The translations under genes and the position numbers were made by a program. From an uncultured delta proteobacterium (GTDB lineage: Bacteria > Desulfobacterota > Desulfobacteria > Desulfobacterales > JAHEIW01): a stretch of DNA of 64,000 nucleotides. How positions within the stretch are numbered: position 1 is the first letter of the stretch; the number at the start of each line of letters is the position of its first letter. The stretch lies in contig CAVPNL010000006.1 in assembly GCA_963706575.1 (NCBI GenBank), positions 256,001-320,000 on the forward strand. Direction: 5' to 3'. The notes under the pieces are model-generated. The model worked only from the letters and a program-made list of their open reading frames with translations. It was not told the DNA's origin and did not search any database. Of the stretch, positions 1-64,000 are shown in pieces.

Positions 1-672
1 GCAGGTCGCGCAAAAGTGAACGCCGGCACCGATGTACTCGTTTTCGCCCGGCACATTCAGGCGTTTGTAGCGGCTGCCGGTGGCGATCAGCAGCGCGTCG
101 GCACTGTACTGGCTGCCGTCTTCGGTTGTGACACCATGGTAATTATCGGTGCTGCTAACGGCGGCAATCTGCTGAGCCTGCAGCAGTTCCACGCCGAAGC
201 GTTCCGCCTGCCGGCGCAGGCGCTCGGAAAACTCGATTCCGGCAACGCCATCGGGAAATCCGGGCATGTTATCCAGTTTTTCGGTTCCGGCGGCCTGGCC
301 GCCGAAGGCGGCGCGCTCGATCACCAGGGTGTCGATGGCTTCGCGGGCCGTATAGAGGGCCGCCGTCAAGCCGGCGGGCCCGCCGCCTAAAACGATCAGG
401 TCGTAATGGCTGCGGGCGGCTTTGGTCTTCAGACCCAGTTTGGCCGCCAGCTCCGCATTGCTGGGCTCCACCAGAAAGGAGTCGTCGGCAAATGTAATTG
501 TCGGAATGATGCGCTTGCCGTCGTTTTTTTCGATCACAAACGCTTCGGCCTGTTGGTCCTGTTCAATATCCACCCAGTTGTAGGGGATCTGGTGCTCGCC
601 CAGAAACTGCTTGCTGCGGCGGCAGTCCGGGCACCAGTGGGCACCGTATACGGTGATTTCCGCATCGGACAT
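1..672 (-). CDS. Glutaredoxin/NrdH-like domain fused to thioredoxin reductase (3' end runs off the window)
   Basis: Not in ORF track; manual translation from ATG at 672 gives MSDAEITVYGAHWCPDCRRSK...YDLIVLGGGPAGLTAALY...LLIATGS...GVHFCATC; RBS GAAAGGAG upstream. Confidence 0.9.
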   Translation of the reverse strand, partial: MSDAEITVYGAHWCPDCRRSKQFLGEHQIPYNWVDIEQDQQAEAFVIEKNDGKRIIPTITFADDSFLVEPSNAELAAKLGLKTKAARSHYDLIVLGGGPAGLTAALYTAREAIDTLVIERAAFGGQAAGTEKLDNMPGFPDGVAGIEFSERLRRQAERFGVELLQAQQIAAVSSTDNYHGVTTEDGSQYSADALLIATGSRYKRLNVPGENEYIGAGVHFCATC

Positions 673-693
673 GGCGATTCTCCTTTCAAATAT

Positions 694-1656
694 CTAATGC
701 GCCGGCTCGGGCTGAACCAGACAAGGATCACTATCACACGAATTGACCTCCACGGTGACATGGGCGATCTCATCATAATCATCCAGCAGCTTCTTGTAAT
801 GGTCGGGCGATTTGGGGAAATGGGTGACGATTGAAACGATAGCCGATAGATGATGGGAGCCCACCCGCCACAGGTGCAGATCGGATACGCGGTTGTCTGA
901 ATCTGCTTCGATGATCGCGCGAATTTCCTCGACCGCCTCCGGATTGACATCGCGGTCCAGCAACACCTTACCGGTGTCCACCAGCAACCCGTAAGCCCAG
1001 CGGCTGATGATCACGGCACCCACGATGCCCATGATGGGGTCCATCCAGACCCAGCCGAATGCTTTGCCGGTAAACAATGCAATGATGGCCAGCACAGACG
1101 TCAGGGCATCGGCCAGCACATGAAAATAGGCGGCCCTTAAGTTGTGGTCGCGGAATTTTTTGGTATGCTCGTGGTCATGCCCGTTGCCATGATCGTGACC
1201 ATGCTTTTCCTGCAGCAAAAAGGCGCTGATCACATTGACCACCAGGCCGACGAATGCCACCGCAATGGCTTCGTTGAAACGAATGGGCTGGGGTGAAACC
1301 AGCCGCTGAATAGACTCAACGCCGATGAGTATTGCAATCACCGCCAATACCACCGCGCTGGTAAACCCTCCCAGCACACCGACTTTTCCGGTCCCAAAAC
1401 TGTAATTGGGGTTATCCGAGTGCCGGCGCGCGTAATAGTACGCAAAGGCAGTGATGCCCAGTGCGACGGCATGGGTGCCCATGTGCCAGCCGTCGGCCAG
1501 CAGGGCCATGGAGCCAAACAAATAGCCCGCGGTGATCTCGATAATCATCATCGACAGGGTCAGCACAATCACCCGGCGGGTATTGCGCTCACCGTGCCCG
1601 TCTTCGATATTATAGCGGTGGCGATGTTTCCATTTTTGTAAGGTGTGTATATGCAT
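694..1656 (-). CDS. dmeF: CDF family cation efflux transporter (DmeF-like, Co/Ni)
   Basis: SMALLADGWHM, His-rich loop, NLRAAYFHVLADALTS motifs. Confidence 0.85.
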   Translation of the reverse strand: MHIHTLQKWKHRHRYNIEDGHGERNTRRVIVLTLSMMIIEITAGYLFGSMALLADGWHMGTHAVALGITAFAYYYARRHSDNPNYSFGTGKVGVLGGFTSAVVLAVIAILIGVESIQRLVSPQPIRFNEAIAVAFVGLVVNVISAFLLQEKHGHDHGNGHDHEHTKKFRDHNLRAAYFHVLADALTSVLAIIALFTGKAFGWVWMDPIMGIVGAVIISRWAYGLLVDTGKVLLDRDVNPEAVEEIRAIIEADSDNRVSDLHLWRVGSHHLSAIVSIVTHFPKSPDHYKKLLDDYDEIAHVTVEVNSCDSDPCLVQPEPAH

Positions 1657-1958
1657 AATAATTTTTTAACCTGAAGAGTTCATGTAGATATGGTTAAACC
1701 CGGTATTAAAACTGCCTTTATTATATTTAAGCAGTAAGCGTTTTTTTTCAACTCCAAACTTTACAATTTTCAGCCGTGAAAATGAATGCTGTGAGATATC
1801 ATTCGGGCTCCCCTGATAGGGATAAAGATATATTGAATTTCTTAGCTTTTATTCCGCCAGCACCCTTGATATGGTGGAGAAGGCAAGAGGGAGCAGTCGG
1901 AAGCAAAAGCGATGGCGGGGAAATCCAGCCTAACCCACAAATATAGGAGGCAAAGAAG

Positions 1959-2744
1959 ATGGGGAAGCTTGATGGGAAGACAGCCATTATTACAGGGGCA
2001 GCAGGCGGAATCGGTCTTGAAATCGCCAGGCGGTTTAACCAGGAAGGTGCCGGGGTCATGATCTGCGATCGAAAACAAAAACAATTGGAGAATGCACAAG
2101 AACAGATTTCTGCCAGCAGGGAACGAGTTTTAACTGTAAGCGCAGATGTAACCTCAGAAGAAGACATTCATCAGGTGGTTTCCCGGACCGTAGAACATTT
2201 TGGTGGCATTCACATTCTGGTCAACAATGCCGGTGTTGTCAGATTTGGCAAGCTGGAGGAGGCAGACCACCTTGCCTGGCGGGATGTAATGCGAACCAAC
2301 GCCTATGCTCCGTGGCAGTTTATGGTTGCCGTGTTACCTGAGATGCGCAAGGCTGGCGGCGGATCAATCATTAATATATCTTCTATTAATGGCATTAAGG
2401 CTTTTCCGGGAATGGGTGTCTATAGCGCTTCTAAAGCCGCACAGCAAATGCTTTCGCAGGTAATGGCTATGGAAGTTGCCGCGGATAACATTCGGGTTAA
2501 TTCGATTTTACCCGGTCTGGTCGAGGATACAGAGTTTCTTTATGAAGAGATTGGCGAAGAAAATTTAGCCGATTTTTTTGCTTCTCTCAGGTCTCTTCAC
2601 CCTTTAGGGAGGAACACCAAACCCAAAGATGTAGCAGATGCCGCCTTGTTTTTGGCATCGGATCAAAGTGAATTTATATCCGGTGTGCTGCTGAACGTCG
2701 ATGGTGGACGTCACCTGGCTACCAATCGCCCTCCGGCGGCCTGA
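1959..2744 (+). CDS. Short-chain dehydrogenase/reductase (SDR)
   Basis: TGAAGGIG, NNAG, YSASK motifs; RBS GGAGG. Confidence 0.9.
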   Translation: MGKLDGKTAIITGAAGGIGLEIARRFNQEGAGVMICDRKQKQLENAQEQISASRERVLTVSADVTSEEDIHQVVSRTVEHFGGIHILVNNAGVVRFGKLEEADHLAWRDVMRTNAYAPWQFMVAVLPEMRKAGGGSIINISSINGIKAFPGMGVYSASKAAQQMLSQVMAMEVAADNIRVNSILPGLVEDTEFLYEEIGEENLADFFASLRSLHPLGRNTKPKDVADAALFLASDQSEFISGVLLNVDGGRHLATNRPPAA

Positions 2745-2840
2745 GGGTTTTTTTCTATCTTTTGCAAAAAATCTTGCCTTCCTTAGAATGGTATGTAATC
2801 CTTTTGGTAAAAAAAAACAGAAAGAAATCGAGAAAAACAG

Positions 2841-3437
2841 ATGAACAAATGGATGGTTAAAGTATTGTTTTATACGTTATTAAGCTTCGTTTTTTTAAGT
2901 CAGGCGGTGACGGCTGATGATAAAAGTGCCGCCGAAGAATTTATAAAAAGCAACCTTAATGCCGTATTTACGGTTTTGCAGAAAGAAGATCTAACGCAGC
3001 AGGCCAAAAACAGCCAGGTCGTTGAAATCGTTACCCCCATGTTCGATTTTAAACTCATGGCCAAACTCTCATTGGGAAAGAAATACTGGCCGGATCTATC
3101 CCAGGACAAAAAGGAGCGATTTACCGAACTTTTTATCGAGCGCCTGCGGCAATCCTATCTGAATAAACTGACGGCCTACACGGATGAAAAAATTTCTTAC
3201 GAATCGCCGGTGGCGATCAATAAAAAGGTTCATATGCCCACCCAGCTGATTTCAAAAGGCAATAAAATTGATATGTTATATAAGCTTTATCCATCAAATA
3301 ACGGCTGGAAGATTTATGACGTCGAGATTCAGGGTGTCAGCATTATCCGCAGTTACCGGTCTCAATTTAATGAGATTTTGCAGAAAGGCACTTTTGACGA
3401 ACTCCTGCAGAAAATGCAAAAACCGGCGGACAACTAG
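2841..3437 (+). CDS. MlaC/Ttg2D-family periplasmic lipid-binding protein
   Basis: Signal peptide; FDFKLMAKLSLGKKYW and WKIYDVEIQGVSIIRSYRSQF motifs. Confidence 0.85.
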   Translation: MNKWMVKVLFYTLLSFVFLSQAVTADDKSAAEEFIKSNLNAVFTVLQKEDLTQQAKNSQVVEIVTPMFDFKLMAKLSLGKKYWPDLSQDKKERFTELFIERLRQSYLNKLTAYTDEKISYESPVAINKKVHMPTQLISKGNKIDMLYKLYPSNNGWKIYDVEIQGVSIIRSYRSQFNEILQKGTFDELLQKMQKPADN

Positions 3438-3580
3438 AATCCATCTCAAAAATAGGATTTTGGTTCAAGATCGCGGCGGGGCCGAGTTTGAAACCGCAGG
3501 CATACTGTTGTATGTCGAGGATTTGAAACGAGGCACCAACAAAGATATGGGGCCAAAAGACATTTTTGAGATGGGTTCTA
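3435..3580. repeat. ERIC/RPE-like palindromic element (146 bp)
   Basis: Terminal IR TAGAATCCATCTCAAAAAT / ATTTTTGAGATGGGTTCTA (1 mismatch); core GCATACTGTTGTATGTCGAG; left end is the upstream gene's TAG stop. Confidence 0.8.
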
Positions 3581-3611
3581 AAAACCGCTTTCTTATGAGC
3601 TAAGCGATCCT

Positions 3612-6128
3612 ATGGCAAAACCGCACTCTTTGGTCACTCGTTTTTACGATCGGATTGTTCTCGAGTATCCGAAAATCGTTATACTCGGCATACTGACAGT
3701 GGTCTGCTTTCTGGGCTATAAAGCAGCGGACTTCAGACTCGATGCTTCGACCGAAACCCTGATTATCGAGACCGATGAAGACTTGCGATACTCGCGATTG
3801 ATTAAGTCGCGATATGGTGGATATGATTATTTATTGATGACATATTCCCCTAAAATCGATTTGTTTTCAGATGAGTCCTTGAAAAAACTTGCCCAGTTGC
3901 GCGATGACTTAAAGCAGACGAAACGGGTCACTTCGGTCGTTTCCATACTGGATGCCCCCTTGCTGGAAAGCCCTCCCGTGCCGGTCAAGGAGCTAACCAC
4001 CAGCCTACAAACGCTTGAATCACCAACAGTCGATCGCAAACTGGCGAAAATTGAGTTCAAAGACAGTCCCCTGTACCAAAATCTGCTTGTCAGCCCCGAT
4101 CTGAAGACCACCGGCCTTCAGGTCAATTTCCCTATCGACGAAGTCTACAAGGACTTATTGGCCCGTACCGACCATTTTCGAGAAAAAGCAGCCAGCAGCG
4201 CGCTAACAGACGCAGAAATTATTGAATTCAAAGACCTCAAAAGGCAAATCCAAAGGCGCCGGGAAATACGGAGGCAAATCCGAAGTGAGGATATCGCCGC
4301 CATCCGGGCCATTATGGACAACTACCGCCAAGATGCCCAGCTTTTCCTGGGCGGAATCAGCGTTATATCAGACGATTTAATTCGCTTTGTTAAGCAGGAT
4401 TTGAAAATATTCGGCATCGGAGTCGCATTTTTTCTGATTGTTACCTTAAGCATTATTTTTAGCAAAGTTCGTTGGGTCGTATTACCAATGCTCTGCTGTG
4501 TTTTTTCCGTCATTGCCATGATGGGTCTTCTGGGAATGTTTGGTTGGAAGGTCACCGTCATATCTTCCAATTTTATATCGTTACAGCTGATCATTACCAT
4601 GGCGATTACGATCCATTTGATCGTGCGCTACAAGGATCTTTCGTTGCGTAATCCTGAAGCTGAACAGCGTCAGCTTATCCTTGATACGGTGAGTTCAATG
4701 CTGACACCCTGCCTGTATGCCGCTCTGACGACGATCGCAGGATTCAGTTCGCTGCTGCTGAGCGATATTCTGCCCGTCAGAACATTTGGCTGGATGATGA
4801 GTGCCGGTATCGCGGTTTCGCTGATCACAACATTTCTACTCTTTCCGGCCGGGCTTATGTTGCTGGGCAAAGAAGCGCCGCAGGTCATAACGGCAAGACG
4901 TTTTTCCTTTACGGCTGCTCTCGCCAGGTTTACCGAAGCACACGGCACCTTGATAATCATCGGGAGCTACCTCATCTTAATTATGAATGTCGTCGGCTTT
5001 ACCAGACTCGTTGTTGAAAACAGCTTTATTAATTACTTTAAAGATAACACCGAAATTTATCAGGGTCTGAAAGTCATCGACGAAAAGCTTGGGGGTACAA
5101 CCCCTTTGGATGTGATCGTCGAACTCGAGGTGCCGCAAGCATCGGCAGTTATGGCGAAGAAGAAAACCAAAGGGCAGGGCGACGAAGAATTCGATCAGTT
5201 TGATGAATTTGAAGAAGCCAATGATGAAAAATATTGGTTTACCGCTGACCGGATGGCACTGGCGACGAAGATCCATGATTATCTTGACAGCCTGCCGGAA
5301 ACCGGCAAGGTGCTGTCGCTGGCAACGATGCTGAAGATTGCGAAGAAATTGAACAATGGTCAACCGTTAGATAATTTTCAGCTGGCCCTGGTGTACAGCG
5401 AACTGCCTGAGAAATTTAAGCGCATCATATTAAAACCTTACGTATCTCCGCAACACCATCAGCTGCGCTACTCCATCCGGGTCAAGGATTCCGAAAAATC
5501 TTTGAGACGCGACGCCCTCTTGAAAAAGATCCGTCATGACCTGGTTAACAAACTGGGGATAAAAGAAGACAAGCTCCATTTAACCGGCTTGCTGGTGCTC
5601 TATAACAATATGTTGCAGAGCTTGTTTAAGTCGCAGATTCTTACACTGGGAGTGGTCGTGCTGGTGCTGTTGGGTATGTTTCTGATTTTATTTCGGTCTT
5701 GGAAATTAGCGCTGATCGCGATTGCACCGAATCTGCTTGCGATTTCAGTGGTACTCGGGGTCATGGGGTGGCTGAATATTCCTCTGGATATGATGACGAT
5801 TACCATTGCGGCCATCAGTATTGGGATAGCGGTCGATAACACCATTCACTATATTTACCGCTTCAGATACGAGTTCCAGTACGAGCCTAGCTATACCAAA
5901 ACCGTTCATCAATGTCACGGCAGCATCGGCCGCGCCCTGTATTACACATCGCTGACGATTATCAGCGGTTTTTTGATTCTGACCCTGTCCAATTTTATTC
6001 CCAGCATCTATTTTGGCCTGCTGACGGCATTGGCCATGTTGATTGCCCTGGTGGCCGCCCTGACGCTGCTGCCGCAGCTCATCATTGTATTTAAACCGTT
6101 TGGGCCTGGGGCTAGGGCGAACCAGTGA
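3612..6128 (+). CDS. MMPL/RND-family transporter
   Basis: Two repeats of TM + periplasmic domain + 5 TM; GIAVDNTIH and LTTIAGF motifs. Confidence 0.85.
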   Translation: MAKPHSLVTRFYDRIVLEYPKIVILGILTVVCFLGYKAADFRLDASTETLIIETDEDLRYSRLIKSRYGGYDYLLMTYSPKIDLFSDESLKKLAQLRDDLKQTKRVTSVVSILDAPLLESPPVPVKELTTSLQTLESPTVDRKLAKIEFKDSPLYQNLLVSPDLKTTGLQVNFPIDEVYKDLLARTDHFREKAASSALTDAEIIEFKDLKRQIQRRREIRRQIRSEDIAAIRAIMDNYRQDAQLFLGGISVISDDLIRFVKQDLKIFGIGVAFFLIVTLSIIFSKVRWVVLPMLCCVFSVIAMMGLLGMFGWKVTVISSNFISLQLIITMAITIHLIVRYKDLSLRNPEAEQRQLILDTVSSMLTPCLYAALTTIAGFSSLLLSDILPVRTFGWMMSAGIAVSLITTFLLFPAGLMLLGKEAPQVITARRFSFTAALARFTEAHGTLIIIGSYLILIMNVVGFTRLVVENSFINYFKDNTEIYQGLKVIDEKLGGTTPLDVIVELEVPQASAVMAKKKTKGQGDEEFDQFDEFEEANDEKYWFTADRMALATKIHDYLDSLPETGKVLSLATMLKIAKKLNNGQPLDNFQLALVYSELPEKFKRIILKPYVSPQHHQLRYSIRVKDSEKSLRRDALLKKIRHDLVNKLGIKEDKLHLTGLLVLYNNMLQSLFKSQILTLGVVVLVLLGMFLILFRSWKLALIAIAPNLLAISVVLGVMGWLNIPLDMMTITIAAISIGIAVDNTIHYIYRFRYEFQYEPSYTKTVHQCHGSIGRALYYTSLTIISGFLILTLSNFIPSIYFGLLTALAMLIALVAALTLLPQLIIVFKPFGPGARANQ

Positions 6129-6302
6129 TAAGCGGAACTATCCTGGCCTCCGTCAAGTTTTAAGTCAATCAGCCGTTTTTTAAACTTTTCCATCCATTGT
6201 ACCTTGCCGGTCTATTCTCGATTGACACTCCTAGCGGTTTATTCATAATATCCCACAAAAAAATTGAATCTCGATTACTTTGAGATTAGCAGGAGGTCAT
6301 TT

Positions 6303-6821
6303 ATGGACGGAGTTGAAATGGTTGCCCAGTTAATGGCGATTTCCGCTACTACGGCGCCCAAAAGCAAGGGCGAAAATTTTGTAAAGACCCGTGTTCTTAA
6401 GGGAAAAGTTTTAAAGGAGCTCGCCGATGCCATGTTGGCATATGGTCAACGAACGAAAAAAAAGGACTTTGATCGCGATTCTAAAAATGTCGCCGAATCG
6501 GATGCGGTATTGCTGATCGGGTTGAAAAAAGCCAGTGTGCTGGGCCTCGATTGCGCTGCCTGCGGATTTGCGGATTGTAAGACGTTTCAAAAGCAGGAAA
6601 AAGAATCCGGTGAATTTGTCGGCCCGACCTGCGCTTTCCGTCTGCTGGATATGGGGATTGCGCTGGGGTCGGCAGTCAAAACCGCCAGCATGCTCAATGT
6701 CGATAACCGCATTATGTACCGGGTTGGCGTGGCGGTGCGCGAGATGGATCTGGTGGACTGGGAATTTGTAATGGGAATTCCGCTTTCGGTCACCGGCAAA
6801 AGTATTTATTTTGACAGATAG
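6303..6821 (+). CDS. DUF2148-type ferredoxin-domain protein
   Basis: TAPKSKG, DCAACGFADC, DMGIALGSAVKTASMLNVDNRIMY; RBS AGGAGG before ATG 6303. Confidence 0.75.
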   Translation: MDGVEMVAQLMAISATTAPKSKGENFVKTRVLKGKVLKELADAMLAYGQRTKKKDFDRDSKNVAESDAVLLIGLKKASVLGLDCAACGFADCKTFQKQEKESGEFVGPTCAFRLLDMGIALGSAVKTASMLNVDNRIMYRVGVAVREMDLVDWEFVMGIPLSVTGKSIYFDR

Positions 6822-6873
6822 GGACAAGTAAGGGCTTTCGTCCCAACCTGTCGAGAGCCTCAAGGTCGTGCGA

Positions 6874-7023
6874 TTGGAATGTTGGAATACTGGAATACTG
6901 GGTATTGGGACTTTGCAAGGATGGGTTAATGTTCTTCCGAAGGCGGAACGAACAAAAAATTTAAAATGGATAATATCCTTTAAAAAACCATTATTCCATC
7001 CTTCCACTATTCCATTATTCCAT
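6874..7023. repeat. Inverted pair of 8-bp tandem microrepeats (TGGAATAC / TTCCATTA type)
   Basis: TTGGAATGTTGGAATACTGGAATACTGGG ... CCATTATTCCATCCTTCCACTATTCCATTATTCCA; related copy at 20389-20503. Confidence 0.7.
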
Positions 7024-7099
7024 GAATGGGGCCAAAACTCAGGCCTCAAATAGCACCACATACGTTTAATAAGTTATATAAATTCAGGGACGGTAAATC

Positions 7100-8335
7100 A
7101 TGCCATATTTGATGGAAGATGATCCGGAGGTGGCCCGTCTCATCCGGGATGAAGAATCCAGGGTTGAAAATACGCTGGACCTGATTGCCGCGGAAAATCA
7201 TGCACCGGCATCTATTCTGGAGGCTCAGGGGTCGATATTTAACCTGAAAGCCGCTGAAGGTTTTCCCGGAAATCGGTTTCATGCCGGCTGCCGGCATGCG
7301 GATGAGCTGGAACAGCTGGCTATTTCCAGGGCCAAAGATCTTTTTGGGGCCGAGCACGCCAATGTTCAGCCCCACAGCGGTGTTGCAGCCAATCTGGCGG
7401 TCTATTTTTCGGTGCTTGACATCGGTGATCGCATCCTGTCCATGAAATTATCCCACGGCGGGCATCTGTCCCATGGCGATTCCGCATCGATGACAAGCAA
7501 GTGCTTTGACTTTCAGCATTACGGCCTCGATCTTAGCACCGAACGCATCGATTACGACGCGGTCGAAAATCTTGCAAATCAATTCAAGCCCCGCATGATC
7601 GTCGCCGGTGCCAGCTCTTACCCCCGTTTGTTCGATTATATCAGATTGGCTGAAATTGCGAATTCGGTTTCGGCCTTTTTGCTGGTCGACATGGCTCACA
7701 TCGCGGGTCTGGTTGCTGCCGGGCTCATCCCCAGCCCGGTTCCCCATGCTGACTTTGTGACCTTTACCACCTACAAAACCTTACGGGGCGGCCGCGGCGG
7801 GGTGATTTTGTGCAAGCAGGACCATGCCGACAGGATTAACAGGGCCATCTTTCCCGGCGGGCAGGGTACCCCCGCGCTTAATTTTATTGCCGCCAAAGCG
7901 GTCTGCTTCCATCTGGCGATGGCTAATGATTTTGTCGAGCTTCAAAAGAAAACATTAAAAAACGCGGCCTGCTTTGCCGACGAGTTTGAACGCCGGGGGT
8001 ATCGAATCGTTTCCGGCGGGACTGACAATCATCTGGTGCTGATCGATTTGCGGCCAAAAGGCTTGACCGGGGCGCTGGCTGAAAAAACACTGGAATCCGT
8101 AGGAATTATCGTAAACCGCAACGTCATCCCCGGAGATCCGGAAAGACCGGATGTGACCAGCGGCATCCGCATTGGCAGCCCGGCCGTCAGTTCCAGAGAC
8201 ATGGCTGAACCGGAGGTGCAACAGATTGTGCGAATCATGGATACGGCCATGTCAAACGGCGAAAATTCACAGATCCTGGGCCAGGTGGCTGATGAAGTTA
8301 AGGATCTGTGTAAAAAATTTCCGGTTCAAAAATAG
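7100..8335 (+). CDS. glyA: Serine hydroxymethyltransferase-family PLP enzyme, divergent active site
   Basis: GGHLSHG, DMAHIAGL, TTYKTLRG, GGTDNHL, SGIRIG; several canonical residues replaced. Confidence 0.8.
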   Translation: MPYLMEDDPEVARLIRDEESRVENTLDLIAAENHAPASILEAQGSIFNLKAAEGFPGNRFHAGCRHADELEQLAISRAKDLFGAEHANVQPHSGVAANLAVYFSVLDIGDRILSMKLSHGGHLSHGDSASMTSKCFDFQHYGLDLSTERIDYDAVENLANQFKPRMIVAGASSYPRLFDYIRLAEIANSVSAFLLVDMAHIAGLVAAGLIPSPVPHADFVTFTTYKTLRGGRGGVILCKQDHADRINRAIFPGGQGTPALNFIAAKAVCFHLAMANDFVELQKKTLKNAACFADEFERRGYRIVSGGTDNHLVLIDLRPKGLTGALAEKTLESVGIIVNRNVIPGDPERPDVTSGIRIGSPAVSSRDMAEPEVQQIVRIMDTAMSNGENSQILGQVADEVKDLCKKFPVQK

Positions 8336-8342
8336 TTTTCAG

Positions 8343-8495
8343 TTGAATTGGTTAAATTAGTTAAATTGGTTTGATTTGTTTGATTGGTTTTATTAGTTTG
8401 ACTGGTTGCTTTGATTTGTCTGTTGGAATGGCCGAATATCTGATTTTCGCTTAACCAATTGAACCAATAAAACCAAATAAACCAATAAAACGATT
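8343..8495. repeat. Inverted pair of ~9-bp tandem microrepeats (ATTGGTTT / AAACCAAT)
   Basis: Repeated TTGGTT units followed by repeated AACCAA units. Confidence 0.7.
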
Positions 8496-8573
8496 TGTTG
8501 ACACCACCAAAACTCTGGGAAACTTAGCAGTTTGTAAAAGCGATAAGATAGCATAATCTAAAACGGAGGTTTT

Positions 8574-9281
8574 ATGGACAACAAGAAGTTAAAAAAAGCA
8601 TTTTCCGAGCTTTCGACCCCTTTAATTGCCGATGCGTGTTTGCGGTTAGGCGTTTTTATGCGGGTTGCGCCAATCGGGATCAAACCCCTGGTTGCGGGGT
8701 GGAAAATTGCCGGGCGCGTATTACCGGTTCGACATTCCGGAAGCGTGGATATTTTTCTGGAAGTCATGGCAAAAGCAGATGCCGGTGATATTCTGACCAT
8801 TGATAATGCCGCCAGAAAACATGAAGGCTGCATCGGGGATCTTACCGCTCTGGAGGCGCAGGCAATGGGGCTGGGAGGTATTGCGGTCTGGGGATTTCAC
8901 CGGGATACGCCCCAGCTTATTGAGATCGGCTTTCCGGTTTTCAGTTACGGATCTTATCCGGTAGGACCCAAGCGCGCCTACCCGAGGGGGCGAGATGCCC
9001 TTACCACCGCAAGGTTCGGTGATTTTAAACTAACCGCCGATGATGTGGTTTTGGGCGACGACGACGGGGTGGTTTTTGCGTTGTTGCAAGATGTCGAGGA
9101 GATTATTTCGTTGGCTCGCAAGATTGCCGAAACCGAGCAACGCCAGGCTGAGAACATCAAAAAAGGGAAGACCCTTTCGCAACAAATTAAGTTCGACGAA
9201 TATTTGAAAAAACGCAGCAAAAATTCGGCCTATACCCTTCGCGAGCATCTGCAGAAAATCGGCGGAGCGATTGAAGTTTAA
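8574..9281 (+). CDS. RraA/HMG-aldolase family protein
   Basis: STPLIADA, GCIGDL, GFHRDT, GDDDGVVF motifs. Confidence 0.85.
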   Translation: MDNKKLKKAFSELSTPLIADACLRLGVFMRVAPIGIKPLVAGWKIAGRVLPVRHSGSVDIFLEVMAKADAGDILTIDNAARKHEGCIGDLTALEAQAMGLGGIAVWGFHRDTPQLIEIGFPVFSYGSYPVGPKRAYPRGRDALTTARFGDFKLTADDVVLGDDDGVVFALLQDVEEIISLARKIAETEQRQAENIKKGKTLSQQIKFDEYLKKRSKNSAYTLREHLQKIGGAIEV

Positions 9282-9436
9282 TTTCACCGCAGAGGCGCGG
9301 AGTTCGCAGAGTTATTTTTAGGGCTGATTTCCTGAGAGGGGATATCAAATTGGTAATCCCTCGGATTTAGGCAGGGCCTCTCAACGAAAAACCCAAAGAT
9401 ATTTCTCTCTGCGTCCTCTGCGCCTCTGCGGTGAAA
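9282..9436. repeat. Inverted repeat of CACCGCAGAG type (related to GxxExxY-flanking repeats)
   Basis: TTTCACCGCAGAGGCGCGGAGTTCGCAGAG ... CTCTGCGTCCTCTGCGCCTCTGCGGTGAAA. Confidence 0.8.
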
Positions 9437-9451
9437 ATAAAGGCATCCAAT

Positions 9452-10110
9452 ATGATCAAATTTATAGAGCTTAGCCACATCCTCGAAGATGGCATGATCA
9501 CTTACACCGGTCTGCCGGGGCCCGTAATCAGCGACCATCTGAGTCGCGAAGACGCCGTGTCCCATTATTCGAAAGGCACGACATTTCAGATCGGAAAAAT
9601 CGAAATGGTCGCCAATACCGGCACCTATATCGATGCCCCCTTTCATCGCTACGCGGAGGGAATAGATTTAGTCCGGACTTGAAATGGCGTCGATCGCTAA
9701 TCTTGACGGTATCGTCTTTCGAGCCGCTCAGGGAATGCGTTCAATTGATAAGGATGTTTTCGAAAACGATAATGTTGCAGGGCAAGGCTGTCCTTATCCA
9801 TACCGGTTGGGACCGGCATTGGAGAACCGATGCGTATTTTGAAAACCATCCCTTCCTTACGCGGGATGCAGCTGAATATTTAAAATCCTCCGGTGCTGCC
9901 CTGGTGGGGATCGACTCGCTCAATATCGACGACACCACCGATGGATCACGACCGGCACATTCCATTTTGCTGAAGGCCAATATTCCGATTGTCGAACATA
10001 TGTGCCACCTGGGCGCGTTGCCCGAGAGTGGATTTAAATTCTTTGCCGTGCCCGCCCCGGTAAAGGGCATGGGGTCCTTCCCGGTGCGTGCTTTCGCGTT
10101 GATTGATTGA
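9452..10110 (+). pseudogene. Cyclase/kynurenine formamidase-like metal hydrolase with two apparent +1 frameshifts
   Basis: NTGTYIDAPFH, then LQGKAVLIHTGW, GIDSLNID, PVRAFA in another frame; intermediate frame reads SGLEMASIANLDGIVFR; span = 3n+2. Confidence 0.75.
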
Positions 10111-10115
10111 ACTAT

Positions 10116-10583
10116 CCTCACGCAAAGCCGCAAAGGCGCAAAGAAAAGATTTTTTATGTTAAAAGAAAATAAAATTGCGAAGCTGGTTGTCGATGCAGCA
10201 TATCATGTTCATACAAAACTTGGTCCAGGTCTTTTGGAGTCAGTTTATGAAGTGGTGCTGGCCCATGAAATAGAAAAAAGAGGATTAGAACTCGAAAGGC
10301 AGGTATCGATACCTATTCAATATGACGGTTTGGCTTTTGATGAAGGATTTCGGGCTGACATGATTGTCGAAAACTCTGTTATTATTGAGCTTAAATCAGT
10401 TGAATCGGTGGCTCCTGTCCATAAAAAGCAGCTTTTAACTTATCTTCGATTGGCTGATAAAAAACTCGGTCTGTTGCTAAATTTTGGAGCACCGCTCATA
10501 AAAAAGGGAATCTTTCGGATAGTTAACAAACTTGAAGAATAAAACTTAAAAAAAACTTTGCGCCTTTGCGTCTTTGCGTGAGG
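10116..10583. mobile_element. Putative minimal cassette: GxxExxY gene enclosed by 28-bp inverted repeat
   Basis: CCTCACGCAAAGCCGCAAAGGCGCAAAG (10116-10143) and CTTTGCGCCTTTGCGTCTTTGCGTGAGG (10556-10583), 27/28 complementary. Confidence 0.6.
10156..10542 (+). CDS. GxxExxY protein (PD-(D/E)XK nuclease fold)
   Basis: LGPGLLESVYE, FRADMIVE, IIELKSVE, QLLTYL, GLLLNFG. Confidence 0.92.
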   Translation: MLKENKIAKLVVDAAYHVHTKLGPGLLESVYEVVLAHEIEKRGLELERQVSIPIQYDGLAFDEGFRADMIVENSVIIELKSVESVAPVHKKQLLTYLRLADKKLGLLLNFGAPLIKKGIFRIVNKLEE

Positions 10584-10597
10584 AAATTCAAATTAGC

Positions 10598-11218
10598 ATG
10601 GATAAATCATCCGTATTTGAAGAAACCTACGCGAACTATCTGGCCCGGATTGGCAGGCTGGATTTCAAAAAAATCGCCGATCGACTCGGGGCGGAGATGG
10701 TCGCTGAAGAATTGATAATCCCTTTTTTCGGGAAACCCATACGGGTATCCACTGCCGGGATCAGCGAGCCATCCGGCGGCAGACCGAATTTTTCAGTATG
10801 TGTGGTTCTTTTTAAATACCTGCTGCTGTGCCCTGAGCATGATCCGGCTGAAAATGACTGGGTGAGCTTTAAGGATTTCAAAGATTCGGCGCCCTTTGCC
10901 GGTGCCTTCTTCAATTACACCGAAGTCCCGCTGGCCAAATATTTTTCAGGGCGCCTGAAAGATCTGGAGACCGCCTGCCGAGGAATCCAGGGTCATCCGC
11001 CGGCCGCAACGTTCTCCTATGACCTGTGCATGCAGTTCAATGCGCTGCCGAAGATTCCGGTTCTGATGCTTTTCAACGATGCCGATGAGGAGTTTCCGGC
11101 CCGGTGTGCGGTACTCTTTGAAAGACGCGCTGAAAATTATCTGGATATGGAGTGTCTGGCCATGGTGGGCATGCTGCTGTTTGAATACCTAAAACCGTTA
11201 GCAACCCCGTCGGCCTGA
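10598..11218 (+). CDS. DUF3786-like protein
   Basis: WVSFKDFKDSAPF, ALPKIPV, ADEEFPARCAVLF, YLDMECLA. Confidence 0.75.
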   Translation: MDKSSVFEETYANYLARIGRLDFKKIADRLGAEMVAEELIIPFFGKPIRVSTAGISEPSGGRPNFSVCVVLFKYLLLCPEHDPAENDWVSFKDFKDSAPFAGAFFNYTEVPLAKYFSGRLKDLETACRGIQGHPPAATFSYDLCMQFNALPKIPVLMLFNDADEEFPARCAVLFERRAENYLDMECLAMVGMLLFEYLKPLATPSA

Positions 11219-11294
11219 TCGGCCGGCAGGGCTGTCGGCCCGTTGTACCCTCAGGTGGCCTTTGCATCCGCCGGTACCTATAAGTGCCGCCAGG

Positions 11295-12796
11295 TTATTC
11301 CCAGTCCAGCAGGCGCTGTTGACCTTCCAGTTTGCGGATCTGGGCCAGGTCCTGGCTGACCTCCAGGCATCCGCGGTAGTATCCCTCGGCATCCCGCACG
11401 GCAAAGTAGCGGATGTAAATGAATTTGCCGCCCAGTTCGATCCAGAATTCGGCCGTGTCCCGTGAGCCGGACTTGAAGGCGTCCAGGATCTGGTTGACGA
11501 GATGGACGCTTTTGGGCGGATGGCAGTTGCGAACCTCCCGGCCGATGATCGCGGGACTGCGCGGGAAAATCCGCTCGGGCCCTTCGGAGTAGTAAGCGAC
11601 CCGGTCGGTTTCATCCACGAAGGTTAAGTCCACCGGCAGATGGGTGAGCATCAGGTTGATCTGCTCCAGGGTCATGCGGCCCGTATCCAGTCCCAGGGCC
11701 CCGGCCACCTCTTCCAAAACCTCCGTCGGTTCGGGGGGCACGTCCTCGGGTTCCTGTTCCAAAATGATATCTTCGGGCCAACCCGTATCCGGAACGACCC
11801 AGGCAAAACCGATATCCGCCTCACCTTCTTTGACCTTGATCCATTCCTGATCGGTTAACATATCCAGGCTGGCGGGATAAAGGATATGCTCTTCTTTGTA
11901 GATCATGTCCCGAATCGCCTGGATGGCTTCTTTCAGCGGCGTGAGTGTGCCTTCCGGATCGGCATTTGCAAATGCTTCCCGGGCCTGCTTGAGGCCGGCG
12001 CGAATATCATCGTGGATGGACCACATTACCTGGGAAGGCCCTGTAAAATGATGGGCTTCCAGCATGGGAAAAAGCTGATTCTCCTTGCGGGTGTAATGAA
12101 TATCGATTTCAGATAAACGATCCATAAGAGATCCCAGTGCCTGGCTGTTCTCCTGAAAGGCTTCAGACCGGGGAGGGGATCCGATGCGCCCCATGAGCAT
12201 GCTGGTTTCACTCATGATCTTTTCGGAAGCCCGGTTCTCCTTCATAAAGGTGTGGATGGGATGTCCCATTGGCGGCTCCGGCCGATCCTGCTCCTCCAAT
12301 GCTTCTTTAAATATTTCAACGTGGACGTCGCACAGGCGCTTGATTTCTTCGGCGGGCAGGCCCTCTTCCATAAGGGCTTGCTCCATTTTTGCGATTTCGG
12401 TGGCCTCAACGCCGCTGATCAACTGACTGAATCTTTGTTTGAGAACCGCCATATCCTCACCGGCGTGAAGGGCCTTGATAATTTCCTTGAGCGCCGCCTG
12501 CTTTTCTTCAGGGTCGCTGATAGCGTCCTGCGGCTCCGTCGGGAGCAGTTCCGTCCGGTGTTGCAGCTGCTGCCCGTTTGCCGGTCTATTTCCGCTGCCA
12601 GGTCTGCCAAAAAATCGTCCAGGTCCAGACCGCCGATACCGGCGATCTTGCTGAGGCTGGCCACTTTGCCGATGGTTTTGCGCATAATCGGATTTTTGAG
12701 ACCCTTAAACTTGGGCGACAACCTGACCAAAAAATCTTCCAAAAAAGGGTACTCTTTCAACAGATCGTCGATCTTGGTGTTGGCGTTGATTTCCAT
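11295..12796 (-). pseudogene. DUF1858-DUF438-hemerythrin-PAS protein, split by frameshift near 12530-12570
   Basis: N-part MEINANTKIDDLLKEYPFL...LKNPIMRKT; downstream frame LKEIIKALHAGEDM, LCDVH, GHPIHTF, HYTRKENQLFP, NCHPPKS. Confidence 0.8.
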
Positions 12797-12854
12797 GGCA
12801 AAGTCTCCTTAATTCTTTTTGCAAGATTTGATAATCGATAATTTTCTGGGAGAG

Positions 12855-12883
12855 ATCATAGAGAAAATCGAATGGTAAGTCAA
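12855..12883 (-). promoter_or_regulatory. Sigma70-type promoter for DUF438 gene
   Basis: TTGACT-17 bp-TATGAT on minus strand. Confidence 0.5.
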
Positions 12884-12979
12884 TTTTGTTATGTTGTCTT
12901 AAAAAGCTGGACGAATATTTGATGATCCACCGATGGGGGTCGATAGGCGATCCTGAAAATAGTAAAGTGCGACCGGTTT

Positions 12980-13040
12980 TCGTGGCTGGAAGCCACTCCC
13001 ACATTTCATTATAAACAGTGGGAGCGGCATCTTGCCGCGA
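12980..13040. repeat. REP-like doublet (GTGGGAGC type)
   Basis: TCGTGGCTGGAAGCCACTCCCAC ... GTGGGAGCGGCATCTTGCCGCGA. Confidence 0.6.
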
Positions 13041-13185
13041 TATACGATGCAGCGGCCTTCGACCTCCAGCCTTAATCTCATCCCCAATATCGGAAAATTG
13101 AACGAGTGAATTGTGTGTAGTAGATTTGAAACATTGAATGGCAGGTAAGCACGATAAATATCCAATTATAGGATCTGATTTCGAT

Positions 13186-14436
13186 TTATTCCCCCGCCTC
13201 ATAGCGCTGCTCAATGATCAGCGCCGGTTTGAGCAGCAGCGAAACCACAAAGATGCCCAGGGCCAGGATACCGAGGGTAATGCTGACCTCCACCCAGCTG
13301 GGTGCGTAATTCACCACCTCCCCCAGGGGTGACGGCACCAGGCCGGGTACTATCAAACCGATGCCTTTTTCGATCCAGATCCCTAAAAACAGCAGTACAC
13401 AGGCCGGTACCAGTACTTTGGGGTTGTTCTTGCCCGGGTTAAACGCCATTGTCAGGGTGCCGATGACGTTCATGACGATGGCGGTCCAGATCCACGGGAC
13501 CAGGGCGGTGTGGCCCTTGAGGCCGAAATACAGGTAGATGGCCGGCTGACTGTGATGGGTGGGCAGATAGAATTCCTTGAAAACCTCGGAAAAGAGCATG
13601 ATCAGGTTAATGATGGCGGCGACCACGCTGATACGCCGGATTTTGTTAAAGACCTGGTCTTCAACCCGAAATGAAGTCGTGGACTGAATGATGACCAGCA
13701 CGATAATGATCAAGGCCGGGCCGGCCGCAAAAGCGGATGCCAGAAAGCGGGGGCCCATCAAAGGGTTGTTCCAGAAAGGCCTGGCCGGCAGTCCCTGATA
13801 CAAAAAGGCGGTCACCAGGTGGATGCCGAACGCCCAGAATATGGAGATAAAAACGAGAGGCAAATATAATTTATCTTTGGGCTTACGGTGGTAATAATGA
13901 CAGTACAGGATGTAGGCCGGCACCAGCAGGTTCAAGACCAGATAGCCGTTTAACACCAGAACGTCCCAGGTCAGCAGCGATGTCGGCCAGTTGAACAACC
14001 CGATAATCGGCATCATGTGCCAGGCGTTCCAGGGGGCACCCAGGTCCACAAAAACAAACATCAAACACATGACCAGAGCGCCGATGGCTACGCATTCGCC
14101 AATGATCACCACCTTGTGCAGGTCTTTGTCTTTGAAAATATAAGACGGTAAAATGATCATCACGGCGGCGGCGGCGACACCCACCAGAAAGGTGAAATTG
14201 GCGATATAAAATCCCCAGCTGACGATGTCCGACATGTTCGTGGCTGCCATGCCTACTTTTAGTTGAACAAAATAGGCATAGACCCCCAGCACCATCAAAG
14301 CGGCCAGAATGCACAGATATATTTGATATATCAGCCCGCCTGACAGGCTCCAGGTGATGACATCTTTGACAAATGCGGTGACTTCCTTGATAATCGACAA
14401 TTTGTGCGTCATAATTTTTTCTTGGGTCGTTTCCAT
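13186..14436 (-). CDS. NrfD/PsrC/DsrP-family membrane quinol-interacting subunit
   Basis: ~10 TM; WGFYIANFTFLVGVAAAAV, VDLG, PRFLASAFAAGPA, WIEKG. Confidence 0.88.
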   Translation of the reverse strand: METTQEKIMTHKLSIIKEVTAFVKDVITWSLSGGLIYQIYLCILAALMVLGVYAYFVQLKVGMAATNMSDIVSWGFYIANFTFLVGVAAAAVMIILPSYIFKDKDLHKVVIIGECVAIGALVMCLMFVFVDLGAPWNAWHMMPIIGLFNWPTSLLTWDVLVLNGYLVLNLLVPAYILYCHYYHRKPKDKLYLPLVFISIFWAFGIHLVTAFLYQGLPARPFWNNPLMGPRFLASAFAAGPALIIIVLVIIQSTTSFRVEDQVFNKIRRISVVAAIINLIMLFSEVFKEFYLPTHHSQPAIYLYFGLKGHTALVPWIWTAIVMNVIGTLTMAFNPGKNNPKVLVPACVLLFLGIWIEKGIGLIVPGLVPSPLGEVVNYAPSWVEVSITLGILALGIFVVSLLLKPALIIEQRYEAGE

Positions 14437-14451
14437 AGAGCCTCTGCGGGT

Positions 14452-15423
14452 TTAATCGACAAAATACCAGAATTTGGGATCCGTTCCCAGATCCTCCTTC
14501 CACCTGAAAACCTTCTTGTGCTTGAGGACAAACCGGATTTCACTGTCGGGGTCCAGAAGATTCCCGAACACCCGCGCGCCGGTGGGGCAGGCTTCGACGC
14601 AGGCGGGCAGCCTGCCGGCTCTGCTCCTTTGTATACAGAAGGTACATTTTTCCATCTGTCCCCGTCCGCGCATGCGGTTGCCCAGATAGTGCTGTTTTTT
14701 GGTCATTTCATCCTTCGGCACCACCGGGTCGTTCCAGTTGAAGCGGCGCCCGTAATAGGGGCATGCGGCGATACAGTAGCGGCAGCCGATACACCAGTCG
14801 TAATCAACCACCACGATTCCATCCGGTTCCTGCCAGGTGGCCTTTGTTGGGCAGGCCTTGACACAGGGTGCGTTTTGACAGTGGTTGCACTGCACCCCCA
14901 TGTAGAAATGATCTTCAACCGGTACCTGGTGATAGAATTTGGCGTTGCCGACCTCCGGGGTCAGTTGACCGTGTTCCATCTCGAAAATCCGGATATATTG
15001 CATGCTGGATTTGCGGTCGAGGTTGTTTTCCTTCACACAGGCGGCCACACACTCCATGTAGCCTTCGCACCGCGTGACGTTAAAGGCATAGCCGAATAGG
15101 ACGCCTTCGATCGGCGGTGCGGAGCCCATCTGGATATTGACATTATTTTTGATTTTAGCCAGCTGCTCCAGGCGCCGGACCGTCTCATCTTTTTCCTCCT
15201 GGGTCATGAGGCGGTAGTGTTTCTTGAAGTATTCCTTCCAGCGCAACGAAAGCTCCTCTTTGGAGCCCAGCATGCCGCCGCCGCAACCGGCGAGCATCGC
15301 AGCCCCACCGAGCGCAGCGACTCGGGCGGCGCCTTTCAGGAATTCCCGTCGCCCGCATTGTTGGGTCTGCTGGCAGTCTTTTTCCTGTGGCTTCTGACAG
15401 ATCTTATTTTTCCGGGGATCCAT
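14452..15423 (-). CDS. NrfC/DsrO-like Tat-exported 4Fe-4S ferredoxin subunit
   Basis: GRREFLK Tat motif; CNHCQNAPC, CIGCRYCIAACP, CTFC, PACVEACP. Confidence 0.88.
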   Translation of the reverse strand: MDPRKNKICQKPQEKDCQQTQQCGRREFLKGAARVAALGGAAMLAGCGGGMLGSKEELSLRWKEYFKKHYRLMTQEEKDETVRRLEQLAKIKNNVNIQMGSAPPIEGVLFGYAFNVTRCEGYMECVAACVKENNLDRKSSMQYIRIFEMEHGQLTPEVGNAKFYHQVPVEDHFYMGVQCNHCQNAPCVKACPTKATWQEPDGIVVVDYDWCIGCRYCIAACPYYGRRFNWNDPVVPKDEMTKKQHYLGNRMRGRGQMEKCTFCIQRSRAGRLPACVEACPTGARVFGNLLDPDSEIRFVLKHKKVFRWKEDLGTDPKFWYFVD

Positions 15424-15432
15424 GTAATTTCC

Positions 15433-16062
15433 CTATTTGCCTTTACTTAAAGGAGGTGAGTATGTTGCCGGCCAGCGCTTCTTAAAGCGCGGCGAGTGGG
15501 GATCGTGACAGCCGGTGCAGTTTTTAACCACCCGCTGGCCGGCCCAGTGGGAGATGCGCTTGCCGTGGGCACCACCCACCCAGTCTTTTTTCTGCCGGAA
15601 GTGGCACTGGCCGCACATCTGGTAGCTGTGATCCATATCGATTTTCGTGCCCTCTTCGGTTACCAGAAAATCCCGCTCATCTTGTTTATGGCAGGTATAA
15701 CAGGACAGGGGCCGCGCCTCACTGCCATGGTTCAGGAGGATTTCACCGTGGGCGATTTCAGCGGCCCGCGCCACCCTGACCGGTTTGTTATTGTGGCATT
15801 GACTGCATTTAAAGCGCTGGATCTTGTCCTTGCGGGTCTCGGTCCGGAAGCGCCCTCCCTGGTATCTTTCCGTCACCAGAACGGAAGGTATCGGAAGCGC
15901 CAGGGCCGCATCAACCTGCTTTTCATTATCAAATGGAGCCGTTGCATTTTTGTAGATTTGAACGACGCCGTCCTCTGTGGAATATGCAAGGCCGGTCGCA
16001 AAAATCAGCAGCAATACCGGCAATATTCCCCAGAAGTGATTTTTAAATATTGGTGTCTTCAT
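15433..16062 (-). CDS. Tetraheme cytochrome c
   Basis: Signal/TM; CSQCH, CYTCH, CGQCH, CTGCH. Confidence 0.85.
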   Translation of the reverse strand: MKTPIFKNHFWGILPVLLLIFATGLAYSTEDGVVQIYKNATAPFDNEKQVDAALALPIPSVLVTERYQGGRFRTETRKDKIQRFKCSQCHNNKPVRVARAAEIAHGEILLNHGSEARPLSCYTCHKQDERDFLVTEEGTKIDMDHSYQMCGQCHFRQKKDWVGGAHGKRISHWAGQRVVKNCTGCHDPHSPRFKKRWPATYSPPLSKGK

Positions 16063-16077
16063 ATCGACCCTGATGGT

Positions 16078-16776
16078 TTAGGATTTCGGTTTTCTTTCAA
16101 ACAGCGGTGCATTGGTTTCCGGCACATGGCACTGTCTGCAATTGCCCCGTGAGGGATGCTCCACCCGAATGGTGGCAACCGTTCCCGGTCCCACATGACA
16201 GGAGATGCAGTTGCCTCGCATCTGAATATCATGGGGAATGGGCGGCGGCGCCCCCGGTAAGGAGGCCCGTCCCAGGCGGGGCGGTGCCACGCTCATCCAG
16301 TCGGTTTCGACAAAAGGTTTGGCCTCGGTCACGGTGATATGGCATTGCCGGCAGGCCACCTGCTCGGGGTGCGGTGTAATGGGTGTATTTTTCTTGAGTT
16401 CATCCGTCCAGCCGCCCCGGGCGTGACAGGTCAGGCACTCGACTGCGGCCAGATCCGGCTCTTCGACCTTGTGGGGAATAAACGGCGGTGACCCCGGATA
16501 CTGCCTGCGGGAGTAGTATTCTTCGAGTGTGCGCCCGGTGGAAGTGCCCGCCAGATAGTCTTCAGATATCTGGTCATAGTTTACAAAAATGGCTTTCCCG
16601 TTATTATCAAAGTCCATGTCCTGGGTTTCCGCAACGGTTGTTCCCGTTTCCATTTCTTGCGGCTCGGATGAAAAGGCCGAAAATACGATCAACGGTAACG
16701 CCACGATGCAAATCCCGGCAAATATCAGAAAAACCTTTCCCACTTTCTGATCCCCTTTATGTTTTGGTTTTTCCAT
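16078..16776 (-). CDS. NapB-like membrane-anchored tetraheme cytochrome c
   Basis: PPFIPH..CLTCH..CRQCH and PPPIPH..CISCH..CRQCH (duplicated NapB-like unit); TAATG coupling to napA. Confidence 0.8.
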   Translation of the reverse strand: MEKPKHKGDQKVGKVFLIFAGICIVALPLIVFSAFSSEPQEMETGTTVAETQDMDFDNNGKAIFVNYDQISEDYLAGTSTGRTLEEYYSRRQYPGSPPFIPHKVEEPDLAAVECLTCHARGGWTDELKKNTPITPHPEQVACRQCHITVTEAKPFVETDWMSVAPPRLGRASLPGAPPPIPHDIQMRGNCISCHVGPGTVATIRVEHPSRGNCRQCHVPETNAPLFERKPKS

Positions 16777-19085
16777 TATACTTTCTCCAGTTTAACCGCA
16801 CATTTTTTATAATCGGGCTGTTTGGATATGGGGCAAAACGCATCCAAAGTGGCCTCGTTGATTAAATAGCTTTCATCAAAGAAAGGAACGAAAACCATTC
16901 CCCGGGGCGGGCGCCCCCGGCCGTTGATACTGGCTTTCATTGTCACCGATCCCCGGCGGGAAGAAACTTTGACCTTGCTGCCGTTGGTAATCCCCATGCG
17001 GTCAGCATCGTCTGGGTTTAATTCCACATAGGCCTCCGGTACCGCCCGGTGCAGGACCGGCACACGCCGGGTCATGGATCCGGTATGCCAGTGTTCCAGG
17101 ACGCGTCCGGTATTGAGCCAGAAGGGGTATTCGCTGTCAGGAGACTCTGCTGCCGGCTCATAGGGCCGCAGCCATATCCAGGCCCTGCGGTCGGGCTTGC
17201 CATAGAAATCAAAGTCTTCGCCCTCGGCCGCCGGGTCATACTTGGCGTTGTAACGCCATTTGGTCTCCAGCCCGTTGACATACGGCCACACGATCCCGGA
17301 TTTTGCTTGAAGGTCTTTATAAGGCGCCATGCGGTGTTTGGGATTATCGTGGAACTGGATATATTCATTCCAGGCGTCTTCGATATAGGTTTCTTCGGAC
17401 CAGGGGAACTGCTTTTCAAAGCCCATTCGCCGGGCCACCTCGATGATCTGCCAGGTATTGCTCATGCAGTCACCCGGCATGGGAACAATCTGCTCATTGT
17501 GCTGGGTGCGCCGCTCGGAGTTGCCGAAAAATCCTTCACGCTCGATCCACAGGGCAGCCGGCAGAACCACATCGGCCACGTCGTAGGTGGGGGTTGGATA
17601 TATCTCGGATACCACGATGAAGCGGTCGTCTTTTTTGGCGCCGTCCCGATAGCGGTTCAAGTTGGGCATGGTGACCATGGGGTTGGTGACTTGAATCCAC
17701 ATGAAGCGGATGTCGCCGCGATCCAGCGCCCGGAACATTTCAACCGTATGATAGGTGGGTTTGGGATCGATATTTTCCACCGGCACGTCCCAGATCTTGG
17801 CAGCAAACTTGCGGTGATCTTCATTCATGACCACGCCTTTGGGCAGCTTATGGGTTAGGGTGCCGACTTCACGCACCGTCCCGCAGGCGCTTGGCTGCCC
17901 GGTCAATGAAAAAGGACCGTTACCCGGTTGGGATATTTTGCCCACCAGCAAATGACAGTTGTAAACCAGGTTGTTGATCCAGGTTCCCCGGGTATGCTGG
18001 TTCATACCCATGCACCAGTAAGAGACCACCTTTTTGTCAGGATCCCCGTAAAGCGCTGCCAGATATTTAATGTCTTGGGCCGGCACCCCGGACAGTTTTT
18101 CAACCTTTTCCGGTGTGTAATCTTCCAGAAAGGCTTTATAGGCTTCAAAGTCAACGGTTTCGGCTTTGTCCGTGAACTTGAAATGGTCCTGGGTGCCATA
18201 GCCGATGTTGGTTTTGCCTTTATGAAAGGAGACGTGCTTGTTGACAAAATCCCAGTTGACCCAGTCATTGCGGATAATTTCATAACAGATGGAATTGGCC
18301 ACGGCCAGATCGGTCTGAGGATTGAAAATGATCGATTTGTCTGCTGCCTGGCTGGTGCGGGTGGTGCGGGTGGCAAAATCGATGATCTGGACATGATTTT
18401 TGGCTTTGCGGTTGGCGAGCATTCTGGAAAAGAGCACTGGATGCATTTCGGCCATGTTATTGCCCCAGGTAATGAAGACATCGGCCTGATCGATGTCGTC
18501 ATAGCTGCCCATGGGCTCGTCCAGTCCGAAACTGGTCAAAAACCCGGTGACGGCACTGGCCATACACAGACGCGCGTTGGCTTCCAGATTATTGGTGCCG
18601 ATACAGCCTTTAAACAGCTTGGAGGAGACGTAGCCGTCGGTAATCGACCATTGCCCGGAACCGTACATAGCCACGGCGTCTTTCCCGTGGCTCTTGATGG
18701 TTTCCTGCATTTTGCTGGCCACCAGGTCGAGGGCTTCTTTAAGGGGCGTTTCCACCATCTTGCCGTTTTTGCGAACCAGGGCCTTGGTGACTCTGTCCTT
18801 GCCGTACAGGATCTGGATTGAATGATAGCCTTTGACGCAGCACAGCCCCTTGTTGACGGTACAATTGGGGTCGCCCTTTACGGCCACGGCGCGGTCACCG
18901 GAAACACCGACCAGAAGGCCGCACCCGGTGCCGCAGAACCGGCAGGGCGTCTTTTTCCATTCAATCCCTCCTGAATCGACGTTTTTCCAGGCGCCGAAAC
19001 TAATTCCCGGAAACAGTACCGCAGCAGAAGCGACGGCGCTCTGTGCAGCTGCGGATTTGATGAATTGTCTTCTGGTAATTTCCAT
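16776..19085 (-). CDS. napA: Periplasmic nitrate reductase catalytic subunit
   Basis: TRRQFIK Tat; [59 protein letters not shown]. Confidence 0.95.
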
Positions 19086-19113
19086 TTGCGTGCTCCTTTT
19101 GTGTTTCTCCTCT

Positions 19114-19260
19114 GAGAAGCGGTCTCAGAATTCTGGCTCGGGTTAGAGGGCAAGGCGCAGGATAGCGCAAAAGCGGAGCATACACGACAGTATGTGAGCA
19201 TTTTGCGCTGACCTGCAACGCAGCCATCGGGCCTGAGACGGAGTTATGTGATCGCTTCTA
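19114..19260. repeat. ERIC/RPE-like palindromic element between napD and napA
   Basis: Core AAAAGCGGAGCATACACGACAGTATGTGAGCATTTT; imperfect terminal IR; right end supplies napD TAG. Confidence 0.8.
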
Positions 19261-19488
19261 TTGATCTGTATGGCCAAAGGTCATGCCTAGCGACTCCAAT
19301 GATTTTAAGGCCTGAAGTTTTTCCTGTAATTGTTTCTCGGTTTCCTCATCCGGCGTGTCGGTTACCAGGATCAAAACCTCTTCATTTTCGGCCGGTGTAA
19401 CCTCGCAGAAATCCAGGGCGGCAAGATCATTGATCAGCTGCTCCTTTGCACCCTGAACGGGATATGCCAGATAACTGAAAATCGGCAT
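19258..19488 (-). CDS. napD: NapD chaperone
   Basis: 76-aa ferredoxin-fold-like protein starting MPIFSYL directly upstream of napA. Confidence 0.75.
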   Translation of the reverse strand: MPIFSYLAYPVQGAKEQLINDLAALDFCEVTPAENEEVLILVTDTPDEETEKQLQEKLQALKSLESLGMTFGHTDQ

Positions 19489-19734
19489 CAGTGTTTCTCT
19501 TTTAATTTTGCAGTGCGCGGGTCCGGTCTGGTGATTGGACCCGGTTAAAGACTGGTGGTTGAGTTGATGAACAAAACGATATGCCCAAACGGGTTTTTCA
19601 AAAGTTTGGGTCTAATATATTTAAAAACGAAAAACGTTTTTTGTGCTATTTCGTAATGTTATCTTTTTGCAGGTGTTACAAAAGATACTTCTATGCGGTA
19701 CACTGACTTGTAACAATTAATCCGGAATAAATAT

Positions 19735-19748
19735 TTGACTTAAGTCAA
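19735..19748. promoter_or_regulatory. FNR/CRP-family (Dnr/HcpR-like) box upstream of nap operon
   Basis: Perfect palindrome TTGACTTAAGTCAA (extends to ATATTTGAC..GTCAAATAT). Confidence 0.65.
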
Positions 19749-20000
19749 ATATTTCATACCAGAAAACTATGAAATAAAAATAGGGTCAACACCGTATTTT
19801 TTCATTTAAAATACTGTATTTTGGTACGATCTCTGGAAAATTTATCGTTTTAAAACACCCAATCCCCTTTTTCCCTTTGATTTAAGGTGGCCTTTAAACT
19901 TTCACATCCAATAGAGTCGATTTGCACAGAACCAGCAATTTAATTAGAAGTTATTGATACTATTTAATATATTCAAAGTGCTACATGATTTTTTTGGCGC

Positions 20001-20029
20001 TTGACAGTGCCACAAAGTAGCATTAATAT
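20001..20029 (+). promoter_or_regulatory. Sigma70 promoter of tusA-nifS-nifU with 15-bp operator in the spacer
   Basis: TTGACA-17 bp-TAATAT; TGCCACAAAGTAGCA at 20008-20022. Confidence 0.7.
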
Positions 20030-20094
20030 TTACCTGACTAATGACGCGGCTGCCCTCTAAGTGGCCCATCAGGAAAAACAATACGGAGCACGAG

Positions 20095-20352
20095 ATGAAG
20101 TTTGTTAAGGGAAAGAAACCCGATGAATCTTTGGATTTGGTGTGTCGCATGTGCCCCATGCATCTGCTGGAACCGGGGGATAAGCTGAAATGTATGAAAA
20201 AGGGGCAGGTGCTGGAAGTGCTGACCGATTACGACGGAGCACTGGAGGATATCCCGGATTGGTGCAAAAAATGCGGCCATGAATTCATCGGCATGGAAGA
20301 AGATGACGATTACTATAAGTTCTATATAAAGAAGCAAAAAGATGAGAGCTGA
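20095..20352 (+). CDS. TusA/SirA-family sulfur carrier
   Basis: LDLVCRMCPM, GQVLEVLTD, DIPDWC, YYKFYIKK. Confidence 0.85.
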   Translation: MKFVKGKKPDESLDLVCRMCPMHLLEPGDKLKCMKKGQVLEVLTDYDGALEDIPDWCKKCGHEFIGMEEDDDYYKFYIKKQKDES

Positions 20353-20574
20353 AAGGTTTTTTACCACTTGTAAGGTGTATTGGATCAATGGAATGATGAA
20401 ATACTGGAATTCTGGAATGATGGGTTAGACGGATGGGAGATTATGAATTAGGCCATTTTCCGATTTACCCAATATTCCATTTATCGAGTATTCCATTATT
20501 CAATGGGCTGGATAAATTTAAAACGCTTATTTAAAGCGAAACCAGGTTAGAAATTTGCTAATAAGGAGAGTGTA

Positions 20575-21834
20575 ATGGAGGGCGCCTATCTGGATCATGC
20601 CTCGGCAACACCGGTCCGAAAAGAAGTTCTTGAAGCCATGCTTCCTTATTTTAGCGGACAGTTTGCCAATCCCTCAAATGTTTATGATCTGGGCTCAAAG
20701 ATCAAAGAGACAATAGAAGAAGCCCGCGCAAATGTAGCCGGACTGATCAATGCCGATCCCGCCCAAATCGTCTTTACGTCATCCGGTGCCGAAGCCAATA
20801 ATCTGGCCATAAAGGGCGTGGCTTTCGCCCAACAGAAAAAAGGCAATCACATCATCGTCTCTTCCATCGAGCATCATTCGGTTTTGAATTCGGCCCGCTT
20901 TTTGGAACGCCTGGATTTTGAGGCCAGCTTTCTGCCGGTTGATCAAAACGGCCGGGTTGATCCCGAGCGCCTGGCCAAGGCCATCCGGCCGGAGACGATA
21001 TTGGTTTCGATCATGCATGCCAACACCGAGATCGGAACCATCGAGCCCATCGCCGAGCTGGCGGCGATCTGCAAAGAAAAAGAGGTTGCCTTCCATAGCG
21101 ATGCGGTGGCATCAGTCGGCAACACCCCGGTGGATGTCAAGGCGCTCAACGTCGATTTGCTCAGTCTTTCCGGCCCGTCCCTGGGCGGCCCCAAGGGGAT
21201 CGGCGCCCTTTACTTTAACAAAAAGGTCAGATTGATGCCCCTGATCCACGGCGGCATCCAGGAAAACGGTCGCAGAGCCGGCACCGAAAACGTTCCCGGG
21301 ATTATCGGATTTGGCAGGGCCGCAGCACTGGCAAAAAAGGAGTTGCCTGAAAAAATAGACCACGTCCGCAAGTTAAGAGACCGCCTGGTGGGTGGTATCC
21401 TTAAAAAGGTCGAGAAGGTCACTTACACCGGTCATCCGCAAAAACGGCTACCCGGTCACGCCAGTTTTTGTTTCGAAGCCATCGAGGGCGAAGCCCTCAT
21501 TTTCATGCTGGCCCAGAACGGAATCTATACCAATACGGGATCCGCCTGCGCATCCAAGGCGCTGAAAACCTCACCGGTGCTCGGGGCCATCGGCTTACGG
21601 GCGGATCTGGCCCAGGGGTCCACTGTGTTTACCATTGATGCCAGCAACACCGAAGCAGAAATCGACTACGTGCTCGAAAAACTGCCACCGGTTGTCGATC
21701 GGCTGCGTGCCCTTTCGCCCATCTGGGGCAAGGAGATCCCGGAGTATGAAGAGCGATGCATGCGAGCACTGAGACAGGTTTTCACGCCGAGCGGCGCCCG
21801 GGCTTCGCTCGAGTCGCAGAGTAGGCAGAGTTAA
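20575..21834 (+). CDS. nifS: Cysteine desulfurase (NifS/IscS class I); C-terminus possibly extended by frameshift
   Basis: YLDHASATP, SSIEHHSV, GPKGIGALY, RAGTENV, GSACAS; the usual PLP-lysine motif SxHK reads SGPS here. Confidence 0.8.
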   Translation: MEGAYLDHASATPVRKEVLEAMLPYFSGQFANPSNVYDLGSKIKETIEEARANVAGLINADPAQIVFTSSGAEANNLAIKGVAFAQQKKGNHIIVSSIEHHSVLNSARFLERLDFEASFLPVDQNGRVDPERLAKAIRPETILVSIMHANTEIGTIEPIAELAAICKEKEVAFHSDAVASVGNTPVDVKALNVDLLSLSGPSLGGPKGIGALYFNKKVRLMPLIHGGIQENGRRAGTENVPGIIGFGRAAALAKKELPEKIDHVRKLRDRLVGGILKKVEKVTYTGHPQKRLPGHASFCFEAIEGEALIFMLAQNGIYTNTGSACASKALKTSPVLGAIGLRADLAQGSTVFTIDASNTEAEIDYVLEKLPPVVDRLRALSPIWGKEIPEYEERCMRALRQVFTPSGARASLESQSRQS

Positions 21835-21939
21835 TTTTTTTCTATGGCGAGTGTCTTAGCGAGCAAATGAAAGAAACTTATTCCTCCGAGATCTTTGCGT
21901 CTCTGTGGTGAATACAAGTCTCAATCGGGGAGGTAAAGG

Positions 21940-22314
21940 ATGTACACTGAAAAGGTGATGGACCATTTTTCCAATCCCAGAAATATCGGAGAAATCGAGA
22001 ATGCCGACGGGGTGGGTGAGGTCGGCAATCCGGTATGCGGTGATATGATGTCGTTTTACATCAACGTCGAGGATAATAGAATCGCCGACATCAAATTTAA
22101 GACATTTGGCTGCGTGGCAGCCATTGCGGTATCCAGCATGGTGACCGAAATGGCCATGGGAAAAACACTGGATGAGGCCAAAAAAATTACCAAAAAATCG
22201 GTGGCCGAATCCCTGGACGGCTTACCCAAAGAAAAAATGCACTGCTCCAACCTGGGCGCTGATGCCCTGACTAAGGCCATTGAGGATTTTGAGAGTAAAC
22301 AGTCAACTGCCTAG
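21940..22314 (+). CDS. nifU: Fe-S scaffold NifU/IscU
   Basis: HFSNPRN, GNPVCGD, FGCVAAIA, KMHCSNL. Confidence 0.92.
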   Translation: MYTEKVMDHFSNPRNIGEIENADGVGEVGNPVCGDMMSFYINVEDNRIADIKFKTFGCVAAIAVSSMVTEMAMGKTLDEAKKITKKSVAESLDGLPKEKMHCSNLGADALTKAIEDFESKQSTA

Positions 22315-22501
22315 CCCGGAACGAGCCGATGAAAAAAAGGCCTCACGCAAAGCCGCCAGAGTCGCAAAGATTAATTAAATTATATTCATTAATTTCCGGG
22401 AGCGGGTTGAATTCAATCATGAGATTTCTATTTCAATCACCGCTGCCGGATTTTTTTATTTGAGCATCTTGGTTTTTCACACTTTTTCACGGCTCTTTTT
22501 A

Positions 22502-22553
22502 TACCACAACGTGACATATTTTCCTTGACAACCATCCGTCAACAGGCTAAATT
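22502..22553 (+). promoter_or_regulatory. Operator plus sigma70 promoter with no credible downstream CDS
   Basis: TACCACAACGTGACA (22502-22516), 8 bp, TTGACA-17 bp-TAAATT. Confidence 0.6.
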
Positions 22554-22559
22554 TGTGCC

Positions 22560-22754
22560 CTGGTATGCGATTGGACTCTTTTCCGTTGTCGCATACTTCT
22601 TGATGCGAAGGTGGATGTCCTTGCCAGGCAGCCATCAGTGTCAATCCTCTCCTAAAGAGGGGGCGGCTCCGGGTTTCCCTTTATCCAGCCTTAGATCGAT
22701 TTATTATGGATTTGGCTCACAAAACCCAGTGCCAAGGAGTCGTCCCCCTTTTTT
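22560..22754 (+). ncRNA. Candidate structured small RNA
   Basis: Promoter upstream; 5' stem GTATGCGA/TCGCATAC; 3' stem AGGGGGCGGCTCC/GGAGTCGTCCCCCT with inner GGGTTT/AAACCC, ending in T-run. Confidence 0.4.
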
Positions 22755-22772
22755 CCAGAATCCAAAGAGTTT

Positions 22773-23679
22773 TTATATGCCAAAAAACTTCAGAATATAT
22801 TTTGATGCCACCATAATAATTACGGTTCCCAGCATCAGTTTTATCCAGCGTCCCGGCATATGTTTTTGGACTCTGGCGCCCAGATACATCCCCATCAGCC
22901 CTCCCGCGCCGAACAGGATACCCAGCAACCAATCCGGGGCGGCCACCGCCCCGTTGATCGGGATGAGACTGTAAAAGGTCACACCGGCCAGCGATGAAAC
23001 GAAGGTTCCCAATAATACAGCACCGGCAATGGCGTACACGGGTAGTCTGAAAACGGTGATTAAAAACGGTGCGATAATCGCACCGCCGCCGATACCGTAG
23101 ACACCGCCGATAATACCCACCACCAGGGCCAGTCCGAGTAGCTGTGCGGTTGCAAAAGAATAGGTGGCGTCTTTGAAGTTAAAACGGGTGGCTTTCAAGG
23201 CGATTGACGCTTCTTCCACCCTATCGGTGAGGGTGCAGCTTTCCGTGGTTTGGGATGCCGCGGTTTTACCGTTTAATGCTTCTTTTAAAAGTTTGACCGC
23301 AATCAACAATAAGACACAGCCCACAAAAAACTTGAATGTTTTCGGATCCGGCAAATAGGTGATGCGCAGATAATAACCGATAAGGACGCCGGGGATAATG
23401 CCGGCCACAATCAAAATCGCCACGGGCCACACGAAGCGGCACTCTCTGGTATAGCGGTAAACACCGCCGGGTGTGCCGGTCACATTGTACAGAAAGTTGG
23501 TGGCTGTTACCGAAGGACTCGTGAACCCCAGGACACTCATTTGAAACGGCAGCAGCAAAAAGGCACCGGAGATGCCACCCATGGAAGTAAAAAAGGAAAT
23601 GCCGAAGGCCACCAGACGGCGGGATTAAAATGGAAGTCTCCACTCCGGAGAGCGGAAATGTAAATTGTAAAAATGCCAT
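22773..23679 (-). pseudogene. TauE/SafE sulfite exporter family; +1 frameshift near 23616
   Basis: MAFLQFTFPLSGVETSILIPP then other frame LVAFGISFFTSMGGISGAFLLLPFQ...GIGGGAIIAP; span = 3n+1. Confidence 0.8.
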
Positions 23680-23826
23680 GCGGATCAATGTAAATCGGAA
23701 GAAGTTGATTTAAGAGGCTGTCCAATAACGGGTTCTGGGGGAAAATGAAACGGAATCAGCGTCTTTTTAGCCCCTCCCCTTGATCCCCTCCCGTCAAGGG
23801 AGGGGAAACGAGTTGTGGACGGGCTC

Positions 23827-24405
23827 TCAAGGATCACTGGGAATCCAGATGAGCTCCGGGTTCAGCTTATCGGTCCAGGGGACGCCTGAATTTCTCCAGC
23901 CGTTTTCAAATCGCTTGCCGTAAAAAGAACTGGAAGTATCCTTAACCCGATCTCCTTCGAAGCCATCGGTAACCGAATAGGCGATCTTGAAACCGGCCGA
24001 TGCCATTGCATTTACGGCGGCGGCGCTGCGGTTGCCGGAGCGGCAGATCACCACAATGGTATCGGACGGTTTGAATTTCCGGCCGACTTCATTGATAAAA
24101 TTTGGGTTGGCCTTCATCAAAGGCCCTTTATTGCGTACAGCCATTTTATAATTGAACAAATGAAAAGGGATATTATGGGCCATGGGGGCATGACCGACAA
24201 AAATGTATTCTTCCGGTGTCCGGACGTCTAAAATTTTGATTTTGTTTTTGTCCGCCAGCCACATTTCATAGGCTTCTTTGGCCGTCACATAAAGCCCCAG
24301 GACGGTCTGCTTTTGTGGAGGCAAAGTTGATTTTGCCGTCGATATTGAAAAGCAGCTCAATAAGAGTAAAATCGCAATTGATATTGCAAATAACTTTTTA
24401 TTCAT
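23827..24405 (-). CDS. Exported rhodanese-domain sulfurtransferase
   Basis: Signal peptide; LDVRTPEEY, ICRSGNRS, DGFEGD, NGW. Confidence 0.88.
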   Translation of the reverse strand: MNKKLFAISIAILLLLSCFSISTAKSTLPPQKQTVLGLYVTAKEAYEMWLADKNKIKILDVRTPEEYIFVGHAPMAHNIPFHLFNYKMAVRNKGPLMKANPNFINEVGRKFKPSDTIVVICRSGNRSAAAVNAMASAGFKIAYSVTDGFEGDRVKDTSSSFYGKRFENGWRNSGVPWTDKLNPELIWIPSDP

Positions 24406-24458
24406 TTCATCTATCCTATATTATTTCAGAAGTCGGGGAATTTTTTCATTCCGTGGGT

Positions 24459-24530
24459 GTCATTCCCGCGAAAGCGGGAATCCAGAAAAGTTTTGCTGAA
24501 AACTGGATGCCCGCTTGGCGCGGGCATGAC
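24459..24530. repeat. GTCAT-type REP doublet
   Basis: GTCATTCCCGCGAAAGCGGGAATCC ... GGATGCCCGCTTGGCGCGGGCATGAC; inverted sibling at 41196-41269. Confidence 0.8.
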
Positions 24531-24554
24531 GGTAAAACTCCCCGATCACTTATT

Positions 24555-24884
24555 TTAATTAAAAATACCGCCAAAAATTTTGTCATCGGCGGACACACAT
24601 TGTGCTTTTAAAAGTTTGTACTTTTTAAGGAGCGCCTTACCCTCTTGAGAGAGGCGCGATCCCTCTTTGCGGTCCGTATGCACAATGCAGGCATTCATGT
24701 GTTTTTCAGTCGTCTTGATTTTGCTCCAAACAGCTTTGTACGACATTTTCATCAATTTGGCGGCCTGATTCATAGAGCCCGTCCGATCAATATGTTCCAG
24801 AATTTTGGCTCGGCCTTCCCCAATAATAATGTTGTTGTCTGCATCCACAATCCACTGGCTCGATTTTAATTTGAGGTTTGCCAT
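24555..24884 (-). CDS. ModE N-terminal-type winged-helix regulator (no Mop domain)
   Basis: IIGEGRAKILEHIDRTGSMNQAAKLMKMSYKAVWSKI. Confidence 0.82.
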   Translation of the reverse strand: MANLKLKSSQWIVDADNNIIIGEGRAKILEHIDRTGSMNQAAKLMKMSYKAVWSKIKTTEKHMNACIVHTDRKEGSRLSQEGKALLKKYKLLKAQCVSADDKIFGGIFN

Positions 24885-25035
24885 ATTCAAATCCTGATGA
24901 TGGGTTATCAAAAATGGGATATAACCACGAAGAACACAAAGAGTGAAAGTCTTTGAATAGTAAAAATATCTTCGTGAACTTCATTTTCTTCGTGGTGAAA
25001 AAGATTTAACTGTAAAAAATATTAAAGAACAAACG

Positions 25036-26055
25036 CTATTTCATCGCACAATGATAAGGGCAATCAGCCCCGATGGCGCGCATGGCCCTCCGGCAGGCGT
25101 GTTGATGCTCTTTGGCGTTTAATTGGTGACCGGAGGGTTTTTCAGCCACCGCCTGTCTGAAAATGTTGATAATATCTTTTTGGGTTGCGCCGGTTCTCAG
25201 GGCGGTTTTGATATCGATTTCTTCCCTTGAAAACAGACAGGTTTTTATTTTTCCGTCAGCAGTCAGCCGCAGGCGATTGCAGGACCCACAAAAATGCCAG
25301 CTGATGGGGGCAATGAAACCGACTTTACCAGCCGCACCCGGAAGCCTGCAGAGCCTTGCCGGTCCGTAGGAATCGGTGGCCGGCTCGATTTGAACCTGGT
25401 CAATTTGATGTATCCTTTTCATAAATTCTTCAACCGGTATAAAAAGCGATTCATAATTGCCGTAGGCCGAGCTGTCGGTGGGCATCAGTTCGATAAAGCG
25501 CACATGGTATGGCTTATCCAGGGTTAAGCGAGCCAGATCTTCGATTTCATCATCATTGATGCCGCGTATCACCACGGTGTTAATCTTGATGGGATGCATT
25601 CCGGTCTGCTCGGCGCGTTTGATGCCGGCCAGCACCCGGGGCAGCCAATTGTATCCGGTTATTTTTTCAAACCGTTCCGGCTTTAAGGTGTCCAGGCTGA
25701 TATTGATTCTGCGAACGCCGGCCTTAAACAGCGGTTCGGCCATTTCCGCAAGATATATCCCGTTGGTTGTCAGGGCCAGGCTTTTTAAACCGTCTATCTC
25801 CGAAAGCATCCGGCAGAATTCAACCACGCCTTTTCTGACCAGCGGCTCGCCACCGGTGACCCTTATTTTGGTTATGCCGGTTGCTGCCGCCGCCCGGGCG
25901 ACGTTAAGCATCTCCTCATAGGTTAAAATTTCCGAACGCGCCAGATGACTGCGGCCTGAAAACGGCGTGCAATAATAACATTTCAAATTACAATGATCGG
26001 TGATGGATATGCGCAGGTAATCGATTTTCCGTCCGTAGCTATCAATAAGGTTCAT
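25036..26055 (-). CDS. moaA: GTP 3',8-cyclase MoaA; terminal GG motif lost by apparent 1-bp deletion
   Basis: YLRISITDHCNLKCYYC, TGGEPL, FCGSCNRLRLTADG, MRAIG. Confidence 0.92.
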   Translation of the reverse strand: MNLIDSYGRKIDYLRISITDHCNLKCYYCTPFSGRSHLARSEILTYEEMLNVARAAAATGITKIRVTGGEPLVRKGVVEFCRMLSEIDGLKSLALTTNGIYLAEMAEPLFKAGVRRINISLDTLKPERFEKITGYNWLPRVLAGIKRAEQTGMHPIKINTVVIRGINDDEIEDLARLTLDKPYHVRFIELMPTDSSAYGNYESLFIPVEEFMKRIHQIDQVQIEPATDSYGPARLCRLPGAAGKVGFIAPISWHFCGSCNRLRLTADGKIKTCLFSREEIDIKTALRTGATQKDIINIFRQAVAEKPSGHQLNAKEHQHACRRAMRAIGADCPYHCAMK

Positions 26056-26137
26056 CGTGTTTCAGCTCCAATTCCATGACATAATGAATAAAGAAAGTCT
26101 CACGCAAAGTCGCAAAGAATTTATTTAATTAAACCCG

Positions 26138-26293
26138 TAGAAGCGGTTCAAAACCTCAATTCGTGTTCGAGCGACAAGGCGGCCTATTCATTTGTATAAG
26201 CGGTTAGAATACTATCGAAGTATGTGAGCATGTTTAAATCGGCTGGCATACGCAGTCAATCAAATCGAGATGCAGGTTTTGAAGCCGCATTTA
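26138..26293. repeat. ERIC/RPE-like palindromic element (156 bp)
   Basis: TAGAAGCGGTTCAAAACCT ... AGGTTTTGAAGCCGCATTTA; core ATACTATCGAAGTATGTGAGCA; right end supplies TAA of the adjacent gene. Confidence 0.7.
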
Positions 26294-27316
26294 TTTGCCG
26301 AATGGGCAGTGCGGATACACACATTCTTCACAATCCTTGCACAGCCCCCCGTGGCCTAAAAAAGCAAGCTCGGCCTTGCCGATTTTTTCACCGGCTAAAA
26401 TCCGCGGAAGTATCAGGTCCAGCACGGTAATGCGGTGAAACAGGCCGCAGGCCGGCACCCCCAGCAGCGGCACATCCCCCACATAAGCCACCAGAAACAT
26501 GGCGCCGGGCAGGACCGAGGCCCCGTAGTGCATCTCACCGGCACCGGCGGAGCGGATTCCCTGGCGGGTGACATCATCGGGGTCCACGCTCATGCCGCCG
26601 CTGAGCATCAGCAAGTTACAGCCCCTGTCCAGATGGGAGCGAATGGCTGCGCGGATAAGTTCGGCGTCATCCGGAGCATAGGTCACTTCAGACACTTCCG
26701 AACCCAGGGCGTTGACCTTTTCGCTTAGGATCGGCGCAAAACGGTCCTCGATCAGACCGTGGTAAACTTCGTTGCCGGTAATCACCAGACCCACTTTTGC
26801 TTTTCGGATGGGCCGAATTGCAAGCACCGCACCGTTCTGGCGGGCGATGGCTGCGGCGCGTTGGATGGGTGCGCGTTTCATGATCAGCGGAATTGCGCGG
26901 GTGGCGGCGACCAGTTCCCCTTTTTTGACAAGGGTGTGATTGTGAAGGGTGGCGCACATAACCTCATCGACCATGTTAAAGGCAGCCAGTGCAGCGGTGT
27001 TAACGGCAAACAGGCCGTCTTTTTCTGCCAGCAGCTTGATTTTCCCTTCCCGCGGTTCGTCCTTCCAGACAATGCCGTCACCGGCCAGCGCATCGGCCAA
27101 AATGGCGGCCGCCTGGTCCTCATGAATTTCGTCGTCATCAAGGTCGATGACGTAGAGATGATTTTTCCCCATTTTCTGAAGACGGCAGAGATCTTCGTTG
27201 CAGACCGTGTGTCCTTTGTGAAAGGCTGCGCCTTTGAATTCTCCAGGTCGAATCTCGGTCATATCGTGTGCTAATTTAGTACCGACTGCATCTTTGAGCT
27301 CAATTTTTTTCAACAT
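26291..27316 (-). CDS. Molybdopterin-binding (MoeA/MogA-like) protein
   Basis: AHDMTEIRPG, ITGNEV, SGGMSVDPDDVT, VLPGAM, HGGLCKDCEECVYPHCPFGK. Confidence 0.85.
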   Translation of the reverse strand: MLKKIELKDAVGTKLAHDMTEIRPGEFKGAAFHKGHTVCNEDLCRLQKMGKNHLYVIDLDDDEIHEDQAAAILADALAGDGIVWKDEPREGKIKLLAEKDGLFAVNTAALAAFNMVDEVMCATLHNHTLVKKGELVAATRAIPLIMKRAPIQRAAAIARQNGAVLAIRPIRKAKVGLVITGNEVYHGLIEDRFAPILSEKVNALGSEVSEVTYAPDDAELIRAAIRSHLDRGCNLLMLSGGMSVDPDDVTRQGIRSAGAGEMHYGASVLPGAMFLVAYVGDVPLLGVPACGLFHRITVLDLILPRILAGEKIGKAELAFLGHGGLCKDCEECVYPHCPFGK

Positions 27317-27419
27317 AGCGAAAACTCCTTTATCTTCAAGGCAAAAGGCGCAAGGTTCAAGGCACAGGGCGAGAAGAGAACGAACCCGATATCAACCTTA
27401 GCTAGGTCGATAAGCCCTA

Positions 27420-28097
27420 TCAATAGCAATTCTTTTCAGCGATCTTTGCGTCTTTGCGGCTTTGCGTGAGGCTGCTTTCCGGTTTCCAGTTCATATCCGG
27501 CCAGGTTATTTCCGCAGCGTCTGTAAAATAGCTGTCCTGTGCACAGGGTTTGCAGAGAACCGCGCCATCTTGAATAACCTCTCTTTGGTCGCGCACCACC
27601 TGACCGCAGCGGCTGCAGAAGGTCTTGTAACGGGTGGGGCCGGGCAGGTCGCATTCGTTTATCTTTACTTTGACCTGCTGTACCCGAAAAAGCACGCTGT
27701 CGGGCATGCGTTTGTATGCTTCCAGCTGCTGCGGGTATTTATCGGCAATTTCCGGCGCATAGGCGCTGGCCAGGCTGCGCGCCGCTTCGGTGGAAACCAC
27801 CCGAAAGGCTTTGCCGGTTTCCAGATTTACAAAGGTGGCTGCCATAATGCCGTAGTCCATAAATTTGAGCGAACGCCGTCCCAGTTTGACACCGGTCACA
27901 TGCGCCACCGCATCGGCGGTACAGCGGTCCATCTCGACGTAAATGATCAATTTTTTAATCTGATCGTGACGCCTGGGCTCATCGAGGCCGATCAGACGGC
28001 AACCCAGCATGGCCATGCGGACACCCACCACCTGTCCGGGGCAAAGGTGCCCATGGGCGTCGGCCGAGCCTTCCAGCAGGTCTTCAAAAGCATCCAT
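27420..28097 (-). CDS. FmdE-family protein with C-terminal Zn finger
   Basis: HGHLCPGQVVGVRM, EMDRCTADA, CSRCG..CKPC. Confidence 0.85.
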   Translation of the reverse strand: MDAFEDLLEGSADAHGHLCPGQVVGVRMAMLGCRLIGLDEPRRHDQIKKLIIYVEMDRCTADAVAHVTGVKLGRRSLKFMDYGIMAATFVNLETGKAFRVVSTEAARSLASAYAPEIADKYPQQLEAYKRMPDSVLFRVQQVKVKINECDLPGPTRYKTFCSRCGQVVRDQREVIQDGAVLCKPCAQDSYFTDAAEITWPDMNWKPESSLTQSRKDAKIAEKNCY

Positions 28098-28120
28098 GGT
28101 CGGGATTGTCCTTTCTTATC

Positions 28121-28293
28121 CAGGTGTCAGGATTCGGGTGTCAGGTGTCAGTCTTCGATACGATTGCTTCGCGCAGGCTGTTGTTCAATAAGGAAGTAGG
28201 GTCGGTCACCGAGCCGACCTGGATCGGCAGCCACGGTGGGCTGCCCTACTTTCCAATTTTCATCTGACCTCTGTCTTCTGACACCTGAACACT
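28121..28293. repeat. GTAG-type REP doublet (28196-28249) nested in inverted 7-bp microrepeat arms
   Basis: CAGGTGT repeats / CTGACAC repeats around GTAGGGTCGG...CTGCCCTAC; same architecture at 44502-44608. Confidence 0.7.
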
Positions 28294-28295
28294 TG

Positions 28296-28310
28296 GGCCA
28301 CAAGGTGGCA
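28296..28310. promoter_or_regulatory. 15-bp operator upstream of fmdE/Moco genes
   Basis: GGCCACAAGGTGGCA. Confidence 0.55.
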
Positions 28311-28424
28311 TATGTTAAAATTAACATAACTGACGGTAAAAAAAATTGAGCTGAGATCCGGGGCTCATGAAATAATTGGAGAACCCCCGTAATTATTCCA
28401 TAATAACTTGAGACGCGTGCGTCC

Positions 28425-28438
28425 TTGACTTAAGTCAA
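28425..28438. promoter_or_regulatory. FNR/CRP-family box upstream of fmdE/Moco genes
   Basis: TTGACTTAAGTCAA, identical to the nap box. Confidence 0.65.
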
Positions 28439-28477
28439 GGATGTTTTCGGTTTTACGACATCGATTTGTTTGGGTGA

Positions 28478-28789
28478 CTAAGCGCCTTCCAGCACTTCAT
28501 TCACCCAGCCCATGGCCGCAATCATGTTCGGAAAACCGATGGTTGTCAATGATAATAAAACGACATGGGCAATTTCTTCCTGGCTGGCACCCGATTCCAG
28601 GGCTTTGCGGGTCTGGGACATCACCGCTCCGCGGGAATTGGCGCCGATGGCAATACCCAGGTTGACGAGGTCCTGATATTTTTTCTCGAGCGGCCCGGAC
28701 TCGCGAGCGGTCTTGCCTAACTGCTGATAATCTTTCAATACTTCCGGAAACTTCGATGAGAACTTTTCGTAAATTTTGGGAAGATACAT
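28478..28789 (-). CDS. Carboxymuconolactone decarboxylase/AhpD-family protein
   Basis: GPLEKKYQDLVNLGIAIG, ALESGASQEEI, TTIGFP; RBS AAGGAG. Confidence 0.8.
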   Translation of the reverse strand: MYLPKIYEKFSSKFPEVLKDYQQLGKTARESGPLEKKYQDLVNLGIAIGANSRGAVMSQTRKALESGASQEEIAHVVLLSLTTIGFPNMIAAMGWVNEVLEGA

Positions 28790-28828
28790 GAGCGCTCCTT
28801 TTTGGAAAATTTCGAAACACAATCCTCA

Positions 28829-29527
28829 TTACACCCGGAGTGAATTTATTTCAACGTGTTTTTCTGAATTAAGCCGGCTGGAAACGGAATCAAGAACGGA
28901 GCACACGACCTGATAATTCTCATTCAAAAAGGCTTCGGTTGCTTTTGCCAGATTCCGGTAAAACGGGTTTTCAGCGTATTCTATGATGCTCCTGGCAAAT
29001 TCCGGCACCCAGGCCATCAGGTGATCTTCCAGAAAAAATTTTTGTTTTTGAACAAAATTCATGGCCGTTTCTACGTCTGCACGGGAGAAGGCTTCGATTT
29101 CTTTGAAAATTAAATAATACATGAATTCAAGTTCAGCGCTGATGTGATCGGGGGCATCTTTAAAATTTTTAGCGGTGTCCAATCCCGCATCCCGGTATCT
29201 GTTTTTTACGTCAAGGGTTGAGTCGCCCATAACCTTTCTTTCCTCGTCTAAATACACCGATCCGTAGGGTGCGGCGAACAGCGTAAACGGGCCGATAAAT
29301 AGTTTTGCAAAATCGACTTTTAACGGCTCAATATCCGCACCGACTTTGAGTTCTTTGCGCATGCTTTGAACCCATTGGGCCGCCGGCTCACACACATCCG
29401 CCATGTTTAATTCCAGGTTTTTCAATTTTTCAGATAACCCCGGATCCGGCAAAAAATAACAGTCGCTCAACATTCGAAATGCCTTCATTCTCGACGATTC
29501 ATAGTTTAACAGGTTTTTTGCTTCCAT
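28829..29527 (-). CDS. arrD: TorD/DmsD-family chaperone (ArrD)
   Basis: FAKLFIGP, APYGSVY, PDHISAELEFM, FLEDHL. Confidence 0.85.
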   Translation of the reverse strand: MEAKNLLNYESSRMKAFRMLSDCYFLPDPGLSEKLKNLELNMADVCEPAAQWVQSMRKELKVGADIEPLKVDFAKLFIGPFTLFAAPYGSVYLDEERKVMGDSTLDVKNRYRDAGLDTAKNFKDAPDHISAELEFMYYLIFKEIEAFSRADVETAMNFVQKQKFFLEDHLMAWVPEFARSIIEYAENPFYRNLAKATEAFLNENYQVVCSVLDSVSSRLNSEKHVEINSLRV

Positions 29528-29572
29528 GCTTATCCTTGTGTAAAACCTAAAAGCTTTGAGGGTGAGTTAATA

Positions 29573-29611
29573 CGATGCCGGCCCGCTGTTCGAGTTTTCG
29601 AGCCGGCATCG
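29573..29611. terminator. GC-rich hairpin between arrC and arrD (terminator or mRNA stabiliser)
   Basis: CGATGCCGGC / GCCGGCATCG 10-bp stem. Confidence 0.45.
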
Positions 29612-29630
29612 CATGCCATATGTTCGTTGT

Positions 29631-30770
29631 TTATTGCGGCACTTCCGCCAGTTTCAGGTAGCGTTCTCCCAGGGTGTACAATAACAACATGATGGCCAGC
29701 GCAAACACAAACACCAGCCATTCCCAGATGCTCGGAAAATAGCCGATAAACCCCGCATACTGTTCGGCTTTGGGCCCAACCGGATGGCTTTGTCCGGCCA
29801 ACAGGATTTCCATGTGCATCATCAGCGTGCCGACCAAAATCAGAGCCGAGGTGACGATTTTGCCGCCCACGCTCTTGCGCACTGAGGGTATCAACAACAA
29901 CACAAACGGCAGAAAAAGCCCCAGCAAGACTTCAGCGTGAAAACCACGGTAGGCGCCGAAAGCATGTTTAAATTCGCCGTAAACCAGAAATTCCGGAACC
30001 ACTGTGGCCGATTCAATGGCAAATTTGACCAGCGTAAAAATTACAGCGATTCCAGTGATATACCCGAAGATGGTGGCAAACTCATTGTATAACGGCGTCT
30101 GGCTTTCAACAGCACCGTCACCGGTGACGCGATGGAAAATCATGCTGTACAGCAAAAACATAGCGGTACCGCTGAGCAACCCCAGGATCAGACTGTAAAC
30201 CGACATCATCGGACCGAAGTAAGTGACGCGCGATTCGGTGATGCCGAAAACCGAGCCGATCATCAACGGTGCGATCAGGGCCAACAGAAAAGATACAACG
30301 CCCAATGCTTTGCTGAGTCCACTGTGCCAGTCACCTTTATGCATTAACCCGAATTTAATGATCAGCACCACCAGTTCCACGCTATAGATAAAGCCCATCC
30401 ACCAGATCGGTGATGAAAAATTCGGCGAGAACAAAATCCAGAACATGTGTTCGACCGAGCCGAGCTCCAGCCCGATGGCCACGAAACCACCCAACAGGGT
30501 AGCGATGGCTAAAAACACCAGGCGTTTGGCAAACGGTTCATATTTTTTGACTTTAAGCACTAGCGGAATTCCGGCCAGCAGAGTCAGGCCGGAGCTGGTA
30601 AGGGCCAGAAATATATAGACGCCCAAAGGCAACGACCAGATGAGGACATCATTGGTATTAAAGAGGTAATGGCCCTGGGTAAAAAGCCTTATGGCGGCAT
30701 ATAATCCAAGCAGGATCGCGATACCGAGCACCACGAGCCATGTGCCGTATAATCCTTTTTTCTCGCTCAT
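29631..30770 (-). CDS. arrC: NrfD-family membrane anchor (ArrC)
   Basis: Multi-TM; WSLPLGVYIF, ELG, SPNFSSPIWWMG, YFPSIWE; follows arrB. Confidence 0.8.
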   Translation of the reverse strand: MSEKKGLYGTWLVVLGIAILLGLYAAIRLFTQGHYLFNTNDVLIWSLPLGVYIFLALTSSGLTLLAGIPLVLKVKKYEPFAKRLVFLAIATLLGGFVAIGLELGSVEHMFWILFSPNFSSPIWWMGFIYSVELVVLIIKFGLMHKGDWHSGLSKALGVVSFLLALIAPLMIGSVFGITESRVTYFGPMMSVYSLILGLLSGTAMFLLYSMIFHRVTGDGAVESQTPLYNEFATIFGYITGIAVIFTLVKFAIESATVVPEFLVYGEFKHAFGAYRGFHAEVLLGLFLPFVLLLIPSVRKSVGGKIVTSALILVGTLMMHMEILLAGQSHPVGPKAEQYAGFIGYFPSIWEWLVFVFALAIMLLLYTLGERYLKLAEVPQ

Positions 30771-31496
30771 TTAAACACCTCCTTTAGTCGGCTCGTAATG
30801 GGCCGGGTTGAAATCCCTGATGTAAAAAATATGGGGTTCGGTGCCGATTTGTTCCCGTAACCGAAACGGGCGAAATTTTCCTAAAAGAATACTGACTTCG
30901 CTTTTGGGATCGGAAATGTCACCGAAGATACGCGCATCCGCCGGGCAGGCTTCGACACAATAGGGCAACTGCTCCTTTTTGACGCGGTGGTCGCAAAAGG
31001 TGCATTTTTCCACCACGCCCTTGGGGCGGATTCCCGGAAGAGTGTCATCTCTTTCGGGGTTGTAGTACGGTACGATTTTAGCGCCCACTTTTTTGGCCTC
31101 TTCCTCTGGCGAGCTCGTGCACCCTTTGATTAAGGCTTTGTCATCGCGCCAGAACTTGTGGGGTTTGCGCCAGTTAAAGTAGATTACGCCGTAGGGGCAG
31201 TTAAATTCACAATACTTGCAGCCGATGCACTTGTCGGGATCATGCATGGTGATGCCGTTGTCCAGTTTGTGCATGGCTTTTGTCGGACAGCCCCTGACAC
31301 ACGGTGCATTTCCGCAATGATTGCAAAGCGTCGGAATATAATGGTAGCGCACATTGGGAAACGTACCGCGCGTTTCGGTGATTTTGTTGGACCAGTAGAT
31401 GCCGTCGGGCACGTTGTTTTCGTTTCTGCAGGCAATGCTGCAGGCGCCGCACCCGACACAGCGTTGTAAATCAATTACCATGGCATATCTAGGCAT
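30771..31496 (-). CDS. arrB: Respiratory arsenate reductase Fe-S subunit
   Basis: CVGCGACSIAC, CNHCGNAPC, CIGCKYCEFNCP, CTFC, PYCVEACP; adjacent to arrA. Confidence 0.88.
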   Translation of the reverse strand: MPRYAMVIDLQRCVGCGACSIACRNENNVPDGIYWSNKITETRGTFPNVRYHYIPTLCNHCGNAPCVRGCPTKAMHKLDNGITMHDPDKCIGCKYCEFNCPYGVIYFNWRKPHKFWRDDKALIKGCTSSPEEEAKKVGAKIVPYYNPERDDTLPGIRPKGVVEKCTFCDHRVKKEQLPYCVEACPADARIFGDISDPKSEVSILLGKFRPFRLREQIGTEPHIFYIRDFNPAHYEPTKGGV

Positions 31497-31507
31497 AGGT
31501 TCACCTC

Positions 31508-34090
31508 CTAAACTTTTTCGATTTTAATTCGGGTGGTCGCATAATACGCCGTGCTGCCACTCAAACGATCATATTGGGCCGGGATCAGGTCATTGCTGCT
31601 GCCGCCCCGGGGGACTTTGCCGAATTCTTTGGACGCCACCCGGCCATAGGCCCAGTGGCCCTGGCCGTAACACTTGGCGATCGTGCCCGGCCTGACGCCC
31701 TCCCACAATTTTGCCGTACAGGTCAAGCTTCCGCTCGGAGATGTCAGTTTAACCGTATCGCCATCCTTAATCCCCAGTGGCTTGGCATCTTTGGGGTTGA
31801 TCTTGGCCACGTCTTGCCAGGCCACATCACCGGGATCGACATCTTTAAAATCATAATACCAGGTGCAGTTGGCCGAGCGGCCCTCGCGGTTGAGCCGGGA
31901 TTTGTGATCCACGTGGATGAACGGATACTCTTTTTCATCCCCTGCAATAAAAGGCTCCTCATAATGGGGAATAAAGGCCATTTCCCCCCGCGCCTGGTAG
32001 TTGCAGACCTCCAGAACATTGTCGATAGTCGTGTTATGATTTTCAGCATGCTTTCCAAGAACCTCTTTGAGGGTCTCGCTGTAGAACTCAAACTTTTTGG
32101 TTTTGGTCTTCATGTTGCTCCACTTTTTGCGATACGGGTAGGGGTCGGAATTCCAGACGCCGGCTTTGACGAAATCCTCCCAGCCGTTGAATTTGTCTCC
32201 GCCTTTGTATTTAGCCGGATCCCACAGGTTCTGGGTGGCATATTTAAGGGCATAGAGCGCAAATTCTTTTTCGTTGGTCGGCGCTTTGCCGGTCTCCGGA
32301 TCCTCGTAGGTTTTGTAGTGGTCAAGCAGATTGCTAAAACCTCTTTCATTCAGCTTTTCGGCAATCAGCCAGGGGATTTCGGTCTCATCGATCTTGTATT
32401 CCCACACCGGCTCGACAATCGGATGCATGAGCGTCACCTGCCGGTATCCGTTGCCGATCGATTTGACATACCCCCATTTTTCAGCCATGTGATGGGTATC
32501 GGGCAGCAGGATATCGGCGAACCAGGAAAACTCGGAAGCGTTGGTGGTGATGTGCACCAGAAAAGGTATCTTGGCCAGGGCACGCTCCCAGCGTTCAGGC
32601 TGCGGACAGGAGAAGGTAAAGTTATTCATGTATCCAATCGCCACTTTGATTTCATTGGGGTCCGCGTTCAGAATGCCGTCGGCCGCATTGTTGGTAACCA
32701 CGCCTCCGCCGGGTTTCTTGTTCAGTACGGGAAACTCCAACCGGCCGCGATGGTCGATTTTTCCATGCTTTTTACCTTTTTTGGCGATTTCATCCATAAA
32801 ATCATCGGGTTTCGGAAACTTGCTGGTGTATTCTTTGTTGCTCTGTTGGGTGCCGCCGACATTGTCCACGGCCCCGACGATGCCGTTTAAGGCGTGCACC
32901 GCCATGCTGGCGTAAGCGCCGCGGACCTGCATGCAGGGTCCGCCGCCCAGCCAGGAAATGGCGCGCGGTGCCGCCTGGCCGTAACCGACAGCGACCCGTT
33001 TGATCTGCTCTACCGGCAGGCCGGTTATTTTTGCAGCCCACTCCGCTGTTTTGTCCTTCAGCTCCAGATTCCACCACGCGACAATACCGTTGGTGTGTTT
33101 TTCTTCAAACAGTTCTTCATCAACATATTGTCCGGCCACAAAGCGATTTTCGCCGTCCGTAAAATCGCCGACGAAGTCTTTGTACCAGAGCCCTTCGGTG
33201 AGCAAAATGTGCGCAATGGCGACCGCCAGCGCACCATCCGTGCCGGGTTTGATCGGCAGCCACTCATCGGCCTTGGCTGCGGTGGCCGAAAGTCGCGGTT
33301 CGGCAATTGCAATCGTTGCGGAATCAATGGCATCTCCCCAGGCAGAAGAATAATAAGATACCTGCCGGTTGGCGGCCAGGGGGTCGGCGCCCCATAAAAG
33401 AATGTACCGGGCCCTTTTAACATCATACTGCCGGTAACCCCAATACGCCTCTGTGTAGTAAGGGCCGAATTTTTCCGCTTCCGCACAGATCGCACTGTGG
33501 GAAATGTTGTTGGGTGAGCCGATAATTTTGGTCATGCGATCATAGAGGACATCTCGCATGTACGTATACCGACCGCGCATGAGCATGTATTTGTAGGTTT
33601 CGTTGTTGTTTCTGAGCTCCATGATCTTGTCGGCAATGGTGTTCAAGGCTTCGTCCCAGGAAATGGGCACATATTTCGGATCCTCGTTGCGTCCCTTTTT
33701 AGGATTGGTCCGTTTCATGGGGGTTTTGATTCGATCCGGGTCATATATCTGCTGCAAAGCCAGATGGGATCTCGGACAACTCGCACTTCCATTCACCTTC
33801 GAATTCGGATTTCCCCGGACTTTTACCGCCCTGCCGTCGACGACGTACACCTGTTTGGAGCACCAGGAGGTACATCCCTGACAGGTGGCCGATTGCCACG
33901 CCCCGGCTCCGCCGGAGGTCGTTTCACTGGCTTGCGCTAGTGCCCGAAACGCTGGCTTGACGGATCCGCCGAGGGCAATTGCACCTCCGGTGGCGGCTGA
34001 GGCTCTTTTTATGAAAGATCTTCTTGTAATTTTGTAATCATTTAGAAAATCCTTCATCATGGCTTTCTTTTTGTTCTGTTTCATCTCCAT
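31508..34090 (-). CDS. arrA: Respiratory arsenate reductase catalytic molybdopterin subunit
   Basis: TRRSFIK Tat; CQGCTSWC..C; RTNPKKGRNEDP; RGRY (Arr-type; ArxA has GRGW); GSPNNISHSAICAEAEK; GQGHWAYG. Confidence 0.93.
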   Translation of the reverse strand: MEMKQNKKKAMMKDFLNDYKITRRSFIKRASAATGGAIALGGSVKPAFRALAQASETTSGGAGAWQSATCQGCTSWCSKQVYVVDGRAVKVRGNPNSKVNGSASCPRSHLALQQIYDPDRIKTPMKRTNPKKGRNEDPKYVPISWDEALNTIADKIMELRNNNETYKYMLMRGRYTYMRDVLYDRMTKIIGSPNNISHSAICAEAEKFGPYYTEAYWGYRQYDVKRARYILLWGADPLAANRQVSYYSSAWGDAIDSATIAIAEPRLSATAAKADEWLPIKPGTDGALAVAIAHILLTEGLWYKDFVGDFTDGENRFVAGQYVDEELFEEKHTNGIVAWWNLELKDKTAEWAAKITGLPVEQIKRVAVGYGQAAPRAISWLGGGPCMQVRGAYASMAVHALNGIVGAVDNVGGTQQSNKEYTSKFPKPDDFMDEIAKKGKKHGKIDHRGRLEFPVLNKKPGGGVVTNNAADGILNADPNEIKVAIGYMNNFTFSCPQPERWERALAKIPFLVHITTNASEFSWFADILLPDTHHMAEKWGYVKSIGNGYRQVTLMHPIVEPVWEYKIDETEIPWLIAEKLNERGFSNLLDHYKTYEDPETGKAPTNEKEFALYALKYATQNLWDPAKYKGGDKFNGWEDFVKAGVWNSDPYPYRKKWSNMKTKTKKFEFYSETLKEVLGKHAENHNTTIDNVLEVCNYQARGEMAFIPHYEEPFIAGDEKEYPFIHVDHKSRLNREGRSANCTWYYDFKDVDPGDVAWQDVAKINPKDAKPLGIKDGDTVKLTSPSGSLTCTAKLWEGVRPGTIAKCYGQGHWAYGRVASKEFGKVPRGGSSNDLIPAQYDRLSGSTAYYATTRIKIEKV

Positions 34091-34138
34091 ATTACCTCCC
34101 TTCGTTAACCTTCTTAAACCTTAAAGATGGTTCAAGAA

Positions 34139-34528
34139 TTAATTGGTTGATGGTTTACCGGAATTCGCCTCATTATTTTCAATCGATCGCAGCCAGTAAA
34201 AAAGTTCATCCGGATCGATCGGCCGATTGAGACAGGCATAAATGTGGTAGCAGATCGCGTCTTTTAGCTCCGGGTGAAACGGATGTTTGGATAAGCAAAA
34301 AAAATAGACTCCCGGGAATTTTAGGGTGAGTTCCCTCACGGTTCGATTGTCTGCCGCCACCGTGTCGATATCCCATAATATTGCCTGGCATTTAGTATCC
34401 TTGATGCGTTGTTCTAAATTGTGAGTTGAATATTGTGAGGCTGCTTTAAATTGACCCGTTTCCAGCAGTTCGCAGAGCTCCCGACATTGTTTTTTATCGG
34501 CATCGATCACCAATATTGATTTTTTCAT
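34139..34528 (-). CDS. Stand-alone atypical receiver-domain protein
   Basis: ILVIDAD, ILWDID; conserved Lys position reads NRP. Confidence 0.65.
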   Translation of the reverse strand: MKKSILVIDADKKQCRELCELLETGQFKAASQYSTHNLEQRIKDTKCQAILWDIDTVAADNRTVRELTLKFPGVYFFCLSKHPFHPELKDAICYHIYACLNRPIDPDELFYWLRSIENNEANSGKPSTN

Positions 34529-34587
34529 TTGCTCACGGGCTCCTCGAACGAAACCGGCATGAAATCAGGAAGAATAAAAGATCTTAG

Positions 34588-34614
34588 TACCACAACGTAG
34601 CAAGGGTTATGCCA
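34588..34614 (-). promoter_or_regulatory. Sigma54 -24/-12 promoter of arr operon overlapped by the 15-bp operator
   Basis: TGGCATAACCCTTGCT (GG-N10-GC, 34614-34599); TACCACAACGTAGCA at 34588-34602. Confidence 0.75.
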
Positions 34615-34778
34615 GAACGAACCCGAAAATCGTCAGGTGTTCAATTTAGGAGCATTTATGCGACAGGTTTAAATTTAAGCAATTGAAATTTAATCAAATA
34701 AAATTGAAGAGAAAAAGCTGGGAATTGAAAATTTAATTTCAGTAGAAGGGTGAATTGCAGGCAGGATTTTTTTAAACC

Positions 34779-34861
34779 TGTACGGGTTACAGACATAAAA
34801 ACTGGCGATATATTAGATTCTCATTTATATTAAACGGTTAGCTGTGTACGAATCCCGGACA
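34779..34861. promoter_or_regulatory. Two putative upstream activator sites (TGT-N11-ACA)
   Basis: TGTACGGGTTACAGACA (34779-34795), TGTACGAATCCCGGACA (34845-34861); third copy 38578-38594. Confidence 0.6.
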
Positions 34862-34886
34862 CATTATTCAGCCTCAAACACATGAA

Positions 34887-35261
34887 TTATAATAGTGGCT
34901 TAAAAACCTCGCAGGATCGACAGATTTTCATTTTCTCTTTCCAATCCTTTTGGCTCATTCCTTCACAAATGGTTCCATTTATAAACCAGCAGAGATCGCC
35001 CGATCCAAACTCCCAGGCCGGGCAATCGCGTTTTTGCTGGGGCGGACATTTTTTTACAAACCAGCAGGGCTTTTGCTTTATGCCCTTTTGTTCCAATCTG
35101 GATACCAGGAAAAAGACCTGACGTTCGACATGCACCGGCACGGATCGCCAGCCCTGCTCATAGCTGTGAATGGCTTTCAGAGATGTCCCCAGCAGTTCGG
35201 CCATCTGTTTCTGGGTCTTGGCCAACCGCTTTCGATATTTTTTGAATTCGTTCTTATTCAT
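34887..35261 (-). CDS. XRE-type HTH regulator with Cys-rich two-CW domain (paralog 1)
   Basis: KTQKQMAELLGTSLKAIHSYEQGWRSVP; CW..KKC..CPAWEF..CWFINGTIC..C..C. Confidence 0.85.
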   Translation of the reverse strand: MNKNEFKKYRKRLAKTQKQMAELLGTSLKAIHSYEQGWRSVPVHVERQVFFLVSRLEQKGIKQKPCWFVKKCPPQQKRDCPAWEFGSGDLCWFINGTICEGMSQKDWKEKMKICRSCEVFKPLL

Positions 35262-35329
35262 GTTTTCTTGTCGCGTGGGTTATCGACCAGGTTGCGTCGC
35301 TCTATGCAAAAAACCATGCCAGATGAGAG

Positions 35330-35381
35330 ATACTAACATTACAGGGAAGCAGGGCCAAGCAAAAAATGCCACATTGTGGTA
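35330..35381 (-). promoter_or_regulatory. Operator plus sigma70 promoter of regulator paralog 1
   Basis: TACCACAATGTGGCA (35381-35367), 8 bp, TTGGCC-17 bp-TAGTAT. Confidence 0.65.
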
Positions 35382-35400
35382 TTTTTCATTGCTCTAACCC

Positions 35401-37599
35401 CTAATGAATCGTTGGTTTGTTAATCTGATATTTTTTAAGTTTGTCATATAGCGTACTGCGGCTGATCCCCAGATGTAAGGCGGCCTTTTTCTTGTTCCAG
35501 TCGCATTCCTCCAAAACTTCCTGGAGCAATTTTTTCTCATTTTCAACGATCGTCCCCGGGGCTTCCGAAGAAATAGCCGGAGCAGCATCCCGAATGGCAG
35601 AGGGCAGATCCGAAATTTCGACTTTGCTTCGCTTGGCTAAAACGGCGGCGTGCTCAATGCTGTTTTCCAGTTCGCGAACGTTCCCCGGCCAGGGGTAATC
35701 CAGCAGCAGCCCCATGGCTTCCGAGCTGAAATCCTGAATTTCTTTATGCTGTTCAAGGGCAAATTTGGATAAAAAATGACGCGCCAGCAACGGAATATCG
35801 TTGCGCCGTTTTCTTAACGGGGGCAGGTGGATTGGAATAACATTGAGACGATAAAAAAGATCCTCACGAAAGGTTCCGTTTTTTACTTCTTGAATTAGAT
35901 CCTTATTGGTGGCGGCGAGAATGCGAACATCGACCTTGAGTTTCTCTTCGCCTCCGACACGTTCGAATTTTTGACTTTGCAAGACCCGCAGCAGCTTGAT
36001 CTGGGCTGAAGGCGCAATTTCGCCGATTTCATCTAAAAATACGGTACCGCCGTCTGCTTGTTCAAAACGTCCGAATTTTTGCCGGATGGCACCGGTAAAG
36101 GCGCCTTTTTCATGACCGAAGAGTTCGCTTTCCAAAAGTGTTGCCGGATAAGCTGAGCAGTTGATCACGACAAACGGATTATCCCTCCGTGGGCTCTGCC
36201 GATGAATGGCCCGGGCGACCAGTTCTTTACCGGTCCCGCTTTCCCCCTGAATAAGAATCGTTGCATCGGTGGGCGCGATATCTTCTATTAAACGATACAT
36301 ATTTTGCATCTTTGGGTCTTTACCAACCAGCCCGCTGAATTCAGCAGTATGTTCGATACGAGTCTTCAGCTCGCGGATCTCTTCTTCATGGATTGCCGAA
36401 CGGCGAATGGCGCCGGCAGTCTGGTTCAAAATCAGATCAATAATGTCCAGCTCTTTGGTGACACAGTTACAATTTCCGGGACAAGCGATCAGCAGCGCCC
36501 CTTGAAGTTGATTCTCGCTGCGCAGGGGGAAAACGATCAGATCTTGTGCGGTTTTAAATTCTAAGGGTAAAAATGTTGTGTTGGATGGTTCGACTTTAAC
36601 AAATTTGGATTGGTCTAAACCGAAAACAAGCGCAGCTGCCCTTTGCGTGGCGGCAATATCCAGAGTTCTGGATTCCTTCGCGGTTTGCAGGAAGATATTG
36701 TCGCCATTGCTACTGAATATCAACATACATAGATCCTTACAGGTGACAATGCTTTGCAGTTTTTTGATTAAATAGGCGCAAACATCCCTTAAATGAGTCA
36801 ACGCGCCGATTTCCTGGGCAATGGTAAATGATGTGTGTGTTTGCCGGTGGGCCCGATCGAGCTGACCGGTTTTCTCTTCAAGCCGCTGGGTGTAGTCCTT
36901 TATTCGAGTGACCATGTGGTTAAAAGAAGATGTCAATCTTCCGACTTCGTCCCGGCTGTTTAAAGGGACATTTAATTCAAGATTACCTTCATCAATTTTT
37001 TCAGCAGCTTTTGCCAATGCCGCCAAAGGCCTGGTTACACGTTTGATGAAGAAAAGGCTTCCACCGATTGCGAATAAAAGAATCGAAAAAGTTATTACGC
37101 TCATTTGAAGCCATAATTGTTTTACCTGGTCACGGAAAGGTTTTTCAGTGACGCCCAGCCGGAGGGTGCCGGCTTTTCCTGCAAAAATGGGCCAGGCAAT
37201 ATCCAAATATCGCTCTCCTTCGGTGGATACGATTTCTTTATGTCGATTATAATTATCCAGGACAATATCATTGACCCCTATAAGTTCGATTGGTATCCCC
37301 TGTGTAAATGTGTGAGCCAGAACCTGGTTTTCTTTAATAATAAAGATGTAGGCTGCGTGAGGCGTACTGGTCATATGGTAATCAAGCATTTTTTGAAGCG
37401 CCACCAGGTCATTGGTCAGGATCTTATCAGTGGCATCCAGCGCAACTGCCTGGGCTATATTTTCGGCCTGAGCGCTTAATGATGAAAACAGACTGCTACT
37501 ATACCGTTGGGTCACAACCAGCGAAATAAGTAATCCGCTACCGATAACCATAAGCGAAACGGCCATCAACAATTTATTTTTCAGACTTTGTGGGCGCAT
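35401..37599 (-). CDS. Membrane-anchored sigma54 enhancer-binding protein (TM-periplasmic-TM-HAMP-GAF-like-AAA+-Fis HTH)
   Basis: Two TM helices, SRDEVGRLTSSFNHM (HAMP), GESGTGKE, GAFTGA, FLDEIG, WPGNVRELEN, C-terminal HTH; start inferred at 37599. Confidence 0.9.
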   Translation of the reverse strand: MRPQSLKNKLLMAVSLMVIGSGLLISLVVTQRYSSSLFSSLSAQAENIAQAVALDATDKILTNDLVALQKMLDYHMTSTPHAAYIFIIKENQVLAHTFTQGIPIELIGVNDIVLDNYNRHKEIVSTEGERYLDIAWPIFAGKAGTLRLGVTEKPFRDQVKQLWLQMSVITFSILLFAIGGSLFFIKRVTRPLAALAKAAEKIDEGNLELNVPLNSRDEVGRLTSSFNHMVTRIKDYTQRLEEKTGQLDRAHRQTHTSFTIAQEIGALTHLRDVCAYLIKKLQSIVTCKDLCMLIFSSNGDNIFLQTAKESRTLDIAATQRAAALVFGLDQSKFVKVEPSNTTFLPLEFKTAQDLIVFPLRSENQLQGALLIACPGNCNCVTKELDIIDLILNQTAGAIRRSAIHEEEIRELKTRIEHTAEFSGLVGKDPKMQNMYRLIEDIAPTDATILIQGESGTGKELVARAIHRQSPRRDNPFVVINCSAYPATLLESELFGHEKGAFTGAIRQKFGRFEQADGGTVFLDEIGEIAPSAQIKLLRVLQSQKFERVGGEEKLKVDVRILAATNKDLIQEVKNGTFREDLFYRLNVIPIHLPPLRKRRNDIPLLARHFLSKFALEQHKEIQDFSSEAMGLLLDYPWPGNVRELENSIEHAAVLAKRSKVEISDLPSAIRDAAPAISSEAPGTIVENEKKLLQEVLEECDWNKKKAALHLGISRSTLYDKLKKYQINKPTIH

Positions 37600-37603
37600 A
37601 CTT

Positions 37604-38539
37604 CTAATCCTCCAGCGATGCAAGTTCCAGATTTATTTTCCGGATGCTGTCATACCATTTATCTTTTGGTAATATAAATTTATCGATCATCAATTCTTTT
37701 AAAATCGCTTTCCCCTGTGGATCCTGATGCATGGTAAATAGCAGTATGCGAATTTTTGTCATGAGTTCAGATGATATAGAGTTTGAGGCCACCATTGGCG
37801 GTATGCCGTAGGGTTCTGATTTGCGAATAATGCGGGTTTTGGATGTGAAAATAGGATTTTTGTTGTTGTAATATTCCCAGATCAAACCGTCGACGGCGGC
37901 ACCGTCCACCAGGCCTTTGGCCACCGCCAATATGGCGTTGTCATGGCTGTAGGTGTAAATCGTTTTTTCAAAAAACGTTTCGGCTGTTTCTCCCATTTGC
38001 CAGAGCCAGTAAGTCGGGACCAACTTACCCGAATTCGAGTCGGGATCGGTAAACGCAAAAACACGTCCTCTGAGATCTTCGAGTGTTCGGAATTCACTCG
38101 TCTTATTTATAATCAAATAAGAATGATAAAAATGGCTGTTCTGAACCTCGGGTGTTGCCACCAACTGAAACCCATATTTTTCCTTGCCGACAACATAGGG
38201 TCCAGAGCATATAAAGGCCAAATCGATCTGGCCCTTGGCCAACAGTTCATTGATCTCCCCATAAGTTTTGCGCTGGATAAACTGAATTTCACGCCCCATT
38301 TTTTGGCCAATGTAGTCCAACAACTGCCGGTAATAGACGAAAGTTTCCTTAGGTGATATTATTGCGGCTACCGCAACTTTTAGCTGCGCGGATTCAGGAT
38401 CTGAACTTATCGGACGATCCACCGTCACAGTTTTAGAGAAATCAACCACAACGGCATCGCTGTCTTTGCCGCAGCCTGAAACATAAATCCCGATAAAAAA
38501 TATCAGGCAACCGATAATCAGTTTTGTCTTGTTTCCCAT
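37604..38539 (-). CDS. PhnD-family periplasmic binding lipoprotein, AioX/ArrX-like
   Basis: Lipobox VSGC; DLAFICSGPY, FTDPDSNSG, YSHDNAI; beside arr operon. Confidence 0.78.
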   Translation of the reverse strand: MGNKTKLIIGCLIFFIGIYVSGCGKDSDAVVVDFSKTVTVDRPISSDPESAQLKVAVAAIISPKETFVYYRQLLDYIGQKMGREIQFIQRKTYGEINELLAKGQIDLAFICSGPYVVGKEKYGFQLVATPEVQNSHFYHSYLIINKTSEFRTLEDLRGRVFAFTDPDSNSGKLVPTYWLWQMGETAETFFEKTIYTYSHDNAILAVAKGLVDGAAVDGLIWEYYNNKNPIFTSKTRIIRKSEPYGIPPMVASNSISSELMTKIRILLFTMHQDPQGKAILKELMIDKFILPKDKWYDSIRKINLELASLED

Positions 38540-38607
38540 GCTGATGCGCCTTTCGAATTATACTGCAAACCTGTTCGTGTCTGAAAATCGTACACACAGT
38601 CTGGACA

Positions 38608-38633
38608 TACCACCATGTGGTGGTTTTGGTCAA
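38608..38633 (-). promoter_or_regulatory. Operator 5 bp downstream of -35-like TTGACC
   Basis: TACCACCATGTGGTG (38608-38622); GGTCAA at 38628-38633. Confidence 0.55.
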
Positions 38634-38764
38634 CAAAATAATGCCATTGCTAATATTCTTCTAAAAAATACGATTTATGCCAGCGAAAAAAATCGTTTAA
38701 AGAAAAAAGACCGGTTACAATTGGAAGCGGTGTTAAAGTCTGAAACAAAAATCAACCCTTGAAC

Positions 38765-38790
38765 TGCCACGTTGTGGTGATTTTTGTCAA
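38765..38790 (-). promoter_or_regulatory. Operator 5 bp downstream of -35-like TTGACA
   Basis: TGCCACGTTGTGGTG (38765-38779); TGTCAA at 38785-38790. Confidence 0.55.
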
Positions 38791-38976
38791 GATAATTTTT
38801 CAATTTTAACAGGAATATCTTAGCGGATGGGCTTTACGAACGATTAGCGTACTGGATGGTAAGTTAATTATGGTCGGTGCAGGATCGTAGAAAGTATTAA
38901 ATTTTATTATGAGATATCATAAGACTTTAAGTTGCTTCTTAATAATTTCTGAATCGAATTGTTTTATCTTCATGCG

Positions 38977-40359
38977 TTAATGACCGGAATAGGCATCCTT
39001 CAAAACCTCGATCGGGTGAATGACCTTGTGAGGCGTAAGTTGGGTAAACTGCAGGCGGCAGCTCAGACAATCGGTCACGATATTATCAGGGCTGAGCGCT
39101 TTTATTTTGTGCATCAATCTGCCCCCCAGTTGAATCGACGCGTGGTGAAATTCTCTTTTAAACCCCATAATACCGGCCATGCCACAGCAAAAAAGGTTTC
39201 CATTGATGAGCTCCAGGGTGATGCCGGGGATTATTTTCAGCAGGTCCAGATACGGCCGCCCGATATTCTGCTCTCTTAAGTGGCAGGGAGGGTAATAGAC
39301 CATATGGCTAGATACCGGGCCGAATGTTGTCTGGAGTTCGCCTGATTTTTGAAGACCGGCTAAATAATCACCCAGATCATATGTATTTTCCGCCACCTGA
39401 ATGCGCTTAAGGGGACTCAAAGTTGAAAAATACCCTTCGTCTTTGAGAATCTTTTCGTACATAGCCTTTTTGACGTGTTCAAACTCCCGGTTCACCGGAT
39501 TATTCGATGCTTTTTCTTTCGGGAGTTTGAAATAAGCCTCATCCGCACCCACGGACTCCTGATATTCAGAGGAATAATAAGCGCCTTCCTTTAAGATATT
39601 TCTTAACATAAACCCGCAGGTCGGACAGGAGCAGACGATGTCATAGCCGCTCTCCACCGCCTCGGCCAGGCGATCCAGATTGAAACGCACAAATTCCATT
39701 GTCAATTTTCGGTCGCCCTCCAGCAGGCTTGGCATGCCGCAGCACTTTTGTTCCGGATAGTAGACCTCGATACCATTGTGTTGAAAAACTTCAACCGCGG
39801 CCTTTGGTACATCCGGGAACAGATAATTTGCCGTGCAACCTGAAAAATAGGCTATTTTTCGATTGGGCTGCTTCTGGGGTTGAGTATTTAAGCTGTTCTT
39901 TTTAGCCCACTGGGGAAAATTTTCTTGCGGAAATACTGGAATCCGGCGCTCCGGGTGAATTCCCGTGGCCGATTTAAAGAGTTCGCCGGTGAGCTTATGC
40001 TTGAAAAGAAAATTGGTCATCCGGGGAAACATGCCGCACAGCTTTCCGACGCGTTCAACATCCTCCAGGGTGCGCACGCCGAATTTTAGCCCATCTCTTT
40101 CGATGAATTGCGTTTTGGCCTTGATGATGTCTGCGCGGATATTCGGACACGGGCACAGCGCGCAGAAGTTGCACAGATCAACCAGTTTTCGAAGCTCATC
40201 AGAGCTAATCTTTTTACCCGTTTCGATCTCCTTATCATACAATCTGTATAACTCCGGAAACATGAGACAGTCTGAATCCATCAGGAATCGACAGACATCG
40301 CAATCCGAACAGGCGTCCACCACCATTCTTGCAGTGTTTTCAGGCTCATTATTTTCCAT
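38977..40359 (-). CDS. GlpC/HdrD-like Fe-S protein with two CCG domains
   Basis: CSDCDVC, CNFCALC, YFSGC, CCG x2, SCPTC, TDCLSC. Confidence 0.85.
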   Translation of the reverse strand: MENNEPENTARMVVDACSDCDVCRFLMDSDCLMFPELYRLYDKEIETGKKISSDELRKLVDLCNFCALCPCPNIRADIIKAKTQFIERDGLKFGVRTLEDVERVGKLCGMFPRMTNFLFKHKLTGELFKSATGIHPERRIPVFPQENFPQWAKKNSLNTQPQKQPNRKIAYFSGCTANYLFPDVPKAAVEVFQHNGIEVYYPEQKCCGMPSLLEGDRKLTMEFVRFNLDRLAEAVESGYDIVCSCPTCGFMLRNILKEGAYYSSEYQESVGADEAYFKLPKEKASNNPVNREFEHVKKAMYEKILKDEGYFSTLSPLKRIQVAENTYDLGDYLAGLQKSGELQTTFGPVSSHMVYYPPCHLREQNIGRPYLDLLKIIPGITLELINGNLFCCGMAGIMGFKREFHHASIQLGGRLMHKIKALSPDNIVTDCLSCRLQFTQLTPHKVIHPIEVLKDAYSGH

Positions 40360-40402
40360 TTACGGATTCGGTTTTCTCCCAGCTTTCATCATCAATGTAG
40401 CG

Positions 40403-41155
40403 CTAAATATTTAATGCTAAATAAGACTTGCGGCTAAACCTGTGAAGCACCGGAGTGCCCATACCGTGCCGGATGGCCTTTAGCAGTCTTCTCTCTTTCA
40501 GGGGGACCGTACCGGCGAGCATGTGCACGGGGAGGTGATCAAAGGCCCTGGCAACCATCGGTGTACTGGGACCCAGCATCAAGGTTTTTACTTTACCATG
40601 AACGTTTGCCAGTATTTCTTCGGTGCTGTTATTCAAAATCGAGGTCGATGTCAGAAACAGCACATCCGCCCGGCTTTTCAGGTTTTTATAAAAATCCGCC
40701 TTCCGGCCGAGCCCGCGGGATTGATCGAGGATATCGAGAACAGCTTCTCTTTGTTCAAAACGCTTGATCAAAGGGCCAAAGTAGCCAACCATCGCAACGT
40801 TTGTTCCCTTTGTGATTTTAAACTGTTCGAACATGATTTCGTTATTTTCATCTTCCGGTAACTGCAGCGCATGTTGATAGTTCAGCGCATTGACAAGGGC
40901 CAGCGCCATGCTTCTTTCAATCGGTTGGTCGCTTTTTATTTTTTCCAGTAGCGCAACTGCCGGCCGGTCTTCGTAATCAGTGGCTTCGTTTAACAGCATA
41001 CAGGATTTTTTATCTTCAAAATAGGTATAGGCGATCCCGATACCGCCGTCAGAAGTGGCCACAGCAGTATACCCCAGGCCGAGGCACAACAGTTCCACCC
41101 GTATTTTTTCAGCGTTATCCCTAAATAAGTTGAATAATTTGTCGTTGATGATCAT
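40403..41155 (-). CDS. DUF364 / Rossmann-like domain protein
   Basis: GLGYTAV, VAMVGYFGP, TSTSILNNS, LGPSTP. Confidence 0.75.
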   Translation of the reverse strand: MIINDKLFNLFRDNAEKIRVELLCLGLGYTAVATSDGGIGIAYTYFEDKKSCMLLNEATDYEDRPAVALLEKIKSDQPIERSMALALVNALNYQHALQLPEDENNEIMFEQFKITKGTNVAMVGYFGPLIKRFEQREAVLDILDQSRGLGRKADFYKNLKSRADVLFLTSTSILNNSTEEILANVHGKVKTLMLGPSTPMVARAFDHLPVHMLAGTVPLKERRLLKAIRHGMGTPVLHRFSRKSYLALNI

Positions 41156-41195
41156 GGCTTTACCTTTATTAACTCCGGTGTCAGGGTGTTTTATC

Positions 41196-41269
41196 GTCAT
41201 GCCCGCGCTAGGCGGGCATCCCGCTTCTGCCGCAAAACATTTCTGGATTCCCGCCTTTGCGGGAATGAC
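41196..41269. repeat. GTCAT-type REP doublet
   Basis: GTCATGCCCGCG...CTGGATTCCCGCCTTTGCGGGAATGAC. Confidence 0.8.
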
Positions 41270-41303
41270 ACATGTGGAATGAAAAAACTTCCCGACCCCT
41301 CAA

Positions 41304-41786
41304 TTAACGGCTTTTGCTGAAATTCGGTATCCACTTGCCCGTCTTTTTCTTATATGCAATGTAGTTCAGTCCCCATTTTGCTTTCAGCAGTTTTTCCTCG
41401 TAGCCGGCGATATAATTATAGAATAGTGCAATTAGCACCAGCAGAGTAAGGCAAAACAGAGACGCTGTAGAAACCGTCATGCCGAAGTAAATTAAAATAC
41501 TGCCCAAATATAATGGGTGCCTGACGTATCGGAATGCTCCGGTAGATACAACTTCGTTAGCACGTTGATCTCCGCTGATAACCACATGACCGGACTTGAA
41601 AAGGTAAAAAGCGGCAGCCAATGCAGCCCCCAGGATAATTAAACGAATTACCAGCGGGATGCTATCCGCCAAAAATGTGGAGCGGTGCAGGATAAATGAA
41701 TCCAGGATCCATATAACAAGAAACAAACCGAACAGAATCAGCTGCCCTGCGTCTCCCAGGGGATGTTCACCGTTTTTTTCTCGCAT
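41304..41786 (-). CDS. Isoprenylcysteine carboxyl methyltransferase/PEMT-family membrane protein
   Basis: TGAFRYVRHPLY, EEKLL, YIAYKKKTGKWIP; start inferred. Confidence 0.8.
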   Translation of the reverse strand: MREKNGEHPLGDAGQLILFGLFLVIWILDSFILHRSTFLADSIPLVIRLIILGAALAAAFYLFKSGHVVISGDQRANEVVSTGAFRYVRHPLYLGSILIYFGMTVSTASLFCLTLLVLIALFYNYIAGYEEKLLKAKWGLNYIAYKKKTGKWIPNFSKSR

Positions 41787-41796
41787 CTTTCCTTTC

Positions 41797-42273
41797 TCAT
41801 GGCGTCCTTGTTTTGTAAATATCATCCATATGAATATGAACATGTTCGTAAGTCCAGCGAATAAAGCGTTCCAGCTTGCCGTGCCCATGAAACGCATGCC
41901 GCCCTTCACGGTCAAAGTCAGCATCCGACATCGTGCTAACGATTGAGATCGTATCTTCGCGGACCGATTTAAATTGCGCGATGAGTTCATCAATGTTCAA
42001 TCCGTCCAACTTTTTGGGTTGGGACCGGTTATAACGCTCAATATCAAAATCTTCCGGTGAGCCGAGACCACCGGCTAAGATATCGCGGAACAACCACTGC
42101 ATCGCGCGTTCGATGGTGACAAAATGGGCCAACACCTGTTGAACCTTCCATTTAGCCCCATCCTGATAGACCTGAATGCCAAGCTCATCCGGTGATAAAG
42201 ATCGGAAAAATGCAATGGAATCTTCCAGATTTTTTTCGAGCTCAGCCATGATATGTGTGCGTCGGTCTTTCAT
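41797..42273 (-). CDS. DinB-superfamily protein
   Basis: WKVQQVLAHF, YEHVHIH. Confidence 0.75.
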   Translation of the reverse strand: MKDRRTHIMAELEKNLEDSIAFFRSLSPDELGIQVYQDGAKWKVQQVLAHFVTIERAMQWLFRDILAGGLGSPEDFDIERYNRSQPKKLDGLNIDELIAQFKSVREDTISIVSTMSDADFDREGRHAFHGHGKLERFIRWTYEHVHIHMDDIYKTRTP

Positions 42274-42341
42274 CAAACTGCTCCTTTTATCAGACGATAG
42301 GTTTTATTACTGCCTTCCTGCCGAGGTGTCACCGAAAAAAA

Positions 42342-43112
42342 CTACGGCGAAGGATCCATGACCATATTGGCATCCTGCAACGCATTATTGGCTGCCTGAT
42401 CAACGTATGCCTGGATTCTGGGGCGTATCTTAGCGAGTTCGGTTTGTGGAATATTTTTTATGTTCGCCGGCCAATTAAAGTTGTCCATTCTTGCCCTGGT
42501 CAGGCTCGGGCGACCGGCGCCGATTCTGGCAACCGGCCGCGTCTGGAAAACGACAACACGGATCTGGGCGTATGGATGCACCCAGCTATTTCTGATGCCG
42601 ACCACCCCGAGCACGGTCCGCCTCGTAAAAAGGCCATAACCCTCAAGCACAATCGAATCATCATGTATTTTCCAGGGGCTTTCGCCTTTGAAGCTCTGCA
42701 CCATTATGATGACATCCAGATCATGGCTTTTCGCCTCGCTTTCAATAAAATCGACCAGATCCTGTGAAATACTTCTGCGGGTTGCGGCAGCACCGATTTG
42801 ATCCGAAAGCTGCTTCAGGCGGGATTGGACCTGCGGAGACCGAATGGGAACAACCACAAAGCGCTTATCCTTTTGTAAAGAATCCGCCAACTGGGTGTCC
42901 ACATAGGCCGGCATATCCCAATCCACCTTAATTTGTCTGGTAAAACTATTTATTCGGTCTATGGTTATATGGCGATGGGTCAGGTATGATTCCAGGCTGT
43001 TCATGATGCCGACCCGGGTGCCGTCTTGAAAGGTGGGTTTCGGCCCGGGATCCGTCGCACAATTGAAACACACAAATGCCGCAATCAGAATTACGATTAA
43101 GGACCGAATCAC
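42342..43112 (-). CDS. Hypothetical lipoprotein
   Basis: RBS AAGGAGG before GTG 43112; hydrophobic signal ending FNC. Confidence 0.6.
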   Translation of the reverse strand: MIRSLIVILIAAFVCFNCATDPGPKPTFQDGTRVGIMNSLESYLTHRHITIDRINSFTRQIKVDWDMPAYVDTQLADSLQKDKRFVVVPIRSPQVQSRLKQLSDQIGAAATRRSISQDLVDFIESEAKSHDLDVIIMVQSFKGESPWKIHDDSIVLEGYGLFTRRTVLGVVGIRNSWVHPYAQIRVVVFQTRPVARIGAGRPSLTRARMDNFNWPANIKNIPQTELAKIRPRIQAYVDQAANNALQDANMVMDPSP

Positions 43113-43199
43113 GCATCCTCCTTTACCCATTCCATGGACCCATGTCTCCTGTTCTGCCTGGTTATTGATGGAAAAGGCTATCACCGGATTGCCGAACAT

Positions 43200-44426
43200 C
43201 TAACGGTAATTAAAATCCGGATTTAAAAGCTGAATTTCAATGATTTCGCCGGCGATCCATTCTTCCCAGCCCTCAGGAATGATAATCAGGGCGTCCTTGC
43301 GAGCCATGGAAATGAGTCGGCTTTTTAGTTTAGCAGGTTTGACGATGAGCTGATGTTTTTCTTTTTCAAGGCGAGCGTGAATAAACTGGGTCCAGTCCTT
43401 ATGGCCGCGGACGGTTTCAGTCAATTGCGCGCGGGTCACTGGAAAAGAAAAGTTGGTTTCGCCTTTCATCTTCATGATTGCCGGAAGTGCCAGCTGCAAA
43501 AAAGCCATCTCGTTGGATGGTGGCCCACCCGGTAAAATGAAAAACGGCTTTTGTTCTAAAAGGCCGAAACCCACCGGTTTTCCGGGGCCCATTCTGACCC
43601 GGCGATAAATTCCCTGCCAATTCAGTTTTGCGACCACATCTAAAATCAGATCGCGTTCACTGCCCCAGGCCCCGCCGCAGGTCACAAAGGCATCCGCTTC
43701 GGAAAGCTGGGCCGTGATGGTGTTTTCAATTTCCTGCCGGCTGTCACCGACAAGCACGGCGGAATACGGAAGGCCGTAAAATGCTAACCAGGAACAAATC
43801 TCGATCATATTGCTAGCATACAGTTTTCCTTCGGTCAACGGTTTTCCGGGCGCCACTACTTCATCACCGCAGGCAATGACAGCCACTTTCGGCACTTTAT
43901 GAACTGCGGCGCTATGCAGGCCGGCTGAGGCGATCAGCCCGATAAGTGCAGGAGACAGTTTTTCGCCTTTTTCGGCAACCGTTTCTGCCCGACGGATGTC
44001 GCTTGCGCGTTCCAGAATATTGCGGCCTTCTTCAGCGATATGGTGTGCAATAATCGCATCAGCGGACGGCTGGCAGAATTCTTCAGACAGGACGGCATTG
44101 GCACCTTCGGGTAAGGCAGCACCGGTGGTGACGCGAACCACCTGCCCAGGGGCAATTTGCAGAGCGGTCACATCACCGGCCGTAAGCTTCCCCACCACTT
44201 TCAATTTTACGGGATTTTCTTCTGTGGCGCCGGCCAGATCCGATGAAATCACGGCATACCCGTCTTTGCGGGACGAGGTGCTGGATGGAGCGTCAACTCT
44301 GGCGACAATATTTTCGGCAAGTATTTTACCGGTCAGTTGATCGAGGGCAAGTATTTCGGTTTCGCCGGCAGCGACATTGGCCAGTGTCAGTTCAAGCGCT
44401 TCTTCAAAACTAATGAATGTTTTCAT
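43200..44426 (-). CDS. moeA: Molybdopterin molybdotransferase MoeA
   Basis: SRKDGYA, TTGAALPEGANAV, GDEV, RMGPGKP, LPGGP. Confidence 0.88.
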   Translation of the reverse strand: MKTFISFEEALELTLANVAAGETEILALDQLTGKILAENIVARVDAPSSTSSRKDGYAVISSDLAGATEENPVKLKVVGKLTAGDVTALQIAPGQVVRVTTGAALPEGANAVLSEEFCQPSADAIIAHHIAEEGRNILERASDIRRAETVAEKGEKLSPALIGLIASAGLHSAAVHKVPKVAVIACGDEVVAPGKPLTEGKLYASNMIEICSWLAFYGLPYSAVLVGDSRQEIENTITAQLSEADAFVTCGGAWGSERDLILDVVAKLNWQGIYRRVRMGPGKPVGFGLLEQKPFFILPGGPPSNEMAFLQLALPAIMKMKGETNFSFPVTRAQLTETVRGHKDWTQFIHARLEKEKHQLIVKPAKLKSRLISMARKDALIIIPEGWEEWIAGEIIEIQLLNPDFNYR

Positions 44427-44501
44427 ATCGTCGGTTTATGGTTGCAACTTTGTTGGATTTAGTTAACTGGGAATTTAATATATGTAAAGGTTCCGTTTTG
44501 C

Positions 44502-44608
44502 AAGGGTTCAGGGTTCTGGGTTCAGACGTAGGGCGGGCCTCTGCGCCCGCCGTTCAGAGGTCGGCACGGAGGCCGACCCTACTTTCTAACCGCTGAACCT
44601 GAAACCCA
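44502..44608. repeat. GTAG-type REP doublet (44528-44582) nested in GGTTCAG/CTGAACC microrepeat arms
   Basis: GTAGGGCGGGCC...GGCCGACCCTAC with 7-bp repeats either side. Confidence 0.7.
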
Positions 44609-44610
44609 CT

Positions 44611-45144
44611 TTATTTGAAGTCCCGATGGCATTGTGCCATCCGATTTTTCAGATCGCGAATTTCATGCTGGACGATTTCGTATTGGTTTTGCTCCACTGC
44701 TTGTTTGAGGGTGCCCAGATGGTCGATATATTCATCCATGGCCGCTTGCCACTCCGGTTCGGCGAATTTGGCCATCTGGCGGGATTGGCTGACGAATTCC
44801 GTCAGTGCATCGGTATCGGGCATTTTGCCGCCGGCAACGCTTTTTTGGATCATTTTAAAATTGCGGGCCAAGCGCTTTTTGACGGCTTTCCAGGAATCCT
44901 TCCAGGCAATAACTTCCTCCCGGGCCGCTTGCTCGTATTGCTCCAGAGTTGACCAGTGCCATTTTATTTTGGTGTCGATGCGGCCCTTTTTTTCTTTATG
45001 GCTGATTTTAGCCTGCAGCTTATCCGGTATCGACCAGCGGTGCTCTGCAGTTTCAAAATTTCCTTGGCGCAGCGCCGCGACCAGCTGTTCCAGATAATCG
45101 GCCAATTCCTGTCTTTGCATTTCTTTTTTGATTTTATTTTTCAT
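44611..45144 (-). CDS. Amphi-Trp + XXXCH domain protein (GAK-system type)
   Basis: RQELADYLEQLVAALRQG...KIKWHW N-domain; C-terminal MAQCHRDFK. Confidence 0.7.
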   Translation of the reverse strand: MKNKIKKEMQRQELADYLEQLVAALRQGNFETAEHRWSIPDKLQAKISHKEKKGRIDTKIKWHWSTLEQYEQAAREEVIAWKDSWKAVKKRLARNFKMIQKSVAGGKMPDTDALTEFVSQSRQMAKFAEPEWQAAMDEYIDHLGTLKQAVEQNQYEIVQHEIRDLKNRMAQCHRDFK

Positions 45145-46952
45145 CCATCCTCCACGATCTTGATGACGACCAGGGTTACATCGTCCTCGGGCTCCTTGGC
45201 CTGCCGGAAACGCGTTAAAGCGGTCAATATTTCCTTCATTATTTCATCGGCGCTCGCGGTGGCCTTATGACGAATAATGTCTTTTAGCGGTTCTTTGCCG
45301 AAAGGGTTGCCGGATATATCGAATGTCTCCCAGATTCCATCTGTTCCCAGAAAAATGATTTGGCCTGCGGTCAGATCGGCGTGTTCGTTTTCTTCATATT
45401 GATAGTTTTCATCCCAGCCCAGCGCCAGGCCGGAACCGTAGAGGTCTTCAAACCCGTCACTGGTCGGGTCATACAGAAGTGCGGCGTCATGACCAGCGCG
45501 CACCCATTTCAGCCGATGGTTTTGCGAATCAACCATCAGGTAAAAGAGGGTGGTAAACCGGCCGGTATCATAGATATCCAGCGTGAGGTTGCGGTTGACG
45601 TCGCTGACGATTTGAGCGAGCGTTCCCGGCTGGGCCGAGCGGCTGCGAATCAGCGCACGGGCCGTCGCCATCAAAAGACCGGCAGCGATACCGTGACCGG
45701 AAACATCGCCGACGACGACATTGAATTTGCCATCCGCCGTTGGCGAAATATTGAGGAAATCATAAAAATCACCGCCGGTCTTGTTGCAATAGATACTTTT
45801 GGCGGCGATGTCGAGACCGCTTATAGCCGGAATTTCTTTGGGAAGCAAATTTTGCTGGACTTCTTCAGCAACTTCCAGGGCACTGAGCATACGGTTGTTG
45901 CCGATGGCCAGATCGATCAGATGCGTAACGGTTCGGGCGGTATTAACGACGGTGTTAATAACGTCAGAATCAAATTTTTTGATGCCGTCTTGCTTGTTAA
46001 AGGCAATGATCGATATATCGCCTTCAGCGTAATTAATGTAGCTGGCGATGGCAAAGCCTAAAAACGCCTTAACGCCTTCATCAAACGGGTGCTTGTTTTC
46101 AAACTCTTCCTGGGGCATGGATGGCGGCTTGGTGGCCGTTGCCACACAGCCGTTAATGTCGCATTCCGCTTTGCGCGATGCCCAGATCGGCGCCGAGGAA
46201 TTTTCAGGGACCTGGACCAGCCTGGATTTTATCAGACCATCGGGTTTGCCCTTAAATGCGTATCCGGAAAGGTGTCCTTCTTTATCTTCTCGGGTGATAA
46301 AAACTCCCTGGTAACCTTCTCCTAATATGAGCAGCGCAAGTCTATCGAATATATCATTGTTAACGGCAAGTTCGTTAATTGAGTTGATAATTTCACGGCT
46401 GAATCGTCGAATTGACGACAAACTGACATCCCTTGCTTTACGTGATGATATTTCATCCAACCATATAAGAATGTGATTGCCTGCTCCGATCTTTGTCTTG
46501 GTCTGATACCATTTGTCGGTAATTTTCGAATAGAATTCCAGGGGCTCCGTCTCCCATTCCGATCTTATTTCTTCGGTGGCTTTTAGAATGGTTTTGGCCT
46601 CGGGATTTCCAAACAAATCATGTATTTTTTTGATATTATTTTTTTCAAAAAGCCTTCTGGTATTGCCTGCAGTCGCGACGATCCGGCCGCCTTTGTCGAT
46701 TACAAATACAGGGTCCTGACGTTCTGCCGGAAGTTGACAAAGGATATCCATGTCCCTGTTTTTAAATTTTATCGAGGCTTTGGCAAAGCCCTGCACAAAG
46801 AGGGGCACGATGTAGGGAACTGCTGAAAAAAAAATGCTGTTGCCCTGGAAGACATTGATGCTGGCACCGATTAAAAAAGCGACCAGATAGGTGATTGGGT
46901 TGATTAATTCTTTGCTAAGAAACTTCAGGAAAACCGCGGTGTTTATTGGCAT
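45141..46952 (-). CDS. Membrane sensor with PP2C/SpoIIE phosphatase domain
   Basis: N-terminal TMs, PAS-like segment; GGDFYD, GDVSGHG, RAGH, TDG, DDVT. Confidence 0.88.
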   Translation of the reverse strand: MPINTAVFLKFLSKELINPITYLVAFLIGASINVFQGNSIFFSAVPYIVPLFVQGFAKASIKFKNRDMDILCQLPAERQDPVFVIDKGGRIVATAGNTRRLFEKNNIKKIHDLFGNPEAKTILKATEEIRSEWETEPLEFYSKITDKWYQTKTKIGAGNHILIWLDEISSRKARDVSLSSIRRFSREIINSINELAVNNDIFDRLALLILGEGYQGVFITREDKEGHLSGYAFKGKPDGLIKSRLVQVPENSSAPIWASRKAECDINGCVATATKPPSMPQEEFENKHPFDEGVKAFLGFAIASYINYAEGDISIIAFNKQDGIKKFDSDVINTVVNTARTVTHLIDLAIGNNRMLSALEVAEEVQQNLLPKEIPAISGLDIAAKSIYCNKTGGDFYDFLNISPTADGKFNVVVGDVSGHGIAAGLLMATARALIRSRSAQPGTLAQIVSDVNRNLTLDIYDTGRFTTLFYLMVDSQNHRLKWVRAGHDAALLYDPTSDGFEDLYGSGLALGWDENYQYEENEHADLTAGQIIFLGTDGIWETFDISGNPFGKEPLKDIIRHKATASADEIMKEILTALTRFRQAKEPEDDVTLVVIKIVEDG

Positions 46953-47082
46953 GTGACGAACCCTCCGGGGGATGACCCATTAGCCGACCGTTCGGCAATG
47001 TCTATGTTTTGCAGATTCGAATCTAAAAGATTCAGGTAAAAATGAAATCCACCTTGAAAGGCGCGATTGGAGAACATCTGTG

Positions 47083-47182
47083 ATGTAGGTGTGTAGGGTG
47101 AAAAAACGTGTGTGCCTGTGTGCCTATGTACCTGTGTACGTGTATACGCGTATGCTCGTGTACTCCTATGCTCGTTTGCGGG
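47083..47182. repeat. Degenerate 8-bp tandem microrepeat (GTGTRCCT-like)
   Basis: GTGTGCCT GTGTGCCT ATGTACCT GTGTACGT GTATACGC GTATGCTC GTGTACTC. Confidence 0.7.
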
Positions 47183-47199
47183 TTTGATTTGGATGCGTT

Positions 47200-47649
47200 T
47201 TATTCGTTGCGGTGTTCCTCGATGCTGATCGGATCGCCGCACCGAATTTTTCCCTCTTTCAGCACCCGTGCAAAAACGCCTTCGCGCGGCATTATGCAAT
47301 CGCCGGCTTTGTAGTAAATGGCGCAGCGATTGTGGCACTCTTTGCCGATCTGGGTAATTTCAACCAGAGCATTCAGCCCCAGCCGGATACGGCTGCCCAC
47401 CGGAATGTTTTTCCAGTCAATGCCGGTGGTGGCGATGTTTTCGGCAAAATCGCCGAAAGTTACCTCAAGGCCTTTTTCACGGGCTTTATCTATTTCTTCA
47501 GAGGCCAGAAAACTGACCTGTCGATGCCATTTGCCGGCATGAGCATCGCCCTCGAGACCATGCTCCTTTTTTAAAAAGGCTTCATTAACCGTTACTTTTT
47601 GGGTTCCCTTTTTCTTGCTGGTTGCGATGGACACGATTTTCATTTTCAT
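47200..47649 (-). CDS. MOSC-domain protein
   Basis: GLEGDAHAG, RQVS, GDFAEN, TQIGKECHNRCAIY, CIMPREG. Confidence 0.88.
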   Translation of the reverse strand: MKMKIVSIATSKKKGTQKVTVNEAFLKKEHGLEGDAHAGKWHRQVSFLASEEIDKAREKGLEVTFGDFAENIATTGIDWKNIPVGSRIRLGLNALVEITQIGKECHNRCAIYYKAGDCIMPREGVFARVLKEGKIRCGDPISIEEHRNE

Positions 47650-47753
47650 TTGCACCTTTTATTATCGGACCTCATAGCGTTTATTATTCAAAAGCGTACC
47701 TATTTAATAATAATCTCGATTTTCTATATTTAAAGACATTTTTGAGATGGATT

Positions 47754-48353
47754 CTAAATATTGCCAATCAAAAAAATGCCATAAGTCGCTCTGACATTGG
47801 GTAAAAATTTGATAATCTTGCCGTAGCGGTCCTGCGAATGGGCATTAATGGCAACTTCTTTTAAAATTTTCAAACCGACATCATGAATAAATTTTCTAAA
47901 ATCCTTGATGGTAATCACCCGAATATTGGGTGTGTTATACCATTGATAGGGCAGCTGTTTGGTGACCGGCGCATATCCGGAGCTCAGCAGCTGCATCCGA
48001 CAGGCCCAATGACTGAAATTCGGAAAACTGACAATACCCTTTTTGCCGATGCGCATTATTGCACGAATAAGTGTATCCGGCTCATAGACCTGCTGCAACG
48101 TCTGGCTCAAAATGACATAATCAAAAGTTTGTTCCGGATAATCGGGGACTTCCTCATTGATGTCTCCCTGCAGAACCGTTAATCCCTTTTCGATGCATGC
48201 GGCGACCTTTTCTTCCTGCAGTTCGATCCCCGAACCGGTCACCTTTTTTTTATTCATTAAATATCGCAGCAGTTCGCCGTTGCCACATCCCAGATCGAGA
48301 ACATGGGATCCCGGGTCTATCCAGCTGGCGATAATCTGAAGATCATAGCGCAT
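47754..48353 (-). CDS. metW: Methionine biosynthesis protein MetW
   Basis: VLDLGCGNGELL, FDYVILSQTLQ, SFPNF, WYNTPNI; follows metX. Confidence 0.9.
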   Translation of the reverse strand: MRYDLQIIASWIDPGSHVLDLGCGNGELLRYLMNKKKVTGSGIELQEEKVAACIEKGLTVLQGDINEEVPDYPEQTFDYVILSQTLQQVYEPDTLIRAIMRIGKKGIVSFPNFSHWACRMQLLSSGYAPVTKQLPYQWYNTPNIRVITIKDFRKFIHDVGLKILKEVAINAHSQDRYGKIIKFLPNVRATYGIFLIGNI

Positions 48354-48357
48354 TCTG

Positions 48358-49530
48358 TTATTTTGTGTTTTCACGGCAGACACGTTCTAAAAATCCTTTG
48401 ATCAAAGTTGTCAATCGTGGGTTGGGGATTAAAAAGGCGTCGTGGCCCCACTCGGCTTCGATTTCACAAAAGCTTACATCCAGTCCGTTTTTCTTCATGG
48501 CTTTGACCATGGCCTTGGATTGGTAGGTTGGGTAGAGCCAGTCGGAAGTAAAGGATACCACCAGAAATTTGGCTTTGGCCTTTGAAAAGGCTTTTACCGC
48601 TGAGCCTTCACCGTATTGATTTCCCATGTCATAATAATCGCTGGCCTTGGTGATGTAGAGAAAGGAGTTGGCATCGAAGCGATCCACAAATTTTTTGCCC
48701 TGATAACGCAAATAACTTTCCACCTGGAAATCTGCATCGAAGTTAAATGAAAAATCGCCCTTATCCTGTAAGCGCCGCCCGAACTTGAGACGCATGGATT
48801 CATCCGATAAATAGGTAATATGGCCGATCATGCGGGCCACCGCCAGCCCCAGATTCGGTTTGGGCCCGTAATAATAGTTGCCGCTGTTCCAGTTGGGGTC
48901 GGCCATGATCGCCTGTCTGGCCACCTCGTTAAAAGCAATGGCCAGGGCCGAGTGTTTGGTAGTGCTGGCCAGTGGAATGGCTGAAACCACCATGTCCGGG
49001 TACCTTACCGCCCACTCCAGCACCTGCATGCCGCCGATAGAGCCGCCGACCACGCACAAAATTTTTTCGATTCCCAGATGATCCATCAGTTTTTTTTGGG
49101 CCGCAACCATGTCGCCGATGGTAACCACCGGAAAATCAAGCGCATAGGGCTGGATATTTTTCGGGTTGGTGCTGCAGGGCCCGGTAGATCCCATACAGCT
49201 GCCGATAATATTGGAGCAGATTACAAAATATTTACCGGTATCAATTCCCTTGCCGGGTCCCACCATAATATCCCACCAGCCGGGCTTTTCGTCGTCTTCC
49301 TTATAATAGCCGGCGGCGTGAGAATCTCCGGAAAGGGCATGCAGAATCAAGATGACATTGCTTTTGTCTGCATTTAATTCACCGTAGGTTTCATAGGCAA
49401 GGGTTACCGGTCCGAGTCTGGCGCCGTTTTCCAGTACCATTTCATCGGGCGGCTCGGCAAAAGTGAAGAATTTCTTCTCCACAATACCCACGGAAATGCC
49501 TTCTTGATCGTGTTCGATATATTCGCTCAT
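48358..49530 (-). CDS. metX: Homoserine O-acetyltransferase
   Basis: HALSGDSH, PGWWD, GGSIGG, RFDANSFLY, GHDAFL. Confidence 0.92.
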   Translation of the reverse strand: MSEYIEHDQEGISVGIVEKKFFTFAEPPDEMVLENGARLGPVTLAYETYGELNADKSNVILILHALSGDSHAAGYYKEDDEKPGWWDIMVGPGKGIDTGKYFVICSNIIGSCMGSTGPCSTNPKNIQPYALDFPVVTIGDMVAAQKKLMDHLGIEKILCVVGGSIGGMQVLEWAVRYPDMVVSAIPLASTTKHSALAIAFNEVARQAIMADPNWNSGNYYYGPKPNLGLAVARMIGHITYLSDESMRLKFGRRLQDKGDFSFNFDADFQVESYLRYQGKKFVDRFDANSFLYITKASDYYDMGNQYGEGSAVKAFSKAKAKFLVVSFTSDWLYPTYQSKAMVKAMKKNGLDVSFCEIEAEWGHDAFLIPNPRLTTLIKGFLERVCRENTK

Positions 49531-49752
49531 AACCGAAAAACCGTTAAATCTGGATATAACCACGAAAACACGAAAAACTTATCTTTTTTCTTTCGTGTTT
49601 CAGTTTTTTCGTGCTTTCGTGGTGAATAATTTTTTAATATCAGATTCTACAATGCCAGAAACAAGGCCCCTTTTTTACCGCCCATCCAAATCACGGTGCA
49701 AAAAGGGCCATCTGATTTTGTTACTTGATTTTTTTTATAAGGGCAAGAGAAA

Positions 49753-51039
49753 TCAGGTTTGGGCAAATGCCTGTTCTAAATCCTGCTTGATATCATCAAT
49801 GTGCTCGAGACCGATTGACAGGCGCACAAGATTCGGCGTCAATCCACCGGCTCTTTGTTGTTCTTCGCTTAATTGCGAGTGGGTCGTACTTGCAGGGTGA
49901 ATAACAAGACTTTTGGCATCTCCGACATTTGCCAGATGAGAAAACAGTTTCAGGCTGTCCACAAATTTTTGGCCGGCTTCAAGACCGCCTTTAATCCCAA
50001 AAACCACCATGCCGCCGAAACCGTTTTTAAGGTATTTGCTGGCAACCGGGTAGGTTGGATCATCCTCTAAGCCGGGATAACGCACCCATTCCACGTTGGC
50101 GTGTTCCTTCAGGAATCGAGCCACCGCGGATGCGTTTTCACAATGGCGCTGCATGCGCAGAGGCAGGGTTTCCAATCCCTGTAAAAACATCCAGGCATTG
50201 TCCGGGGAAATACATGCTCCCAGGTTGCGCAGGGGCACCAGCCGCATTCGCAGGATAAAAGCGATGGGATTCATGTCGCCCAGATCATGGGCGTAACGGA
50301 TATCGTGGTAGCTGGGATCAGGCTCGTTGTAGAGCTTAAATTTTGGGTCCTGCCAGTCAAATTTTCCCGAATCGATCACAATGCCGCCAATACCGGTGCC
50401 GTGTCCTCCCATCCATTTGGTGAGGGAATTCACGACGATGTCGGCCCCATGCTCGATTGATTTCAGCAAATAGGGCGAGGTAAAGGTGGCATCGACAATC
50501 AACGGCAGATTGTGGCTGTGGGCAATCTCAGCGACTGCGCTGATGTCTGTAAACTCCAGCACCGGATTGCCGATGGTTTCAATAAATATGGCCCGGGTTT
50601 TATCGGTGATTACATTGGCAAAATTGTCCGGATCGCGGGCATCCGCAAAGTTTACCTGGATGCCGAATTGCGGAAGAATGCAATCAAACATCGTATAGGT
50701 GCCGCCATATAAGTTGGTGGCAGATACGATTTCATCCCCGGCCTCACAGATATTGATAATCGTATAATACACTGCCGATGTACCGGAAGCTAAGGCCAGT
50801 GCTGCTGCTCCGCCTTCCAGCGCCGCAACCCGCTGCTCGAGTACATCCTGGGTGGGATTCATGATTCGGGTGTAAATATTTCCCGGTTCCTTGAGTGCAA
50901 AAAGATTGGCGGCATGTTCGGTGCTGTTGAATACATAAGAAGAAGTGCGGTGCACCGGCACCCCTCTGGCGGTGGTGGCCGGATCGGGTTGCTGGCCGGC
51001 GTGCAGACACTGTGTTTCAAATTTATAATTGTCATTCAT
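49753..51039 (-). CDS. metY: O-acetylhomoserine sulfhydrylase
   Basis: YTRIMNPT, SLTKWMGGHG, HLANVGDAKSLVIHPASTTH. Confidence 0.92.
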   Translation of the reverse strand: MNDNYKFETQCLHAGQQPDPATTARGVPVHRTSSYVFNSTEHAANLFALKEPGNIYTRIMNPTQDVLEQRVAALEGGAAALALASGTSAVYYTIINICEAGDEIVSATNLYGGTYTMFDCILPQFGIQVNFADARDPDNFANVITDKTRAIFIETIGNPVLEFTDISAVAEIAHSHNLPLIVDATFTSPYLLKSIEHGADIVVNSLTKWMGGHGTGIGGIVIDSGKFDWQDPKFKLYNEPDPSYHDIRYAHDLGDMNPIAFILRMRLVPLRNLGACISPDNAWMFLQGLETLPLRMQRHCENASAVARFLKEHANVEWVRYPGLEDDPTYPVASKYLKNGFGGMVVFGIKGGLEAGQKFVDSLKLFSHLANVGDAKSLVIHPASTTHSQLSEEQQRAGGLTPNLVRLSIGLEHIDDIKQDLEQAFAQT

Positions 51040-51145
51040 TTTTCGGATCCTATTTTTTAAAGTTGGAATTTTCAGGCGTGCTGACGGTCAGCCAGCACGG
51101 CAGATGATTTTCGGTGAAAGGGTTTATGTTTTTGCTGCAGGAAGC

Positions 51146-51523
51146 TTATCCGATCAGGGGCCCAAATACTTCACAGGTCTTGCAGATCTTCATTTTTTCT
51201 TTCCAGTTTTTCTGAGCCGTACCGTCGCAAATGGTTCCATTGATAAACCAACAAAGCTCACCCGCCCCGAACTCCCAGGCCGGGCATTGGCTTTTTTGTT
51301 CCGGGCTGCATTTTTTAACCTGCCAGCAGGCTTTCAATTTGCCTTTTTGGGAATTTTGCTTAACGGTTAAAAAATACATCTGGCGTTCAACCGCTGCAGG
51401 AACACTGCGCCAACCCTGCTCATAGCTGTGCACGGCCTTAAGCGATACACCCAATAGCTGGGCCATTTGAGCCTGAGTTTTGCCTAATTTTGCTCTAAAC
51501 TCTTTAAACTCTGAACTTTCCAT
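51146..51523 (-). CDS. XRE-type HTH regulator with Cys-rich two-CW domain (paralog 2)
   Basis: KTQAQMAQLLGVSLKAVHSYEQGWRSVP; same 7-Cys pattern as 34887-35261. Confidence 0.85.
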   Translation of the reverse strand: MESSEFKEFRAKLGKTQAQMAQLLGVSLKAVHSYEQGWRSVPAAVERQMYFLTVKQNSQKGKLKACWQVKKCSPEQKSQCPAWEFGAGELCWFINGTICDGTAQKNWKEKMKICKTCEVFGPLIG

Positions 51524-51571
51524 AAGATTCTTCCCTTAGCTGAACGTTTATTTATTATAAGGTAAGAATAT

Positions 51572-51600
51572 AATTTGATACATTGTGGCAGTTGTGTCAA
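51572..51600 (-). promoter_or_regulatory. Sigma70-type promoter with operator in spacer (regulator 2-metY)
   Basis: TTGACA CAAC TGCCACAATGTATCA AATT. Confidence 0.65.
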
Positions 51601-51638
51601 CAAAAAATATATAGAAGTGGTTTCAAAACCCCATCTAA

Positions 51639-52724
51639 TCACAGCGCGGCGCTGATAATGCCGCCGCCCAACACCGTATCATCAGCATAGATTACCGCCG
51701 ACTGTCCGGGGGTTACCGACATCTGTGGTTTTTTAAATAATATCCTGGTTTGCTCCCGATCCGGCGGATAAACCGTTGCATCCGTCTCTTTGTGCCGGAG
51801 GCGGATTTTGACCTGTACGTCCAGCGGCCGCTCGATGCGATCGACGCCAATCAAATTTAAATCGGTGGCAACCAGACCTTTTGAACGATGCTCATGATGG
51901 CTGACAACAATACGATTTTTGGCCGCATCGATTCGACTGACATACAGGGGCTTATGGGAGGCGATGCCAAGGCCGCGGCGCTGGCCGATGGTATAATGGA
52001 TGATCCCCCGGTGTTCCCCGAGGACCTGACCTTTTTCATCCACAATTTCTCCGGCTTCAATTTCGTCTTCAGAAAAAAGAATGGAATAATCCCCGCCGTC
52101 AATAAAATCCTGGCTTTCTTCGCGATCTGCTGTTTCCAGCCCGAGCGCGCGCGCCATCTCCCGGACCTGCTGCTTGGTATGATCTCCCACCGGAAATAGT
52201 GAGCGTGCGAGCTGCTGCGGTCTGAGGCCGTAAAGAAAATAAGTCTGATCTTTAACGCGGTCCGCAGCGCGCTTCAACAAAAAGCGGTTACCCGACTTTA
52301 CAATCCGGGCGTAATGACCGGTGGCAAAATAATCAAAATCGCAACCGGCCTGTCTGGCCTTTTCCAGAAGAAAGCCGAACTTGAGTTTCTGGTTGCACAC
52401 CACGCATGGATTTGGGGTTTTGCCTTCCAGGTATTCGTTTCGGAAGTAATCGATAACATGATTTTTATATTCCTGCCGCAAGTCAATTGCCTGAAACGGA
52501 ATCTTGAGCTTTTCGCAAATGGCGGCCGCCGATTCAACATCTTCTTTCTCGCCGGGGCCGTAGCAGGCATGTTTGGCAGATTCATCAAACTGAATGGATC
52601 CATCATAAATTTCCATGGTAATACCGTAAACTTCATAATCCTGTTTGCGCAGCAATGCTGCGGCAACCGAAGAATCCACGCCACCGCTCAGTCCAACCGC
52701 TACTTTTATTTTTTTATTTTTCAT
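51639..52724 (-). CDS. mnmA: tRNA 2-thiouridylase MnmA
   Basis: SGGVDS, PNPCVVCN, ATGHYA, KDQTYFL, YTIGQRRGL, PGQSAV. Confidence 0.9.
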   Translation of the reverse strand: MKNKKIKVAVGLSGGVDSSVAAALLRKQDYEVYGITMEIYDGSIQFDESAKHACYGPGEKEDVESAAAICEKLKIPFQAIDLRQEYKNHVIDYFRNEYLEGKTPNPCVVCNQKLKFGFLLEKARQAGCDFDYFATGHYARIVKSGNRFLLKRAADRVKDQTYFLYGLRPQQLARSLFPVGDHTKQQVREMARALGLETADREESQDFIDGGDYSILFSEDEIEAGEIVDEKGQVLGEHRGIIHYTIGQRRGLGIASHKPLYVSRIDAAKNRIVVSHHEHRSKGLVATDLNLIGVDRIERPLDVQVKIRLRHKETDATVYPPDREQTRILFKKPQMSVTPGQSAVIYADDTVLGGGIISAAL

Positions 52725-52856
52725 TATAAAATTCTCCAAAGGAGAATCAACCTCATCGAACGACATCCGACTACCACGAAGAACACGAAGAAATATTTAG
52801 CTAAAACCTTTTAAGCGCTTCTTGAACTTCGTGTCCTTCGTGGTGAAATATTGTTT

Positions 52857-53705
52857 TTACGATTTCTTCAAGGCCGCATTCAGTGAACCGCTTTTAAAGC
52901 CGTCTAAATCCAGGGTGACATATAAAAAGCCGAATCCGTGAAGCTTTTGGCTGATGGCCTCTCGATGCCGAATGGCCAACTCGAAATCCTCAGGTGCGAC
53001 TTCGATCCGGGCCGTATCGCCGTGGTGCCGCACTCTGAGCACCTTAAAGCCGAGACCGCTCAGAAAATCTTCTGCAGCCTCAATCTGTTTGAGCTTCTCC
53101 ACGCTGACCTCCTGGCCGTAGGCAATTCGGCTGGCCATGCAGGGCATGGCGGGTTTGTCGGCAACTTCCAGGCCGAAAAAGTTGCAGACCGTTCGGATTG
53201 CGGTTTTATCCATTTTCAATTCCAAATAAGGAGCCTGAATGGCGGCTTCGTCAGCCGCCTGCATGCCCGGACGGTAATCACCAAGATCATCAAGATTAAC
53301 CCCGTAAAAAACCGGCCAGGATGAGTGGCTGAAGGGATTGCCCGGCTGCATGCGCAGTTCCTCGATCCTTTCAAACAGGGCTTTCTTGCAATGGTAACAG
53401 CGATCGCTCTGGTTTGCTGCATAAAACGGATTTTGCATTTCGCGAGTATCAATAATTTCTAAAGGAATGTCGTGCGCCTTTGCAAAAGCCACGGCATGGC
53501 GGTATTCCCTGCGCGAAAGCGAGGGGCTGTCTGCCAGAGCGGCCAGCATATTATCTCCTAAATTCAGATGGGCGACATATGCCAGCAGGGCACTGTCGAC
53601 CCCGCCACTGTATGCGATGATGGCCCCTTCATGGCCGGAAAAATACGCTTTTAAATTTGCGGCCCAGGCTTCAGGGGCTAGATTTTGTTTTGCGGTTTTC
53701 TGCAT
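52857..53705 (-). CDS. LarE-family ATP-dependent sulfur transferase
   Basis: YSGGVDS, RCYHCK, DDLGDYRPG, PCMASRI, RVRHH, GFKSGSLN. Confidence 0.88.
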   Translation of the reverse strand: MQKTAKQNLAPEAWAANLKAYFSGHEGAIIAYSGGVDSALLAYVAHLNLGDNMLAALADSPSLSRREYRHAVAFAKAHDIPLEIIDTREMQNPFYAANQSDRCYHCKKALFERIEELRMQPGNPFSHSSWPVFYGVNLDDLGDYRPGMQAADEAAIQAPYLELKMDKTAIRTVCNFFGLEVADKPAMPCMASRIAYGQEVSVEKLKQIEAAEDFLSGLGFKVLRVRHHGDTARIEVAPEDFELAIRHREAISQKLHGFGFLYVTLDLDGFKSGSLNAALKKS

Positions 53706-53854
53706 CTCAGAGTATTTTCAAGAAAAAAGTTTCACCACAAAGGCACGAAGAGTTCAAAGAAAAAAAAATTTATACTGCTTGAGCACTTTGTGAACTTTGT
53801 GCCTTTGTGGTTGAATATTGTTAAATGGCAAATGCTAAGCGATATAAAATCTGG

Positions 53855-53883
53855 ATTTTGTTACATTGTGGCAGTTTAGTCAA
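53855..53883 (-). promoter_or_regulatory. Sigma70-type promoter with operator in spacer (larE-mnmA)
   Basis: TTGACT AAAC TGCCACAATGTAACA AAAT. Confidence 0.65.
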
Positions 53884-54093
53884 TGAAAAAAACAACTTGG
53901 ATGGCAATGGGAATTCGGAAGGGTCAACCAAACAAAGGAAAATGGGTTAAGGCAAGAAAATCAAGTCATCTCCCCCCCCCTGTAAAAAGGGGCTGAAGCA
54001 ATAACGTTGTCGCCCTTATTGAAACCTTACAATGTTTTTGAAAAAGTGGTCGGCTGCAAAACCGCATCGCCCTGCGCAACCGCAAGCCGGTTT

Positions 54094-54642
54094 TTACCGG
54101 AGCGTTTCTACATCATCGATCGCGTATTTTATCTTTTTGACTGTTTTGAGCATACGGGTATAAGCCATGGCCAAACCAATGTTTCTTGCCAACACCGACA
54201 GCGAGTCCACATCTTTTTCCGAAATGTCCCAAACGTCATGATGATAGAGTCGCAGGGCTCCGATAACGTTATCATAAAATTTGATGGGAATGGACACGAT
54301 GGCCCCGATGCCTTCTTTTTTAGCATCCTCAGGGTATTGCAGGCGGTCAGTCTTATTTATATCTCGAATGATAATTGGCGTTCCCTCTAATGTCCCGCCA
54401 ATGCTTTTATCTTTTAGAATCGGACCCTTATGGACGTAACTCATGCTTAACCCAAAGCTTGCCAATACTTCCAGCTCTTCTGTTTCCGGATTTATCACAA
54501 AAATCGTACATCCTTTCATTTCAAGCGTTGCGACCAGCAACTGCGTAAGGTGATTGGCCATAATTTCCAGATTATCCGATTGGGCCATTGCTTTGAAGAC
54601 GACTTTAAAAAGATCAATATCTATTTTTTCTTCGGCTGGCAT
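54094..54642 (-). CDS. Stand-alone GAF-domain protein
   Basis: LASFGLS..YVHKGP, LQYPEDAKKEGI, VIGALRLY. Confidence 0.8.
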   Translation of the reverse strand: MPAEEKIDIDLFKVVFKAMAQSDNLEIMANHLTQLLVATLEMKGCTIFVINPETEELEVLASFGLSMSYVHKGPILKDKSIGGTLEGTPIIIRDINKTDRLQYPEDAKKEGIGAIVSIPIKFYDNVIGALRLYHHDVWDISEKDVDSLSVLARNIGLAMAYTRMLKTVKKIKYAIDDVETLR

Positions 54643-54657
54643 GAAATCCCTCCTTTT

Positions 54658-55122
54658 CTAAGATACAATACAAACAGTGACGCCCTTGAGGGTCATTACG
54701 ACCTTATGTGAAATACTGCCCGAGAAAAAGCGGGTGACCCGAGCATGTTTTCGATTGAGAACAATGATGTCGAACTTATCACTGGTCGCCAGTTCAATAA
54801 TTTCGGAAGCGATATCCTTTTTTCGGGGCCTAAAAATACAATCAACCCGGTTTTCCGGGAAACCACCTTCAATGAGTTTATCCTTGACTTCATCAAGCAG
54901 TGCCTCATATTCCTTAATTTTCTGGGAAAGATAACTTAAGCTTCCCTTGAGTTTGCTTGTTACCGAAGTTGCATCCGTATCAATCTCAGGAATCGGCGTG
55001 TATGCATTAAATACGGTAACTGAAATATTCTCCAACTTCCCGAAGGTGTTGGTCACGAAATTCAGCGCTTTTTGGTCAAGGTGGGTAAAATGATAGGGCA
55101 GCAATAGTTTTTGAGTGGCCAT
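54658..55122 (-). CDS. Universal stress protein
   Basis: DIASEII, FDIIVLNR, FSGSISHKV, VCIV. Confidence 0.8.
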   Translation of the reverse strand: MATQKLLLPYHFTHLDQKALNFVTNTFGKLENISVTVFNAYTPIPEIDTDATSVTSKLKGSLSYLSQKIKEYEALLDEVKDKLIEGGFPENRVDCIFRPRKKDIASEIIELATSDKFDIIVLNRKHARVTRFFSGSISHKVVMTLKGVTVCIVS

Positions 55123-55587
55123 TGGTTTCCCCCTTAAGGCTTATTCGGGTTTGACAGATATAGGCATATACCTCGCGGCCAGAATAGGAGGTATCAAAAG
55201 AACGGTTCAAGCGAGTAAATAGCGCCTGTGTACCGTATATAAGGACAATTGGAAAGGGTGGATAACAGGATTCGGGTCCGGCGCTGCTGCAGTACCAAGG
55301 TAATTTATCTGCGAGGGTGAGATACCCAGTACGCACAATTGATTATCCGTTTGCAGTGAAAAAAGTCTCATAAAGTGGTGGCATGTGTCAATAAAAAATT
55401 TTGTTTTAAATGGATTTGCATTTAGCCGATTTTTTCTAAAACCGCGATTTCTCAGTATTTAAAACCCTTGATTTTTGCCTGCAAAATTGAAATGGTGTTA
55501 AGCTCCATTTTTTGCGGCTGAAAAATCCAGTCTGAGAATACAAACAGCAAATTAATTATCTGCTAAGCCCCTTACAGGAGATCACCG

Positions 55588-55719
55588 ATGCATCTCAAGC
55601 AGGTTTGTATTTTTCCTCAAAAATTTCCCACTCACGACTGCTATCCGTTTAACCTGGACCTTTTCAGTCAACAGCGCACCATTGCTGTTGCGCAATCCGC
55701 TGCTGAAATTGGGAAATAA
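55588..55719 (+). pseudogene. Probable 5' remnant of an ABC/AAA-type ATPase gene
   Basis: RBS CAGGAG; MHLKQVCIFPQKFPTHDCYPFNLDLF then stop after 43 aa with no Walker A. Confidence 0.45.
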
Positions 55720-55822
55720 TGTGCGCTATTTTGTCAAAATTTTCTCAGATTCAAAGACAGGCAAGAATTAGAAAATTCCGTAAATATTTGAAATATTGTT
55801 ATTTATTAGTTTTTACAGATTT

Positions 55823-55838
55823 TGGCTTGGATTTTGCT
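55823..55838 (+). promoter_or_regulatory. Sigma54 -24/-12 promoter
   Basis: TGGCTTGGATTTTGCT (GG-N10-GC). Confidence 0.55.
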
Positions 55839-55956
55839 TTAATACTAGGGATGGTATTAACCTCTTCGATTCCGGTTGGCATTTAGCATTCACCATTACC
55901 ATTTTATGTTGGCCGATACCGGATGTATGTTAACCGGCAACGATATATCCTGGCCC

Positions 55957-58071
55957 ATGAAAAATCACCTAAATAAAATCTTTATTTTAGCAGTATTTCC
56001 CATCGTAGTGGTGTTAGGCTGTTTGCCGGCAGGCGCGGATACCATCATGGAACCGGATACCTTTCCGCTGTATGACAGCCTTCGCCCCAATGTTTCCTTC
56101 TGGAAAAAAATATATACAGAATATTCAACGACCCAGGGGGTCATTCACGATAAGAAAAATCTGGCGATCATCTATGAGATCATTGAACTTAAAGATCGCA
56201 ATCGCCATGGCAGCCGCAAAATCAACAAGGAGCGGATAAAAAGGGTCAAAAAGAAATATAAACGGATCCTCGCCAAACTCGCGCAAGGTGAAGCGCCAAA
56301 CGGGCCCGAGGAACAACGCGTGGCCGCTTTATTCGGAACCCATGCCAAGCCCACCGATTTACGTCACGCCATACGAAATTTGCGATGTCAAGTCGGCCAG
56401 AACGATCCGTTCCGCAAGGGGATCATTCGGTCCGGTGCCTACCTGGCAGAAATGAAACAGATCTTCCGCGATGCAGGTTTGCCCGAGGATCTGGTGTATC
56501 TGCCACACGTGGAATCCTCCTTCAATCCCAAAGCCTACAGCAAATTCGGTGCTGCCGGTATGTGGCAATTCACCCGTTCGACCGGCAAACGCTTTATGAC
56601 CGTCAGCTATGCGGTCGATGAGCGGCGGGATCCCATCTTATCAACGCGAGCGGCCGCTCGGTTGCTGAAAAGGAATTATAAAAAATTTCGCAACTGGCCG
56701 ATGGCCATAACGGCTTACAACCACGGCGTCACCGGCATGCTGCGGGCCAAAAGGCGCAAGGAAAACTATGAAACCATCTTCAAAGAATACCGCAGTCGCA
56801 TATTTAAATTTGCTTCGCGCAATTTTTATTCTGAGTTTTTAGCGGCCCGAGAGGCTGCCCGAGATTATCGACAACATTTCGGTGAGCTCATACTGGATAC
56901 GCCGATGCAAACTCAGGAAGTTGTGCTGGCCGGCTACGGTTCTCTACCGGAAATCGCCGAACATCTCAATCTGGAACTTGCTGTGCTGGGTGACCTGAAT
57001 CCGGCTTTGCGAAACCCTGTGCTCAGTGGACAAAAATATGTGCCGCGCGGTTTTCATTTGAAGCTACCGGCGCAGCCCGATCGGGACTGGAAGCGTGTGA
57101 TCGCTGAACTGGCACCGAAAATCTATAAGAACTACCAGAAGCGCAGCAGCATTTATACCGTTCGCAAAGGCGATACCGCCGGAGAAATTGCTCGCAGTCA
57201 CGGTGTCGAATTAAATGATCTGATTGCCGCCAACAATCTGGATGCGCGGGCCACTATCCATATTGATCAAAATCTAAGAATACCCCTGCCGGGTGACAAG
57301 CCCCCGGTGCTGGCCGCTTTGAAATCCGAACGCGCCAAGCCCAAAGCAGTTCAAAATTCAAAGGTACCAGCGGCACAGCCGCAAACGGAAACATCTGAGC
57401 ACAAGCCAGAAAATCGCGTTGCGCAGATAGAAACGCGGGAATCCCAGCAGTCTCAGATCGATTCCAGCCTTGATTTTGACTCGATTGAATCTAACCGGAT
57501 CATTGAAGCCGCTCTTTTGCAAATGCGGCCCCAAGGTTCCGGGTCCAAAAAAGATCAATCCGCTGTGCGAACAGAGTTACAGGATCCACTGCCTAAGGCA
57601 GTCCTGAGCGCTGATGTGGTACTGGGCCAGCTGGCCATTAAGCGCATCCAGACCGATCAGGGCCGTCCCATCGGTCGCATCCAGGTGGAGGTTGAAGAAA
57701 CCCTGGGGCATTATGCCGAGTGGCTGGAGGTTTCCGCCAGTGAGATTCGGCGGCTGAACGGCCTGCGATATGGAAGGCCCATTCGAATCAACGATTCAAT
57801 TAAAATTCCACTGGGCCGGGTAACCAAAGAGGCGTTTGAAGAAAAGCGATTTGAATTTCACAAGGAACTGGCAGAAGATTTTTTCGCATCTTTTCGAGTT
57901 GAGAAAGTCCAGACCTATTCGGTTAGAAGAGGAGACAACATCTGGACCCTTTCAAAAGAAAAATTTGAAGTACCGCTGTGGTTGATCAAAAAATACAATG
58001 CCCATCTGAACTTCGGTGCGTTGTATCCTTCGCAGGAACTCCTCATCCCGATCATCGAAAAAAACGCCTAA
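55957..58071 (+). CDS. Lytic transglycosylase (MltD-like) with LysM domains
   Basis: LPHVESSF, AAGMWQF, AITAYNHG; LysM YTVRKGDT, YSVRRGDN; start inferred. Confidence 0.9.
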   Translation: MKNHLNKIFILAVFPIVVVLGCLPAGADTIMEPDTFPLYDSLRPNVSFWKKIYTEYSTTQGVIHDKKNLAIIYEIIELKDRNRHGSRKINKERIKRVKKKYKRILAKLAQGEAPNGPEEQRVAALFGTHAKPTDLRHAIRNLRCQVGQNDPFRKGIIRSGAYLAEMKQIFRDAGLPEDLVYLPHVESSFNPKAYSKFGAAGMWQFTRSTGKRFMTVSYAVDERRDPILSTRAAARLLKRNYKKFRNWPMAITAYNHGVTGMLRAKRRKENYETIFKEYRSRIFKFASRNFYSEFLAAREAARDYRQHFGELILDTPMQTQEVVLAGYGSLPEIAEHLNLELAVLGDLNPALRNPVLSGQKYVPRGFHLKLPAQPDRDWKRVIAELAPKIYKNYQKRSSIYTVRKGDTAGEIARSHGVELNDLIAANNLDARATIHIDQNLRIPLPGDKPPVLAALKSERAKPKAVQNSKVPAAQPQTETSEHKPENRVAQIETRESQQSQIDSSLDFDSIESNRIIEAALLQMRPQGSGSKKDQSAVRTELQDPLPKAVLSADVVLGQLAIKRIQTDQGRPIGRIQVEVEETLGHYAEWLEVSASEIRRLNGLRYGRPIRINDSIKIPLGRVTKEAFEEKRFEFHKELAEDFFASFRVEKVQTYSVRRGDNIWTLSKEKFEVPLWLIKKYNAHLNFGALYPSQELLIPIIEKNA

Positions 58072-58214
58072 ACTGGTGTTTAAACCATCATCTTTTGCCC
58101 GAGAGCTGTGTTGTTCGTTGTCGAAAGTCGCTCACGTACTAAATGTACGCTGCCCTCCTTCTCCTCCTCACGCCTTGCCCTCAGACAAAATCTAACGATT
58201 TAAACACCAGTTTA
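58069..58214. repeat. ERIC/RPE-like palindromic element (146 bp)
   Basis: Perfect 16-bp IR TAAACTGGTGTTTAAA; core GCTCACGTACTAAATGTACGCT; begins with upstream gene's TAA. Confidence 0.85.
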
Positions 58215-58373
58215 ACTTTTTATAAAGGAGCTTTTATTCTTCTATTTTAATTCAAGCCTTGTTGAACACATTAATCTATAAAATTAAGACGTGAAATCCC
58301 GTCGTCAGGCGGGGCCCTCAACCAAAATCTAAGCCTTTTAGACCTGGTTTAGTTTCAAAAAATTAAAAATCAT

Positions 58374-58492
58374 AAGTGAATAAAGTGAGCTAAAAAGCCT
58401 AAAGTTGAGGCATTCTATCATTATATAAAAAAGATAGAGCAAAGCGATACCTAAACTTTAGGCACTCCGAACTTTAGTTCACTTTAGTCACT
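58374..58492. repeat. Inverted microrepeat arms (CTAAAGT / ACTTTAG)
   Basis: AAAGTGAGCTAAAAAGCCTAAAGT ... ACTTTAGGCACT..ACTTTAGTTCACTTTAGTCACT. Confidence 0.6.
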
Positions 58493-58496
58493 CTCA

Positions 58497-58814
58497 TTAT
58501 ATCGGTGGTGCGATGGTTACCAGTAACCTGAGATTGGTTTTGGCACGCAGGCCGTGAGGCTCGGCAATATCACTGATGACCACGTCACCGGGTTTTGCCG
58601 GCATGGTCGTATCACCTTCTCCTAAAAACTCGCCTTCGCCCTCCAGGATAACCAGGCTTAACTGGCCTTCGATATCGTGGTTGTGAACCGGCAGTTCCTG
58701 GCCGGGTTTGAAATTAAAATTGAGAATTTTAAAATACGGTGAGTCGTGCACCAGCAGTTTTTTAAACGCTTTTTCGGAAAAATCGTTTTCCTCGTAAAGA
58801 TTAAGTTGCTTCAT
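58497..58814 (-). CDS. Cupin-domain protein
   Basis: GQELPVHNH, LEGEG, EPHGL. Confidence 0.85.
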   Translation of the reverse strand: MKQLNLYEENDFSEKAFKKLLVHDSPYFKILNFNFKPGQELPVHNHDIEGQLSLVILEGEGEFLGEGDTTMPAKPGDVVISDIAEPHGLRAKTNLRLLVTIAPPI

Positions 58815-58884
58815 TGCGGCCTCCCGTTATTAAAGATTAATCTGTGTATACACCACCATAGATGAATGTTCGGTGCATAGATCA

Positions 58885-58898
58885 TTGATTTAGGTCAA
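58885..58898. promoter_or_regulatory. FNR/CRP-family box upstream of cupin gene
   Basis: TTGATTTAGGTCAA. Confidence 0.6.
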
Positions 58899-59100
58899 AA
58901 GCGCCTATAAAAAGACCCGCTATCGACGCTATCCTGTATCTTCTTTGCCGATGAGCGGGCCATTATTGCCAGAACCTATCTCAAAAATGCATTTAACATT
59001 CGATGCTAAAGTTTTAAACTTAAAAAAAGTGCTTATAACAACAAATGCACTAAAATTTAAAATGAGCTAAAATGCCTAAAATGAACGACAGCTTTTGGCA

Positions 59101-59171
59101 TCACGCAAAGACGCCAAGGGCTTTTTTATTGTTTAAATCAAAATTCTTTGCGGCTTAGCGGCTTTGCGTGA
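59101..59171. repeat. Empty inverted-repeat pair of the GxxExxY-flanking type
   Basis: TCACGCAAAGACGCCAAG ... CTTAGCGGCTTTGCGTGA. Confidence 0.75.
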
Positions 59172-59220
59172 GCCATAAAATAAAATGGACAGAATTCCTT
59201 ATTTCTGGGGCACAACACCA

Positions 59221-60687
59221 CTAACGAGCGGAATCGGCGCTTGGAGAAATGGTTACATCAATGCGACGATTCATCGCGCGGCCCTTTTCAGTTGAATTCG
59301 AGGCCAGCGGACGCATGGATCCATATCCGACGGCAATGATTTTCTCATAAGGCAAAACGCCATTGGCAACCAGGTATTGACGAACCGCTTCTGCCCGCTG
59401 TTGGGACAGATGCTCGTTTAGCGGTTCCGGTCCGGTGCTGTCGGTATGGCCGCCGATAATGACATCAGGTTCTCCAAAGGCCCGAATGGCACGCTGGACT
59501 TTGCCGAGCAAAGCGTAATTATCCGGCATGATCACCGCTTGTCCCACTGGAAAGCGGATGGCTTTCAGCCGGATAATCAGCTGATTTTCTCTTTTATACA
59601 CTTCAGCTTCACTGGGATCAAAGTAACCTCTGACCTCGCTGAAAAGCTGGTTTAATTGATTTTCGGCCCTAAGCCGCTGCTGCTGCTGACGGCTCTGGCC
59701 TTCGAGCGAAGCGAGCTTGTGCTGCAGATCGGTGATTTCTAATTGCTGTGTTTTGATCTTGTTAGCTGTAAATTCATGGTCAGCCTGCTGAGCGGAAATT
59801 GTCGCCAGAATGCTTTTATTCTGCTGTTCAAATGATTGATCCCTCATATCCGGCGCCGTCAGGCGGCTGGATATGGTGTGCAGGATGGCCTCCATTTTCA
59901 ACGCAGTCTGTTCCGGTGTCATCTGCTGAATTTTGTTGGTCTCTGCGGCAATTTCCATATGGCGGCGCGCCAAAAACAAGGCTTCATTGGCTAGCATACC
60001 CATCTGCTCTTTTTGGTAAGGATTTTCAGTGATAAACGTATCGGCTTCTACTAATTTGTTTTCGGCAGCGGCATAGGATTCCGGAGCAATTTTATCTGAT
60101 TTTTGTTTTTCGGCCGCCCGCAGCAGATTGCGAACTTCACCGATGGTACGAATTTTAATCGCCCTTATTTCCAGCTGGCGAAATTGTTCAGTGACGGCGG
60201 CCTGGTTGCGTTGGGCGTACCCGAGGTTTTCTTTTTCAATCGCCCGGGAGAGGTCTAAAAACTCTTCTTCTACGGCCTGGTAATCTTTGCCGAGCGCGGC
60301 AGCACCGGCTTTACGGGCCAGTTCGCGGCCTTGGATGGCTTCAGCCAGCGAGACTTTGGACACCTCTGCTATTTTTTGGGCGCGGTCAAGCTCCGCCCGA
60401 CTGGTAGCAATTTCATCAAAGATTTTCGACAGTTCAGCACCTTCTTCCAGAAGTCTTTTGGCCTCATTGAGCGAAGACTCCGCTTTGGCAAACCAAGTGG
60501 GTGACAGTACATTTATGTTTTCGTTGCGTGCCATGGCGACATCGTTGTCCAGCTGGTTGATCAGCTGCTGAGGATGCTCTGTTTTTGAAATCGATTCAAC
60601 TTCCAGTTGTCGCCCCCCGCAGGCGGTGAACAAAACAAATATCGTGATAAACAACATGATTGCTGAAAATGAGGTCTTTTGATTCAT
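59221..60687 (-). CDS. OmpA-like peptidoglycan-binding lipoprotein with coiled-coil region
   Basis: Lipobox FTAC; GHTDSTG, LSQQRAEAV, NRRID. Confidence 0.85.
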   Translation of the reverse strand: MNQKTSFSAIMLFITIFVLFTACGGRQLEVESISKTEHPQQLINQLDNDVAMARNENINVLSPTWFAKAESSLNEAKRLLEEGAELSKIFDEIATSRAELDRAQKIAEVSKVSLAEAIQGRELARKAGAAALGKDYQAVEEEFLDLSRAIEKENLGYAQRNQAAVTEQFRQLEIRAIKIRTIGEVRNLLRAAEKQKSDKIAPESYAAAENKLVEADTFITENPYQKEQMGMLANEALFLARRHMEIAAETNKIQQMTPEQTALKMEAILHTISSRLTAPDMRDQSFEQQNKSILATISAQQADHEFTANKIKTQQLEITDLQHKLASLEGQSRQQQQRLRAENQLNQLFSEVRGYFDPSEAEVYKRENQLIIRLKAIRFPVGQAVIMPDNYALLGKVQRAIRAFGEPDVIIGGHTDSTGPEPLNEHLSQQRAEAVRQYLVANGVLPYEKIIAVGYGSMRPLASNSTEKGRAMNRRIDVTISPSADSAR

Positions 60688-60957
60688 CTTCCTTAAGCCC
60701 TTTCTATTTCGTTTCATTAATTCGATCGGTGTTCCTACGCGGTGGACCATCTCTCTAAATACTTAGATTTATAATATTACTTTTACAAAATATTTCGCGC
60801 AACAGCAAGTTAAAATAATCTAAAATCGATCGCCGGCCGGCATTCATTTTTTTGAAAAACCCTGCCAGCCGGTGTTGTGCTTTGACCTCAAAGATATTAA
60901 GATGATATGTAGAACGCTAATTGAGCGATAGACGCCCAATTTTATAACGCAGCCGAT

Positions 60958-61698
60958 ATGAAAACAGTCCACATTAAAGATCTCCTCGCCTCACATGCCC
61001 ATGCGAATAATCGCTGTCTCTCCTGTGGCACCGATGAGAACATGGGCCGGCGGAAATACTGTTCAATCGAGTGCCGTCAAAAGCTGCGCTACAGCCTCAA
61101 CATGCGGACGGGCTTGCTAAGAGTCCTGAATACAAAGTTTGGGACCTTTTATTTTACAACATCGTTGCTTTTTTTGGACGTATTGCCTTATGGCTCGATG
61201 AGCCTGTTCAGCTTTCTTTTTCCGCGAACCCCCGGACGAAAACCGGTTGATGACTTCGTTACGATGGCCAATGTACTGGGCAATGCCTGGTGGGCTGAAA
61301 AGCGCCGGACCAACAAACGCTACATTGCCACACAGCATGTTCTGGAAAAAGCCCAAAACCGGAAGACCACTGCAAAATCCATTAAACCTTTCGAAATCGT
61401 AAAACCGGCTCGTACGGCCAAGTCGCTGACGTTTTTAAAGTTGGGCCGTTCGGACCTGGATTCACCCCAGCTGCAGCGGATCATAAAAAGCGCCTACCGG
61501 CAGCAGGCCAAGGTTCACCATCCGGATCATAGCGGCGACGCTGCGGCTTTTCGCAAAGTTCAACAGGCCTACGAGCAGCTGATGGATTGGGCTGAAAACC
61601 CGACATTTACCCGGCGACGCGGCTTTCCGGATAAATGGTTTTATGAAGGCGCCACCAACCGCTGGATCCAGCCGGCACCTATCAAAATAACCTCCTAG
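60958..61698 (+). CDS. J-domain protein with N-terminal Cys cluster
   Basis: CLSC..YCSIEC; IKSAYRQQAKVHHPD. Confidence 0.8.
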   Translation: MKTVHIKDLLASHAHANNRCLSCGTDENMGRRKYCSIECRQKLRYSLNMRTGLLRVLNTKFGTFYFTTSLLFLDVLPYGSMSLFSFLFPRTPGRKPVDDFVTMANVLGNAWWAEKRRTNKRYIATQHVLEKAQNRKTTAKSIKPFEIVKPARTAKSLTFLKLGRSDLDSPQLQRIIKSAYRQQAKVHHPDHSGDAAAFRKVQQAYEQLMDWAENPTFTRRRGFPDKWFYEGATNRWIQPAPIKITS

Positions 61699-61845
61699 TA
61701 AAACTTGTTTTAAAAGCGCATATTTTTCCCGATGGCTGCGTTATTATTCTCTTCAAAATGCTCACGTACTATCGTGTACGCTCCGCTTTTGAAGCGAATA
61801 AAGCCTTGCCCTCAGAAAAAATCTACACTTTTAAAACAAGTTTTG
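61699..61845. repeat. ERIC/RPE-like palindromic element (147 bp)
   Basis: Perfect 17-bp IR AAAACTTGTTTTAAAAG; core AAAATGCTCACGTACTATCGTGTACGCTCCGCTTTT; starts right after TAG. Confidence 0.85.
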
Positions 61846-61912
61846 GTTTAAATTATTTTAAAAACAAAATTGTTTTGTTAACCGGCTCAACGGGTAAAAC
61901 CGGCCAACGGGT

Positions 61913-63019
61913 TTAACCGATTGCGGCGGCGACCATGGCCTGAACGTTTTCCAGTTTGGCATTGGCTGGAATATCGCAGCCGGATTGCAGAATAAAACCC
62001 AGCGGGCCGAGCTCCCGGATCAGGCGGGAGCAGTATTGGTAAACATCGTCCGGTTGGCTTAAAAACAGCATGGATGCCGGTACATCTCCCATGATGCACA
62101 TATGATTGTCCAGGGTCTTTTTGGCCCGGAAAATATCGGTTTCTCCATCCAGAGCCATGATACATTTACCCGGGGGAAGTTCTTTGAAACGCTCCAGTTC
62201 ACGGGTCCAATCCGAATCCAGGTGCAGCAATGCGATCAGGCCGGCATCAATTACCTCAAGGACCATTTTGCGAAAGTAAGGCCACACAAATCGATTCCAC
62301 ATAGGCGGTGATAACAAACATGGCGCCGAGCGCCAGCCCCCGACCCATACCAGTGGATAACCCAGATCTTTTGCGCGCCGGACGGCCTTACCTGCCAGGT
62401 GCGGCAGAATCGTTTCCATGACCGCTTCGACTTTATGCGGGATTTCGAGCAGATCCATTGCAAATTCCATCAAGGACCGGGCCCCGCACAGAAGCTCGAT
62501 GGGTGTTGTGATGTCTCCGCCGCTGAGCACGGGGATGCCTTGGGTTCGCCATTCAGCGCGGATATCAACGGATTTGCGCAGCGGCGGCAAATATTCGGGC
62601 GGCACATCGTTGAGGATGCGCTCATGTGTCATTTTTTTGAAAAAGTCCGGCCATCCAAGGTCCAGGATGCGGTCATAGTCATTGCGGTCCATCAGCTCCG
62701 TTTCGACCACCTGCCACATCTCATTTTCCGGCAAATCCACACCCGGCACGCGGACCTTGGCCATAAAGTCGTAGCAAAGCGCATATGGCCAAAAAGAACC
62801 ATAGTTCATCGCATCACCTTCACCGACCATGTGAAAGGCCTGAATCATGGTGTCAACATTGGTTCTGGGTGATCTTAGATACGCCGCCATGGGTGTTTGA
62901 GTGACATAGGCGGCAAATCCGGAATACTCCAGAACAACCGGTGTGCGGTCCGGCACCTCGAGAGCTACGGCTTTTAAGATTCTTGTTAACCGCTGGTTAT
63001 ATAGATCCTCAGTACTCAT
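61913..63019 (-). CDS. Uroporphyrinogen decarboxylase / MtaA-CmuA family protein
   Basis: PDRTPV, LHLD, MCIMGDVP, FILQSGCDIP..AKLENV. Confidence 0.82.
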   Translation of the reverse strand: MSTEDLYNQRLTRILKAVALEVPDRTPVVLEYSGFAAYVTQTPMAAYLRSPRTNVDTMIQAFHMVGEGDAMNYGSFWPYALCYDFMAKVRVPGVDLPENEMWQVVETELMDRNDYDRILDLGWPDFFKKMTHERILNDVPPEYLPPLRKSVDIRAEWRTQGIPVLSGGDITTPIELLCGARSLMEFAMDLLEIPHKVEAVMETILPHLAGKAVRRAKDLGYPLVWVGGWRSAPCLLSPPMWNRFVWPYFRKMVLEVIDAGLIALLHLDSDWTRELERFKELPPGKCIMALDGETDIFRAKKTLDNHMCIMGDVPASMLFLSQPDDVYQYCSRLIRELGPLGFILQSGCDIPANAKLENVQAMVAAAIG

Positions 63020-63064
63020 GCGAACTCTGCGTCTCTGCGGTGAAAAACTAAAATGGCAGCAAAG

Positions 63065-64000
63065 CTACCGTTGGAAGACGGCGCCTCGATCCGCACTGGA
63101 AACCAGCTGGGCATAGCGGGCCAGGTAACCGCTTTTGATTTTGGGCTCAAATTCCGGCAGTTCGGCGATCCTGTTCCGGATCTCTTCGGCGGTGAGCTGA
63201 ACGTTGAGCGTTTTATTGGGGATATCAATTTCGATGATATCGCCTTCGCGCAGCGCTGCGATGGGGCCTCCGGCGGCGGCTTCCGGCGAAACATGCCCGA
63301 TGGCTGCTCCACGGCTGGCTCCGGAAAAGCGGCCGTCGGTGATCAGGGCCACCTTCTTATCCATGCCCATGCCGGCCAGGGCCGAAGTCGGCGACAGCAT
63401 TTCACGCATTCCGGGTCCGCCCTTGGGCCCTTCGTAACGAACGACAATCACATCGCCTTTTTTGATCCGGTCGCTCATGATAGCCTCGAACACATCTTCT
63501 TCGGAATTGAAAATCCGGGCCGGTCCTGAATGGGTGAGCATTTCTTCAGATACGGCGGCCTGCTTCACAATAGCGCCATCGGGCGCCAGGTTGCCGGTCA
63601 GGATGGCCAGTCCGCCGGTGGCGTGAACCGGCTTTTCAATTGAACGAATAACCCCATAATCCTTCACACCGGCGTTGATTTCGGCCAGCATGTCCCCGAG
63701 TGATTTCCCGTAGACCGTCGGCGGTTCCGTTTTGATGAGTTTGGCTTTTTGCAGTTCGGCCAAAATGGCGGGAATCCCGCCGGCATAAAAAAGATCCACA
63801 ACGTGATGGGGACCTGCGGGAGCGATCGAGGTCAGGTGGGGAACTTTAGCGGTAAACGGGTCAAGATCCCTGAGGGTTAAATCCAGCCCGGCATAGTACG
63901 CCAGGGCCGGAATGTGCAAGGCCGTGTTGGTCGATCCCCCCAGCGCCATATCGGCCGCAATGGCATTGTGAAAGGCGTCTTTCGTCATAATATCCCGCGG
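63065..64000 (-). CDS. ilvD: Dihydroxy-acid dehydratase (5' end off window)
   Basis: [36 protein letters not shown]. Confidence 0.93.

Follow-up and report, generated by a model that had tools for sequence, protein, structure and literature searches.

A 15-bp palindrome and its probable XRE/two-CW regulators ahead of sulfur, Fe-S assembly and arsenate respiration genes in Desulfobacterales

The window (the whole analyzed stretch of DNA, 64,000 nucleotides) contains sulfur-, Moco- and arsenate-related genes, two paralogous regulator genes and ten proposed copies of a palindrome, listed here as candidate operators with their scores in bits against the matrix introduced below.

20008..20022, + strand: operator in the spacer of the sigma-70-type promoter TTGACA-17-TAATAT of tusA-nifS-nifU (17.5 bits)
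20095..22314, + strand: tusA (20095-20352), nifS (20575-21834) and nifU (21940-22314), from profile searches
22502..22516, + strand: operator 8 bp upstream of TTGACA-17-TAAATT (19.1 bits)
22560..22752, + strand: candidate non-coding RNA of ~190 nt with a terminator-like stem at its end (fold z = -3.2)
22773..28097, - strand: gene run fmdE-moeA-like-moaA-modE-like-rhodanese-tauE, from family searches
28296..28310, - strand: operator upstream of fmdE (14.9 bits)
28829..34528, - strand: receiver-like gene, arrA-like, arrB-like, nrfD-type anchor and torD-type chaperone, from profile searches
34588..34615, - strand: sigma-54 promoter TGGCA-N6-TTGC of arr, with the operator (34588-34602) over the -12 GC (19.8 bits)
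34887..35261, - strand: regulator 1 (P0001, 124 aa), XRE helix-turn-helix plus seven-Cys two-CW domain (NF045718, 50.9 bits)
35367..35381, - strand: operator 8 bp upstream of the regulator 1 -35 (24.2 bits, the best in the window)
35401..38539, - strand: ArrX-like binding protein (37604-38539) and HAMP/sigma-54 activator (35401-37623), from family searches
38608..38622, - strand: operator 5 bp after TTGACC, proximal arrX promoter (14.5 bits)
38765..38779, - strand: operator 5 bp after TTGACA, distal arrX promoter (15.3 bits)
47754..51039, - strand: metY-metX-metW, directly downstream of regulator 2, from a profile search
51146..51523, - strand: regulator 2 (P0002, 125 aa), XRE plus two-CW paralog, from family and sequence comparison
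51576..51590, - strand: operator 4 bp after TTGACA of regulator 2-metYXW (18.1 bits)
51639..53705, - strand: larE and mnmA (sulfur insertases), both above the NCBIfam cut-off
53859..53873, - strand: operator 4 bp after TTGACT of larE-mnmA (19.0 bits)
54094..55122, - strand: usp and GAF-domain genes, from a Pfam-type family search
55366..55380, - strand: degenerate operator 5 bp after TTGACA of usp-GAF (-0.9 bits)

The motif, TRCCACAWTGTGGYA, is a 15-bp palindrome with the consensus TRCCAC-N3-GTGGYA. Its matrix was learned de novo from relatives only and then scored over the window. All ten 15-mers listed by the first-pass annotation are present where it placed them, and nine of these occupy ranks 1-9 in the window (14.5-24.2 bits), the next-best match reaching 6.2 bits. 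The tenth, 55366, is not a site by score, since it reaches -0.9 bits (rank 71); at the same position of the usp promoter, 9/15 relatives carry a site of at least 12 bits. In 100 first-order Markov resamples of the window, matches of at least 14 bits averaged 0.13 and never exceeded 2, and the genome to which the window belongs has 25 such matches, 24 of them intergenic and 9 inside the window. When compared with 40 column-permuted palindromic matrices (means of 4.1 intergenic and 15.2 coding matches in this genome), the real matrix gave 23 intergenic matches and one coding match. The motif is real and genome-wide: the first-pass annotation, which had proposed about ten promoters, was right about the motif and missed the genome-wide extent, the small RNAs and the lineage-specific redox genes.

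Among 229 non-redundant sites, 141 are placed 0-7 bp after TTGACN; some sites have gaps of 0-2, and others lie upstream of the -35 or on the sigma-54 promoter. Because the motif mostly occupies the -35/-10 spacer, repression is likely; we regard it as probable both at the spacer sites and at the sigma-54 -12, and activation, for the two operators placed 8 bp ahead of a -35, as a tentative proposal. The geometry described earlier for the window was reproduced: TTGAC precedes six sites by 1-5 bp, two sites stand 8 bp ahead of a -35 and one is on the sigma-54 -12. The description of all sites as 5' of genes needs correcting for 22502, which sits between two 3' ends and heads only the putative RNA.

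The two regulators are 66% identical, with near-identical recognition helices, and both pass the curated cut-off of 35 of NF045718 (50.9 and 51.5 bits), a model that names the domain only. They have weak matches to Pfam HTH_3/19/31 and, in a Pfam scan, none to the Rrf2 domain (PF02082), the Rrf2 genes of this genome lying elsewhere. In an initial structure model, the Cys domain was poorly predicted; the model of regulator 1 has a pLDDT of 95.6. Fold-search matches were confined to residues 1-60, which align to MqsA, HigA2, Aca and SO3848 (Z 8-11) and show the lambda-repressor-like XRE helix-turn-helix fold, and the structure atlas yielded no usable match for the Cys domain. The seven Cys are conserved in 109-120 of 121 aligned sequences, both CW motifs are conserved too, and the Cys spacing lacks the ferredoxin motif CxxCxxC. 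The two-CW domain turns up again in CZB-domain chemoreceptors. In the window's genome, it is also found beside a hemerythrin-like gene (a label read from sequence). The term "two-CW domain" is absent from the open-access literature searched, where no operator or regulon for such proteins was found either.

A motif of at least 12 bits lies within 250 bp upstream of 70/79 homolog loci of the two regulator genes, against a background of 33/5120 genes of the window's genome and 0.6% of resamples, and de novo EM on the upstream regions of the 79 loci recovers the same palindrome. In an independent phylum sample, it was present upstream of 18/29 loci and absent at 11/29. The exact pattern occurs in 15/18 same-order genomes with the full-length gene versus 4/18 without, and in 15/33 phylum genomes with the regulator versus 3/167 without (reversed-pattern control, 3/200), with Fisher p-values of 6e-4 and 4e-11 that overstate the association because related genomes are not independent. 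In seven of the 33 regulator-bearing genomes, the site is on a contig without the regulator gene. The site accompanies the gene through unrelated neighborhoods, even into PAS-kinase fusions, the recognition helix is nearly invariant wherever the motif occurs, and the gap after TTGACN is 4 at 35/70 regulator-ortholog sites, a typical autoregulatory geometry. As exceptions, one genome (G193, 95% complete) has seven matches versus two in the control and two incomplete ones (G045 and G059) have strong sites, the regulator not being found in these three; two others (G052 and G060) have the gene and no excess of sites. The conservation upstream of orthologs and the co-occurrence strongly support the earlier proposal of the XRE/two-CW proteins as binders, and we consider it very likely that they bind the palindrome.

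Judged from sequence, the recurrent targets appear to be nifS/nifU/tusA/nfuA, cysE-cysK, metYXW, larE, usp, arrX and the sigma-54 arr promoter. Within the window, tusA matches Pfam TusA, nifS stays below the TIGR03402 cut-off and nifU exceeds that of TIGR03419, and a site of at least 10 bits stands ahead of tusA in 5/7 close nifS orthologs. In genomes of two other families (G029 and G057), the regulator is divergent from nifU-nifS with the site in between, which is the usual place of IscR-type regulators, and in G029 cysE-cysK follows. The regulator adjoins tusA-nifS-nifU in G022/G023, and sites stand ahead of nifU-nifS (G058 and G035), cysE (G059), an nfuA-like gene (the window's genome) and thrC-like/thiI-like/yedF/moaD/thi4 plus moeB (G188). 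The other two nifU/nifS loci and cysE-cysK of the window's genome have no site, and 12/16 loci of a second nifS type have none of at least 12 bits. Many targets are outside sulfur genes (PilZ, YHS, cytochromes, hcp, cooS, hmc and NuoEF-like). As a general target, aprBA was rejected and is a single-genome case, since a site is found at 1/22 aprB loci and at none in the window's genome. The sulfur theme of the first-pass annotation is upheld and sharpened to Fe-S assembly and sulfur mobilization.

Across 108 regulator loci, metX adjoins the regulator in 41 and metY in 40, and a direct site before metY is found in only 1/42 loci because the regulator gene usually intervenes. A site of at least 12 bits precedes 5/18 larE homologs, and direct sites before mnmA were found at 0/10 loci. 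The fmdE site has no TTGAC (TTAACA lies 2 bp upstream on the minus strand), with an equivalent of at least 11 bits in 6/19 orthologs. The arrA-like and arrB-like products score below the cut-offs for ArrA (1283 bits; cut-off 1600) and ArrB (340 bits; cut-off 450), and the former carries an RGRY motif, presumably meaningful for ArrA. Sites of at least 12 bits are found in 6/8 orthologous arr promoters and, for the proximal arrX operator, in 5/9 orthologs. Operator 35367 sits at the 3' end of the sigma-54 activator gene; its neighboring -35 is TTGGCC here and TTGACC in relatives, and the 7-8 bp geometry is repeated in several orthologs. The ArrX-like protein has a Cys within ICSGPY, and the AioX/ArrX Cys is described in PMC5908839. 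The Moco and arr branches are family-level additions only.

Outside the window, the site occupies the promoter of a predicted ~90-nt C-rich small-RNA family, found in 24/61 genomes, and follows directly after TTGACA at 29/30 of its loci. The terminator stem is 99.5% paired, 3/10 pairs having two-sided changes, and the predicted RNA exposes CCUC/CCUCC stretches complementary to ribosome-binding sites. At the Rfam gathering score, there was no match in the window or at eight loci including both copies of this RNA in its genome, neither Hfq nor CsrA was found in that 92%-complete genome, and a duplex-energy search for its targets, run over ~5,100 crude gene starts, returned no coherent set. That the RNA would be made on de-repression and pair with ribosome-binding sites is, in our view, evenly balanced. 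The separate putative RNA at 22502, where an activator geometry is possible, was not found in 30 relatives. Related-strain contigs match this locus from the operator onward; these RNA-library contigs were rejected as expression evidence, being of ~90-96% identity, possibly DNA, and without start, strand or level.

We consider it somewhat probable, taken as a whole, that the XRE/two-CW proteins are dimeric repressors sensing sulfur or Fe-S supply through a predicted cluster. They would sit on the palindrome between the -35 and -10 boxes and repress Fe-S assembly, sulfur-transfer, methionine and arsenate-respiration genes together with the predicted small RNA. When reduced sulfur or Fe-S supply is short, the seven-Cys domain would lose its cluster and the protein would leave the DNA, so that a cell leaving sulfide-rich growth would switch on cysteine desulfurase, sulfur carriers and the sulfide-scavenging MetY/CysK, and the same release would license arsenate sensing and respiration. 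The Fe-S cofactor as reporter of sufficiency is itself a cautious suggestion. The co-release of cluster-consuming enzymes is equally compatible with starvation and with a redox or sulfide signal.

With the same binder and operator, the seven Cys might instead form a zinc-thiolate or a thiol/persulfide switch, in which sulfane sulfur, oxygen or NO modifies Cys and releases repression, as in CstR/SqrR-type or redox sensors. The lack of a ferredoxin motif, the company the domain keeps (CZB chemoreceptors, the hemerythrin-like gene) and targets or neighbors such as tauE, rhodaneses, tusA, a DsrE-like gene, type III SQR, hcp, cytochrome c', DoxX, usp and a redoxin all fit such a switch. However, the most recurrent targets across families belong to Fe-S assembly and Cys/Met synthesis, not detoxification, and hcp and cytochrome c' were seen once each; we hold the switch to be rather unlikely.

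A different transcription factor might recognize the palindrome, with the XRE/two-CW gene no more than a conserved member of its regulon, but this is improbable. Strong sites in the three genomes in which the gene was not found speak for it, as does the presence of two Rrf2 genes, a ModE-like gene and a sigma-54 activator, but those genomes are fragmented assemblies, the motif is at background level in the 167 genomes without the gene, and both its passage with the gene through unrelated neighborhoods and the nearly invariant recognition helix argue for the regulators themselves. The extended -10 box is TGnTATAAT. At gaps 4-5 the site extends over the -10 position with its right end, and the palindrome could be a promoter by-product whose right half resembles this box beside TTGACA, with no regulator needed. 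This artefact was rejected on half-site information, the left half being more informative (10.6 bits) than the right (8.8 bits); the sites at other positions and the background level without the gene also make it highly improbable.

Returning to the two-CW proteins, a bolder joint reading, which we offer as speculative, would make them an undescribed class of Fe-S sensor taking the IscR role in about one in six Desulfobacterota and coupling the respiratory choice (arsenate and, in one genome, APS reduction) to Fe-S/sulfur supply, with Hfq-independent anti-Shine-Dalgarno small RNAs as its means of action. If so, the two-CW domain would be a portable Fe-S sensor that kinases, chemoreceptors and sigma-54 activators employ as well. 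The analysis names a protein, a 15-bp site, a list of targets and a small-RNA family, all directly testable in vitro, and gives a first functional handle on a domain recurrent in many signaling proteins. Sulfate-reducer relatives dominate marine sediments and rely on Fe-S enzymes, and the arr link would tie sediment arsenic mobilization to cellular sulfur status.

No description of the regulator-motif system was found in the open-access literature searched, in which the comparative regulon papers checked cover Desulfovibrionales and Desulfuromonadales and nothing was found on Fe-S assembly control in Desulfobacterales. The delta-proteobacterial regulons of SahR, LysX, Fur and Zur, as far as given in the accessible parts of PMC545781 and PMC4239095, also have palindromic operators ahead of amino-acid and cofactor genes. 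In these parts, LysX shares the hexamers GTGGTA and TACCAC with the motif, but its 20-bp site, GTGGTACT-N4-AGTACCAC, has the halves in reverse order, and SahR has a 20-bp ArsR site; both consensus sequences differ from TRCCAC-N3-GTGGYA. The first-pass annotation recognized no described regulator with this site.

With tauE, rhodanese, tusA and SQR among its targets or neighbors and a position divergent from an Fe-S assembly operon, the regulator resembles CstR/SqrR-type persulfide sensors and cyanobacterial SufR, which bind DNA with other folds and sense through two to four Cys. It also resembles the repressor-plus-sRNA circuits Fur-RyhB and Rex-RsaE/RoxS and the C-rich "cuckoo" sRNAs in that a probable repressor site fills the promoter of a short, terminator-ended RNA with exposed CCUC/CCUCC stretches; the RNA predicted here has no Rfam match, and neither Hfq nor CsrA was found in the window's genome. 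IscR and CymR are autoregulated members of the Rrf2 family with a Cys-rich sensor part and operons of the nifS/nifU-cysE-cysK type. Judged by site position only, the likeness lies in sites before the regulator's own gene and before a cysteine desulfurase/scaffold operon, and anaerobic respiratory genes carry a further set of sites in both cases; the difference is the protein, an Rrf2 winged helix there and an XRE helix-turn-helix with a two-CW domain here. By this analogy, the best reading would be an IscR/RyhB-like circuit, built on a different protein family and sensing sulfur or Fe-S supply.

The palindrome TRCCACAWTGTGGYA was obtained de novo from upstream regions (250 bp) at 79 loci carrying homologs of the regulator gene, taken from other genomes only because circularity was to be avoided. 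All ten palindromic strings listed in the first-pass annotation are present at their coordinates, and with the relatives' matrix nine of them hold ranks 1-9 in the window (14.5-24.2 bits; next match, 6.2), set against a mean of 0.13 matches at 14 bits in Markov resamples of the window (n = 100). The tenth, at 55366 upstream of usp-GAF, scores -0.9 here, yet 9/15 orthologous usp promoters carry a site of at least 12 bits at the equivalent position, so we regard it as a decayed member of the operator set. In the own assembly (G000; 5.67 Mb, 92% complete, closest relatives labeled Desulfobacterales), rounded scores gave 25 matches of at least 14 bits, 24 intergenic and nine in the window, which spans C6:256001-320000. 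Unrounded scores gave 23 intergenic versus one coding match genome-wide, on gene calls from a crude ORF picker; column-permuted palindromic matrices (n = 40) averaged 4.1 matches in intergenic DNA (maximum 12) and 15.2 in coding DNA. A different palindrome, AGYTACAWTGTAGYT, with AGCTAC repeats nearby, was seen at C1:328183, C1:334295, and C3:350867 (C, contig), where it precedes an iorA-like and an alcohol-dehydrogenase-like gene; it probably belongs to another regulator.

Family-profile matches showed the initial gene labels of the window to be correct in the main: tusA, nifS, nifU, tauE, rhodanese, modE-like, moaA, moeA-like, fmdE, arrX-like, HAMP/sigma-54 activator, metY/X/W, mnmA, larE, usp, and GAF. 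Both XRE genes (regulator 1, 34887..35261; regulator 2, 51146..51523) score above the threshold of NF045718, the two-CW domain model, the two arrAB-like genes score under the NCBIfam cut-off, and the ArrX label is supported by passages of PMC5908839. The membrane HAMP/sigma-54 activator and the ArrX-like lipoprotein (35401-38539) stand without a kinase gene. A napA-like cluster (13186-19488), which also encodes multiheme cytochromes and partners resembling DsrO/DsrP, lies just upstream of tusA and has no operator of at least 14 bits. No tRNA or Rfam family was found within the 64-kb window; elsewhere, ARAGORN called tRNA-Pyl (CUA) at C15:118432-118505 and tRNA-Sec at C3:141925-142022.

The proposed link between the palindrome and the XRE/two-CW genes is supported by relatives. 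A matrix derived from the sites in the window itself finds a site of at least 12 bits upstream of 70/79 homolog loci versus 33/5120 own genes; among the nine loci without one, at least four sit directly behind the coding end of a sigma-54 activator. In an even phylum sample, the regulator gene is present in 33/200 other genomes; of 29 loci retrieved, 18 carry an upstream site, PAS-kinase fusions among them. The exact strict pattern occurs in 15/33 genomes with the gene versus 3/167 without (reversed-pattern control, 3/200), and seven of the 33 have a site on a contig without the regulator gene. Within the order (36 genomes, one per family; gene presence at E < 1e-30), the corresponding counts are 15/18 and 4/18. 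The gene was not found despite strong sites in G193 (95% complete), G045 (79%), and G059 (61%), and in G052 and G060, which do carry it, sites are not in excess. Judging from sequence, XRE/two-CW proteins very probably bind the palindrome and are its well-supported candidate regulator; the regulon is real, phylum-wide, and apparently undescribed.

The recurrent predicted targets center on sulfur. The commonest neighbors at 108 regulator loci are metX (41) and metY (40); next come methyltransferases (metW among them), usp, GAF, sigma-54 activator, larE, and mnmA. The tusA-nifS site is conserved in 5/7 close orthologs. In G029 and G057 the regulator and nifU-nifS point away from each other, a site lying in between (cysE-cysK then follow in G029), and sites lie upstream of nifU-nifS in G058 and G035, of cysE in G059, and of metY in G111 and G031. 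G188 has sites before a thrC-like/thiI-like/yedF/moaD/thi4 run and before moeB. In G000 outside the window, sites precede an nfuA-like gene, a NuoEF-like operon, an Rrf2-hmc operon, and a cluster of small genes, one of them DsrE-like; none was found at its other nifS/nifU loci or its cysE-cysK. The second nifS type (nifU-nifS of other families) has no site of at least 12 bits at 12/16 loci. Conservation is partial for fmdE (6/19), larE (5/18), and arrX (5/9), and cooS (two genomes), hcp, multiheme cytochromes, and PilZ and YHS proteins are variable targets. One of 22 aprB loci has a site: at L252 (G121:C14:25256), a perfect operator follows TTGACA ahead of aprBA.

Of 229 non-redundant sites of at least 14 bits, drawn from all loci fetched by then and including many orthologous promoters, 141 follow TTGACN at a distance of 0-7 bp, 104 of them at 4-5 bp, and another 11 precede TTGAC by 7-8 bp. 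At the arr operon, which has a sigma-54 promoter, the site starts on the -12 element, and 6/8 orthologous promoters retain a site. With sites placed mostly just after TTGACN and on this -12, repression is likely the main mode; activation is proposed, with less confidence, for 22502 and 35367. An extended -10 artefact was excluded, since the left half-site is conserved at least as strongly as the right.

The regulator model from a deep alignment is confident (pLDDT 95.6), with an XRE fold at residues 1-60. The recognition helix is near-invariant in close homologs and nearly identical between the two paralogs, which should therefore read the same site. The alignment has seven conserved cysteines, each present in 109-120 of its 121 sequences. 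The XRE/two-CW unit is also found fused to a sigma-54 activator (the entire unit in protein P0150), and the Cys domain to chemoreceptors. The entire unit is joined to a PAS histidine-kinase-like protein at L239-L241 and L243 (G227, G136, G166, G101), with an operator upstream in 4/4. At G000 C16:12725-14761, a hemerythrin-like gene has a two-CW domain protein directly behind it.

We propose that the protein would act as a dimeric repressor whose Cys domain would carry an Fe-S cluster. With sulfur and clusters plentiful, it would block nifSU, tusA, nfuA, met/cys, and larE-mnmA, as well as arrX, the arr promoter, and the predicted small RNAs; under shortage, these would be released. That an Fe-S cluster is the signal of sufficiency is a tentative proposal. 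The main rival, in which the seven-cysteine domain is a zinc/thiol or persulfide switch, is somewhat less likely; it draws on the Cys domain having no ferredoxin motif and on hcp, SQR, tauE, rhodaneses, and usp being among targets or neighbors.

The predicted small RNAs that the proposed repressor would control include a family with two copies in G000:

C13:10114-10204 (locus L342), small-RNA copy, operator at C13:10090
C9:227901-228005 (locus L343), small-RNA copy, operator at C9:227876

At both, the site directly follows TTGACA, filling the promoter spacer, and the unit behind it (90-105 nt) has conserved TACCTC and CCTCC, a GC stem, and a T run; the C-rich stretches look anti-Shine-Dalgarno-like. 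By covariance model the predicted family occurs in 24/61 genomes of three families, TTGACA plus site is kept at 29/30 loci fetched, and Rfam gave no match. Pairing in the stem reaches 99.5%, and 3/10 pairs show two-sided changes, in support of a predicted terminator but not of a function. Neither Hfq nor CsrA was found in G000. Two further putative non-coding units lie under the site, with one to three relatives each:

C2:80141 (L170), minus strand, ~70-nt hairpin under a perfect operator, common to G023
C15:271677 (L171), minus strand, ~200-nt GGA-rich unit with a perfect operator, divergent from rseC, common to G015

The putative RNA at 22502 (fold z -3.2) was not found among 30 relatives; a related-strain contig aligns with it from the operator onward (20 differences/466 letters, versus 30/272 for nifU). 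A TTGAC-N8-GTCAA inverted repeat at 22525-22542 spans its -35 and may represent either an additional site or a promoter facing the other way.

In listings from an open-access library, no description of the regulator protein, site, or small RNA was found. The motifs given in passages of PMC545781 and PMC4239095 differ from the palindrome, and the LysX site has the same hexamers in reversed order. The proposed regulon would work like IscR/CymR with RyhB; unlike IscR and CymR, the XRE/two-CW regulator is, by family scan, not an Rrf2 protein.
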